Positions 1 through 51,566 of a stretch of 51,566 nucleotides of DNA are shown here, piece by piece (position 1 is the first letter of the stretch; every line of letters starts with the position of its first letter). Source of the stretch: a bacterium (lineage in GTDB: Bacteria > RUG730); assembly GCA_031551405.1 (NCBI GenBank), contig JAVBNQ010000009.1:1-51566 (forward strand), given 5' to 3'. The position numbers and the translations under genes were made by a program. The notes below the pieces were generated by a model. That model saw only the letters and a list, made by a program, of their open reading frames with translations, had not been told where the DNA came from and did no database searches.

Positions 1-288
1 CCTTCGGCTTTTTTGATTATCGAGACTGAAGCACAAAACGAAAAAGCGAAATCAGAGATAACAAACGATTTAGCGTCGACAACAACAAAAGTATTAATCA
101 CTCACGAAACCGGGATCGGAATAATGTACGAAGTAGACCAAAATAAAATGAGCCAAAAAATAGATATAAATCAAGCGAAAAGCATGATAATTATGGAGCG
201 AGAAAAGGTAGATGAAACAATGTTGAGAACTGCAAAAGCGAAAGTGTTAGAGATGGGGATCAGGCTAAGAAAGCTATTTAAGAGATAA
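1..288 (+). CDS. 3' end of a hypothetical protein, open from the window start (partial)
   Basis: Frame 1 is open from base 1 (cct tcg gct ttt ttg att...) to TAA at 286-288. Codons are mostly A/G-ending. No recognisable motif. Confidence 0.5.
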   Translation, partial: PSAFLIIETEAQNEKAKSEITNDLASTTTKVLITHETGIGIMYEVDQNKMSQKIDINQAKSMIIMEREKVDETMLRTAKAKVLEMGIRLRKLFKR

Positions 289-430
289 GTCGAAGCTACT
301 AAAATAAATGAAAAAACTCTACTAAAACTGAACGCCGCGGCGTAATTTAGAAGTGTATCAAGAATGGCTAAAATAATATTTTGTGTTTTGATTACTTTTT
401 AGGTGAGATCTTAAAGGTAGGTTTATTTTT

Positions 431-1399
431 TTACGAATTTGCTAGAAAAATTGCTCGAGTATGCGCAGGATATCCCTCGACGGTTTTGTTTGGATTTGTA
501 GGATCTAAGAAATCAGACAATGACTCAAAATTCATCCATTTTGTTTTGCGCTGCTCGTCATTTCCGGTTTTAGAAAGGTCAATACAACGAATATTTTTGA
601 AACCAGCTCTTTCGAGCCAAATTTCCATTGTTTTTAGTGACGGAATAAACCAAACATTTGACATTTTGCCATAAACCTCTTTTGGCGTTAAAACTGCTTC
701 TTTCTTTGAATCCAAAACCAAAGTTTCCAGAACTAATTCTCCAGCGTCCTTTAAACACGCCTTTATTTTTACCAAATGTTCGATCGGAGACTTGAGATGA
801 TACAAAACCCCCATTAAAAAAATGGTATCAAAAGCCTTGGAAACATTCGGAAAATCTTCAAAAGCAAACGGTAAAATCGCCACGTTTTTGGCTTGTACGA
901 ATTTGTTCAATAAACAAAATTGCGTAAAATATAAAAAATACGGCTCAAGTCCCAAGACGAGTTTTGCCCCGCCACCTTTCATCCGAAAAGCATAATACCC
1001 GCTTCCGGCTCCTATATCAAGAACAACTTTATTCTTAAAATCCATGTGTTTTTTAACTCGATCCCACTTCAAATTAGAACGCCATTCCGTATCCAAATCA
1101 ATCCCAAAAATCTCAAATGGCCCTTTTCTCCACGGCATTAATTTTTCTAAAACTTTTTCTAAATTTTGTTGTTGTTCGGAACTCAAAGGCTTTGTATTTT
1201 GGATTTTTATTGCGTCTGAAGTTAAATCGACTAGAGAATTTGAAAAATTTGGAAGGGTTTGAAACAATGCTTTTTGCGACAAGTAAGCTTCGAAGTTATC
1301 GCGGAATAAAGACGCCTCGTATTTGGCTTTTGTTTCGTCTGCAAAATCTTTCAAAGCCGTTGTTTTTATAATACTAAAAAAATCATTGTAATTTATCAT
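431..1399 (-). CDS. cmoB: tRNA U34 carboxymethyltransferase CmoB
   Basis: Motifs LMPWRKGPF, IDLDTEWRSNLKWDR, SAM-fold VLDIGAGSGY, MGVLYH, YGKMSNVWFIPS, FESLSDFLDP, TVEGYPA. Confidence 0.95.
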   Translation of the reverse strand: MINYNDFFSIIKTTALKDFADETKAKYEASLFRDNFEAYLSQKALFQTLPNFSNSLVDLTSDAIKIQNTKPLSSEQQQNLEKVLEKLMPWRKGPFEIFGIDLDTEWRSNLKWDRVKKHMDFKNKVVLDIGAGSGYYAFRMKGGGAKLVLGLEPYFLYFTQFCLLNKFVQAKNVAILPFAFEDFPNVSKAFDTIFLMGVLYHLKSPIEHLVKIKACLKDAGELVLETLVLDSKKEAVLTPKEVYGKMSNVWFIPSLKTMEIWLERAGFKNIRCIDLSKTGNDEQRKTKWMNFESLSDFLDPTNPNKTVEGYPAHTRAIFLANS

Positions 1400-1490
1400 A
1401 AAAAACCGCTTTATTTTTAAATTATTTTTGAAAAATAAATTTTGGATTTTTTTGAGGAAGAGTGCGAAGATTGGGTATTCCGGAAAAAAA

Positions 1491-1575
1491 CGGAGAGAGA
1501 GGGATTCGAACCCCCGGAGGCTTGCGCCTCAACGGTTTTCAAGACCGCCGCTTTAAACCACTCAGCCATCTCTCC
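1491..1575 (-). tRNA. tRNA-Ser(TGA)
   Basis: Reverse complement GGAGAGATGGCTGAGTGGTTTAAAGCGGCGGTCTTGAAAACCGTTGAGGCGCAAGCCTCCGGGGGTTCGAATCCCTCTCTCTCCG; long variable arm; CCA not encoded. Confidence 0.97.
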
Positions 1576-1582
1576 GAGCGTT

Positions 1583-1611
1583 ATAATATAAAAAAAAACT
1601 AAGTTAAGCAA
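1583..1611 (-). promoter_or_regulatory. Putative sigma70 promoter for tRNA-Ser/cmoB
   Basis: TTGCTT-17 nt-TATTAT on the minus strand, ending 7 nt before the tRNA 5' end. Confidence 0.55.
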
Positions 1612-1756
1612 TATTTTTTTTATACTTTTGCTGAGAGTAGAGATGTACCTTTATCGTGGTCAAAACCGGTTTGCCTTTAGATTTACAAAGAAATTGAATT
1701 TCTACGTTTCAATTTAAAATTCACGACTGAAAATAAAACTATTGCGCAAAAATTCG

Positions 1757-2668
1757 TCATTTTAGCGAGCCAATAATTTCCGAGATATTTTCGAGTTTAT
1801 TTTTCAAACAATAATTTTCAAGCTCGCTCACAATTTCAAGTCCGATTTTTGGATTTCTAAAATTCATCGTACCAATGCTAATAAGATTCGCTCCGGCTAT
1901 CAAAAATTCAAGCGCGTCATCTGCGCTCGCAATTCCGCCCATTCCGATAACAGGAATTTTAACTGCGCTTCTCACATCGAGCAGAAGTTTCAAAGCCAGC
2001 GGTTTTATTGCAGGTCCGGAAAATCCTGCGATTTTGTTTTTAAAATAAAACGTTTTTTTTGCAATATCGATTTTTGTTCCGAGGAAAGTGTTCGTCATAC
2101 AAATTGCGTCAGCGCCAAAATCCTCAATTTTTTTTGACAAGCTCGCAATATCAGAAAAACTTGGCGAAATTTTCACAATCAATGTTTTGTCCGTAGCTTT
2201 TTTACAATTTTTTATCAATTTTTCGAGCAAAATCCGATCTTGTCCAATTGCGAGGCAGCCTTCTTTTACGTTAGGACACGAAATATTTAGCTCAAACGCG
2301 TCGATCCTGTCGCAAGAATTTAGTCTCTCGCAAGCTTTGACGTATTCATCGACATTATTCCCGCCAATGCTCACGAAAAGTTTCACGTTTTTTATGTTTT
2401 TCCACTCATTCAAAACTTTTTTCTCGAACATCTCGAGTCCGATATTTTGTAATCCAATCGAATTCAAAAGGCCAGACGGAGTCTCCAAAATTCTCGGCAA
2501 TGGATTTCCAATTCTTGGCTCCAAAGTAATCGTTTTCGTCGTGATAGCGCCAAGTTTTTCAACGTCAATCAATTCCTTCACTTCAAGGCCATAACCAAAA
2601 GTTCCGGATGCGACTACGACGGGATTTTGTAATTTCAATTTTCCAAAATTTACCTCTAATCTTCCCAT
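1757..2668 (-). CDS. pyrD: Dihydroorotate dehydrogenase B, catalytic subunit
   Basis: ASGTFGYG, GNPLPRILET, LNSIGLQN, ELNISCPN, SGPAIKP; overlaps pyrK. Confidence 0.95.
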   Translation of the reverse strand: MGRLEVNFGKLKLQNPVVVASGTFGYGLEVKELIDVEKLGAITTKTITLEPRIGNPLPRILETPSGLLNSIGLQNIGLEMFEKKVLNEWKNIKNVKLFVSIGGNNVDEYVKACERLNSCDRIDAFELNISCPNVKEGCLAIGQDRILLEKLIKNCKKATDKTLIVKISPSFSDIASLSKKIEDFGADAICMTNTFLGTKIDIAKKTFYFKNKIAGFSGPAIKPLALKLLLDVRSAVKIPVIGMGGIASADDALEFLIAGANLISIGTMNFRNPKIGLEIVSELENYCLKNKLENISEIIGSLK

Positions 2669-3453
2669 AAAACTTCCTCGACGTCAAAAATCGCTCCGTC
2701 TTTGCAAACATTTTTGTAGATAAATCCGTTATTCTGTTTTATTTTTATCGCGCAGCCGCTGCAAATTCCGATTCCGCACGCCATATATTCCTCGAATGAA
2801 GCGTAAAATCTGAAATTTTTAACGTTTTTCTCTTTTAATTTTTCGAAACTTTTTTTAACGACAATATCCGGAGCGCACATAAAAATCAAACTGTTCGACA
2901 AATCATTAGCGCCAAAATAATCCGTTAAAAATCCTTTCTCGCCAAAAGTTCCGTCATCAGTCATAATTTTCAAATTTTCGTTCGGCTTTGGAAATTTATG
3001 CAAACAAAAAAAATCATCCGCGCTCCTTGCTCCGAGAAGAAGTCGATGCGAAACATTTTTACTTTTCAAGACTGAGTGCAGAAAATGGACGGACGCAATT
3101 CCTGTCCCTCCGCCGACAACCAATATTTTTTCGTAATTTTTGAAATCGAAATTTTGATCGAGATAATTGTTTCCCAAGCCTGCAATTAAATTTATCTCAT
3201 CACCGGCACGTTTTTGTGAAAGAAAATTCGTGCCTTTTCCGATTTTTTTATAAGCAATCGTGAAATTTTCTTCATCCGTCTCAAAAATACTGAACGGCCG
3301 CCGTAAAATCGGATCGAGTCCGCTTGAAACTTCTAACATACAAAATTGACCCGGCAAAAAAAATTTATCAGCGTTTTTCCAAGCGATTTTCATAAAAAAA
3401 TAATTTTTGCAAACTTCGATATTTTCCAAAATTTTTGAACTTTTTAATTCCAT
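2656..3453 (-). CDS. pyrK: Dihydroorotate dehydrogenase electron transfer subunit
   Basis: LRRPFSI, GGGTG, [2Fe-2S] motif EEYMACGIGICSGC...VCKDG. Confidence 0.93.
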   Translation of the reverse strand: MELKSSKILENIEVCKNYFFMKIAWKNADKFFLPGQFCMLEVSSGLDPILRRPFSIFETDEENFTIAYKKIGKGTNFLSQKRAGDEINLIAGLGNNYLDQNFDFKNYEKILVVGGGTGIASVHFLHSVLKSKNVSHRLLLGARSADDFFCLHKFPKPNENLKIMTDDGTFGEKGFLTDYFGANDLSNSLIFMCAPDIVVKKSFEKLKEKNVKNFRFYASFEEYMACGIGICSGCAIKIKQNNGFIYKNVCKDGAIFDVEEVLWED

Positions 3454-3468
3454 CAACTTCCCTCGAAA

Positions 3469-4668
3469 TTACTTTGTCTTTTTGCGAATTGAAACACTTT
3501 TTGCGTGAAATTTCAAACCTTCTGCATTTGCGATTGTCTCGATATAATTTGCGTTATTTTGCGCAAAATCGTTCGACACTTTCATTACGCTCGCTCTTTT
3601 CAAAAAAGTTTGTACCGAAAGTCCGGATGAAAATTTAGCGGCAAGATTCGTCGGCAAAGTATGGCTCGGGCCCAAAAAATAATCGCCAAAAGCAACAGTC
3701 GCGTTTTCCCCGGCAAAAATAGCTCCGGCGTTAGAAATCTTTTTTACAATCTCGTCACAAATTTTCACGTCTTTAGTCAAAATCTCCAAATGTTCTGGTG
3801 CGTGGTCGTCAATAAAATTTACGATTTCTTTGATTGTTTTTTTGAACACAAATTCGATTTGTTTTAAATTGTCTCGACTAATTTTTGCTTTGCAATCATC
3901 GAGAACTTTTTTGTCCCGCGAAATAAGAATAGCTTTTGCGTTTTTGTCGTGCTCAATTTGCGCCAAAAGATCAGCCGCTATCCAATTTGTATCGACTGTC
4001 TCGTCACCAAAAATCATCACGTCGCTAGGCCCAGCCAACATGTCAATCCCAACTTGCCCAAAAACCTGACGTTTTGCCTCATTCACAAACGCATTTCCCG
4101 GCCCAACGATGAGATCAACTTTCTCGAGCCCCTTCGTCCCATACGCCAAAGCAGCTATCCCTTGAGCTCCGCCGACGCACAAAACTTTGTCTGCTCCGGA
4201 AATGTAAAGAGCAGCTTTTACGATTTGGTTTAAATTTTTATATGGCGTCGCGACTACGATTTCTTTAACATTCGCACATTTCGCCGGAATAATCGTCATC
4301 AAAACACTGGACGGATACGGAAATTTTCCGCCCGGAATATACACTCCAACTCTTCTGACTGACGTGTTTTTTTCGGAAATACTAAAATCTTCTCCGGAAA
4401 AACTAAATTTTGCTTGAGATTTCGATATATTTTCAAATTGTTTTTTGTGATAATTAAAAATATTTTTCTTCGCTTTTTCGAGAGCTTTTGCGATTTTTTT
4501 ATCTAAATTTTTATAGTCTTTTTCAAAAATTTTTACGTCCAAAATCAAATCTTTTTCTTTGAGCTTAATATTGTCAAATTTCTCCGAATAGTCGATCAAA
4601 GCTTTGTTGCCGTTTTTTTTGACGTTTTCGATTATTTCTTTTACAACGTTTTCGATTTTTTGCTTCAA
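3469..4668 (-). CDS. hisD: Histidinol dehydrogenase
   Basis: GVYIPGG, GGAQGIAALAYG, GPGNAFV, DMLAGPS, APEHLE, GPSHTLPT; TTG start. Confidence 0.95.
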   Translation of the reverse strand: MKQKIENVVKEIIENVKKNGNKALIDYSEKFDNIKLKEKDLILDVKIFEKDYKNLDKKIAKALEKAKKNIFNYHKKQFENISKSQAKFSFSGEDFSISEKNTSVRRVGVYIPGGKFPYPSSVLMTIIPAKCANVKEIVVATPYKNLNQIVKAALYISGADKVLCVGGAQGIAALAYGTKGLEKVDLIVGPGNAFVNEAKRQVFGQVGIDMLAGPSDVMIFGDETVDTNWIAADLLAQIEHDKNAKAILISRDKKVLDDCKAKISRDNLKQIEFVFKKTIKEIVNFIDDHAPEHLEILTKDVKICDEIVKKISNAGAIFAGENATVAFGDYFLGPSHTLPTNLAAKFSSGLSVQTFLKRASVMKVSNDFAQNNANYIETIANAEGLKFHAKSVSIRKKTK

Positions 4669-4678
4669 TTTTGCCTCG

Positions 4679-5551
4679 TTATAACAAACCGTAATTTTTC
4701 ATTGCTTGCTTTAATTTTTCGACATTTTCGTTTTGCATAGCTAGCATCGGCAGCCGCATTTCGCTCGAGCAAAGTCCGAGCAGCTCCATCGCTTTTTTGA
4801 CCGGAATCGGGTTAGTCTCAATAAACATCGCTTTGACTAGCTGGTTCATTTTGTAATGATATTCTTTTGCTTTTTGCAAATCGCCTTTTTCAAAACTTTG
4901 GACGAAATTCGCGACATCTCGCGGAATAATGTTCGCCAAAACGGAAATCACTCCTCGTCCTCCAATGCTCATAACAGGCAGCGTCAATGCGTCGTCGCCG
5001 GACAAAAGTGCAAAATTTTCACCACAAGCCTCAATGATATCACTCATTTGCGTCAAATTTCCGCTCGCTTCTTTTATTCCGACGATGTTTTTGATTTTTG
5101 ATAATTTTTGAATGAGACTTACTTCCATATTGACACCAGTTCTTGACGCAATATTGTACAAAATAATCGGAATATCTGAGTTATCGGCAATCGTTTTAAA
5201 ATGTTCGTACATCCCATTTTGCGTCGGCTTATTGTAGTACGGCGCGATTATCAATGCTCCATCGGCTCCGATTTTTTTAGCATGCTGCGTCAAAAGAATC
5301 GCTTCTTTTGTGTTATTCGAGCCTGTTCCAGCTATGATTGGAATACGTTTTTTTGCTGCAAGAACAACTGTTTCAACAACGTCGTTATGTTCATCGTGAC
5401 TCAATGTCGCGGATTCTCCAGTCGTACCGCACGGAACAATCCCACTGGTGCCATTTTTTATATGCCATTCTACAAGCTCAACCAACTTATTTTTATCGAC
5501 AAGCCCATCCTTAAAAGGCGTCACTAAAGCTACAATCGATCCTCTAAACAT
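4679..5551 (-). CDS. dapA: 4-hydroxy-tetrahydrodipicolinate synthase
   Basis: GTTGESATL, PYYNKP, YNI, GIKEASG, LSGDD, ETNPIPVK. Confidence 0.97.
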   Translation of the reverse strand: MFRGSIVALVTPFKDGLVDKNKLVELVEWHIKNGTSGIVPCGTTGESATLSHDEHNDVVETVVLAAKKRIPIIAGTGSNNTKEAILLTQHAKKIGADGALIIAPYYNKPTQNGMYEHFKTIADNSDIPIILYNIASRTGVNMEVSLIQKLSKIKNIVGIKEASGNLTQMSDIIEACGENFALLSGDDALTLPVMSIGGRGVISVLANIIPRDVANFVQSFEKGDLQKAKEYHYKMNQLVKAMFIETNPIPVKKAMELLGLCSSEMRLPMLAMQNENVEKLKQAMKNYGLL

Positions 5552-5567
5552 TTTTCATCCTCCAAAT

Positions 5568-6230
5568 TTATTGTTTTTTATTAGTTTTAATCCTGGTATT
5601 TTTTGCATGTTCGACAATTAAAGCGTGAAATTCTTGAAAAAATTTATAATCTTTTTCTAAATTATCCTCAAAAAACTTTTTCATTTCGTCATATTTCGCA
5701 TTTTCGTTGAAAAATCCAAAATCCGTGAAAACTCGCTTTGTGTATGCGTCGATCAAAAATCCCGGCTGTTTGTAAGCGTAGAGCAAAATAGAATCTGCAG
5801 TTTCCGGACCTATTCCCCAAATTTGCAATAGTTGTTCTCTCGTAGGAGTTTTGGATTTTAAGTTAATGAAAAATTCTGTTATTAATTTTAATTTTTTCGT
5901 TTTTTGATTAAAATAACCGGAAGATTTTATCGTATTTTTTATAATTTCATCGTCTAATTTTAAAAATTTAGCTGCATCAAATTGCGTGAGTTTTGCAATT
6001 TCGTGCACAGATTTCGCAACGTTTTGCCAGTTCGCATTTTGAGTCAAGATCGCGCCGCAAATTATCTCAAATTTTTGCTCTTCATTTTTTGGATACGAAT
6101 AATCTTGCGGATGGTAAAACGCCGCGTCTCTTCCATCTATACTCAAAAAATCGTGAATCGGCCACCAGCCTTGAAAACCATAAATTTTTAGCAATTTTTC
6201 GTAAATTTTATAAAGCTCTTTCTTGTGCAT
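5568..6230 (-). CDS. Endonuclease III-related HhH-GPD DNA repair protein (no C-terminal Fe-S Cys motif)
   Basis: QGWWP, GAILTQNANWQNV, HhH GIGPETADSILLYA, IDAYTKR, EFHALIVEH. Confidence 0.85.
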   Translation of the reverse strand: MHKKELYKIYEKLLKIYGFQGWWPIHDFLSIDGRDAAFYHPQDYSYPKNEEQKFEIICGAILTQNANWQNVAKSVHEIAKLTQFDAAKFLKLDDEIIKNTIKSSGYFNQKTKKLKLITEFFINLKSKTPTREQLLQIWGIGPETADSILLYAYKQPGFLIDAYTKRVFTDFGFFNENAKYDEMKKFFEDNLEKDYKFFQEFHALIVEHAKNTRIKTNKKQ

Positions 6231-6257
6231 AAATTTTTGATTTTATTCTGATTTTTA

Positions 6258-6645
6258 TGGGCTGACACCTGATAAAGTTATTTAAGAAGGCTTTTCAAGT
6301 CGAAAAAAGGGATTTTTTATTACTAAGTACGCTATCCACTTTTTTTCTTGCTTTTTACATTGATACATACACAACAACTTTTAACATTTTCCATTTTTAC
6401 GCTAACGACGACTATTTTACTTTTCAGAAAACGTTGTGGCTAGCTTTGTCCATTTTTCTTTGCTCGTCCAAAGCAAAAATGGACGAAAAAGAAAGGACGC
6501 CCCGATGCTCGCGATATGGGAAGAAAATTTTCCAAAAATCTAAATTTCTAAAGATACTCGCAGCTCAAAAAGGGGCTCAAACAAGTTTAGAAATTTTAAA
6601 CGATTTTTAAAAAATTTTCCCCACCTTCACTCACACTGGGGTTTT
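6258..6645 (+). repeat. Dispersed structured intergenic element, copy A (right boundary uncertain, may extend to ~6700)
   Basis: Terminus tgggctgacacctgataaagtt...ttcaagtcgaaaaaa is shared with 24684 and with the reverse complement at 30915. 6535-6596 matches the reverse complement of copy C at 60/62 nt. Hairpin/pseudoknot at 6448-6499, long hairpin at 6500-6641. Confidence 0.85.
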
Positions 6646-6750
6646 AAAAAAATTACGTTGTAATTTTAAAAGCAAAAAAACAAAAGATTAGTTGTCCCCC
6701 TTATTTTTTTACACTCAAAGTTTTTTAGAATTAGAACTAGCCGCGTCATT

Positions 6751-8181
6751 TTACATGTTTTTATTACAGACTTGCTTTTGTTTTTTCCACATAAAAAAAC
6801 AAATTATGCCTGAAATTAAGGCCGCAACAAAAAAATAAAGACTTACATTCCCAAGCATCTCGTTGTATTTCGAAACTTTTTGCCAAGTTAAAAAGAATTT
6901 TACACTAAAAAAAACGTTAAAACCCAAAACAGCAAACCAAACCCAAAGCATCTTTTTATCTCGCGCGACTGCTTTGAAAAACCTGACAACCACAAAAACC
7001 CACAAAAACCACATTAAAAGCTCCAAAAAACTTGCGCTCGTCAAAATATAAAATAATCCAAAAAAAGGGTCTAAAATATAGCGTATTTTTGAATTTAGCT
7101 CATTTCTTTTGTATTCCAGCACTCGCGTTTCTCTTTTTCCAGCCAAAACATACAGAAGCGCATTCTTTTTCGCATCATAATCAAAACTTGAGTCCCTCCA
7201 GCCGGGAATATTCGCGATCGTCCATACATTCGTTTTGTAACACCATCCATGCCAATCCGTAGTTCCGATAAGAGTAATATTTCGTTTTTTGAAATTTCCA
7301 ATTGCGTTTTTCAAATCAACATCTTTGTAATTTTTGTGACCCATGTTTGCAATTTCTGCTGACGAAAAATCTTTTTCCAAGATAGCATTTAGCGTTATCT
7401 TTTCCCACCAAAGCGCGAGGCTAAAACAAACGTTTTTATCTTTCAAATCTAACATGTTTTTTTGGTAATTTGCGCTTGAAAGTTCATCCGGCGAAACCGC
7501 TTCATCAATATTAAAAAACAAATAAAAAACACCACTTGAATCCGGAACTTCCTCACCAAATCCAACAAATATATCCTGCCGTTTTAAGCTCTCTACATTG
7601 GTGAGATTAGGCAAAAACGAGTTGTGTTCCGTTACAAAATAAGCGTCAAAACCATTGCTTTTGTGATAATTCAACGATCTCTTAAAACTGGAAATCGCGT
7701 CCCATGAATAGTATGTGTGACTATGAAAATCAACGGCAATGTCGTCAGGATTTAATTTTTGCAACTTGTTTCCGAGATAAGGGAAAAATACGACATAAAC
7801 AATCAATAACCATAAAATCACGAATAGTTTGATAAAAAAAATCGGAAACGGATTAAATGTAAAAAAAACCTTGAGCTCGTCTTTTTTATAAAATTTTAAA
7901 CCAAAGTAAATCAAAAAATTTATTACGAAAAACCAGGACACATATGATAAGAGTTGCGTCTTCAAGTTTTGCATCTGACAAAAATAACTCGCAACATCCA
8001 AAAATGGCGCAAAAAACGTATGATTAAAATCTTTTTGAATGGAAAAATCAGTCGCAATTTTTCCGTTATTAGTTAAGTCGTAAATTTGCATCGGCTTAGT
8101 CGGGATGAAATATAAAACAAAAAATAAAATTATCAGCCAAAAATAACAATTTTTAAAATTATCAAAAAATTTTATCTTCAT
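6751..8181 (-). CDS. Multi-pass membrane protein with central PHP-family phosphoesterase domain
   Basis: Several hydrophobic segments at both ends; PHP motifs DFHSHTYYSWDA, VTEHN, GEEV, TTDWH. Confidence 0.75.
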   Translation of the reverse strand: MKIKFFDNFKNCYFWLIILFFVLYFIPTKPMQIYDLTNNGKIATDFSIQKDFNHTFFAPFLDVASYFCQMQNLKTQLLSYVSWFFVINFLIYFGLKFYKKDELKVFFTFNPFPIFFIKLFVILWLLIVYVVFFPYLGNKLQKLNPDDIAVDFHSHTYYSWDAISSFKRSLNYHKSNGFDAYFVTEHNSFLPNLTNVESLKRQDIFVGFGEEVPDSSGVFYLFFNIDEAVSPDELSSANYQKNMLDLKDKNVCFSLALWWEKITLNAILEKDFSSAEIANMGHKNYKDVDLKNAIGNFKKRNITLIGTTDWHGWCYKTNVWTIANIPGWRDSSFDYDAKKNALLYVLAGKRETRVLEYKRNELNSKIRYILDPFFGLFYILTSASFLELLMWFLWVFVVVRFFKAVARDKKMLWVWFAVLGFNVFFSVKFFLTWQKVSKYNEMLGNVSLYFFVAALISGIICFFMWKKQKQVCNKNM

Positions 8182-8199
8182 ATTTTCTCATTGAGATTT

Positions 8200-9387
8200 T
8201 TAAATTAAATGTCCCATTCTATTTTTTTTTGTATCGAGATATTTTTTATTTTTCTCATTCGGATTAACTAAAATTGGAATTCTATCGACGATATTTAAAC
8301 CATATCCGTTTAATCCAACTATTTTTTTTGGATTGTTTGTCAACAGTTTTATATTTTTCACGCCGATACATTTTAAAATCTGCGCGCCAATTCCATAGTC
8401 CCGCAAATCTTCCTTAAATCCGAGAGCAATATTCGCTTCAACAGTATCGAGCCCCTCATCCTGCAAATTATACGCTTTAATTTTATTTCCAAGCCCAATT
8501 CCTCGACCTTCCTGGTTCAAATAGACCAAAACGCCACCGTTTGAATTAATCATCTCAAGCGTTTTGTGGAGCTGGTTCCTACAATCACACCTCAACGAAC
8601 CCAGCAAATCTCCGGTAAAGCACGACGAATGCACTCTGACCAAAGTATTTTCCTCTGACTTTATTTCGCCTTTTATGAGAGCAACGTGCTCAGAATTATC
8701 GATTTTGTTTTTAAAAATTTTGATAATAAATTCACCAAATTCCGTTGGTAAATTTGCAGCCGCGACTTCTTCGACTAGCATTTCCTGATTTTGCCGATAT
8801 TTGATGAGATCGACGATGGTGATAATTTTCAAACCGTGTTTTTCGCTAAACTTCAAGAGATCCGGGAGCCGCGCCATCGAACCGTCGTCGTTTAAAATTT
8901 CGCAGATTACGCCGGAAGGTTCGAGGCCACTCAGCCTAGCCAAATCCACACTCGCTTCCGTGTGACCGGCTCTGACGAGAATACCGCCTTTTTTGTAAAT
9001 CAAAGGGAAAATATGCCCGGGCCTAGTAAAATCATCTTTTTTTGAATTTTTCGAAATCAAAGCTTCGACTGTCTTCGCTCTGTCAAAAGCCGAAATCCCG
9101 GTTGTTGTTCCGATTTTATAATCAACGGAAACTGTGAATGCTGTTTGTTTAGCGTCAGTATTTTTCGTTACCATCGGAAAAATTTCAAGCTCCGACAATT
9201 TTTCTTCTTCCATCGACACGCAAACCAAACCGCGACCATACTTCGTCATAAAATTGATAATTTCCGGACTAATCTTACTCGCAGCACAAACCAAATCTCC
9301 CTCGTTTTCGCGGTCCTCGTCATCGATAATTATTACCATTTTACCATTTTTTATGTCTTGAATCGCTTCTGAAATCGTACTTATCAT
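8200..9387 (-). CDS. ribBA: Bifunctional DHBP synthase / GTP cyclohydrolase II
   Basis: DDEDRENEGD, TTGISAFDR, RPGHIFPL, RAGHTEA, VRVHSSCFTGD, RCDC, QEGRGIGL, LTNNPKK. Confidence 0.97.
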   Translation of the reverse strand: MISTISEAIQDIKNGKMVIIIDDEDRENEGDLVCAASKISPEIINFMTKYGRGLVCVSMEEEKLSELEIFPMVTKNTDAKQTAFTVSVDYKIGTTTGISAFDRAKTVEALISKNSKKDDFTRPGHIFPLIYKKGGILVRAGHTEASVDLARLSGLEPSGVICEILNDDGSMARLPDLLKFSEKHGLKIITIVDLIKYRQNQEMLVEEVAAANLPTEFGEFIIKIFKNKIDNSEHVALIKGEIKSEENTLVRVHSSCFTGDLLGSLRCDCRNQLHKTLEMINSNGGVLVYLNQEGRGIGLGNKIKAYNLQDEGLDTVEANIALGFKEDLRDYGIGAQILKCIGVKNIKLLTNNPKKIVGLNGYGLNIVDRIPILVNPNEKNKKYLDTKKNRMGHLI

Positions 9388-9389
9388 TT

Positions 9390-10007
9390 TTATAAAAATC
9401 CCTCATTTTGTAGTAAATTCAAAAAATTTTGATTACCGGAGTTTTTTCGATTCACTAAATTTTTGAGCAAAAAATCCGTCTCAAGATTCAAAAAATCGCC
9501 AATTTTCCTGCACTTTAAATTTGTATTTAACCAGGTCTCCGGAATAACTGAAACGCTAAAATTATTCGAACTTTTTTTAGTAACAGTTAGACTTATTCCG
9601 TCGAGAGCAATCGAGCCTTTTGCGACAATGTTTTCGAGAATATTTTTTTCCGATACTAAAATTTTGAGAATCTTCGCATTATCTTTGCTTTTGATTTCCA
9701 TTAATTTCCCGACGGTTTCAACGTGTCCTTGGACAATATGCCCGCCCAGCCTGGAATCGATTTTGAGCGCACGTTCAAGATTTACAAAATCGCCTGTTTT
9801 CAAACGTTTTAAATTCGTAGACAAAAATGTTGCGGGCATTACGTCAAACTTCAAACAATCACGAGTAATTTGCGTAATTGTCAAGCAAACGCCATTTACA
9901 GCCACGCTATCTCCAATTTTCACATCTTGAAATTTGGATTCAATCGACAAAAAATTCTTGCCTTTTTGTTTGATGCGCCCCAAATCCTCGATCAATCCTG
10001 TAAACAT
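9390..10007 (-). CDS. ribE: Riboflavin synthase (alpha chain)
   Basis: MFTGLIE, GDSVAVNGVCLT, VNLERAL, GGHIVQGHV, KGSIALDGISLTV. Confidence 0.96.
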   Translation of the reverse strand: MFTGLIEDLGRIKQKGKNFLSIESKFQDVKIGDSVAVNGVCLTITQITRDCLKFDVMPATFLSTNLKRLKTGDFVNLERALKIDSRLGGHIVQGHVETVGKLMEIKSKDNAKILKILVSEKNILENIVAKGSIALDGISLTVTKKSSNNFSVSVIPETWLNTNLKCRKIGDFLNLETDFLLKNLVNRKNSGNQNFLNLLQNEGFL

Positions 10008-10022
10008 TTTCCCTCGATTTTT

Positions 10023-10472
10023 TTATTTTGACTGAAATAATTTGAAAAAAAATTCGTTAATTTTCGCAGCGTCTTCTTCCAAGATTCCAATCTCGACTCC
10101 AATCCCATTTTGCTTTAGTTTTAAAACGCCTTTGCCTGCAACTTTTGGATTCGGATCAATATTCGCGATAACGACTTTTTTTATACCGGATTCGATAATT
10201 TTGTCGACGCACGGCGGCGTTTTCCCAAAATGACAGCAAGGCTCTAAATTCACAAAAAGAATCGCACCAAAAAGTTTCGACTGATTTATGACAGAACTCA
10301 AAGCCTCGATCTCAGCGTGCGGTTTCCCGTAGCCGGAGTGAAAACCGTAGCCAATTATTTCTGAATTTTGAGAGACGATCACAGCTCCGACGAGAGGATT
10401 TGGATACGTCAAATCTTTGGCTTTTACAGCCAAGTCCAACGCCATCTGCATATAAAATTCATAATTTGTCAC
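10023..10472 (-). CDS. ribD: RibD pyrimidine deaminase domain only (no reductase domain)
   Basis: PNPLVGAVIV, HAE, LEPCCHFGKTPPC, DPNPKVAGKG; 149 aa, ending where the reductase domain would normally begin. Confidence 0.88.
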   Translation of the reverse strand: MTNYEFYMQMALDLAVKAKDLTYPNPLVGAVIVSQNSEIIGYGFHSGYGKPHAEIEALSSVINQSKLFGAILFVNLEPCCHFGKTPPCVDKIIESGIKKVVIANIDPNPKVAGKGVLKLKQNGIGVEIGILEEDAAKINEFFFKLFQSK

Positions 10473-10526
10473 CGGCTAACCCTTTTCCTAAAACTCGTTA
10501 AATTTAAATCTCGTATAAAGCTATTC

Positions 10527-13064
10527 TCAGTTAATCACAATTTTTTTTACGATTTTAGAACTTCCCATTTTAAAAATCAAATAATAAAGTCCTTTTTCCA
10601 AAGTTTTATTTTGATCATTCTTTCCGTTCCAATCTAACTCATACGAACCACGAGTTTTGTATCCATCAACTAATTTTTTCAGGATTTTTCCGTCGCCGCC
10701 AGAAATAAAAATTTTCAAATCTCCGTCAGTTTTTACATTGAAAACGATTTTTGAAGTCCCGCCTTTTTTGAACGGATTCGGGTAATTATGAATATCGTCT
10801 TTTGAAACATTCAAATTGTAATTTACAAGTTTTATATCTACAGAATTATCTTTTCCATTTTCTAAAATATACGAAATTTCTTGGGATTGAAAACCATTTT
10901 TCTCAACTGTAATTTTAATTTTTTGCCCGGTTGCAGCAGCCAAATTCATCTCGAAAACCCCGACAGAATTTGTAATTCCCGTCACTACTTGTGTCGAGCT
11001 AAAAATCTTCAAATTTGCTCCGTCGACAATATTTCCAGTCTGATCTTTTACCGAACATCTAAGCGTTCCAAACCCGGATATTACTTCGCTGGCAACATTA
11101 AAAAATCTATCAAATTGACTCGAATTTTTACTTTTGTAAACATAATCTTGAATCCCATCGCCATCAACATCAAAAAGCCAAACTTCCGAAACAAAATCTT
11201 CGTCCAAAATCCAAACATGCGTCGGAAAAATTTGTTGTTGCGTTTGATTCAAGCTAAAAAAAACAAGATTATTTTTTGCCTTGATAAGCCTCGAAATCGG
11301 CGCAAAATTATCGATTAAAGAACCGTTGGTAAAAAATTCAGCATACCCGTCAGAATCAATGTCTTTTTGGTAATCCGAAACCGTCATTTCTACAGCTTGA
11401 GAAATGCTTGTACTCCACCCGAAAGTAGAATTTTGGGCCTGAATATAACGAGTGTAAGACTTCCCAACCTCGAGGTTTGTCTCCAAATAAAACGTAGTAT
11501 TTGCCGGAAGCTGCGATATGAAATTCATATTTTCGTCATAAAAATTAATTTTTGTTGCTCTGGACGTGTTATTTTGCCAAGTCCAGACAATCGACGAGCG
11601 CGTTTTTTCGCTACTCCTAAAATTCGTGATATTTTTCAAACCATTACTTTTCACAGAAGTTGTCGTTAAAAAGTCAGAGTTTTGAAATCCGTCGTAAGTT
11701 CTAAAATTCACGAAATAATCCGTCTCTACCTCCGTCACTAAAAACTCAAAATTCTCCGCTAAACCTTTAATCCCGGGAGTTATCGAATTTGAGATGAGAG
11801 CGACTAAGCTCCAAGTTTTCGTGTCAGGATAATTCGCCGGATTTTGGGTCGAAATAAAAATTTCGTAACTCGCTATTTTTTCTTGACCCGGCTCGTCTTC
11901 TACCGCATTCCAATTCAACAAAATTTTCATATTAGAAGGGTCAGGCGAACTCACATTAAAGTTTTGCACATTTGGAGGCGGGATTGTGTCGATTTTTACA
12001 GTATATTGCGATGTCGCAAAATTGTTCAAAGTATCTTTGAGCAAAATGACGATTTTATTCGCTTCAAACGACGACACGAAATTCAACGTATTCGTCGATA
12101 AAATCAGAGCGTTCGCAGACTTTGAGCCATCTTGCGTCTGCGCTCCAAAATCCAGTCGTTCCCAATTATCCCAACTTACGCCTTGATCTCGACTAATTTT
12201 GTAAGCAGCGCTAAAGTAATTCGCGAGAATTTGTTCGTCAGAATATTTTGTGGAGCTAATTCTGAGCTCGTCAAAATTTCCCAAAAAACTGTCATTTGAA
12301 CTAAGACCTGTTCCGCAAACATTAAAATCATTTGAATTTGCTATCACTTTTCCATCGGAAGCCACAGAGTTATCGAGTTTTCCGTTTATAAAAATTTTCT
12401 TGGAATTCCCGTCAAAATTACAAGATACATAATACCATTCATTCGAGAGCCAAGTCCTTTTGGTTGATTTCAAAACCTTTTCACTATTCCCGTCGTAATT
12501 AATCCACTCTAAACTTCCGTCTGTTCCTAGCCGTAAACTCAAAATATGTTTCCCGATATCTAGGCCCTTGTAAACAAAATATTGCGGGGCACTTAAAGTT
12601 TGATTTATATTGGCTAAAGGCTTGAACCAAAACTCAATCGCGCCGGTTTGCAATTCTGCTCGCAAAATATTCGGATTTGTCAAATAATAATTTTCGTTCG
12701 AGATTATTTCCAGAGCCTTGCTAAAATTAGGATTTGAATTAGCTACTACGGAAATCCCGCCATTTTTAAGAACCAGTTGTGCACTATTTTTTGCGTCTTC
12801 GAAAAATTCATTTGTTAGAATTAAATTACTTTTTTCGTCGAAATGCCATAAAGCCAAGACATCAGCATTAACAGTAAGCGCGTGCGGCTTCGTCGCAATT
12901 CCATTTATAGAATCGATTACCTCAAAATTTACAACCGGGTTTTGCTTGTTCGTTTTTTTTGTCAAATCTTTGCCGTCGATCTCAACATTCGTCACAGTCA
13001 ACGCTTCGAGCGAAAATTGTAAACTTAAGGCAAAAATTGAGAAAAATAAAAAATTTTTAAGCAT
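10527..13064 (-). CDS. Secreted multidomain protein: LamG/ConA-like domain, Fn3-like repeats, carboxypeptidase-regulatory-like Ig domain, C-terminal FlgD-Ig/T9SS-like tail
   Basis: Signal peptide MLKNFLFFSIFALSLQFSLEA; ALWHFDE, IEFWFKP, IFINGKL, FLGNFDELRIS (LamG); DTIPPPNV...LNWNA (Fn3); HNYPNPF...WNGKNDQNKTLEKGLYYL tail. Start moved to ATG at 13064. Confidence 0.75.
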   Translation of the reverse strand: MLKNFLFFSIFALSLQFSLEALTVTNVEIDGKDLTKKTNKQNPVVNFEVIDSINGIATKPHALTVNADVLALWHFDEKSNLILTNEFFEDAKNSAQLVLKNGGISVVANSNPNFSKALEIISNENYYLTNPNILRAELQTGAIEFWFKPLANINQTLSAPQYFVYKGLDIGKHILSLRLGTDGSLEWINYDGNSEKVLKSTKRTWLSNEWYYVSCNFDGNSKKIFINGKLDNSVASDGKVIANSNDFNVCGTGLSSNDSFLGNFDELRISSTKYSDEQILANYFSAAYKISRDQGVSWDNWERLDFGAQTQDGSKSANALILSTNTLNFVSSFEANKIVILLKDTLNNFATSQYTVKIDTIPPPNVQNFNVSSPDPSNMKILLNWNAVEDEPGQEKIASYEIFISTQNPANYPDTKTWSLVALISNSITPGIKGLAENFEFLVTEVETDYFVNFRTYDGFQNSDFLTTTSVKSNGLKNITNFRSSEKTRSSIVWTWQNNTSRATKINFYDENMNFISQLPANTTFYLETNLEVGKSYTRYIQAQNSTFGWSTSISQAVEMTVSDYQKDIDSDGYAEFFTNGSLIDNFAPISRLIKAKNNLVFFSLNQTQQQIFPTHVWILDEDFVSEVWLFDVDGDGIQDYVYKSKNSSQFDRFFNVASEVISGFGTLRCSVKDQTGNIVDGANLKIFSSTQVVTGITNSVGVFEMNLAAATGQKIKITVEKNGFQSQEISYILENGKDNSVDIKLVNYNLNVSKDDIHNYPNPFKKGGTSKIVFNVKTDGDLKIFISGGDGKILKKLVDGYKTRGSYELDWNGKNDQNKTLEKGLYYLIFKMGSSKIVKKIVIN

Positions 13065-13497
13065 ATTTTGTTTTTTCCAAAATTTTCTCGATGATGTTTT
13101 TACACTTTTTTGATTCAAATTTTATGGTTTTTATACTTCCGGTCGAATTTTTTTCTTCTCGCGTTAGATAAAAATCAAATTTCAACATTTCAAAAAGTCG
13201 CGTAAAATCGTCGTTTTCAAGTTGAATTATATAATCAATCATCTCCAATCCTTCCAAAATTTGCAATCTGTCGTTAAATGATAAAAGCGGAAAATCTAGA
13301 TTTTTTTTGCTAAATTTTATAAATTCGTCAGAGTAAAGTCCGACGATTGTAACATCAGCAAATTTTTTCGTTTCTCTCAAATACCGAATGTCGCAAACAT
13401 TCAAAACGTCAAAATCTCCCGTCGCCAAAATTGTTTTTTTATAATTTTCCGCTTTCAAAATATTTTGTAATTCTTCGATAGTTTTAAATTTTTTCAT
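13057..13497 (-). CDS. Cytidylyltransferase-like (RfaE/HldE domain II) protein with degenerate HxGH motif
   Basis: ATGDFDVLNVCDIRYL (canonical NGCFDxLHxGHxRYL), IVGLYSDE, DRLQILEGLEMIDYI. Confidence 0.7.
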   Translation of the reverse strand: MKKFKTIEELQNILKAENYKKTILATGDFDVLNVCDIRYLRETKKFADVTIVGLYSDEFIKFSKKNLDFPLLSFNDRLQILEGLEMIDYIIQLENDDFTRLFEMLKFDFYLTREEKNSTGSIKTIKFESKKCKNIIEKILEKTKYA

Positions 13498-13504
13498 TTT
13501 TTTC

Positions 13505-14593
13505 TCAAATTACGAACATACTGTCGCCGTAGCTATAAAATCTGTAATTTTTTGAAATCGCTTCAGCGTAAATTTTTTTCAAGATTTTGATGCTTTCACG
13601 ATTAGAATCCGGCACACTTTGCGAGTTCAACCAATCAGCCAAAAACGCGCAAACCAACATAAGCGGCGTCGAATTTGGAACGTGGAAGTTTGTGATTAGC
13701 CTGTTGATGAAAAATTTATGACCGGGATAAATATACAAATCCGTTTCCCCAATTTTTTGTTTTGAGATAAAAAAATTTTCCAGCGTTCTAGTTGAAGTTG
13801 TCCCGACACTTGTCAAAATTTTCTGTTTTTGCAAGAGCAAATCTGCAGTATCGTTACAAATTTCATATGCTTCAGCGAGCATTTTATGGTCTTCGATATT
13901 TTGAGTTTTTATCGGTTTAAAAGTTCCAATTCCAACGTGAAGCGTAATAAATTTCACTGCAGCGCCGGAATCTTTAATTTTTTGCAAAACATCAGTTGTA
14001 AAATGTAATCCTGCAGTCGGAGAAGCAATTGATCCAAGAGTGTTGGCATATATCGTTTGATAACGGATTTTGTCGTCATTGTTTTCGCCGGATATCGAAC
14101 GTTTTATGTACGGCGGAAGCGGCATTTTTCCAAATTTTTCTACAAAAACCTCGAGCTCTAACCTATCGCAATAAAATCGAAAAAGGCATAATTCTCCGCG
14201 TTTTTCCAAAAATTCAGCTCGCAAAATGTCGACTTCGCCTATAGAAAATTCGTCACCAATTTTGAGTTTTGATGACTTTACTAAAACCAAAAAATCCACA
14301 GAATTTTCTCTCGACGAAATTTCCTGAACCAAAACAATTTCAAAAAAAACTTGGCTTTTAATCTTTAAGCAAACGAGTTTTGCAGGCTTGACTTTCGAAT
14401 TATTCAAAATTAGCAAATCTTGACTCGAAAAATAATCCGAAATATCGCGAAACTTCTTGTGAGAAATCGAGTCTTTCGCGCGATCATAAATCAAAAGTTT
14501 TGATTCGTCTCTTTTTACCGACGGATGCTGCGCTATCAAAGTCTCAGGTAAATTGAACGCGTAGTCGTTCAAACTTCTTCCAAATCCGTCCAT
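13505..14593 (-). CDS. queA: S-adenosylmethionine:tRNA ribosyltransferase-isomerase
   Basis: LPETLIAQHP, MPLPPYI, YQTIYA, SPTAGLHF, TLHVGIGTFKP, VGTTSTR, TNFH, YRFYSYGDSM. Confidence 0.96.
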   Translation of the reverse strand: MDGFGRSLNDYAFNLPETLIAQHPSVKRDESKLLIYDRAKDSISHKKFRDISDYFSSQDLLILNNSKVKPAKLVCLKIKSQVFFEIVLVQEISSRENSVDFLVLVKSSKLKIGDEFSIGEVDILRAEFLEKRGELCLFRFYCDRLELEVFVEKFGKMPLPPYIKRSISGENNDDKIRYQTIYANTLGSIASPTAGLHFTTDVLQKIKDSGAAVKFITLHVGIGTFKPIKTQNIEDHKMLAEAYEICNDTADLLLQKQKILTSVGTTSTRTLENFFISKQKIGETDLYIYPGHKFFINRLITNFHVPNSTPLMLVCAFLADWLNSQSVPDSNRESIKILKKIYAEAISKNYRFYSYGDSMFVI

Positions 14594-15894
14594 TTTCTGA
14601 TCTCCGTACCTGGGAAATAGTGTTTGACTATCGCCTCACAAGAATAATTTTCCTCACTCATGCCTTTTGCGCCGTATTGGCACATGCCGACGCCGTGTCC
14701 GTTGCCAAAACCTTTGATGAAAATTCCGCCTTTTTTCTCGATAATCTCAAATTTTGTACTTTTCATTTTTGGAAGAAACATTTTTCTAAGGTCTGTACCG
14801 GAAATTGTTGTCGACGCATTATTCCAAAATAACGTGAGCTCTTTGACCCTGCCAGCTTTAGTAAATCTGCGCACTTTAACTTTCTTGATACTGCCAACTT
14901 TGCAGCCAGATCGTGTACAAACTCTCGTGAGTTCGTCATACGGAATTTGCATTTCCCACGTAAAAACAGGACAAGTTTTGCAAAAATTACACGTCCGTCC
15001 AAGAAGATACGGCATCTCCAAAGTCGTATTCCAAACATTTGCAATATTTTCAGTGTGCCCGCCGCAAGTGCTATGATAAAAAACATTCGCCAATTTGCCA
15101 TCATACGTCAAAACTTGACCAGCAGTTTCGTCTACAGCTTTGTTAATTGTTTCAGATTCTGCGCTGAGTCCGCCGTAAACTTGGCAGTCTACTGTATCGC
15201 AAAGCCCAAAATTCAACCCGTCTTTCTCGTGTTTTCGAATGTTTTTGATCGTGTAAGTTCGTGCAATAATTGCCTGAGCTTTTATGGATTCGATAGGCCA
15301 ACCTGATCCAATTTCTCGAACCACAACGCCGTATAAATATTTCTCGAGGTCAAGCTCGTTTATCACGTAAAATTTATTGTTTTTCACTCCGATATAACAA
15401 TTCTCGCGATATTTTTTATCGTTAAGAGTGAAAGTCTCGTTTCCAGTTTTTCCTTTTAAGTAAATCACATCGTCATAAATCTTTTGTTTCGCGATTACGA
15501 CTCTCTCACCGGAGTAAATTCCAAGCTTGTATTCGCCTCCGGAATTTAGTTCTCCTTTCAATTTTTTGCCAACGTAAATTTCATAATCTCCGTCGCAAAT
15601 CAATGTGATTGAATTAATCTTGAAAGTTTCGGTAATAGCAACTTTTACAGGATAATTCATGTCAAAAAATTGTCCTTTTTTAGATTTTTGAAGAGACTCA
15701 ATGTCGACTTTCAAGTCTTGAATTTTTACGCTTGAAGTTTTAGGTTTTGATTTTTGCTTTTTCGAAGATTTTTTAGTTTTTTTTAAAGCTTGCTCTGATT
15801 TTGGATGCGTTTTGTAATAAGACGGTGGCGGCATACATCCAATAAAAAATAACGTGAAACTAAAAATGAAAAAAATTTTTTTTGAAGCTTTCAT
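14569..15894 (-). CDS. SpoIID/LytB domain lipoprotein (lytic transglycosylase-like)
   Basis: Lipobox-like FFIGC then a Lys-rich linker; LEKYLYGVV, KAQAIIARTY, CDTVDCQVY, YHSTCGG, GNGHGVGMCQYGA. Confidence 0.9.
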   Translation of the reverse strand: MKASKKIFFIFSFTLFFIGCMPPPSYYKTHPKSEQALKKTKKSSKKQKSKPKTSSVKIQDLKVDIESLQKSKKGQFFDMNYPVKVAITETFKINSITLICDGDYEIYVGKKLKGELNSGGEYKLGIYSGERVVIAKQKIYDDVIYLKGKTGNETFTLNDKKYRENCYIGVKNNKFYVINELDLEKYLYGVVVREIGSGWPIESIKAQAIIARTYTIKNIRKHEKDGLNFGLCDTVDCQVYGGLSAESETINKAVDETAGQVLTYDGKLANVFYHSTCGGHTENIANVWNTTLEMPYLLGRTCNFCKTCPVFTWEMQIPYDELTRVCTRSGCKVGSIKKVKVRRFTKAGRVKELTLFWNNASTTISGTDLRKMFLPKMKSTKFEIIEKKGGIFIKGFGNGHGVGMCQYGAKGMSEENYSCEAIVKHYFPGTEIRKWTDLEEV

Positions 15895-16544
15895 TGATTA
15901 TTTTCTGCTGCAACAAATCCTTTCTGGCGAAGTAGACAGCTATCACAAACGCCACACGGCTTCTCGCCTCCATTATAACATGACCAAGTTTTTTCAAAAG
16001 GAACGTTCAATTTTTTTCCGAGTAAAATAATTTCTTTTTTACTCAAATTAAGAAGTGGAGCTTCTATTTTGAGACGATTTTTTGATAATCCTTGCTTCGT
16101 ACCTTTGTCGATGGCCATCTGAAAAGCGTCAATGAATTCAGGCCTACAATCCGGGTAACCGCTATAGTCAATGCTATTCGCTCCGATCAAAATCACATTC
16201 GCGCCCAATACTTCTGCAAAAGACGTCGCAATACTGAGGAATATTAAATTTCGAGCAGGAACATAAGTTGAAGGGATGGAACTTTCGTCTATTTTTCTAT
16301 TGATTGGAATTTCACCGGAATTGCTTAATAACGAACTGCCTTTCCACGAGAAATCTAATTTTACGATTTTGTAAGGTATGTTGCAAAGTGCAGCAATATT
16401 TTCAGCGCAATGTATTTCTTTGATGTGCCTCTGATCATAATCGAAAATTAGAGCAGTGACTTCATAATTTTCGTTTATAGCCCAATAAAGCGTTGTGGCA
16501 GAGTCAAGTCCGCCAGATAATAAAACTACAGCTTTTCTAGTCAT
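15891..16544 (-). CDS. queC: 7-cyano-7-deazaguanine synthase
   Basis: LLSGGLDS, YDQRH, TYVPARN, DYSGYPDCRPEF, TWSCY, CGVCDSC. Confidence 0.97.
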   Translation of the reverse strand: MTRKAVVLLSGGLDSATTLYWAINENYEVTALIFDYDQRHIKEIHCAENIAALCNIPYKIVKLDFSWKGSSLLSNSGEIPINRKIDESSIPSTYVPARNLIFLSIATSFAEVLGANVILIGANSIDYSGYPDCRPEFIDAFQMAIDKGTKQGLSKNRLKIEAPLLNLSKKEIILLGKKLNVPFEKTWSCYNGGEKPCGVCDSCLLRQKGFVAAENNQ

Positions 16545-16559
16545 TCTTTTGGATTAGAA

Positions 16560-17474
16560 CTATTTCGACTCTACAGGAGAGGTTGTTCCGATGATAAATG
16601 ATTCGCCGTTTATTTCAAAAACTTTGATGTATGTCTGCTTAATAACAGGAACCGGCGAATCTTTGATTTTGGACGGCCATGCTGTGAAGAGCCAGCCCTC
16701 TTTTTTCTCTTTTGCAATTTTTACCATGTCCTGGAAGATCAAGACGTCATTTAAATCTTTTTTTGTGGTAATATCAATCTTTTGCCCAAAATCGTCAAAA
16801 GTAGGATTTGCAAGCTCGTCTCCCTTTTCGTTTGTAACAAAAACAAAAGTGTCTTTGTACCAATATTTTTCAGCTTTTGATTTGATAATTTCCAAACCTT
16901 TTTGCTTGCCTTGAGTTTGCAATAGTTTCCCTGCGTCTTCTACCGCGTCGATCATAAATGCTTTTTCCATTTTCAAATTGTGCATTCCGATTCCGACTAC
17001 ATATTCCATTTTACTAGGGCTTATTACTGCTACAACATAGGTAGTTTTCCATGTAGTTTGCCCAGTCGTAGGATCAGGCCATAAATAATGATACCAACCG
17101 CTCGATTTATTTTTTCCGTATCTGTAAACTTCTCGGATGTAATCTCTAACAACATATTTGCCCCACTTATCCTGCATATCAAGTATATTTTTTCCTTCGA
17201 GAGCTGGAAGAACAGGATTCACTACTTCAATTCCTGAAATATCATCTACAAAAATGTATAAATTTTTGTTATACCAGATAGAGTTTTTGACTCGGAACAT
17301 ATCAAACGCAGTTTCACCTTTTATCTCTATCAACTCAGCTGCGGCATTCACAAGTTTAACAATCTGCTTTGTATCTCGGAAGTCAAGCTTCTCTTTTAAT
17401 CTATTTTTTGCAAAGCAATTCAAAGAAATTAAAAAAATAAATAAAACAAACAAAAAAATTCTAAAATTATTCAT
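16560..17474 (-). CDS. Stand-alone exported protein with two Cache-like sensor domains
   Basis: True start is ATG 17474 after a GAGGGAG SD (the ORF-track extension runs through tRNA-Ala). Signal peptide, then two repeats (V/E..A..L...G; YIFV/FVFV; D..G; GW..Y/AWP). No output domain. Confidence 0.8.
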   Translation of the reverse strand: MNNFRIFLFVLFIFLISLNCFAKNRLKEKLDFRDTKQIVKLVNAAAELIEIKGETAFDMFRVKNSIWYNKNLYIFVDDISGIEVVNPVLPALEGKNILDMQDKWGKYVVRDYIREVYRYGKNKSSGWYHYLWPDPTTGQTTWKTTYVVAVISPSKMEYVVGIGMHNLKMEKAFMIDAVEDAGKLLQTQGKQKGLEIIKSKAEKYWYKDTFVFVTNEKGDELANPTFDDFGQKIDITTKKDLNDVLIFQDMVKIAKEKKEGWLFTAWPSKIKDSPVPVIKQTYIKVFEINGESFIIGTTSPVESK

Positions 17475-17499
17475 AAACTCCCTCTTAAGAAAAAGATTT

Positions 17500-17572
17500 T
17501 GGAGGCGAGGAGGATCGAACTCCTGACCCCAAGACTGCCAGCCTTGTGCTCTCCCAGCTGAGCTACGCCCCC
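17500..17572 (-). tRNA. tRNA-Ala(GGC)
   Basis: Reverse complement GGGGGCGTAGCTCAGCTGGGAGAGCACAAGGCTGGCAGTCTTGGGGTCAGGAGTTCGATCCTCCTCGCCTCCA; G3:U70 pair; CCA not encoded. Confidence 0.97.
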
Positions 17573-17582
17573 ATAAAAACTT

Positions 17583-17636
17583 TTGCAAAATTTCATAAAA
17601 TTTATATAATTTAGCCATTTAATTGAATTCAGTCAA
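17583..17636. promoter_or_regulatory. Overlapping divergent promoters (tRNA-Ala operon and hldD operon)
   Basis: Minus strand TTGACT-17-TAAATT (17636-17608); plus strand TTGCAA-16-TATAAT (17583-17610). Confidence 0.5.
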
Positions 17637-17655
17637 GAAATTTTGGGGGTATAAT

Positions 17656-18654
17656 ATGATAATTGTGACGGGCGGAGCGGGACTTATCGGGAGCGCTTTG
17701 ATTTGGCAACTGAATCAATACGGGAAAAAAAATATTTTAATTGTCGATAGTTTAGGAAATTCAGAAAAATGGAAAAATTTGGTTGGCATAAAATTTGCTG
17801 ATTATATTGATAAAAAAAAGTTTTTAGAAAAAATTTTAGCTGGCGATTACGACAAAGACAATATAGAGACAATATTCCATTTTGGAGCATGCTCAAATAC
17901 TCAAGAAAGTGACGCGAATTATTTGATTGAAAACAACTACGAATATAGTAAAATATTGGCAAAATTTTGCAAAACTAAAAATATTCAATTCATTTATGCT
18001 TCGAGCGCAGCTACTTATGGCGATGGAGAAAATGGATACAGTGAAAAAGAGCTTAAACTGAAACCTTTGAACATGTACGGTTATTCGAAGCATTTATTCG
18101 ATCTTTGGCTTATCGAACAAAAATATTTTAAAGACGTAAAAAACAAAATAATCGGCATAAAATTTTTTAATGTATTCGGGCCAAACGAAAACCACAAAAA
18201 TGATATGCGAAGTATGATTAATAAAGCTTTTTTTCAAATTAAAGAAACCGGCAAAATAAGTTTGTTCAAATCTTACAAAAAAGAATTTGCTGACGGTGAT
18301 CAAAAAAGAGATTTTGTTTACGTAAAAGATGCTGTCAAAATAGTTCTATCACTTGCAGAAAAACAAAAAAAATCGAAGAAAAACATTAGCGGCGTATATA
18401 ATTTAGGCTCCGGGAAAACGCATTCGTGGAATGAATTGGCAAACGCAATATTTTTAGCAATGAAATTAAAACCAAAAATAGAATACGTTGATATGCCTGG
18501 ATTTTTAAAAGACAAATATCAGTATTTCACGCAAGCTGATATGAAAAAAACGTTTTCTGTAGTCGGAAATTATAAATTTTACGATCTAAAGGCCGCTGTT
18601 TCGGATTATGTGAGGAATTACCTCGCAAAAGATTTATATTTGGAAAGCGAATAA
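17656..18654 (+). CDS. hldD: ADP-L-glycero-D-manno-heptose-6-epimerase
   Basis: MIIVTGGAGLIGS, YASSAATYG, PLNMYGYSK, FNVFGPNE, RDFVYVKD, KYQYFTQAD. Confidence 0.95.
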   Translation: MIIVTGGAGLIGSALIWQLNQYGKKNILIVDSLGNSEKWKNLVGIKFADYIDKKKFLEKILAGDYDKDNIETIFHFGACSNTQESDANYLIENNYEYSKILAKFCKTKNIQFIYASSAATYGDGENGYSEKELKLKPLNMYGYSKHLFDLWLIEQKYFKDVKNKIIGIKFFNVFGPNENHKNDMRSMINKAFFQIKETGKISLFKSYKKEFADGDQKRDFVYVKDAVKIVLSLAEKQKKSKKNISGVYNLGSGKTHSWNELANAIFLAMKLKPKIEYVDMPGFLKDKYQYFTQADMKKTFSVVGNYKFYDLKAAVSDYVRNYLAKDLYLESE

Positions 18655-19241
18655 TGCCAATAAAAATCATTGCCGGCGACTTCAAAAATTTCGTTTTAAA
18701 AAGCACAATCGAAACAGAAATCACGCGTCCTATTTTAGCTCGAGTAAAAAAATCACTTTTCGATATTTTGTCTCCAAATCTTAAAAATGCAAATTTCCTC
18801 GATCTTTTTTGCGGAACCGGAGCAATTGGGATTGAAGCTCTTTCTCGAGGAGCCGCAAAAGCAACTTTTGTAGATAAAGACAAAAAAGGCTGTAAATGTA
18901 CGACGGAAAATATTCGGCTTTGCAAAGTTACCGAAAAAGCGAATTTATTTTGCATGGACGTATTTGATTTTTTGGGAAATTTTGCGAGCGAGAAATTTGA
19001 CTTAATTTTTGCAGGACCGCCGTACCCGTTTAATTTCGTCAATAAAATTTTAGAAGCTTTAGTTAATTCAAATATTTTACACGACGAAACGATAATTATA
19101 ATTCAGCACGAAAAACGAGAAAAAGTCCTTGAATGTGTTAATAATGTCAGCAAAAACAAAAAATTGCTGAAATTTAGAGAAAAGGTTTACGGACATACAA
19201 TTTTGTCTTTTTGGAAAATTGAATCTCAAGAAATAAAGTAG
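18654..19241 (+). CDS. rsmD: 16S rRNA m2G966 methyltransferase RsmD
   Basis: KIIAGDFK, TRP, KKSLFDIL, FLDLFCGTGAIGIEALSRGA, GPPY, YG. Confidence 0.92.
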   Translation: MPIKIIAGDFKNFVLKSTIETEITRPILARVKKSLFDILSPNLKNANFLDLFCGTGAIGIEALSRGAAKATFVDKDKKGCKCTTENIRLCKVTEKANLFCMDVFDFLGNFASEKFDLIFAGPPYPFNFVNKILEALVNSNILHDETIIIIQHEKREKVLECVNNVSKNKKLLKFREKVYGHTILSFWKIESQEIK

Positions 19242-19390
19242 CCAGATTAATTGCGACGATAAATTAAAAATTTTTCCGATTTTAAAACTATTTTCTTGGA
19301 ACCCACACTAAAAAAAACAGCTTTTTAAGTCGAGAAAATATTCTATGAACGAACTTTTCCCTGACCAAATTCATCCAAGAGAGACAAATC

Positions 19391-21523
19391 ATGACTGAAA
19401 AATTATACGTTTCATTTTTTTGGCATCAGCACCAGCCGTACTACAAAAACGACTTGACAGGAAGATATATTTTGCCGTGGGTGCGGCTACATTCCGTCAA
19501 AGACTATTACGATATGGTCGCGATACTCGAGAATTACCAAAATGTTAAAATGACGTTCAATCTCGTTCCGTCGTTATTACTGCAAATTAAGGATTATGTG
19601 GAAAATGGCGCGCGCGATGATTTCTGGATAATTAGTGCAAAAAACGTAAATGAACTTACTTCCGACGACAAATTTTTCCTCGTCAAAAACTTTTTTCTTT
19701 GTAATTGGGCCAGGATGGTTGAGCCTCATCCGAGATATAAACAGCTTTTGGAAATCCGCGGAAAAAACTCAAATGACGACTTCTTGAAAAATTTAATTGG
19801 GAAGCTTGATAATCAGTATTTTTTGGATTTGCAAGTTTGGTTTAATTTATGTTGGGTGGACCCGTATTTTAAGACGAGAGACAATTTTATTAAATATTTG
19901 TTCGAAAAAGGCGAGAATTTTAATGAAAGCGAGAAGTTAAAATTACTCGAAAAACATATTGAAATTATGGGGAAAATCATCCCAAAACACAAAGAATTAT
20001 TCGACAAAAAACAAATCGATCTGTCCACCTCACCATTTTATCACCCGATTTTGCCGCTTTTGATTGATTCATCTATCAGCAAAATTTCCTCACCGATAAA
20101 ACCAACTCCAAAAAATAAATTTACACACAAAGAAGACGCAAGAGCTCAAATTGAAAATGGCTTGAAATATTTCGAGGAAATTTTTGAGAAAAAACCAAGC
20201 GGAATGTGGCCTTCCGAAGGCTCAGTTTCGAACGAAGTTTTGGATTTGATGCAAGAATTTGGAATAAAATGGCTGGCTACGGACGAAGACATTTTGTTCA
20301 ACTCTCTAAACTTGAGCAGGAACCGTAATGATCTTTACAACGCCTACAAATACAAAAATTTGAGCCTGGTTTTCAGGGACAAAAGATTGTCGGACTTGAT
20401 TGGTTTCACTTATTCGAATATGAACGCGAGAATTGCCGTCAATGATTTTATGGATAATTTGAGGAATATAAAAAACAATTTACCTCGAGGAGAAAATAAT
20501 ATCGTAAATATAATTTTGGATGGAGAAAATTGCTGGGAATATTTTGAAAACGACGGAAACGAATTTTTAAACGAGCTTTATTCTGCATTAAATAATTCCG
20601 ATGAATTTGAGACGATTACTATTTCTGAATATCTCGATAAATTCGGGACAAAAAATAATCTTGATAATATTTGGCCCGGCTCGTGGATCAATTCTAATTT
20701 TGATATTTGGATCGGGCATCCCGAGGACAATGACGCTTGGGATTGGCTTTACAAAACGCGGAATTTTCTCGAAAAAAAAATGACGTCGGAATCTATCGAA
20801 AATAATACTTTAATGAGAGCTTGGAATGAAATTCATATTGCAGAAGGAAGCGACTGGTTTTGGTGGTACGGCGACGACCACAGCTCAAGCAATGACTCGG
20901 AATATGACAGTATGTTCAGGCAGCACTTGCAAAATGTCTACAAACTTTTGGGCGAAGAATATCCGGCTAAATTAGATGATTCTATCCGAGATCACATTGT
21001 AAAAAGCAGTAATTTCCAGTACACACCTATTTATTTCATCACTCCGACTATCGATGGAAAAAACACCAACTTTTTTGAATGGTACAATGCCGGTTTCTAT
21101 TCGACAGAAAAATCCGGGGCTGCTATGCATAAAGTCACGAACATTGTAAAAAATTTTTATTATGGCTATGACTTGGAAAATTTTTATATGAAAATCGAAC
21201 CTCGTTTAAACTTCACGAAAACAAATAAAAACATCGAGTTTTTAATTGATTTTGACAATAATTTGAAAGCCAGGGTGTACAAGTCAAAAAACGAATATTT
21301 AGTGGCGCTAAAAAATTTAGATGAATCTATCATAGAATTGCCGAAAGATTGTATTGGAGCCGATGATTGTATCGAGATAAAAATTCCGTTCACGTATTTT
21401 GGAACAAAACCACAAAATCTGAGTTTCACACTAAAAGCTTTGAAATTTGACCTCGAAATGGAAATTTGGCCTAGCGATGACAAAATCCAACTGAATATCA
21501 TAGAAAATAAATTTTTTTGGTAA
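19391..21523 (+). CDS. Glycoside hydrolase family 57 (amylopullulanase-like)
   Basis: WHQHQPYY, LPWVRLH, PFYHPILPL, GMWPSEGSVS (nucleophile), ILDGENCWEYF (acid/base), AEGSDWFWW. Confidence 0.93.
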   Translation: MTEKLYVSFFWHQHQPYYKNDLTGRYILPWVRLHSVKDYYDMVAILENYQNVKMTFNLVPSLLLQIKDYVENGARDDFWIISAKNVNELTSDDKFFLVKNFFLCNWARMVEPHPRYKQLLEIRGKNSNDDFLKNLIGKLDNQYFLDLQVWFNLCWVDPYFKTRDNFIKYLFEKGENFNESEKLKLLEKHIEIMGKIIPKHKELFDKKQIDLSTSPFYHPILPLLIDSSISKISSPIKPTPKNKFTHKEDARAQIENGLKYFEEIFEKKPSGMWPSEGSVSNEVLDLMQEFGIKWLATDEDILFNSLNLSRNRNDLYNAYKYKNLSLVFRDKRLSDLIGFTYSNMNARIAVNDFMDNLRNIKNNLPRGENNIVNIILDGENCWEYFENDGNEFLNELYSALNNSDEFETITISEYLDKFGTKNNLDNIWPGSWINSNFDIWIGHPEDNDAWDWLYKTRNFLEKKMTSESIENNTLMRAWNEIHIAEGSDWFWWYGDDHSSSNDSEYDSMFRQHLQNVYKLLGEEYPAKLDDSIRDHIVKSSNFQYTPIYFITPTIDGKNTNFFEWYNAGFYSTEKSGAAMHKVTNIVKNFYYGYDLENFYMKIEPRLNFTKTNKNIEFLIDFDNNLKARVYKSKNEYLVALKNLDESIIELPKDCIGADDCIEIKIPFTYFGTKPQNLSFTLKALKFDLEMEIWPSDDKIQLNIIENKFFW

Positions 21524-21532
21524 GGAGAAAAA

Positions 21533-22234
21533 ATGGGTTTGGAAAAAATAATTGTAGCTCTCGACGTTGACACGCGAGAAGAAGCCTTGAATATCGTGAA
21601 AAAACTTGGAAAACGAATTGAATTTTACAAAATCGGATCAGTTTTATTCACGAAATATGGCGCAGATTTTGTTAAAGAATTGAAAAATCTGGGGAAAAAA
21701 GTATTCCTCGACTTAAAATATCACGATATACCAAACACAGTTTCTAACGCGATAAAAAATGCTATTGATCTAAAAGTCGACATGATTACTTTGCACACGA
21801 TTGGCGGTTTTGAAATGATGCGAGAAGCGGTTTTGACAGTCGATAAAAATGGTAAAGCTGGAAACAAACCGATTCTACTTGGCGTAACGGTTTTGACGAG
21901 CATGAAAACGAAAGATTTGCGAGAAATCGGCCTCAATCGAACAGTCGAGAGCCAGGTAAAAAAACTGGCGAAACTCGCTACATTCGCAGGACTCAAAGGA
22001 TTTGTCTGTTCAGCAAAAGAAATAAAACTTGTTCGGAAAATCACTGGGAAGAACGGTATAATCGTGGTTCCAGGAATCAGATTAGATGGCGACGAAGCCG
22101 GTGATCAAAAACGCGTAGCAACTCCGACAGAAGCTATTAAGAACGGCGCATCGTATCTTGTTATGGGCCGAACTATTTTGAGCGCGAAAAACATCGACGA
22201 AACTTTGGACAAAATTGAGGCAGAAATTTCATAA
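21533..22234 (+). CDS. pyrF: Orotidine-5'-phosphate decarboxylase
   Basis: IIVALD, FLDLKYHDIPNTV, VTVLTS, VPGIR, DQKRVATP, VMGR. Confidence 0.97.
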   Translation: MGLEKIIVALDVDTREEALNIVKKLGKRIEFYKIGSVLFTKYGADFVKELKNLGKKVFLDLKYHDIPNTVSNAIKNAIDLKVDMITLHTIGGFEMMREAVLTVDKNGKAGNKPILLGVTVLTSMKTKDLREIGLNRTVESQVKKLAKLATFAGLKGFVCSAKEIKLVRKITGKNGIIVVPGIRLDGDEAGDQKRVATPTEAIKNGASYLVMGRTILSAKNIDETLDKIEAEIS

Positions 22235-22235
22235 A

Positions 22236-23033
22236 TTATTTTATCGCATTATCTTTGCTTGGAAATTTTTTATTTTTTACGTCTTGAGAATATTTTTTTG
22301 CAACTTTTCGAAATATCTCACCAACATTTTCATAAATCTTGACGAACTTTTTCGGTTTATCAAAATTCATATTGACAATATCTTCAAAAACCAAAATTTG
22401 TCCGTCGCAAAACCTTCCGGATCCAATTCCAATTGTAGGAATTTCTAAAGCTTTCGTGATTTTTTTTGCAAATTCTTCCGGGATACATTCGAGCAAAATC
22501 GCGAAAACGCCTAAATCCTCAAGTAATTTCGCATCATCCATCAATTTTTTTTGTTCTTTTTCGCCTCTCGCCTGGACTTTATAGGAACCCATAACATTTA
22601 TCGACTGCGGCGTCAATCCCAAATGCCCCATTACAGGGATTCCGGAGTTAATTATCGCTTCAATTTTGTCGGCTACTTCGGCGCCGCCCTCGAGTTTCAC
22701 TGCATTGACTTTTCCGTATTTTATTATATTGCCGGCATTCATGACTGCTGTTTCAGTCGACGCTTGATATGACATAAACGGCATATCTCCAACGAGAAGG
22801 CTGCTCTTATTGCCGCGCTCGACGATCTGAGCATGATAAATAATATCTTCAACTTCGACCGGCAAAGTATTTTCGTAGCCTAGGACAACATTTCCAAGCG
22901 AATCACCTACCAAAATTATATCGAGATTCGCTTCGTCGAAAATTTTAGCGTTAAAATACGAATAACACGTGAGAGCAGAAATTTTTTCCGTGTTTTTCAT
23001 GAATTTTATGTCATTAATATTTTTTCTTCGCAT
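22236..23033 (-). CDS. panB: 3-methyl-2-oxobutanoate hydroxymethyltransferase
   Basis: ILVGDSLG, GDMPFMSY, VKLEGG, GHLGLTPQS, TIGIGSG, DGQILV. Confidence 0.97.
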   Translation of the reverse strand: MRRKNINDIKFMKNTEKISALTCYSYFNAKIFDEANLDIILVGDSLGNVVLGYENTLPVEVEDIIYHAQIVERGNKSSLLVGDMPFMSYQASTETAVMNAGNIIKYGKVNAVKLEGGAEVADKIEAIINSGIPVMGHLGLTPQSINVMGSYKVQARGEKEQKKLMDDAKLLEDLGVFAILLECIPEEFAKKITKALEIPTIGIGSGRFCDGQILVFEDIVNMNFDKPKKFVKIYENVGEIFRKVAKKYSQDVKNKKFPSKDNAIK

Positions 23034-23075
23034 TTTTGTTTCCTTTTTTCAAATTTCAAATTTTTTCACAAAAAT

Positions 23076-23318
23076 CTATTCTTCCTTAAAATTCTCGTCA
23101 AAATCTTGGAGCTCTTTTTCACCATTTTTTGAATCCACCAAAATCTGAATTTTTTTCTTGGCTTCATCCAATTTTTTTGAGCAGAAATTGCAGAGTTCAA
23201 AACCTTGCTCAAAAAGTTTTATAGCTTCGTCCAGCTCGATTTCGTTATTTTCCAGTTTCTCGACGATTATTTCTATTTGTTTTATGGCTGCTTCGAATTT
23301 CAAGGTTTTGTTATTCAT
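23076..23318 (-). CDS. xseB: Exodeoxyribonuclease VII small subunit
   Basis: FEAAIKQIEIIVEKLE...LDEAIKLFEQG...C...L..A; adjacent to xseA. Confidence 0.93.
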   Translation of the reverse strand: MNNKTLKFEAAIKQIEIIVEKLENNEIELDEAIKLFEQGFELCNFCSKKLDEAKKKIQILVDSKNGEKELQDFDENFKEE

Positions 23319-24654
23319 AAATTTTGTTTTTTCCTAATCTCAAAACTTGGCATAAAATTTCCAAATTTTCCGTTAATATTTGAATTTTATCATTTTTTTT
23401 AAGATTTTGCGTATTTAAAATTTTTTTGTTTTCATCAAAAAGAACAGCATAGCCTCGTGAAATAATTTTTTTCGGAGACAAGTTCGCGAGCTTTCCTTCG
23501 ATAAGTCCGAGTTTGTACGCTTTTTTATCCAAAATTTTTGCGTAAATTCTTTCAATGTTTTCCCTAAAAAAATCTAAAACTTGAATTTTCTCGTCAATAA
23601 AAAGCAGAGGATTTTGCAAAAATTTACTGATTTTTAAAAACTCGAAATCCGCAATCTTTGCTTCGACAAGAAATTTCACTTCACTAAAAATTTTATGTTT
23701 AAAAAAATCGATTTTTGCTTTTAGTTCGCGTTTATCAGAAATAACGAGTTCTGCAGCTGCCGACGGAGCTGGCGCACGCAAATCAGACACAAAATCCGCA
23801 ATCGTGAAATCAACTTCGTGCCCGACGCAAGATATTATTGGAATTTCTGATTCAAAAATGCTTCGTGCAACTAATTCCTCATTAAAAGCCCACAAATCCT
23901 CGATGCTTCCTCCGCCTCGTCCAAGCAAAATCACGTCGACATCGCGTAAATTTTCGTTAAAATATTTCAAAGCCTCGCAAATCTCAAATTTTGCAGTCTC
24001 ACCCTGAACGCGAACAGGAAAAATTATCGCATTAATGTTCGAATATCTACGATTCAAAACTGCCAAAATATCTCGGATAGCTGCTCCGGTTGGCGAAGTG
24101 ATAATTCCGATTTTCTGCGGTAGAATCGGGAGTTGTTTTTTGTGCGTCCGGTCGAACAGGCCTTCTTTCAAAAGTTTTTCTTTTAGTTGTTCAAACGCGA
24201 GTTGTAGCGCGCCGATCCCTTTCGGTTCCATATAAAACGCGACGAGTTGATAAATTCCGGCTTTAACGAAGGAAGAAACGTCTCCTTTCAGCAAAACTTT
24301 TGTGCCGTCTTTTGGCGCGAATTTCAATAATTTGTACAAATTGTTGAACATGACGGCTTTTATCTGCGCGCCCCCGTCTTTCAACGTGAAATAAAAATGC
24401 CCCGATGACTGTAATTTGCCGTTTGAGATTTCGCCTTCGACCCAAATCTCTTGAAAATTTTTATCGAGTAATTCCTTGATTTTTTGGCTGATTTCGCTTA
24501 CTGAAAAAATTTGTCTAAAAGCTTTTTGTTGACTAGAATTTTCGTGATTTTTCGATTTTTGCGTTTTTTTTGATTTATTTTCATCTGTAAACATATCGAA
24601 AAATAATTCATTTTCGTTGTAAGAAATTTTCGTTTTAGAATTTTTTTTAGTCAT
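23311..24654 (-). CDS. xseA: Exodeoxyribonuclease VII large subunit
   Basis: WVEGEISN, SGHFYFTLKD, ITSPTGAAIRD, RGGGSIEDLWAFNEE, VGHEVD; start ATG 24654 or TTG 24669. Confidence 0.96.
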   Translation of the reverse strand: MTKKNSKTKISYNENELFFDMFTDENKSKKTQKSKNHENSSQQKAFRQIFSVSEISQKIKELLDKNFQEIWVEGEISNGKLQSSGHFYFTLKDGGAQIKAVMFNNLYKLLKFAPKDGTKVLLKGDVSSFVKAGIYQLVAFYMEPKGIGALQLAFEQLKEKLLKEGLFDRTHKKQLPILPQKIGIITSPTGAAIRDILAVLNRRYSNINAIIFPVRVQGETAKFEICEALKYFNENLRDVDVILLGRGGGSIEDLWAFNEELVARSIFESEIPIISCVGHEVDFTIADFVSDLRAPAPSAAAELVISDKRELKAKIDFFKHKIFSEVKFLVEAKIADFEFLKISKFLQNPLLFIDEKIQVLDFFRENIERIYAKILDKKAYKLGLIEGKLANLSPKKIISRGYAVLFDENKKILNTQNLKKNDKIQILTENLEILCQVLRLGKNKIYE

Positions 24655-24683
24655 AATTTTTATTTTCAAAACGCATAAATTTT

Positions 24684-25039
24684 GAGACTGACACCTAATA
24701 AAGTTCTATTCAAGTCGAAAAAAAATTTTTCGAGCCGGAAAACGAGAGAATTTGGTTTTTATTTTTGCGATTGAAAAAGAAAAAAGCTTTTCAATTTCCG
24801 TCTAAATGCTAAAGACAGTAATCTTGTTTTGACCAAAAGTTTATCAAATTTATTTGTTACTTTTCTTTGCTTGTGACCTGCGGTCAGCATGCTTGGCAGA
24901 GACAAAAAGTTTAAAGTAAAATCTCCATTCGAAGCCACGAAAAAAACAAAAAGCGAGAAATTTTTGCGAAGCGGCAGCTATTGCCTGTCGTGTGAGGACA
25001 TCGTCTACAAAGCTCAGCAAATTAAATATTGTCAGCCCA
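24684..25039 (+). mobile_element. Dispersed element copy B, MITE-like (imperfect TIR, possible 8-bp TSD)
   Basis: Left end GAGACTGACA; right end reverse complement TGGGCTGACA, identical to the copy A left end; flanked on both sides by taaatttt; first ~190 nt homologous to copy C. Confidence 0.65.
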
Positions 25040-25931
25040 TAAATTTTTTAAATACGTCTTTTTTTATCACGAACAACAAAATATTACAAATTCCCAAAAT
25101 CAAAATTCCACAAACGCCTTTGACGCCAATAATTATGTCATTTGCGCCAACGACAAAAAATGTCGCCAAAAAATACGTCGCATTCAAAATTCCCAAAAAA
25201 AGTGAGACATAAAGCAAAGAATCCGTTTTTTCCCGGATAAAAAACAAAATCGGCGTGATAAGGATATGCCAACTTAAAATCAAAAAAGCATTGATGAGAT
25301 GAGAATTTTTGCCGAAAAATCCAAGAAAAACGAACGGAATATAAAACATTCCCCACCAAAATCCGACGTAAATTCCGGCCTTAAAAATACCGATTTTTTT
25401 AAACTCATCATAAAGAAGTCCGACCCAACCAATCATTTCCAAAAAATAAAAAATCGCGCCGCTCGTCATTCCGACTATAATTCCAACGAAAAGATTTAAA
25501 GCCCAAAAATATTCCACACTAAAATCACTCGCGAATTTTTTGAAAATGCTTAACTTTGCTTCGTCAAAAAGCAGTGAATATTTTGCTAACAAAACTTCCA
25601 ATTGCCTCGAAAAATAAATTCCCGGCAAAAAAATATCAAACAAAAATACGAGAACTTCAATTAAAAAAACAGAATAAATTACCAGCAAAATTTTTGAGTC
25701 TAAACAAATTTTTAAAAAATATTTTTCCCAAAAAAGTTCGCGATAAATCAAACTTTTGACTATAAAAACTGAGTTGAAAGATATTAATGCAAAAATAAAA
25801 TTTGCGAAAAATGGATGCGAAACTAAAAATGGACTAAGATTCTTGAAATATAAAAAAAACGCGAACAAATATCCAAAAAATAACGTAAAAAATATAAACA
25901 AAAAACTTTTGTTTTTTTGATGAACCAGCAT
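25032..25931 (-). CDS. CPBP/Abi (CAAX protease)-like membrane protein, catalytic motifs degenerate
   Basis: Highly hydrophobic; LEMIGWVGLLYDEF (cf. EExGWRG), GFWWGMFYIP (cf. WGxWHxP), REKTDSLL, LGILN (cf. HxxxN). Confidence 0.6.
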   Translation of the reverse strand: MLVHQKNKSFLFIFFTLFFGYLFAFFLYFKNLSPFLVSHPFFANFIFALISFNSVFIVKSLIYRELFWEKYFLKICLDSKILLVIYSVFLIEVLVFLFDIFLPGIYFSRQLEVLLAKYSLLFDEAKLSIFKKFASDFSVEYFWALNLFVGIIVGMTSGAIFYFLEMIGWVGLLYDEFKKIGIFKAGIYVGFWWGMFYIPFVFLGFFGKNSHLINAFLILSWHILITPILFFIREKTDSLLYVSLFLGILNATYFLATFFVVGANDIIIGVKGVCGILILGICNILLFVIKKDVFKKFMG

Positions 25932-25932
25932 T

Positions 25933-27057
25933 TTATAAAAAATCAGTTGACAAAATCACCAAGTTGTCTCGATGAATCGCTACTTTTTTGAAATTTTGTC
26001 CAAATAAAATTTTTAGCTCGCTCGTATTTTTCCCAATCATTTTTGTAAGCTCGGCTGATCCAAACTCAACCATACCTTTTGCGATAATTTTATCAGTCGA
26101 CGCCTTGACATCAACTACGTCGCCTTCCTTAAAATCTCCAAAAATCTCCGTGATTCCGGCTGTTAAAAGACTTTTTCCTTTTTCTAAAACCGCGAGTTCT
26201 GCGCCTTTGTCGATGGAAATCGAGCCTTTGATTTTTGCGCTGAAAACCAACCAACTTTGCTTTTGATTAAAAAATTTCTCCGCCGGCAAAAATTTTGTTC
26301 CAATTTCGTAATTTTGAAATAAATTTTTTAAGACTGCAGGTTTTTTCCCGTTAGCGATAAAAACTTCGACGCCGGAAAAACACGCGATTTGTGCAGCTTT
26401 AAATTTCGTCACCATTCCACCGGTTCCTCGTTTAGTCCCGGATTTCGACGAAAATTCTATGTCAAGATTTTTGAAATTCTGAATTTCGATCTTTTTGATG
26501 AGCTTAGCGTCTTTGTTTTCTCTAGGATTCGAGGTAAAAACACCGTCGACATCCGTCAAAATCACAAGCTCATTTGCTTTCATTTTTGCAGCAACAAGAG
26601 CTGACAGCGTGTCATTGTCACCAAATTTTATCTCAGAGATTGAAACAACGTCATTCTCGTTTACTATAGGGATTATGCCTTTTTTTAACAATGTAAAAAC
26701 TGTGTTTTTTATATTCAAATATCTCTCGCGATCATCGATTTGCGCTTTTGTCAAAAGAACTTGACCGACGATTCTGTTGTATTTTGCAAAAGATTTGTTG
26801 TAATGATTCATAAGCTCGACTTGACCTATGCTCGCTAACGCCTGTTTTTCCGAGATGTCTTTTGGTTTTACGCTCAAATTCAAAAGCCCAACGCCAGTCG
26901 CTATTGCCCCGGAGGTCACGATAATTATCTCATCGCCTTGACTCAAAACGTTTTTGTAAATTATCGATGCAATTTTGTCTAAATATTTTTTGTTCAGCCT
27001 ACCGTCGTCGTTCGTTAATAAGCTGCTTCCTAATTTCAAAACGTATAGTTTTTTCAT
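25933..27057 (-). CDS. proB: Glutamate 5-kinase with PUA domain
   Basis: VLKLGSSLL, VTSGAI, PIVNEND, FGDNDTLSA, GTGGMVTK, SLLTAGI, IHRDNL. Confidence 0.97.
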   Translation of the reverse strand: MKKLYVLKLGSSLLTNDDGRLNKKYLDKIASIIYKNVLSQGDEIIIVTSGAIATGVGLLNLSVKPKDISEKQALASIGQVELMNHYNKSFAKYNRIVGQVLLTKAQIDDRERYLNIKNTVFTLLKKGIIPIVNENDVVSISEIKFGDNDTLSALVAAKMKANELVILTDVDGVFTSNPRENKDAKLIKKIEIQNFKNLDIEFSSKSGTKRGTGGMVTKFKAAQIACFSGVEVFIANGKKPAVLKNLFQNYEIGTKFLPAEKFFNQKQSWLVFSAKIKGSISIDKGAELAVLEKGKSLLTAGITEIFGDFKEGDVVDVKASTDKIIAKGMVEFGSAELTKMIGKNTSELKILFGQNFKKVAIHRDNLVILSTDFL

Positions 27058-27707
27058 GAATTATTTTTCCTACAAATTTTTTCACGAGCATTTGCCTGCA
27101 TTTTTTCATAATCTTTTTCAGACAGTCCTAAACCAGTCAAAATTGAAAGAATTTGCGTTTTAGACAAAATGTTCTCCGGTAAATGCACGTCATTGCAAAA
27201 AACCAATTTTGTGCCAATTTTATTCGCAAGACCAGCAACATGCGCATTTGTTTGGGTGTGCCAATTTCTCGACGTGATTTCAAGACAAACATCATTTTCT
27301 TTTGCAAGTTTTACCTCATCTTCCGTGATTTCTCCTGGATGCGCCAAAACATCAACTCGCGCCTCGATAGCTTTCAAATTAGTGAGTTTTGGAACATTTT
27401 CAGCAACAGTCTCGCCGTGAACTACAACGATTTCAGCGCCATAATCTCTACATTTTTTTACCAGATCTTTTAAATCTTCCGGAGGAACATACGTCAATTC
27501 TACTCCCGGCAAAACTTGTATTTCGTAACCTTCTTCGAGTGAGGGTTTCACGGTTTTGGCTGCATCGATAATCTCTTTATAATTTGAGTAATCAGCGTGA
27601 TCAGTAATCGCGATTGTAGTATATCCGGTCAGCTTCGCTCTATAAACAAGTTCGGAAATACTCAAAACTCCGTCGCTCATGAAAGTATGCGCGTGTAATT
27701 CTATCAT
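27054..27707 (-). CDS. PHP-family phosphoesterase (histidinol-phosphate phosphatase-like)
   Basis: ELHAHTFMSDG, AITDH, GVELTYVPP, VVHGET, LAHPG, NDVH. Confidence 0.85.
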   Translation of the reverse strand: MIELHAHTFMSDGVLSISELVYRAKLTGYTTIAITDHADYSNYKEIIDAAKTVKPSLEEGYEIQVLPGVELTYVPPEDLKDLVKKCRDYGAEIVVVHGETVAENVPKLTNLKAIEARVDVLAHPGEITEDEVKLAKENDVCLEITSRNWHTQTNAHVAGLANKIGTKLVFCNDVHLPENILSKTQILSILTGLGLSEKDYEKMQANAREKICRKNNS

Positions 27708-27729
27708 TTTTTTCTCCGATTATTTTCCG

Positions 27730-28470
27730 TTAGTACAAGATTCCTAAATTTTCTTTTTTCGTCCAGCCTTTTAACTTTTTGTCTTCTATAAAAATATTCA
27801 CCCAATCGTTATTTTCATCCTCAATCACAACTTTTTTCCCCTCAGGCAATAAAAACAAAGCCTGGCTGCTTTGATTTGGACTTGAATAGACAGGAATTTC
27901 ACTCGAAATGCAAACGCCGATTTTGAATTTATACCCGCTTTCATAAACAAAAAAAATCCAGACGCTTGTGAGAATTAATAAAATCAACGAATAAGTTCTC
28001 ATCGAAATTAAAAGTTTCCGTCTCCAAAAAAGTAGTAGACTGCAGCTTAAAAATAAAATGGCATAAAAAAACGTAAAACCGTAAAAAAGTTCGTTCAATG
28101 AAAAAAAATTCGTTATATTTTCGATAAATTCAGATTTTTGATTTGTCTTGAGAAGAAGTAATTTTCTATTGTATAAAATATCGCTGTCTCGTGGAGAAAA
28201 CTTGTACGCTTTTTCGCTGTAGAGCACGGCAAAACCGATTTTATTTAATTTGTAATACGTATTGCTCAAGTTGAAAAACAATTCTTTTGAGACTAAACCT
28301 TGCGCTTCTAAATCCTGATAAATCGAGAGAGATTTTGCATAATCCCCCCTGAAATAAGCAGTATTTGCAGATTGAAAATAAGAATTTATCGAAATTTTTT
28401 TCTGAGCTGCAAAACAAAAATTAATGCATAAAAACAAAATTATAAAAAATAAACAATTTTTTTTAGACAT
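27730..28470 (-). CDS. BatE-like TPR + transmembrane + SH3 protein
   Basis: Signal peptide; TPR (FQSANTAYFRGDY, LFFNLSNTYYK, EKA...PRDSDILYN); two TM helices; SH3-like LPEGKKV...W...GW; directly downstream of batD-like gene. Confidence 0.8.
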   Translation of the reverse strand: MSKKNCLFFIILFLCINFCFAAQKKISINSYFQSANTAYFRGDYAKSLSIYQDLEAQGLVSKELFFNLSNTYYKLNKIGFAVLYSEKAYKFSPRDSDILYNRKLLLLKTNQKSEFIENITNFFSLNELFYGFTFFYAILFLSCSLLLFWRRKLLISMRTYSLILLILTSVWIFFVYESGYKFKIGVCISSEIPVYSSPNQSSQALFLLPEGKKVVIEDENNDWVNIFIEDKKLKGWTKKENLGILY

Positions 28471-28482
28471 AATTTTGAATTT

Positions 28483-30315
28483 TCACTCCAGATTTCGTAT
28501 GCTATTTTTCAAAGTCTGTACCAAATTTTCACGATCTTTTGCTTCGAGTTTTTTGTTCGCAAACTTTATAAACTCCAATTCCATCCAAATTCTCTCATAA
28601 TTTTCAATTTTATTTTGGCTGATTTTTTTAGTTTGTAAAATCTGCTTTAATTCGCTTAAAGAGAAAATCTTTTGTTTTATCTCAAATTTATCTCGCAAAA
28701 ACTCAACAAAAATAGAATTTAATTCTATGATAAAATTTTCGGTTGCAGAATTTTTCTCGAGTTTTTCTAATTTTTGTAGAGCTAGAGAATCTGCTCTTTT
28801 TAACGAAATTTGAACTTTGTTTTTTGAGATGTAATTTATGTAAAATTTTAATAAAAGCAAAAGCAAAAATATCGACGGAAAAAACAAAAGCAAAATAAGA
28901 AAAATCGTGGACTTATAAAACAAAAGTTGTTGATATTTGAGATTTTCTTTCGTCTTTATAAATCGGATATCGCTGTTAATTATTTTGATGTCATTGTTCA
29001 AAAAATCTTGATTTTGCAATTGATTTTGCGCTGAAACTTGAAATGGATCTGCATTTTTTGCGACTTTTATAACTCCAAAATTTTTTTTATTTACCACGTA
29101 TTTTTTAGTTTGATAATTAAAAAAAGAAAACTCGAGTTCCGGCATTTTCAAATCTCCAGGCACGAGTGGAACTAAAACAATTTTAAAATTTTTCGAACCT
29201 TTCAGCCCGTAATTATCTCTGGAAATATTATTTTTTGAAACAGTATCGTACTTCTTAAAATTCACAAAGTCAGATAAACTAGGTTCGTTTATGGTATTAA
29301 TATTTCCTCGGCCAGAGATTGTTACGTCGAGTGTAATTGTTTCGCCTGTTTTATAATCAGATTCAGGAAGAATTTTCACGTCCATCTTATAATCGCCAAC
29401 TGCGCCTTTAAAACTGTCAGGCTTACCGTCGGCAGGCAAAGGTTTGACCGTAATGTCTATAGGGTCTGTCTCAAGATTCATTCTCCGTGCTCTCGAACCA
29501 AAAGAAATTCCCCAGAAATCATCGGACTCAATAGGTTCTTCGACTACACACTCAAGGCGAGTTGAGCCGATTTGTTGCGCACCTGGCAATGTTGGATACA
29601 AAATTGTCTTTTTGTCGAGCATATAATACAATGTTTCGTTATAATTTACTTTTTGTGCTTCGTTTCGTTCAGGAGCATCTTCTTTCCAAAAACTGTTTGT
29701 CTCCGGCGCCTTATAAATCGGCTGCTCTAGAAATGCAACGCGGCTGTAAACTTTAAAAGTCAAAATAATCGGTTCATTGATAAAAACTGATTTTTTATTG
29801 ATTTCGTTTTCGACAAAAATGTTTTTATTACCACGTTTAGAAATTTTATTTTGGGACTGTGAATTAGAAGGCGGTGTAGCAAAATTTTTGCTGGATTGTG
29901 AAATATTTTGTTTTTGCGGGGTTTCTGGATTTTGCCTTGCACTAAAACTTACGCTATTCGTACGATAAGTTTTGCCTTGATAATCTATCTCAATTTCCGG
30001 AATAGAAAAATTACCTTCTCTGCTCGGAACGATTATGTAATTGAACAAAAAATTCGACGACGTTTGCCCATTAACAACACTAATTCTAGTGCTAGTGCCG
30101 GATCCATACGTAATCACTCCATCAATGGCAGGTATGTTTGGTGCAGAAAGTCTCGTGGTGCCACTTACTTTTATGGTGTACATTAAACGTGAGCCTACTG
30201 CAATTTCTGTGTCACTTATTGAAGCCTCTACGAGAATGTCGTCGCAAAATAAAATCGATAAATTCAAAAAGATTGAGGAGATTAAAAATAAAATTTTAAG
30301 AGTTTTTTTAAACAT
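28483..30315 (-). CDS. BatD family protein
   Basis: Signal peptide; STRISVVNG, PSREGNFSIP, VKPLP...FKGAVG, ISGRGN, FSFFN; C-terminal TM helix. Start moved to ATG 30315. Confidence 0.85.
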   Translation of the reverse strand: MFKKTLKILFLISSIFLNLSILFCDDILVEASISDTEIAVGSRLMYTIKVSGTTRLSAPNIPAIDGVITYGSGTSTRISVVNGQTSSNFLFNYIIVPSREGNFSIPEIEIDYQGKTYRTNSVSFSARQNPETPQKQNISQSSKNFATPPSNSQSQNKISKRGNKNIFVENEINKKSVFINEPIILTFKVYSRVAFLEQPIYKAPETNSFWKEDAPERNEAQKVNYNETLYYMLDKKTILYPTLPGAQQIGSTRLECVVEEPIESDDFWGISFGSRARRMNLETDPIDITVKPLPADGKPDSFKGAVGDYKMDVKILPESDYKTGETITLDVTISGRGNINTINEPSLSDFVNFKKYDTVSKNNISRDNYGLKGSKNFKIVLVPLVPGDLKMPELEFSFFNYQTKKYVVNKKNFGVIKVAKNADPFQVSAQNQLQNQDFLNNDIKIINSDIRFIKTKENLKYQQLLFYKSTIFLILLLFFPSIFLLLLLLKFYINYISKNKVQISLKRADSLALQKLEKLEKNSATENFIIELNSIFVEFLRDKFEIKQKIFSLSELKQILQTKKISQNKIENYERIWMELEFIKFANKKLEAKDRENLVQTLKNSIRNLE

Positions 30316-30505
30316 AAATTTTTTGTTAGATGTTAAAGTTAATAAAAGTTTATTTATCAATTTTTGATGATAAAAAAAATTTTTCGTTTTTTCTCTAAAA
30401 ATTGTGTAATTTTTTAAAGTGCCCTTTTATGAGCAAAGAGAGACAAAAAGCGTTAAAATAGCTTTTGATTTTTCTACATTTAAAAATTGATTTGGCAATT
30501 TTTCG

Positions 30506-30915
30506 AAAACCCTTCGTGAGTGAAAGTGAGTAAAATTTTCAAAAAATCGTTTGAAATTTCTAAACTTGTTTGAGCCCCTTTTTGGGCTGCGAGTCTCTTT
30601 AGAAATTTAGATTTTAGAAAATTTTTCCCCTATCTCTGAGGTACAGCAGACTAGCCTTTTTTGTTTATTTTTTGGGCAATGCCAAAAAAGAAAATAAAGA
30701 TTTGTCCAAACTTTTATTTTTCGAAATCCGCAGGCTTTGCCGAAAATGAAAATTTTTAGCTTTATTTTTTTCTCAGAATAACTCAAAGAAAAAAACAAAA
30801 CCAAAATCCCTCGTTTTTTGCTCAAAAATTCGTTTTTTCGTCTCAAGTCCACACGTTTTTTTGCTTCGAAAAATTTTTTGTCGACTTGAAGAGAACTTTA
30901 TTAGGTCTCAGCCTC
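30506..30915 (-). repeat. Dispersed structured intergenic element, copy C (inverted relative to A and B)
   Basis: Reverse complement begins gaggctgagacctaataaagttctcttcaagtcgacaaaaaa; stem-loop/pseudoknot module at 30652-30697; long-hairpin core at 30506-30634 nearly identical to copy A. Confidence 0.85.
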
Positions 30916-30944
30916 AAAAATATTGTTTCAAAACAATCGTTTAT

Positions 30945-31178
30945 CTACTGTTGGATTTCCTTATCAATCGCTTCCTTATCAAAACCTACGATTATTTTCC
31001 CGTCAATATCTAAAACCGGAATCCCCATTTGCTTAGATTTGTCTTTCATCTCACGAAAAAATTCTGCATTATTTGAAACATCTTTTTCTTCAAAATTTAA
31101 ATTCTTACTCGTTAAATAATTTTTTGCCATACCGCAGTATTGACAACTTTTTGACGTGTAGATTATAATTTTTTTCAT
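30945..31178 (-). CDS. Glutaredoxin-like protein (NrdH/YruB type)
   Basis: IYTSKSCQYC, EEKDVS, QMGIPVLDIDGKIIVGFD; GAGGAG SD. Confidence 0.92.
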   Translation of the reverse strand: MKKIIIYTSKSCQYCGMAKNYLTSKNLNFEEKDVSNNAEFFREMKDKSKQMGIPVLDIDGKIIVGFDKEAIDKEIQQ

Positions 31179-31211
31179 AATGTCTCCTCGGCTGTTTTTT
31201 CAAGAAAAAAA

Positions 31212-31283
31212 CTGCCCAGCCAGGACTCGAACCTGGAAAATGAGAACCAGAATCTCACGTGTTACCAATTACACTACCGGGCA
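31212..31283 (-). tRNA. tRNA-Gln(CTG)
   Basis: Reverse complement TGCCCGGTAGTGTAATTGGTAACACGTGAGATTCTGGTTCTCATTTTCCAGGTTCGAGTCCTGGCTGGGCAG; U1-A72; CCA not encoded. Confidence 0.96.
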
Positions 31284-31294
31284 TTTTTATAAAT

Positions 31295-32914
31295 TTAATA
31301 TTTCTTTTTTGCTAAATCGACTCGAATTCTACAGTCTTTTATGCTCTTGTTTTTCATAAGCCGCATCACGTCTTTTACGCTTTCGTTTGGAACCTCGACA
31401 AAACTGAAAAAATCAAAAATCGCGACTTTCCCGATAGATTTTCGGTTAACGCCGGTCTCCGTAGCAATACTACCTATTAAGTCAAGAGCTGTAATTTTGT
31501 TTTGCCTTCCGATGTTTATAAATAGTTTTGTTAATTTTGATTTGTCGCCGGTAAAACTTGTTGAACCTCTCTCAAAACTCGAGCTCAAATTCTCATCAAT
31601 ATCTTTGATTGATTCAAGTTTTTTGTGAAGCAAAATTTTGAGTAACGCTCCTGACACTTCAAGTGAACTATAATCCTGCGCCATCAAATGCTCGACCATG
31701 TTGATATACTTTTCCAAACCTTCCGTGTCAGTTAAAACTTTTTTGACTTTCTCGAAAAATTTCGTAACTTTCGCGCCCTCGACGTCTTTTCGAGCAGGTA
31801 TTTTGGAACGTTCGATGTCCATTTTTGCATAGCGCTGAATATCTCGCAATTTGTAAACATCTCGTCCAGCGACAAAAGTATATGAACAACCGGATTTTCC
31901 GGCTCGTCCCGTACGACCGATTCTGTGAACATAATATTCCTGATCTTGAGGTACGTCGTAGTTGAAAACTGCTTCTACATCGTCTATATCCAATCCCCTC
32001 GCAGCAACGTCTGTTGCAACCAAGATCTCAATCGCATTATTTCGAAATTTATTCATGACTTGGTCACGTTTACTTTGGGTCATGTCGCCGTGGATAGCAT
32101 CCGCAAAATAACCTCTCGCCTGTAAATTCGCTACAACTTCATCGACTTTTTTCTTTGTATTACAAAAAATCATAGACAATTTTGTGTCATTTATATCGAT
32201 GATTCGAGATAATAACTCGAGCTTATCCGCCTCTTTTACCTCATAATAATATTGCTTAATCTTTGGAACAGCCAACTTATTCTCATAATCAACTCGCAAA
32301 AATTTTGGATCTTTTTGATATCGTTTCGTCAGAGAAATAAATTGACTCGAAGCAGTCGCTGAAAAAAACACTGTCTGTCTTTCACTAGGAACATGCTGCA
32401 AAATTTGTTCGATATCCTCGATAAAGCCCATATTCAACATTTCGTCGGCTTCGTCTAGTACAACCATTTTTATATTGTTTAATTTCAAAGTTCCTCGATC
32501 AATGTGATCTATTACTCGTCCCGGCGTTCCGATCACAATTTGCGCGCCTTTTTTTAGTCCATAAATTTGTCGTTCTATCGGCTGTCCTCCATAAACAGGC
32601 AAAATCGAAATATGCCGTTTATACTTTGCAAAGCTTTTAATTTCTTCTGCGATTTGCACAGCCAATTCTCTCGTGGGCGCCAAAACCAAAAACTGAACGT
32701 TTAGATTATTCGCGTCCATCATCTCGATCATCGGAAGTCCGAATGCACCGGTTTTGCCTGTTCCTGTGTGCGCTTGTCCGATTATGTCAAGACCTTTCAT
32801 AATCTCGGGGATCGCCAAAGATTGTATCGGTGTAGCTTCCTCGAAGCCCATATCGGCAACAGCCTTTAAAGTTTCTTGCGATAAGTTAAGATCGCTAAAT
32901 AAAAATTTTTCCAT
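31295..32914 (-). CDS. DEAD-box RNA helicase (DeaD/CshA type) with C-terminal DbpA RNA-binding domain
   Basis: Q motif, AHTGTGKT, PTRELA, TPGR, DEAD, SAT, ARGLD, HRIGRTGRAG, LFINIGR. Confidence 0.96.
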   Translation of the reverse strand: MEKFLFSDLNLSQETLKAVADMGFEEATPIQSLAIPEIMKGLDIIGQAHTGTGKTGAFGLPMIEMMDANNLNVQFLVLAPTRELAVQIAEEIKSFAKYKRHISILPVYGGQPIERQIYGLKKGAQIVIGTPGRVIDHIDRGTLKLNNIKMVVLDEADEMLNMGFIEDIEQILQHVPSERQTVFFSATASSQFISLTKRYQKDPKFLRVDYENKLAVPKIKQYYYEVKEADKLELLSRIIDINDTKLSMIFCNTKKKVDEVVANLQARGYFADAIHGDMTQSKRDQVMNKFRNNAIEILVATDVAARGLDIDDVEAVFNYDVPQDQEYYVHRIGRTGRAGKSGCSYTFVAGRDVYKLRDIQRYAKMDIERSKIPARKDVEGAKVTKFFEKVKKVLTDTEGLEKYINMVEHLMAQDYSSLEVSGALLKILLHKKLESIKDIDENLSSSFERGSTSFTGDKSKLTKLFINIGRQNKITALDLIGSIATETGVNRKSIGKVAIFDFFSFVEVPNESVKDVMRLMKNKSIKDCRIRVDLAKKKY

Positions 32915-33068
32915 AAATTTGTAAAACCTCGTTATTTTTTATATTTGCTTTTTTTTGTTGAATGAAGAATTTTAAGAAAGGCGGTTTAGATTTGAATTAC
33001 GAAAAGTGAAGATTTTTATGAATTTTGAACGATTTCCCAACTTTCTTGCTTCAATTTTAAAGAAAATT

Positions 33069-33098
33069 ATAGTAGCATTTTTTTTATGATATAGTCAA
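33069..33098 (-). promoter_or_regulatory. Putative extended -10 sigma70 promoter for the helicase/tRNA-Gln/glutaredoxin unit
   Basis: TTGACT-18 nt-TACTAT with TGn just upstream of the -10 box; implies a ~150-nt 5' leader. Confidence 0.5.
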
Positions 33099-33199
33099 TT
33101 GTAAAAATTTTTATGCAATTAAAATACTAGAAATTTTTTGAGTTTATAGATATAATGCTTTTTCAAAAAATAATCTCATCTAGGAGACCTATATTTTTT

Positions 33200-36100
33200 A
33201 TGAGTCAAAAATTAGTCTTATTTAGCTTTTTATTTGCCTTTTTTTTGGGTAGTTTTGCATTCGCTACTTCAGTCGGCCAAGGCTCATATAGCGACGTTCT
33301 TCAATCCGGCAGTTTCCAGGGCGTAGTTTACAAAACATCTGAGCTTTCTACAACTCCAACGCCAACAAACGATTGGTGGACTTCTCTTTTGTTCGATCAG
33401 TTTTCCAGAGAAATGTACGCTTTCCCACTCTGCCACAAAGCCGATAATGACGGACTCACGATTGGGACCCCTAATTACGTAACCGCCGGAACAACTCACG
33501 TAACAGCTAATTTTCAAGCTCACCTCAAAATGCGCGCTTTTCTAGGAACTACAAAAACTAATTTAATTTCGCAAGACGTAAGAGTTTCGAGTTTCACAGA
33601 TTGGAGTGTGACTTCTAGATGGACGCATAACAATAATTCTGCTCAATCTTTTGAAGCAACCATAGGTCAAGGTTTTGTTTTTACTTATTTCAAATTTTTT
33701 GGAGATATTAAACCTGAGATAGTCTTACCGAGAGATTGGGGAACCGGAGCGTTTTATATTTACAATCACGATGATAATTTTACGGCTCACAAAGGGACTG
33801 ATACGGCGCATCCGGTTTATGGAAACGTTAGAAAGATTATCACGGATAGAATCGCTATTGAAGCCGCTATGGATTGCGACGGAAACGCTGGGACCTGGGA
33901 AAAAAATTATTACGGCGTGTTCTTGCCTGCCGGAACAACGGTTTATTTTGCGGATTATGATGGAGGGCAATATGGCTATCACAGGATTATTTTTGAATTG
34001 CCTGCCGGGAAAAATTTTATATCAGTAGGCGCAATGTTCAAATTAGCCGATGTCAACACTTGGAAAGATTATGCCTACAATTTTATTACCGACACGAAAG
34101 TATCATGGAATGTTAGCAGTTCTAACAACGATATTACGTCTACTTATCAAGTCACGACAGACAATATAAATACGACAACCTTAAACGACGGTGGAGACAC
34201 TTTGATCGCGCTTTTTCCGCATCAATATCGAACTAATACAATCATTTTCATGACCGATCAGTTTACGACTTTACGGGGAAGAATGAAAATTTTGAAAGGG
34301 AAAAGTTTTCAAACAAAACTTCCCTTTTATGGAATAGTCCCAAGTTTTGGAGACAACGGCTCGTACAATAAAACGACGTTGCAGCAATACATTAATGACG
34401 ACAAAGCTGGCCTAAATCTTTCTGACTCTAATCTGTATTACGTCGGCAAAAACGCAAACAGAATAGTCAATCTAATTATGCTCTGCGATAAGCTCGGCGA
34501 TACTACAAACAAAGCCTATTTTTTAGATAAGTTAAAAACTTCTCTTGTTGATTGGTTTACATCAGGGAGTAAAACTTCAAACTTTTTTTATTATCACAGC
34601 GCATTAAATTCTCTGATGGCATTCCCTCACAACTATGGCTCTGAATATCTTAATGACCACAACTATCACTACGGTTATGTAGTCTATGCTGCCGCTATTT
34701 TAGCTTTTTACGATCAAGCTTTCAGAAATGATTACAAAGAGTTTATAGAACTTTTGATCAAAGATTTTGCTTGCCCATCACGAAATGATGCCAAATTCCC
34801 ATTTCTACGTAGTTTCAGTCCGTACGAAGGGCACAGCTTTCAAAACGGACTTGCTGTGGGTTTAGAAGGGAACCCTGCGCGAATTGAAGGGAATGACATA
34901 GAATCTTCGTCAGAGGCTATGAATTCTTGGGCAGCTATTTATTTGTGGGGACTCATAACTGGAAATGACGAGTATACTAAGCTTGGAATGTGGGGATATA
35001 CTACCGAATATTCGGCTATCCAAAACTATTTTTACGACATCTATAATGATATTTATCCTTCCCAATATGACAAAACCTCGATTGGAATTTTATTCGGGAA
35101 CAAAGTGATTTATGACACTTGGTTCACTCAGTCTGCCGCAGATCGACCTGAGAACGTCTACGGAATTCAGATGCTTCCTATAAATCCAATGTCCTTGTAC
35201 TTAGCTTATGACCAAACTTTTATGCAAAATAATTATGAATCTTTTTATTTCCAAAATGGCAACAAATCCGCTGATGTCTGGAAGGATATATTTCTGCAAT
35301 ATCAAGTGATGTACGACTCCCAAACAGCGATTTCAAATTATAATCCAGTCAGTATCTCTAATTACGAAAGCGCTTCTAAAGCTTTTTTATACTACTGGTT
35401 GTACTCATTCGAAAAGCTTGGAAAATTAAAGCAAGACCTTGTCTCAGACTATCCGGGATATTCGATATTTTTGAATCAAGCGACCGGAACTACGACGTAC
35501 ATAGTTTTCAATCCATCTAATCAAACTAAAAGGATTGATTTCAAAAACAGAAGCAACAACGCATCACGTGGCTTTTTAATAGTTCCAGCCAACTCGATTT
35601 ATTCTGCAAATTCTTTCTCGAGTGCTACTGATTTCACGCCGCCTCCAAAAATCACGAACATTTACAATGGACTAAATATCGGGTACGACGTACGATTTTC
35701 TAGCAATTTAGTTTTGGCGGCAAACTGGGTAGCCTCGAATGATCCTGACTCGGGAATTATGGCTTACAGATATTGTGTCGGAACATCGCAAGGTGGGAGA
35801 GATGTTTGTGATTGGGTTGAAGTGCCAGCTAGTACAACTTCTGCCGTTCTGAATTATCAAAATATTCAAACCGGGAAGAAATATTATTTCGCTGTAATCG
35901 CTGTCAACGGTGCCGGATTAACTAGCGAATTAGCTTTTTCGAACAGTATTATCTTTGACACAACGCCTCCGGAGGCTCCATTAGAAGTTTATGATGGAGA
36001 AGTTTTTTGGGTAGATCAGACTACACAAAAGCAAAACACCTACATTGCAGCCAATTGGAAACCTGCTAATGACGCAGAATCAGGAATTGCAAAATACTGG

Positions 36101-37657
36101 TATGCAATCGGAACTTCTCCGGGAGCAACTGACGTAAAAAACTGGACTTCTACATCCCTTACTAGTTTTAAAGAAAATTTAACGGTTTTAGACAACACGA
36201 CGTACTACACAAGTGTAAAAGCTGAAAATAATGTAGGGTTATTTTCTGGTGTTACGACGTCAAATGGAATCAGTGTTGATATTAATAAACCGCAACTAAT
36301 TATGCTTAATGACGGAATCAGCCCAAAAGGCGATCTTGATTTCACCAACAGCACAGATACATTGAAAGCTGTTTGGGAGTATGACTCTGCGATAAAATAT
36401 TATTTTGCCGTCAGCTCAAACAGTGCTGCTCAGATTCAAGATTTGACTTGGAACGAGACAACTAATTATTTCATGGAAAAAACTGGGTTAACTCTCTTGA
36501 ATGCTACGACGTATTACACGTATGTTCGTGCTGAAAATTCAACCGGTGGAGTTTCTAATCCGGCGCGAAGTAACGGAATTTTTGTTTATTACCAAAAACC
36601 AACTGCCAAAATTTATTTAAATCAGCAAGAACCGCTTCCGAATGGAATTTTTAATGTTTCTTTGGAAATCATAAGCGGAATCAGCACAAAAAAACCAAAT
36701 CTTTATTATCGATACGAAAATACAACCGACTATATCAAAATTTTGCTAAATGGAATGGACAAAGTTTGGTATGGAGACGGATTTGTGGATTTCAATTCAA
36801 ATGCAAAATCTATTATTTTTAAAATAGATGTTGAGGATGTAGCTGAAAATATCGGCTCAGAACTCTCTAAATCCACGTTTACAATTAATATTTTGCTCGA
36901 CTTTAACAAAGACGTTACGCTGGTGTCACAAGATGGAACAGAAGTCTTTATACCAAAAGGAACCTTCAAGAACAAATTTTCTGTCTCGATTGAAGAGAAA
37001 CAACCAAAAGATGCGCCAATAAGTTATGCGAATGCGGTGATAAAAAACATTAATTCAAAAAATTTTGCGGACAATAATGCGCTTTACAGAAAGTTCGCAT
37101 TATTTGACCAAGATGGAACAGCAATCAAAAATTTTGATAAAGAAATCACGATCCGCTTACCGTACAAAGACGCAAATGGCGATCGAATGATTGACGGGTC
37201 CAACAATGTTAGCGTAGAAAGCTTAGCGATTTTTTACCTGAACGAATTCTCTAACATCTGGGAAAGGCTACCCGTTACGGAAATTGATTATTTCAAAAAA
37301 CTTTTGATCACAAAAGTTTCGCATTTTTCGATTTATGGAATTTTGCTCGCAAATAATATTTCAGATTTAAGCGAGTTCAAAATTTATCCAAATCCGTTTT
37401 ACGTCAAGAAACACACAAATGTCAAAATCGATGGTTTGCCGAACACTTCCAAGAATCTCGACGTATACATTTACGATATCACCGGGAAAATGCTAAAACG
37501 TTTTTACAAAAAAGATTTGATTATGGATTACAATGGAAATTATATTTCATGGAATGGCCTTTCCAAAAAAGGCGACAAACTGGCTTCCGGAGTTTACATA
37601 GTTTTGGTGAAAACTGAAGACGACACAAAAAAAGAAAAAATGGCTTTAATTTGGTAA
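33200..37657 (+). CDS. Secreted GH81 endo-1,3-beta-glucanase with Fn3-like repeats and C-terminal FlgD-Ig/T9SS-like tail
   Basis: Signal peptide; PTNDWWTSL, LNDHNYHYGY, RSFSPYEGHS, ESSSEAMN (GH81 catalytic Glu motif); about three repeats of TPP..DG..ANW..D.ESGI..Y..GTS.G; KIYPNPF...WNG...LASGVYIV tail. Start at 33200 follows AGGAGA (ORF track gives 33155). Confidence 0.88.
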   Translation: MSQKLVLFSFLFAFFLGSFAFATSVGQGSYSDVLQSGSFQGVVYKTSELSTTPTPTNDWWTSLLFDQFSREMYAFPLCHKADNDGLTIGTPNYVTAGTTHVTANFQAHLKMRAFLGTTKTNLISQDVRVSSFTDWSVTSRWTHNNNSAQSFEATIGQGFVFTYFKFFGDIKPEIVLPRDWGTGAFYIYNHDDNFTAHKGTDTAHPVYGNVRKIITDRIAIEAAMDCDGNAGTWEKNYYGVFLPAGTTVYFADYDGGQYGYHRIIFELPAGKNFISVGAMFKLADVNTWKDYAYNFITDTKVSWNVSSSNNDITSTYQVTTDNINTTTLNDGGDTLIALFPHQYRTNTIIFMTDQFTTLRGRMKILKGKSFQTKLPFYGIVPSFGDNGSYNKTTLQQYINDDKAGLNLSDSNLYYVGKNANRIVNLIMLCDKLGDTTNKAYFLDKLKTSLVDWFTSGSKTSNFFYYHSALNSLMAFPHNYGSEYLNDHNYHYGYVVYAAAILAFYDQAFRNDYKEFIELLIKDFACPSRNDAKFPFLRSFSPYEGHSFQNGLAVGLEGNPARIEGNDIESSSEAMNSWAAIYLWGLITGNDEYTKLGMWGYTTEYSAIQNYFYDIYNDIYPSQYDKTSIGILFGNKVIYDTWFTQSAADRPENVYGIQMLPINPMSLYLAYDQTFMQNNYESFYFQNGNKSADVWKDIFLQYQVMYDSQTAISNYNPVSISNYESASKAFLYYWLYSFEKLGKLKQDLVSDYPGYSIFLNQATGTTTYIVFNPSNQTKRIDFKNRSNNASRGFLIVPANSIYSANSFSSATDFTPPPKITNIYNGLNIGYDVRFSSNLVLAANWVASNDPDSGIMAYRYCVGTSQGGRDVCDWVEVPASTTSAVLNYQNIQTGKKYYFAVIAVNGAGLTSELAFSNSIIFDTTPPEAPLEVYDGEVFWVDQTTQKQNTYIAANWKPANDAESGIAKYWYAIGTSPGATDVKNWTSTSLTSFKENLTVLDNTTYYTSVKAENNVGLFSGVTTSNGISVDINKPQLIMLNDGISPKGDLDFTNSTDTLKAVWEYDSAIKYYFAVSSNSAAQIQDLTWNETTNYFMEKTGLTLLNATTYYTYVRAENSTGGVSNPARSNGIFVYYQKPTAKIYLNQQEPLPNGIFNVSLEIISGISTKKPNLYYRYENTTDYIKILLNGMDKVWYGDGFVDFNSNAKSIIFKIDVEDVAENIGSELSKSTFTINILLDFNKDVTLVSQDGTEVFIPKGTFKNKFSVSIEEKQPKDAPISYANAVIKNINSKNFADNNALYRKFALFDQDGTAIKNFDKEITIRLPYKDANGDRMIDGSNNVSVESLAIFYLNEFSNIWERLPVTEIDYFKKLLITKVSHFSIYGILLANNISDLSEFKIYPNPFYVKKHTNVKIDGLPNTSKNLDVYIYDITGKMLKRFYKKDLIMDYNGNYISWNGLSKKGDKLASGVYIVLVKTEDDTKKEKMALIW

Positions 37658-37667
37658 ACTAACGTAA

Positions 37668-38309
37668 ATGAATATGATAAAACTAAGGCAAACTTACAAA
37701 AAAATTCAGAAAGAGATTGAAACTCGTATTGAAGAATTTAAAAATTTGTGGAAAAATGCAAAAGACGAAGAAGTTTTCGCCGAATTATGTTTTTGTCTAT
37801 GTACTCCTCAGACGAAAGCTGTGAATGCTGACAAAGCCATAAAAAGTTTACTAAAAAAAGACGTGTTATTTTTCGCTGGAGCTGATGAAATCTCAAAACA
37901 TTTGAAAGGACTTGTTAGATTTCACAACAATAAAGCGAATTATATTGTAGAGGCTAGAAACTTTTTTTCTGAAAACGGAAAGCTTTGTTTGAAATGCAAA
38001 ATCGACGAAAAAAATACGAAAAAAACGCGGTTTTATTTTTATGAAAACATAAAAGGTTTGGGACTAAAAGAAGCAAGCCATTTTATGCGAAATCTTGGTT
38101 TTGGAGAAAATTTAGCGATTCTTGATCGCCACATTTTAAAAAATTTGGTTTTACTAGGTGTGCTTGACTCGCTTCCAAAAAATTTGGATAAAAAAGAATA
38201 TTTACGTATCGAGCAACAAATGCAAAATTTTGCGGAAAAAGAACAGATTCCGCTGGAACATTTGGATTTCATTTTTTGGCGAAACGAAACCGGCCAAATT
38301 TTCAAATAA
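37668..38309 (+). CDS. ogg: 8-oxoguanine N-glycosylase/DNA lyase (Ogg2, archaeal/Thermotoga type)
   Basis: FAELCFCLCTPQ, RFHNNKA, KGLGLKEASHFMRN, AILDRH, C-terminal Lys. Confidence 0.9.
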   Translation: MNMIKLRQTYKKIQKEIETRIEEFKNLWKNAKDEEVFAELCFCLCTPQTKAVNADKAIKSLLKKDVLFFAGADEISKHLKGLVRFHNNKANYIVEARNFFSENGKLCLKCKIDEKNTKKTRFYFYENIKGLGLKEASHFMRNLGFGENLAILDRHILKNLVLLGVLDSLPKNLDKKEYLRIEQQMQNFAEKEQIPLEHLDFIFWRNETGQIFK

Positions 38310-38318
38310 CGAGGAACA

Positions 38319-39767
38319 ATGAGCAAATATGAAGTTGTAATTGGACTTGAGGTTCACGTCCAATTGAATACAAAAACAAAGATTTTCTGCGCTTGCAGCA
38401 CAAAATTTGGCGAAGAGCCGAACACGAATGTTTGTCCTGTTTGCACCGGAATGCCCGGAGTTTTGCCGGTTTTGAATAAAAGTGTAGTCGATAATGCGAT
38501 CAAAATTGGTCTTGGGCTTAATTGTAAAATTGCAAAAACTTCCGTTTTCTCGCGCAAACAATATTTTTATCCTGACTTACCGAAAAACTACCAGATCTCG
38601 CAATACGACAAACCTACAACTTACGATGGATTTCTCGAGCTATCTAACGGTAAAAAAATCGGAATCACGCGAGCACATATCGAGGAAGATGCCGGGAAAC
38701 TCATTCACGCGAATGGAGACGCAAGTTTAGTCGATTACAATAGAACAGGAATTCCTCTCGTCGAAATCGTGTCTGAGCCGGATATTAAAACTCCCGAGGA
38801 AGCTTACGAATATCTTGTGAACCTAAAAAAAATGTTGAAATATCTGGACGTATCCGATTGCAATATGGAAGAAGGCTCTCTTCGCTGCGACGCAAATATA
38901 TCTATAATGCCTGCTGGAAGCAAAGTTTTTGGCACAAAAGCAGAAGTTAAAAACTTGAACTCGTTCAAAGCCGTACAAAAATCTCTGGATTATGAGATAA
39001 AACGGCAAACGGATTTGGTCGAATCAGGCGAAAGAGTCGTGCAAGAAACCAGACTTTGGGATGAGAAAAAGGAGATCACGGTTTCTATGCGCTCAAAAGA
39101 AGAAGCTCACGATTACAGATATTTTCCTGAGCCGGATTTGAAACCACTCTTTATATCGGATGAATGGGTGCAAAATATACGTGAAAATATGCCGCTTTTG
39201 CCAGACGAACGGAAACAAATTTTGATGAACGAATTTGGACTCTCGGATTACGATGCGGATGTTTTGACTTTTGAAAGGGAACTTGTCGATTACTTTGAAA
39301 AAGCCGTAAAATTTGCAGAAAATCTCGGCAAATTTGACAAAAAGATTCTTGCAAAACAGATTACAAACTGGGTGATGGTTGAACTTTTAGGCAGGCTTAA
39401 CAAAGAAAACAAAGACATTTCAGAAAGCCCGATTTCAGCAGAAAATTTAGCGAAACTTGTGACTCTGATTTTGAACGAGACGATTTCTGGAAAAATCGCA
39501 AAAACTGTTTTCGACGAAATGTTCGTTTCAGATAAAACTCCGGATGACATTATCAAAGAAAAAAACTTGATACAAATAACTGATACGTCGGAAATAGAAA
39601 AGATAATATCAGAAGTTTTAACGGAAAATCCAAATTCGATCACTGAATACAAAGAAGGCAAAACAAAAATCGTAGGATTTCTCGTCGGACAAGTGATGCA
39701 AAAAAGCAAAGGGAAAGCGAATCCTGCAATCGTAAACAAGCTTTTGAAGGAAAAATTAGATGCATAA
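38319..39767 (+). CDS. gatB: Asp/Glu-tRNA amidotransferase subunit B
   Basis: IGLEVHVQL, RKQYFYPDLPKNYQISQ, HIEEDAGK, MEEGSLRCDANIS, DYRYFPEPDL, GKANP. Confidence 0.98.
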   Translation: MSKYEVVIGLEVHVQLNTKTKIFCACSTKFGEEPNTNVCPVCTGMPGVLPVLNKSVVDNAIKIGLGLNCKIAKTSVFSRKQYFYPDLPKNYQISQYDKPTTYDGFLELSNGKKIGITRAHIEEDAGKLIHANGDASLVDYNRTGIPLVEIVSEPDIKTPEEAYEYLVNLKKMLKYLDVSDCNMEEGSLRCDANISIMPAGSKVFGTKAEVKNLNSFKAVQKSLDYEIKRQTDLVESGERVVQETRLWDEKKEITVSMRSKEEAHDYRYFPEPDLKPLFISDEWVQNIRENMPLLPDERKQILMNEFGLSDYDADVLTFERELVDYFEKAVKFAENLGKFDKKILAKQITNWVMVELLGRLNKENKDISESPISAENLAKLVTLILNETISGKIAKTVFDEMFVSDKTPDDIIKEKNLIQITDTSEIEKIISEVLTENPNSITEYKEGKTKIVGFLVGQVMQKSKGKANPAIVNKLLKEKLDA

Positions 39768-40263
39768 CGTGGCAATTTATCCGGGAAGTTTTGATCCTGC
39801 GACTTTTGGACATTTGAATATTATTGATAGAGCGTCGACTATTTTCGAGAACATTATCGTTTCCGTCGTAAATAACCAAAACAAAAATACGCTTTTTAAC
39901 CTCGAAGAACGCGTCTTGATGCTGCGGGAAATTTACTCGAACAACAAAAATATTAGAGTCGAAAGTTTCGACGGATTGTTAGTGGATTTCGTCAAGAAAA
40001 ATAACAGTAAAATTATAGTTCGCGGATTGCGAGCAGTTTCAGATTTTGAGTATGAACTTCAACTCGCTTTAACGAACAGAAAAATTAGCGATAACATTGA
40101 AACAGTTTTTTTAATGCCTAATGAGGAATACACCTATCTCAGTTCGTCTCTCGTCAAAGAAGTTGCGAAGCTTGGAGGAGATATTTCAAGTTTTGTGCAT
40201 CCGACTATTGAAAAAAAGCTTAAAGATTATTTCTCTAATGTTAGGCAAAATCGTAAAATTTAA
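39760..40263 (+). CDS. coaD: Phosphopantetheine adenylyltransferase
   Basis: IYPGSFDPATFGH, RGLRAVSDFEYE, SSSLVKEVA. Confidence 0.97.
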   Translation: MHNVAIYPGSFDPATFGHLNIIDRASTIFENIIVSVVNNQNKNTLFNLEERVLMLREIYSNNKNIRVESFDGLLVDFVKKNNSKIIVRGLRAVSDFEYELQLALTNRKISDNIETVFLMPNEEYTYLSSSLVKEVAKLGGDISSFVHPTIEKKLKDYFSNVRQNRKI

Positions 40264-40376
40264 TTTAATTCACAAGATAAAATACAAAAAGTACTTGCAG
40301 AACGAGCAATATTTTGTTCCTGTCATTACACACTTGCTTGTAAGAGAAAGTTGAATTTTGAGATAGGATTCAGAAT

Positions 40377-41360
40377 ATGCTATTAAAAAAAATTATCTTT
40401 TTAATTTTATTTTTACTTGGAGTAGCGGAATCAGGATATCTAACTGTCTTGCCAAAAGCTTTGAAAGAAGGAGATACTATCGGACTAATAACTCCAGCAA
40501 AATATGCAGATGAAACTACACTAAATATGATTGATTACCTCGAAGCTATGGGTTTTAAAGTGGTGTTGGCTGAATCTTTTAGTAAAAAATGGTATCTTTT
40601 TGGTGGAAAAGACGAGGAAAGAGCAGCCGATATAAATAAAATGTTTGAAGATAAAAATATAAACGCAATATTTTGCGTGAGAGGCGGCTATGGAAGTCTA
40701 AGATTATTAGATTTAATAGATTTTGAAATAATTAAAAAAAATCCAAAAATTTTTATTGGTTATAGCGACATAACAACTTTGCTTTTGGCTATTAATCAAA
40801 AAGCTGAATTAGTAACTTATCATGCACCAATGAGCTACAATTTTAAAAGTATTGACGTTATCACAATAAACTCGCTTATCACTACATTAATGAAAAACAA
40901 TAGCACTTATGAATTGTCTGATTATTTGTGGGCAGACTTTAAAACTTTAAGCGAAGGGATCGCGGAAGGAGAAATAGTCGGAGGAAATTTATCTTTGATT
41001 GTTGCAAGTCTCGGAACAGAATATGAGATTAATACAAAAGGGAAAATATTGTTTATCGAGGAAGTTGGGGAACATACTTACAAAGTTGACAGAATGCTAC
41101 AGCAGCTAAAACTTGCGGGCAAATTCAGAGATGCAGTAGGAATAATTTTGGGTGATTTTACAGATATTGAACAAAATCATGCAGATGCGATGTCTTTAGA
41201 CGACGTTTTTCATTATCTTTTTACAGCCCTTCAAAAACCTGTAATTAGTAATTTTAAATCCGGACATGCCGTCCCTTTTGTTACTGTACCAATTGGCGCA
41301 AAAGCCAAACTCAATACATTTGAAAATAAAATTACTATTTTGGATGGTAGTATAAGTTAA
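40377..41360 (+). CDS. S66 family LD-carboxypeptidase with N-terminal signal-like peptide
   Basis: PKALKEGDTIGLITPA, RGGYG, IGYSDIT (Ser), GGNL, LFIEEVGE (Glu), SGH (His). Confidence 0.9.
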   Translation: MLLKKIIFLILFLLGVAESGYLTVLPKALKEGDTIGLITPAKYADETTLNMIDYLEAMGFKVVLAESFSKKWYLFGGKDEERAADINKMFEDKNINAIFCVRGGYGSLRLLDLIDFEIIKKNPKIFIGYSDITTLLLAINQKAELVTYHAPMSYNFKSIDVITINSLITTLMKNNSTYELSDYLWADFKTLSEGIAEGEIVGGNLSLIVASLGTEYEINTKGKILFIEEVGEHTYKVDRMLQQLKLAGKFRDAVGIILGDFTDIEQNHADAMSLDDVFHYLFTALQKPVISNFKSGHAVPFVTVPIGAKAKLNTFENKITILDGSIS

Positions 41361-41388
41361 AAAATTTATCGATAAGGAAAATAAAACA

Positions 41389-42252
41389 ATGAAAATCTTA
41401 CCATTTCCAATTTTGACGCAAGGAAAAGTGAGAGACGTTTATGATCTCGGTGACAAACTTTTGATTGTGACGAGTGACCGGATTTCAGCATTTGATTACG
41501 TTTTACCGACTCTCATTCCGAACAAAGGCAAATTTTTGACTGAAATTAGTGTGTTTTGGTTTGATTATCTGAAAGACGTCTGCAAAACACATTTTATCAC
41601 GGCGAATGTCGATGAATATCCGGCGAAATTTCAAAAATACAAAGACATTTTAGTCGGACGATCTATGCTAGTCAAAAAAGCAAAAAGAATCGATATTGAA
41701 TGTATTGTTCGAGGATACATAGCAGGTTCGGGCTGGAAAGAATATCAAGCTTCGCAAACTGTTTGCGACATAAAATTACCACCAAATTTACAAAATAGCG
41801 ATAAACTCGCTGAACCTATTTTTACTCCGTCTACCAAAGCCGATGTCGGCGATCACGATGTAAATATTTCTGAAGCTGAGGCCGTAAAAAGAGTCGGACA
41901 AAAAACCTTCGATATTTTGAAGGGAAAAAGTATAAATTTATACAAAAAAGCGAGCGAGTTCGCTCTCTCAAAAGGCATAATTATTGCAGACACAAAATTC
42001 GAGTTCGGATTTTTAGATGACGAAATCATTCTGATAGACGAGATTTTAACACCGGATTCTTCCAGATTTTGGGATAAAAAATTGTACTCTCCCGACAAGT
42101 CGCAAGACAGTTTCGATAAACAAATTGTCAGGGATTATTTGGAAAAAACGCTTGGTTGGAACAAATTGCCGCCAGTTCCGGAGCTACCAGGAGAAATAAT
42201 TGAAAAAACAATTGCAAAATATGAAGAAGTTTGTAAACTTCTAAAATCGTAA
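41389..42252 (+). CDS. purC: SAICAR synthase
   Basis: GKVRDVY, SDRISAFD, ECIVRGY, FTPSTKA, IADTKFEFG, DEILTPDSSRFW, SFDKQ. Confidence 0.97.
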   Translation: MKILPFPILTQGKVRDVYDLGDKLLIVTSDRISAFDYVLPTLIPNKGKFLTEISVFWFDYLKDVCKTHFITANVDEYPAKFQKYKDILVGRSMLVKKAKRIDIECIVRGYIAGSGWKEYQASQTVCDIKLPPNLQNSDKLAEPIFTPSTKADVGDHDVNISEAEAVKRVGQKTFDILKGKSINLYKKASEFALSKGIIIADTKFEFGFLDDEIILIDEILTPDSSRFWDKKLYSPDKSQDSFDKQIVRDYLEKTLGWNKLPPVPELPGEIIEKTIAKYEEVCKLLKS

Positions 42253-42308
42253 TTATCCCGAACTTGACTCGCAAATTTCAAAACCTTTCGAAATCAACGA
42301 GGTAAAAT

Positions 42309-44159
42309 ATGGCAAAAGAAAAAAAATTAAAAATAAAAATTACAGACACAACTTTAAGAGACGCTCAGCAATCTCTCTGGACAAAACATCTGAATATCGA
42401 GGAAATTTTGCCGCTTTTATCAGATTTAGATGAATGCGGATTCGATGCTCTCGAGGTTTGGGGCGGAGGAACTTTTGAGGCAGCACTGAAATTTTGGGAT
42501 GAAAATCCTTGGGTTCGCCTAAAAACCATCAAAAAAAACATAAAAAAAACGCCACTTCAAATGATTGTGAGGGGACGAAATCTCGTTGGATATCACACTT
42601 ATTCAAATGAAATTATAGAAGCATTTTTGCAAAAATCTTTTGATTTCGGAATTACTCGAATTAGAATTTTTGATCCTTTAAACGACATTGAGAATATCAA
42701 ATTTCTTATAAAAATTGCGAAAGAATCGAACATTGACACTCAAGGTGTGATTTGTTATACGATGGCTCCGAATTACGACTTAGAATTTTTTGCGACTTAT
42801 GCAAACCAGTTGAAATCTGAAGGCGTAAACGCAATCACGATAAAAGATCCTGCTGGAATTTTGACGCCAAAAATTGGAGTAGAACTCGTAAAAACTTTGC
42901 AGCAAGAGACAAAATTGCCAATAAATCTGCACAGCCACGCGACGAACGGAATCGTGAATTTGACTTATTACGACTTGATTCAAAATAAAATTAATGGAAT
43001 CGATTGTAGTCTAGGGCTCTTGTCTTTTCCGTCAGCTCAGCCTTCGATTGAAAATATTTTGAAAATGTTCGAAGGCGAAGAAGAAAGATTTGATGTAAAT
43101 GTAGACAAAATTTACCAGGCTTCAAAAAAGCTATCGGAGCTTTATTACCAAAAAGAGGCATTAAAACCATTTTTCCCGATTAATCCTCAAGATATTTTTT
43201 TAACAGAGCTGACTCGTGGATCGTTCACATTTTTGTACGAACAACTCAAAAAACGAAATGTTTTGAACAAATTTCCAAAAGTTTTAGATGAAATAATTGA
43301 AGTGCGAAAAGATCTCGGATTTCCACCGATGATCGTTCCAATAAGTCAAATTATAGTCGCCCAAGCAGTTTACAACGTCCTAATGGAAAAACGTTACAAA
43401 CTAATTCCGACGGAAATAAAAGAATTGCTCAAAGGCGGCTACGGAAAAATTCGTAATCCTATTAACGAAGATCTCACCAACTTGATAAAAAAAGATTCGA
43501 ATGTTCTGGATACTCACCAAAACCTGAATATTAGTTTAAGAAAAATTAAGGAATCTTTGCCAGACGAGCTGATAGATGATGAGACAGATTTTATTACTTA
43601 TGCGTTATTTCCGGAGCTTTCTCTCGAGTATTTCAAATATAGAAAAAATCCAAACGTGAAAAAAGAAGAATTTGTCAAACCCGTGACTGCCGAGGAAGAA
43701 GTTTTGGTTTTGAATAAACTGATGCAAGAAAAAAATATCGTAGAATTTGAACTCAACGAGGACAGTCACTACATTTCTATAAAAAAATTTTCCGATGAAA
43801 CGGATATGAGTCATACTTATATGCCGACGCAATATCATTCGGCAGCGCCTTCACAAAACGCAAATACCTCATCAGCGATGCAAGATGCACAAAAAACTGC
43901 TACATCATCTTCCGAAGATCACGAGTCAATCAAATCTCCAATCGTCGGAATTTTTTATTCAAAACCAAACCCAAATGCTTTGCCTTTTGTCAAAAAAGGA
44001 GACACAGTTGACGAGGGAATGACTCTTTGTATTATCGAGGCTATGAAAGTATTGAACGAGATAAAAGCGCCATTTAAATGTAAAATTGTAGATATTCTTT
44101 TGAAGGATAAAGATAGCGTCGAGAGCAATCAAAATTTGTTTTATATTGAGAAAGTTTGA
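42309..44159 (+). CDS. Pyruvate carboxylase B / OadA-like carboxyltransferase fused to an AccB-type biotin carboxyl carrier
   Basis: DTTLRDAQQSL, EVWGGGTF, RGRNLVGY, IKDPAG, HSH; C-terminal IKSPIVGIFY...PFVKKGD...CIIEAMKVLNEI biotinyl domain. Confidence 0.85.
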   Translation: MAKEKKLKIKITDTTLRDAQQSLWTKHLNIEEILPLLSDLDECGFDALEVWGGGTFEAALKFWDENPWVRLKTIKKNIKKTPLQMIVRGRNLVGYHTYSNEIIEAFLQKSFDFGITRIRIFDPLNDIENIKFLIKIAKESNIDTQGVICYTMAPNYDLEFFATYANQLKSEGVNAITIKDPAGILTPKIGVELVKTLQQETKLPINLHSHATNGIVNLTYYDLIQNKINGIDCSLGLLSFPSAQPSIENILKMFEGEEERFDVNVDKIYQASKKLSELYYQKEALKPFFPINPQDIFLTELTRGSFTFLYEQLKKRNVLNKFPKVLDEIIEVRKDLGFPPMIVPISQIIVAQAVYNVLMEKRYKLIPTEIKELLKGGYGKIRNPINEDLTNLIKKDSNVLDTHQNLNISLRKIKESLPDELIDDETDFITYALFPELSLEYFKYRKNPNVKKEEFVKPVTAEEEVLVLNKLMQEKNIVEFELNEDSHYISIKKFSDETDMSHTYMPTQYHSAAPSQNANTSSAMQDAQKTATSSSEDHESIKSPIVGIFYSKPNPNALPFVKKGDTVDEGMTLCIIEAMKVLNEIKAPFKCKIVDILLKDKDSVESNQNLFYIEKV

Positions 44160-44177
44160 CGGAGATTAGGAGGATTA

Positions 44178-45863
44178 ATGAGCGATTTGAAAGAATTTTA
44201 TATTGAGGGCGAAGAATTATCGATGGCTGAGCTCTTAAAATCAGCTGCTGCGCCATTACCGGTTGATTCTGAAAACGCAGTTGTTTCTGTGAAAGTAATC
44301 GCAGTTGGGAAAGATGACGTGACCGTCGACACAGGCTCAAAAATGGAGCTTTATATTCCAATCGAAGAATTTGTCGATTCTGCCGGAAATTTGAATATTA
44401 AAGTTGGGGATTTCGTAGATGTTTTTGTGCTGAGCAGAAACAGCTCCGGCATAGCAAAAGCTTCTTACAAAAAAGCGAAGGAAATACTCGTGATGAAAGA
44501 GCTTCAGTACAAATTTCAAAACGAAATTCCTATCAAAGCAAAAGTTTTGTCTGCCAAAAAAGGCGGTTTTATCGTAGACATCGACGTAGAAGCTTTTATG
44601 CCTGCGTCGCAAAGCCCGTTTGGAATTTCCGCTGAAAATATGATCGGTAAAATTTTTGACGTTTTCATTCTTGACATCGATAACAACGTTATAGTTTCTG
44701 CAAAAAAATTTATTGATAGGATCAAACTCAAAAAAACTGACGAACTCAAAAAAACTTTAAAACTTGGTTCTAAAGTGAAAGGCATTGTTAAAAGTATAAA
44801 AGATTATGGTGCATTTGTTGATTTGGGAGGAATAGACGCGCTTTTGCACGTTTCGGAAATTAGTTGGACGAAAGGAGTTAATCCGTCAGAGGTTTTATCT
44901 GTTGGCCAAGAAATAGAGGTACAAATACTCGAAATTGATTTTGAAAAAAACAAAATTAGCGTTAGTATAAAACAATTGATTCCAAATCCTTGGAATAGCA
45001 TTAATTTTAACATAAACGAAATTTTGGAGGGGAAAGTTTCAAAAATTCTGGAAAGTGGCGCGATTATCTCTCTTCAAGATGGAATTGATGGATACTTGCA
45101 TATTTCAGAATTATCGTGGGTTGAAAAAGTTCACAAGGTTTCCGATGTATTAAAAGTCGGTGATTCGTTGCGAGTCAAAGTTCTTTTTTTCGACAAAGCA
45201 AATAAAAAATTGTCTCTCGGATTAAAACAAATCGAGGAAAGTCCGTGGCAAAAATTCAAAGCAAATTATCAAAAAAACGACAAAGTTTTATGCAAAGTAA
45301 CCTCAATTTCAAGCCTCGGACTCTTTGTTGAAATTGAAAAAGGAGTGAGCGGACTTATTCATTCGAGCGATATTTCTTGGCTTCACGGGGAGACTTTTGA
45401 TCAGAAAAATTTCGAAATCGGCCAGGAATTAAACGCTGTGATTTTAAATATTGACAATAAAATGCAGCGACTTTCTCTCGGGCTCAAACAAAAAGAAATT
45501 GATCCAATTCTGAAATATAAATACAAAAATAATTACACTTGCAAAATTTCTGAAGTCAAACAAGATGAAGTTATTGTAAAATTTGACGACGGAATTACGG
45601 GGATAATTCCAAGGATCAATACTTTTGAGAATAAAACGGCGCTTTTGTCTGACAAATTCAAAATTGGCGACGAGATTTCGGCAAAACTTGTTAGAATCGA
45701 TCAAAGAAAGCGAGAGCTTATTTTTTCGTTAAAAGAATTTGAAAAAGAACAAGAAAAAAAAGAAATCCAAGAATTTATGAATGCTAACAAAGATTCAAAT
45801 CCGACGCTAGGGGAAATGTTGTCCGAAAGTTTAAAAAATAAATTGAATGAAATAAAAAAATAA
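44178..45863 (+). CDS. rpsA: 30S ribosomal protein S1
   Basis: Six S1-type repeats (KGGFIVD, AFMPASQ, YGAFVDLGGIDALLHVSEISW, GYLHISELSW, GLIHSSDISW); AGGAGG SD. Confidence 0.93.
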   Translation: MSDLKEFYIEGEELSMAELLKSAAAPLPVDSENAVVSVKVIAVGKDDVTVDTGSKMELYIPIEEFVDSAGNLNIKVGDFVDVFVLSRNSSGIAKASYKKAKEILVMKELQYKFQNEIPIKAKVLSAKKGGFIVDIDVEAFMPASQSPFGISAENMIGKIFDVFILDIDNNVIVSAKKFIDRIKLKKTDELKKTLKLGSKVKGIVKSIKDYGAFVDLGGIDALLHVSEISWTKGVNPSEVLSVGQEIEVQILEIDFEKNKISVSIKQLIPNPWNSINFNINEILEGKVSKILESGAIISLQDGIDGYLHISELSWVEKVHKVSDVLKVGDSLRVKVLFFDKANKKLSLGLKQIEESPWQKFKANYQKNDKVLCKVTSISSLGLFVEIEKGVSGLIHSSDISWLHGETFDQKNFEIGQELNAVILNIDNKMQRLSLGLKQKEIDPILKYKYKNNYTCKISEVKQDEVIVKFDDGITGIIPRINTFENKTALLSDKFKIGDEISAKLVRIDQRKRELIFSLKEFEKEQEKKEIQEFMNANKDSNPTLGEMLSESLKNKLNEIKK

Positions 45864-45912
45864 AAATGTCATCGCAATAATCAAAAAATAAACTAAAGTT
45901 TAGGAGGAGAAA

Positions 45913-48189
45913 ATGGCTAAAAAGACTGAAACGGCAGTAAAAAATACAAAAATCGTTAAAAAAGAAAAGGGCTCTGAGAAAAAAGAAGACAAAAGTTTAG
46001 AATTGGCCACAACTCCTAAAAAAACTAAGTCAACGAAAAAGGTTACAGATTCAACGGCAAAAATTAAAAAAGAAGAAAAAGTAGTAAAAACCAAAAAAGA
46101 AAAATCAGCGCAAAAAAAAACTAAGCCTGAGGAAAAAGAAAAACCTGCAAAAAAAACTTCTAAAGTTGTAGCATCAGTCAAAAAAGAAGAAACTAAACCA
46201 GTAAAAAAAGAGAAAACAGAAGTTCCTTCTGGTGAAACCGCAACGCCTGTTAAAAAAGAACAAAAAATCGAGTCAAAACCTGAAAAAGTTATAAAAAAAA
46301 CCACAAAAGTACCTATTCAAAAACAAACCGGCTCTATACAAAACAGAAAAAAATACAAAAAAGAAAAAAGAATAAGCGCTAAAACCCAAGCAGAACAAGA
46401 AACAGCAGAAAAATTGGCGAAAAAAAACGTAATCAAAATTGGTGACGCGCTTACTGTGAATATTTTAGCGCAAGAGCTAAAAATAAATGGCGTTGAAATC
46501 ATAAAAAAATTAATGGGATTGGGCGTTTTGGCGACTTTAAACCAAAAGCTTGACTTTGAAACCGCGTCAATAATAGCAGACGAATACGGCTACGAATTGC
46601 AGCTTACGACGCTTGAAGATATAAAAAAATTGGGAGCTGAAACTTCTCACGAAAATTTAGAAGATCTAGAGCCGCGACCACCTGTAATCACGATAATGGG
46701 GCATGTTGACCACGGAAAAACATCCCTCTTAGACTCTATAAGAAAAAGTGACATCGTAAGCGGCGAAGCCGGAGGAATCACTCAGCACATCGGTGCATAT
46801 CAAATCTCAACGAAATTTGGAAATTTGACGTTTTTGGATACGCCTGGACACGCAGCTTTTACAGCAATGAGAGCTCGAGGTGTTCAAGCGACTGACATCG
46901 TAATCATTGTAGTAGCCGCGAATGACGGAATAATGCCGCAAACTATCGAGGCCATAAACCACGCAAAAGCTGCGCAGGTTCCGATAATTGTCGCGATTAA
47001 CAAAACGGATTTGCCGGACGCGAACCCGGACAAAGTTTTGAAACAGCTTGCAAGTTACGGACTGACAAGTGAAGACTGGGGTGGAGAAACGATCGTCGTA
47101 AAAATTTCTGCAAAAACCGGTGCAGGTATCGAAAATCTTCTCGAGATGATTTCCATTCAAGCAGAAATGATGGAGTTAAAAGCTACTCAAAAAGGCAAAG
47201 CGAAAGGCGTGATAATAGAAGCAGAACTTGACAAAAAACGAGGAGCTGTAGCCACTGTTTTGATCCAAAACGGTGTTTTGAAAAAAGGCGACGCTTTTAT
47301 ATCGGGAATTTCATATGGCCGAATCCGTGAAATAATTGACGACAGAGGCCGAAAACAAACGCAAGTTTTACCGGCAACTCCAGTCGAAATCTTGGGACTA
47401 AACGGAGTACCTGATGCCGGAGACGTTTTTGCAGTCGTAGAGAGCGAAAAAGAAGCAAAGCGTATCGTCGAAAAACGACAAGAATTGATTCGAGAAGAAA
47501 GATTGTCCAGGAAAAAATTGATCACACTCGAAGATTTAAATCTCAAAATGAAGAACGAAGAATTTAAAGAATTAAACATAATCATAAAAGCTGACGTAAA
47601 AGGCTCGGTTGAGGCTTTGCGTGATTCACTTGAAAGAATGAGTAATAATTTAATTAAACTCGTCGTGATACACAGCGGCGTTGGAATGATCAATGAGTCT
47701 GATTTGATGCTCGCGACTGCTTCGAATGCGATTTTAGTTTCGTTTAATCTCGACATTCCGACGAATATTAAAATTATGGCTGAGCAAAAAGGTGTGGAAT
47801 TACGAAGTTATAAAATTATATACGAAGCTATCGACGAAATAAAAGCTGCAATGGAAGGACTTCTTGAACCTGAAATCGAGCAGGAACTCGTCGGTAAAGT
47901 GGAGATCAGACAAATCATAAATATCCCAAAAATCGGCTTGATTGCAGGATGCATGGTTGTCGATGGGAAAATAGAGAAAAGCGGAATTGTAAAAGTCGTG
48001 CGAAATAATAGCGTAATTTTCGAAGGAAAAATTGAACAATTGAAGCGTTTTAAAGACAATGTGAAAGAAGTCGATAAAGGCTATGAATGCGGAGTTTCAC
48101 TCGTGAATTTTACGGATTACCAGGAAAAAGATATGCTTGAAGTTTATAAAGAAAATAAAATCTTAAAAAAATTGGCAGCATCAGTCTAG
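45913..48189 (+). CDS. infB: Translation initiation factor IF-2
   Basis: Lys-rich N-terminus; [50 protein letters not shown]. Confidence 0.98.
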
Positions 48190-48380
48190 AAACTTTTCTC
48201 TATCAAAAAGACGCTTTCTTAAACTAAATTCATAATACTGTGTTTATTTTTAACATTTACCCTTTTGTTAATAACCGAACAATCTTTTCAAATAACAACA
48301 AGTTGAAACTTCAACTCTCTGAGTGAATATTCAAAAAATTCTACTTCAGATCTACGATAATTTTGCAAAAAGAGGATCAG

Positions 48381-51056
48381 ATGGAAATTTCATCGAAATA
48401 TCAGCCAGAAATTGTTGAGCAAAAATGGTACGATTTTTGGCTTGAAAACAAAATAAATCACGCAGATCCAACCTCGCAAAAATCCTTCACAATCGTCATT
48501 CCTCCGCCGAATATCACAGGTGCTCTTCATATGGGTCATGCTTTGAACAATACTTTGCAGGACGTTTTTATCAGGCTAGCGAAAAAACGTGGCTACAACG
48601 CTTGCTGGATCCCAGGGACGGACCACGGCGGAATCGCGACTCAGAACGTCATCGAAAAACAGCTAAAAGCACAAAAAATCAATAAAGAAGACATTGGACG
48701 CGATAAATTTTTGGAAATTATGTGGGACTGGCGGCGCAAAACCGGAGATACGATTCTGACGCAACTCAGGAAATTAGGCTGCCTCTGCGACTGGGACAAA
48801 ACGCGGTTCACGATGGACAAAACTTGCGCAAAAGCAGTTTTCGAAGCTTTTAAACGTTTTTTTGATGAAGGTTTGATTTATCGAGGGAACTATATTGTGA
48901 ATTGGTGCCCGAGGTGTCATACAGCTTTATCAGATATTGAGGTGGAGCACGAAGACAGGAACGGTGAATTGTACTACCTGAAATATCCGATTTCGGGTGA
49001 GAATGAAAAATTCGTGATCGTCGCTACGACTCGACCGGAAACAATGCTTGGCGATACAGCTGTTGCAGTAAATCCTGACGACGAGAGATTCAAAAATTTG
49101 ATAGGCGAAACTGTTCTCTTGCCTCTCGCAAACCGAGAAATAAAAATAATTGCCGACCAAATGGTTGATAAAGAATTTGGAACCGGCGCAGTAAAAATAA
49201 CGCCGAGTCACGACCCGAATGATTATGAAACCGGAATAAAGCATAAATTGCAGTTCATTTCAGTCATTGACAAAAACGGCAAAATGAACAAAAACGCCGG
49301 AATTTACGACGGACTTGACAGGTACGAAGCGCGAAAACGGATTTTACAAGATTTAGAGGCGCAAGGTTTCGTCGAGAAAATAGAAAAATATTCAAATAAA
49401 GTGAGCGTTTGTTACAGATGCGAAACTGTCATTGAGCCATTGGTTTCATTGCAGTGGTACCTAGATGTGAAAGATTTAGCGCGAGAAGCAATCAACGTAG
49501 TTCAAAATAAAAGCGTTAAATTTTTGCCGGAGACTTGGGAAAAGCCTTACCTTAATTGGATGGAAAATTTGCGAGATTGGTGCATTTCCAGGCAAATATG
49601 GTGGGGACATCGGATTCCGATTTGGTATTGCGATTCTTGTTATGTCGAAGGAGAAAAAGAAGGCCTAATCGTTTCAGATAAAAAACCCGACGTTTGCCCG
49701 AATTGCGGAAATAAAACGAATTTCACTCAAGACACTGACGTTCTTGACACTTGGTTTTCGTCAGCGCTTTGGCCGTTTTCGACAATGGGGTGGCCGGAAA
49801 AAAACGCAAACTTGGATTATTTCTACCCGACAAAAATTTTAGCGACCGGACACGAGATTTTATATCTCTGGGTGGCTCGGATGATTATGATGGGCGTGAA
49901 ATTTATGGACGAAATCCCGTTTGAAACAGTTTATATCCACGGAATTGTAAGAGATTCGCACGGACAAAAAATGAGCAAATCAAAAGGAAATGTGATTGAT
50001 CCGCTCGAAATTATTGAAAAATTTGGGACGGACGCGCTTAGATTTTCGCTTATTTACAATGGAATTATGGGACGAGATTTGCAGATTTCCGAGGAAAATT
50101 TTACGATGTCTCGAAATTTTTGCAACAAACTTTGGAATGCTTCGAGGCTTGTTTTGATGAATCTCTCGGAATTGCAAAAAACGAATAAATTCACTATTGA
50201 AAATCTAGACTTAAAAAATTTGGATTCTCCGGAAAAATGGATTTTGAGTAATCTCGAGAAAACAAAATTTGAGGTGGCAAAATTTTACGAAAAATCAGAT
50301 TTTGCAATGGTCGCGAAAATTATGTACGAATTCGTCTGGAACAAATATTGCGACTGGTATCTTGAGCTTTCAAAAACAAAACTTTACAGTGAAAATTTAG
50401 ATGATAAAAAGAACGTTCTTGCTGTTCTAGTTTTTGTTTTGCGAGAGATTTTAAATTTATTGAATCCAATCATTCCGTTCATCACCGAAGAAATTAACGA
50501 AAATTTGAGCTCCGTTTTGCTGGAAAAAAATAAAAATCTGGCAACTGCGAATTTTTCAAATTTTGATGAAAAATTTATCGACGAAAAAGCTGAATCCGAA
50601 ATCCAAAATATTATCGAGATTATCACAGCTGTTCGAAATATAAAAGCTGAAATGAATTTACAAAACGCGAAAAATCTCGAGGTTTTCATTAATTACAAAA
50701 ACGACGAAAACGTACTTTCGGAAGAAAAAATTCAGCGCATAAAAAAATTGACAAAATGCGAGGCTGTCAGTCAAGCGAAAAATCTAGAAAAACCAAAAAA
50801 ATGCGCGTTTGGAGTTACAAATATTTACGAGATTTATGTTCCGCTCGAGGGATTGGTTGATTTTGCAAAGGAAAAAGAACGGCTGGAAAAAGAATTGCAG
50901 AATTTGGCGAGTGATTTCGAGAAATGCAATAAAAAGCTTGAAAATCAAAATTTCGTAGAAAAAGCGCCAAAAGAAGAAGTCGATAGAATTCGCGAAAAAC
51001 AAAGATTGATCTCTGACAAAATCGAAAAAATTAAGCAGAACGCAGTTTTTAATTAG
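48381..51056 (+). CDS. valS: Valyl-tRNA synthetase
   Basis: PPPNITGALHMGH, TTRPETMLGD, DWCISRQIWWGH, DTWFSS, KMSKS, C-terminal coiled coil; ATG at 48381 after GAGG. Confidence 0.98.
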   Translation: MEISSKYQPEIVEQKWYDFWLENKINHADPTSQKSFTIVIPPPNITGALHMGHALNNTLQDVFIRLAKKRGYNACWIPGTDHGGIATQNVIEKQLKAQKINKEDIGRDKFLEIMWDWRRKTGDTILTQLRKLGCLCDWDKTRFTMDKTCAKAVFEAFKRFFDEGLIYRGNYIVNWCPRCHTALSDIEVEHEDRNGELYYLKYPISGENEKFVIVATTRPETMLGDTAVAVNPDDERFKNLIGETVLLPLANREIKIIADQMVDKEFGTGAVKITPSHDPNDYETGIKHKLQFISVIDKNGKMNKNAGIYDGLDRYEARKRILQDLEAQGFVEKIEKYSNKVSVCYRCETVIEPLVSLQWYLDVKDLAREAINVVQNKSVKFLPETWEKPYLNWMENLRDWCISRQIWWGHRIPIWYCDSCYVEGEKEGLIVSDKKPDVCPNCGNKTNFTQDTDVLDTWFSSALWPFSTMGWPEKNANLDYFYPTKILATGHEILYLWVARMIMMGVKFMDEIPFETVYIHGIVRDSHGQKMSKSKGNVIDPLEIIEKFGTDALRFSLIYNGIMGRDLQISEENFTMSRNFCNKLWNASRLVLMNLSELQKTNKFTIENLDLKNLDSPEKWILSNLEKTKFEVAKFYEKSDFAMVAKIMYEFVWNKYCDWYLELSKTKLYSENLDDKKNVLAVLVFVLREILNLLNPIIPFITEEINENLSSVLLEKNKNLATANFSNFDEKFIDEKAESEIQNIIEIITAVRNIKAEMNLQNAKNLEVFINYKNDENVLSEEKIQRIKKLTKCEAVSQAKNLEKPKKCAFGVTNIYEIYVPLEGLVDFAKEKERLEKELQNLASDFEKCNKKLENQNFVEKAPKEEVDRIREKQRLISDKIEKIKQNAVFN

Positions 51057-51427
51057 GCAAAACGAGAAACGTATCAACTTTTCTCCGTCTTTTCTAACTT
51101 CTCGTGCAGCAATGGCTAAGACAATATTTCCTAGCGCAAACTCTTCAGTCCTCACCTGTCTACAACACTATCACCTCATTACGCAGTTCAATCACTAAAA
51201 TCCACGTCCTAATTACGCATATCTTAAAACACATCATAAATTACTTTGAAACAGTAAATCAACTACTAAATTCTAAACTAGTTAACAAAAAATTCGCAAG
51301 AAATTCGTTTTACATCGAAAAACAAATGAATTACAATCGGCGTTAAATTTTTTAAATCAGAGGAGAAAGCCAAGGAATAAATTTCAAATTTCACAAAATT
51401 TAAAATTTATTTTCAAAAGAGTAAAAA

Positions 51428-51566
51428 ATGGAAAATTTAAACAAAAACAAAGCAAATTTTTTTAATTCAAAGATCAGGAAGATCGTAGCGAGTTTAGTGG
51501 TAAGCATTTATTTAGCGGGGCAAATCGGCGTGGATTTACGAGCAGTCGAGCTAACAAATCCAAACA
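51428..51566 (+). CDS. 5' end of a probable exported protein (partial, runs off the window)
   Basis: Hand translation MENLNKNKANFFNSKIRKIVASLVVSIYLAGQIGVDLRAVELTNPN: basic n-region, hydrophobic h-region, possible LRA cleavage site; too short for the ORF track. Confidence 0.6.
   Translation, partial: MENLNKNKANFFNSKIRKIVASLVVSIYLAGQIGVDLRAVELTNPN

Follow-up and report, generated by a model that had tools for sequence, protein, structure and literature searches.

Mosaic repeats in intergenic DNA are well known in bacteria. The BIMEs of enterobacteria and the NIMEs of Neisseria are mosaic intergenic elements, BOX elements have a fixed plan, A-B(n)-C, and in ERIC elements the pairing is kept by compensatory change. 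The pneumococcal repeats BOX, RUP and SPRITE are reported to cluster together and insert into each other (PMC10969869). Among insertion sequences, ISApl4 (IS1016 subgroup) has the inverted repeats GGGGCTGTACTAGA and A/T-rich direct repeats of 8 bp, and its insertions lie mostly in non-coding DNA; other IS1016 elements have direct repeats of 7-9 bp, and ends starting with GGGGCTG are reported for the IS1016 group of the IS1595 family (PMC12561309). The listings of a literature search turned up no IS1016-derived MITE.

The DNA analysed here (the window, the whole stretch of 51,566 nt) comes from a bacterium with a small genome (1.21 Mb; G000 below) from an invertebrate gut. Three elements, A, B and C, all in intergenic gaps as first described, had been taken for a three-copy family. 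This is true within the window only; in the whole genome they are members of ca. 50 hairpin-rich, gene-less repeat clusters, with 51 loci matched by twelve module models (ca. 22.9 kb, 1.9% of the genome). The matches per module range from 7 to 35 for the shared modules, with only 4 for one rare segment (Bmid2). The copies differ by indels not divisible by three, which break any frame, and the clusters are non-coding. We believe that A, B and C are probably MITEs, with a frame mobilised by an IS1016-group transposase and interiors filled by accreted palindromic repeats, from which the ca. 50 mosaic clusters arose. They appear to be a new example of familiar miniature transposons and no new kind of system. 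The original prediction of an undescribed system does not hold, since miniature transposons in nested clusters, and intergenic repeats of mosaic build, are already known (BIME, NIME, BOX, RUP and SPRITE).

The common terminus seen in the three elements was recovered. The pattern CTGAnACCTrATAAAGTT (up to 2 mismatches) lies at 6262-6279 (+), 24688-24705 (+) and 30894-30911 (-), three matches in the window against none in any of 100 dinucleotide shuffles, and genome-wide it has eight matches against one for a control pattern. The described sharing of modules was also confirmed by BLAST, with a core common to A and C (82.5% identity over 177 nt; A 6513-6686, C 30634-30462) and, between B and C, a common terminus (92.6%, 54 nt) and 'aaaacgag(a/g)g' spacer (80.4%, 56 nt). 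The terminus is one arm of a terminal inverted repeat of 15-17 nt, GRGGCTGACACCTAATA, and the frame common to A, B and C would consist of a left end (T1) and an inverted right end (T1'), both bearing this repeat. The parts of B, which measures 355 bp, are as follows.

24675..24683, no strand: left copy of the 9-bp target-site duplication, ATAAATTTT, identical to 25039-25047
24684..24760, + strand: left-end module T1, with the inverted repeat GAGACTGACACCTAATA, then ..TTCAAGTCGAAAAAA..AAAACGAGAGAATTTGG
24761..24872, + strand: internal module Bmid1, with a ATTGAAAA/TTTTCAAT hairpin, plus a T-rich hairpin of which only the 5' half is present
24873..24955, + strand: rare internal segment Bmid2, 4 matches in G000, repeat coverage near zero
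24956..25038, - strand: right-end module T1', reverse complement GGGCTGACA-ATATTTAATTTGCTGAGCTTTGTAGACGATG
25039..25047, no strand: right copy of the 9-bp target-site duplication, ATAAATTTT

The T1 model has 12 matches in G000, 7 of them covering at least 80% of its length, and Bmid1 has 8, placed after module T2 at other loci. B (24684-25038) carries on both flanks the exact A/T-rich duplication ATAAATTTT; two random intergenic 9-mers agree by chance at 9/9 positions with a probability of ca. 1e-4 (1.3e-3 for at least 8/9 and 8.5e-3 for at least 7/9). The gene at 25032-25931 at present ends ..KKFMG*, its final codon and TGA stop being provided by T1' of B, within the right repeat. The left duplicate reads on in the frame of this gene as KFMRFENKNYD*, and the restored TAA falls just beyond the in-frame ATG of xseA at 24654, an 8-nt overlap of the usual operon type. 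Excision of B in silico restores this overlapping stop/start junction of two genes, and B would be, on this sequence reconstruction, an intact miniature transposon that shortened one gene by eight codons and, upstream of xseA, separated two genes that had overlapped. Neither an empty-site allele nor a polymorphism was observed, the relatives compared being too distant (ProB 53-58% identical, synteny at B lost). The earlier idea of a non-autonomous mobile element is well supported by B, with its terminal inverted repeats, exact 9-bp duplication and reconstructable empty site, and by a genome in which the tested transposase families are not intact.

Elements A (443 bp) and C have these parts.

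6258..6310, + strand: A, left-end module T1 (TGGGCTGACACCTGATA...)
6343..6490, + strand: A, module S with a T-rich hairpin at 6448-6484
6484..6650, + strand: A, module V (the 'core'), a long imperfect palindrome of arm subtype iii
6651..6700, + strand: A, tail and degenerate right end, read by eye
30866..30915, - strand: C, left-end module T1 (GAGGCTGAGACCTAATA...)
30790..30860, - strand: C, module R, a T2-like variant ending ...AAAAAACGAGGGATTTTGGTTTT
30660..30769, - strand: C, module U with a T-run/A-run hairpin at 30668-30690
30500..30665, - strand: C, module V, a long imperfect palindrome with 5' arm of subtype i and 3' arm of subtype iii
30380..30499, - strand: C, tail modules, common to C1:43728-43802 and C6:5234-5506

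The right end of A (ATTAGTTGTC-CCCC, 6687-6700) matches the T1' terminus ATTAGGTGTCAGCCC at 12 of 15 positions by eye, and the 9-mers that flank the element, TGATTTTTA and TTATTTTTT, are identical at 7/9, with boundaries also set by eye. C has no T1' end and is therefore considered truncated before the gene at 28483-30360. The T-rich stem-loop that had been assigned to each copy stands for A (6448-6484) and C (30668-30690), while B retains only its 5' half (ca. 24855-24872). Similarly, the description of the elements as structured was right only in part: the core of A and C folds somewhat better than dinucleotide shuffles (z -2.4 on one strand, -1.9 on the other), and B as a whole does not (z -0.01).

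In G000 as a whole we counted by eye nine T1 ends and about ten T1' ends, which have GGCTGACACCTAATA in common. This 15-mer, allowing one mismatch, occurs eight times in the genome against none for a control, and was found once only in six other genomes of the same GTDB 'phylum', in the sister genus G002. The very first bases are less constant, with GGGGCTG or GAGGCTG at 4 of 9 T1 ends and 2 of 7 T1' ends among those listed and variants at the others. Some of the framed composites reach 1.2 kb, above the usual size of MITEs. The flanking 9-mers agree at 8/9 for C2:137911-138339 and 7/9 for C6:25706-26910 (boundaries by eye), and at only 5/9 for C1:43128-43873, so that B is the only element with a perfect duplication. 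This single case could be invoked to argue that most copies never transposed, that segmental duplication, unequal crossing-over and gene conversion carried them from one intergenic region to another, and that the flanks of B are coincidental. Three U units of ca. 120 nt in tandem at C13:131.7-132.0 kb and T2-P-S-U blocks recurring within one locus fit such a process. However, the 51 loci are dispersed, with flanks unrelated to one another, the borders of T1 and T1' are sharp across loci, and the chance value for the duplication at B holds per comparison and is joined by a gene end restored in frame. We consider this explanation very unlikely.

The likeness of these ends to the IS1016 group is limited to the seven leading bases, TAAT and the duplication length. 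Features in common with the group are the GGGGCTG start, A/T-rich direct repeats of 7-9 bp and mostly non-coding sites (PMC12561309), to which the sister genus adds IS1595-type transposase pseudogenes (PF12762) with a GGGGCTGGACTAAT end. The PF12762 profile (DDE_Tnp_IS1595) has four matches in G002, three of them with stops, one in G004 and none in G000. In two of the G002 copies the end GGGGCTGGACTAATTTTCC is found ca. 100 nt past the 3' end of the pseudogene; these copies are also alike for ca. 25 nt outside the GGGGCTG, which makes their true terminus uncertain, and the opposite end of these copies showed no inverted counterpart. The elements differ from the IS1016 group in that their genome has no transposase, their inverted repeat is longer and diverges after base 7, and the unrelated repeat modules within them amount to as much as 1.2 kb. 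The IS1182-like termini suggested at first found no support: the GGGGCTG ends and the 9-bp A/T-rich duplication are of the kind reported for the IS1016 group, and a sister genus has a transposase pseudogene of this type with a GGGGCTGGACTAAT end. As for IS1182 itself, the profiles PF05598 (DUF772) and PF01609 (DDE_Tnp_1) have no matches in G000.

The most likely agent of the frame is a DDE transposase of the IS1016 group (IS1595 family) acting in trans. Its cleavage sites would be the GGGGCTG ends, and a staggered cut of 9 bp on insertion into A/T-rich targets would account for the ATAAATTTT duplication around B. The search of G000 found no intact transposase of any tested family, IS1595 included. 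Hence an autonomous cognate that shares these ends is shown nowhere, and the copies, whose transposase is absent from the assembled genome, are probably immobile relics; alternatively, they may depend on a transposase copy that was not assembled. Present inactivity of the elements seems to us the likely state. Terminal inverted repeats, a target-site duplication, small size, absence of coding and many copies in A/T-rich intergenic DNA are all features of MITEs; no autonomous relative sharing the ends was found in G000, and a similar end is known only from the G002 pseudogenes. The ca. 2% of a 1.2-Mb genome taken up by gene-less repeat clusters with no matching transposase may be a record of a past IS burst followed by loss of the enzyme. 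Twelve of the 51 loci lie at contig ends, accounting for 12 of the 28 contig ends of the assembly, and these repeats thus limit assembly of the lineage.

The interiors of the frames would differ because other small palindromic repeats accreted there, namely the T-run/A-run hairpin (H) with V and the X-W-T2 unit, and the ca. 50 mosaic intergenic clusters probably arose through nested insertions, duplications in tandem and recombination among copies. Like BOX, RUP and SPRITE, these are modular, non-coding, hairpin-forming intergenic repeats, nested and bunched (PMC10969869), but they do not resemble these in sequence, their modules are longer (50-165 nt) and in recurrent order, and some clusters are enclosed by a terminal-inverted-repeat frame. 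With REP/BIME and NIME they share conserved motifs in intergenic mosaics, many copies and hairpins; unlike these, they have inverted ends with a duplication, and neither a RAYT/Y1 transposase nor the short GC-rich REP unit. The arrays are co-linear, in one orientation and in the recurrent order S-U-V-X-W-T2/R-P, and the T2/R homology stops exactly after AAAAAACG. Together with the richness in hairpins, an orientation bias with respect to genes and GC skew, and the density of AAAAACG (88 in 28.9 kb of repeat loci, 1111 genome-wide, ca. 3.5 times denser), this is what could be expected if REP/BIME-like or IS200/IS605-like single-stranded hairpins were moved by an HUH (Y1) enzyme beside the fixed ...AAAAAACG junction, as insertion next to a fixed short sequence would generate arrays of one orientation. 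Yet HUH transposition (IS200/IS605) is not known to make a target duplication or inverted ends of the kind found in B, and the orientation bias is inseparable from that of the genes. In addition, Y1_Tnp and the TnpB zinc ribbon were matched in control genomes and not in G000 (PF01797: 0 matches, against 6 of 14 control genomes with a match), and we regard movement by such an enzyme as highly improbable. T2 and R resemble decayed variants of T1 and are always within arrays, behind a constant upstream sequence, a fixed position that simple end-to-end insertion does not explain.

Under the favoured MITE reading V is one of the accreted repeats. It is the '130-nt core' of the original prediction, an imperfect palindrome of 140-165 nt with ends GTCTGC...GCAGAC, with 27 full copies, and is common to G000 and two sister genera. 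As a multi-copy hairpin along its whole length, with inverted ends and compensatory pairing, it is akin to ERIC and Correia-type elements, from which it differs in that no target duplication, TA or otherwise, could be assigned to it; a promoter or IHF-type site was not found either, by what is a weak test. The share of paired cells in the stems of V is 96.8% (89.9% in shuffles), and 28 cells have double changes, against 8.6; these values were reached in none of 500 shuffles, although related paralogues can exceed shuffles without constraint. One pair shows five pair types, and slid controls are 36-65% paired.

It could be argued from these stems that H-V, and perhaps X-W-T2, is a functional nucleic acid under selection, either an RNA stabiliser, processing site or regulator in the transcripts of neighbouring genes or single-stranded DNA. 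H and V are ca. 80% identical between genera in which ProB is only 58% identical (in C, this part covers the hairpin at 30668-30690 and the start of V), and the apical hairpin of V occurs as six different self-complementary sequences. The W hairpin has two compensatory versions (TCGAAAAACC/GGTTTTTCGA and TAGGAAAACC/GGTTTTCCTA) and a second compensatory set (CTCGCAA/TTGCGAG and CTCGCAG/CTGCGAG), and flanking genes are co-oriented for 17 of 21 W and 20 of 25 V copies. Against this, the kinship of paralogues alone can beat shuffles, folding is weak (z -1.3 forward and -1.6 reverse for W, besides the value for B), and where one strand folds better than the other, base composition accounts for it. 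The wobble cells (8 G-U and 9 C-A) have no strand bias, X-W is found in G000 only, and sigma-70-like promoters or terminators are not enriched, again by a weak test. A direct Rfam family match, named beforehand as removing novelty, was not found for A, B, C or 20 repeat loci: at gathering thresholds the whole window gave only three tRNAs, and at E<=1 the 20 loci gave, besides a single tRNA overlapped by two further matches, only hits far below gathering. Besides, G001 keeps the arms of V with the apical motif swapped for unpaired sequence, as would fit ends bound by a transposase. We think a selected function of this kind unlikely. It is also quite unlikely that H-V is domesticated or autonomous by other means, with pairing selected in three or more genera of deep divergence as an RNA or single-stranded DNA signal, or with movement by an enzyme outside the tested families. 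A hairpin that is found across genera with compensatory changes offers a modest lead on how miniature transposons stay folded.

The three intergenic elements lie in the window as follows.

Element A, 6258 to ca. 6700, plus strand, flanked by an HhH-GPD glycosylase gene and by an unassigned ORF
Element B, 24684-25038, plus strand, between an unassigned ORF and xseA
Element C, 30915-30380, minus strand, flanked by a BatD-like gene (28483-30360) and by an ORF of 77 aa

Read out directly, their sequences matched the original prediction, which had described three intergenic mosaics sharing a terminus, and all three are indeed intergenic. A pattern search for the common terminus gave 3 matches in the window and none in 100 shuffles. 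A and C are 82.5% identical across 177 nt, while B and C share 92.6% over 54 nt of the terminus and 80.4% over 56 nt of the spacer. The description as a three-copy family, however, holds only inside the window, as a module census by nhmmer revealed 51 loci across the source genome (1,207,757 bp in 14 contigs, G+C ca. 35%, completeness rating of 100%). Contig C7 of this genome makes up the window in its entirety. The sequencing runs that contain DNA of this organism are labelled as invertebrate gut metagenome, and the searched collection held only six further species genomes of the same GTDB “phylum”.

A self-BLAST of the genome produced 2,523 non-self matches. Automatic single-linkage clustering ended in a single cluster with 157 segments and was dropped, so that twelve modules were seeded by hand instead and each searched with nhmmer.

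Modules of the repeat family and their nhmmer matches in the source genome
V (long palindrome), 35, of which 27 near full length
T2, 29
U, 27
W, 23
X, 22
R, 21
S, 20
T1 (left end), 12
T1' (inverted right end), 8
Bmid1, 8
P, 7
Bmid2, 4

The 51 loci obtained by grouping these matches sum to ca. 22.9 kb (1.9% of the genome), and 12 of them reach a contig end, so the repeats interrupt the assembly. Modules recur in the order ...S-U-V-X-W-T2/R-P-S-U..., mostly with uniform orientation inside one locus, and X-W-T2/R is kept as a unit in most loci. One repeat cluster (L024:500-800, contig C13 at 131.7-132.0 kb) contains three tandem, minisatellite-like U units of ca. 120 nt each. At L024:1045-1070 (C13, ca. 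132.25 kb) about 16 consecutive G take the place of AAAAAATTAGGCGGGGG in one copy of the X/W junction, possibly as a homopolymer prone to slippage, possibly through an error of assembly. The A-rich repeats often contain stop-free frames of 70-131 codons (e.g., window 6260-6631, plus strand); we take them as non-coding because frame-breaking indels separate the copies. Two other candidates were discarded: contig C8, with repeats at either end, is not a mobile unit, its translations giving glyS, glyQ and a UvrD-like helicase, and C4:1-2034 is a coding repeat.

The T1' end carries the 15-17 nt of the T1 terminus in inverted orientation, so that T1 and T1' form a frame of terminal inverted repeats around the interior modules. 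Allowing one mismatch, the 15-mer GGCTGACACCTAATA occurs 8 times in the source genome, against 0 for the reversed control, and once in the six other genomes of the “phylum”, in the sister-genus genome G002. Scanning metagenomes with the T1 pattern returned 24 stretches, all of them chance matches and none with the CTGACACC prefix, and two scans of viral contigs gave no genuine match. Element B has both ends and is flanked by ATAAATTTT at 24675-24683, repeated at 25039-25047; the chance of a 9/9 agreement between random intergenic 9-mers of this genome is ca. 1e-4. With element boundaries placed by eye, the flanking 9-mers agree at 8/9 positions for C2:137911-138339, at 7/9 for A (bounded on the right by a degenerate T1' at 6687-6700), at 7/9 for C6:25706-26910 and at 5/9 for C1:43128-43873. 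Element C has no T1' end.

The unassigned gene at 25032-25931 (299 aa) now ends in ...KKFMG, its final codon and TGA lying within the right repeat of B. Read onward in the frame of this gene, the left duplicate gives KFMRFENKNYD and a stop, the TAA of which (24647-24649) falls just past an in-frame xseA ATG at 24654. With B and one duplicate removed, the gene and xseA would overlap by 8 nt, and overlaps between coupled genes are frequent. Judging from the sequence, the insertion would have swapped the last eight codons of the gene (RFENKNYD to G; window 25032-25047 and 24647-24683) and parted it from xseA; no allele lacking B was observed. The orthologue of this gene does not adjoin xseA in the sister-genus genomes G001-G003, and a scan of genome contigs with XseA yielded matches in distant phyla only, with no synteny.

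The T-rich stem-loop noted in the original prediction corresponds to a T-run/A-run hairpin, usually located before V. With a length of 140-165 nt and inverted ends (GTCTGC...GCAGAC), V forms an imperfect palindrome; its arms fall into three subtypes, and its centre, ACTCGCC-hairpin-GGGCTCAAAC, is conserved. The unit of hairpin and V is also found in G001 (12 matches) and G002 (11), at ca. 80% identity and often at contig ends; for comparison, ProB is 58% identical to that of G001 and 53% to that of G003. We aligned 29 copies of V, namely 22 of the 27 from the source genome (the final five of the list, which include those with unusual arms, are omitted), all 3 complete copies from G001 and all 4 from G002. 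Over the 14 inner pairs, 96.8% of cells were paired vs. 89.9% in shuffled alignments, and 28 cells had double-sided changes vs. 8.6, with none of 500 shuffles as high in either measure; slid controls gave 36-65% pairing. One pair shows five pair types, six distinct perfect hairpins occur at the apex, and in G001 the arms are kept with the centre swapped for unpaired sequence.

V folds somewhat better than its shuffles (z -2.4 and -1.9). In the aligned copies of V, G-U cells (8) are about as frequent as C-A cells (9), which favours neither strand. RNAalifold returned no structure for an alignment of V. The folding of B is on a par with that of its shuffles (z -0.01), W has z values of -1.3 and -1.6, and the Rfam search found tRNAs only. 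W, which together with X is restricted to the source genome, has two hairpins, each in two compensatory versions. Its forward strand folds better in 22 of 22 copies; the shuffles behave likewise, and this apparent preference is compositional. Modules tend to be co-oriented with flanking genes (17 of 21 for W), a tendency that is confounded with replication or gene-strand bias. No excess of promoter-like or terminator-like signals was found around B and C. The metatranscriptome run X2 contained 0.91 of the sampled words of window 22000-31500, a figure for the whole stretch that is not specific to the elements.

The best reading of the frame is a family of IS1016-like miniature transposons, and that of the interiors is palindromic repeats, nested and recombined. 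Elements of the IS1016 group have ends of the type GGGgctg. ISApl4 is reported to have inverted repeats GGGGCTGTACTAGA and 8-bp A/T-rich direct repeats, and direct repeats of 7-9 bp are reported for further IS1016 elements (PMC12561309). The source genome had zero matches to Y1_Tnp, TnpB zinc ribbon, RVT_1, DDE_Tnp_1, DUF772 and DDE_Tnp_IS1595, with control genomes positive for each. Among the seven transposase and reverse-transcriptase families its sole match was to rve (L148, C4:37281-37424, minus strand), a short remnant with broken frames that adjoins a tRNA gene and lacks T1 ends, and we rejected it as a candidate. Small-nuclease cassettes of this bacterial family (GIY-YIG, DUF559) were also set aside, having neither modules nor V ends.

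G002 has four PF12762 matches, three interrupted by stops. Two of the four belong to copies of an IS1595-family element of ca. 760 bp (L224:26-786 and L225:111-873), 88% identical and with the transposase frame broken by stops. One end of both is GGGGCTGGACTAATTTTCC; by our own count 11 of 14 positions agree with the inverted repeat of ISApl4, although the likeness of the two copies extends ca. 25 nt outside this end. No inverted partner was seen at their opposite end, and only A/T-rich noise came out when the IS1595 loci were scanned for inverted repeats. One T1-like end, AGCTGACGCCTAATAAAAC..., is present in G002. The interiors can be compared with the pneumococcal clusters reported in PMC10969869. 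In a limited literature search, neither a report on these repeats from Elusimicrobiota nor a MITE derived from IS1016 was found.

Elsewhere in the window, 33155-37657 encodes a 1500-aa protein with a GH81 C-terminal domain, whose match to the Por_Secre_tail sorting domain is below threshold (22.3 bits, cut-off 27). Two stretches of 129-133 bp near the window ends, 212-344 and 51426-51554, recur at other contig ends (C1, C6, C10 and C12) and look like assembly-graph overlaps rather than members of the repeat family.
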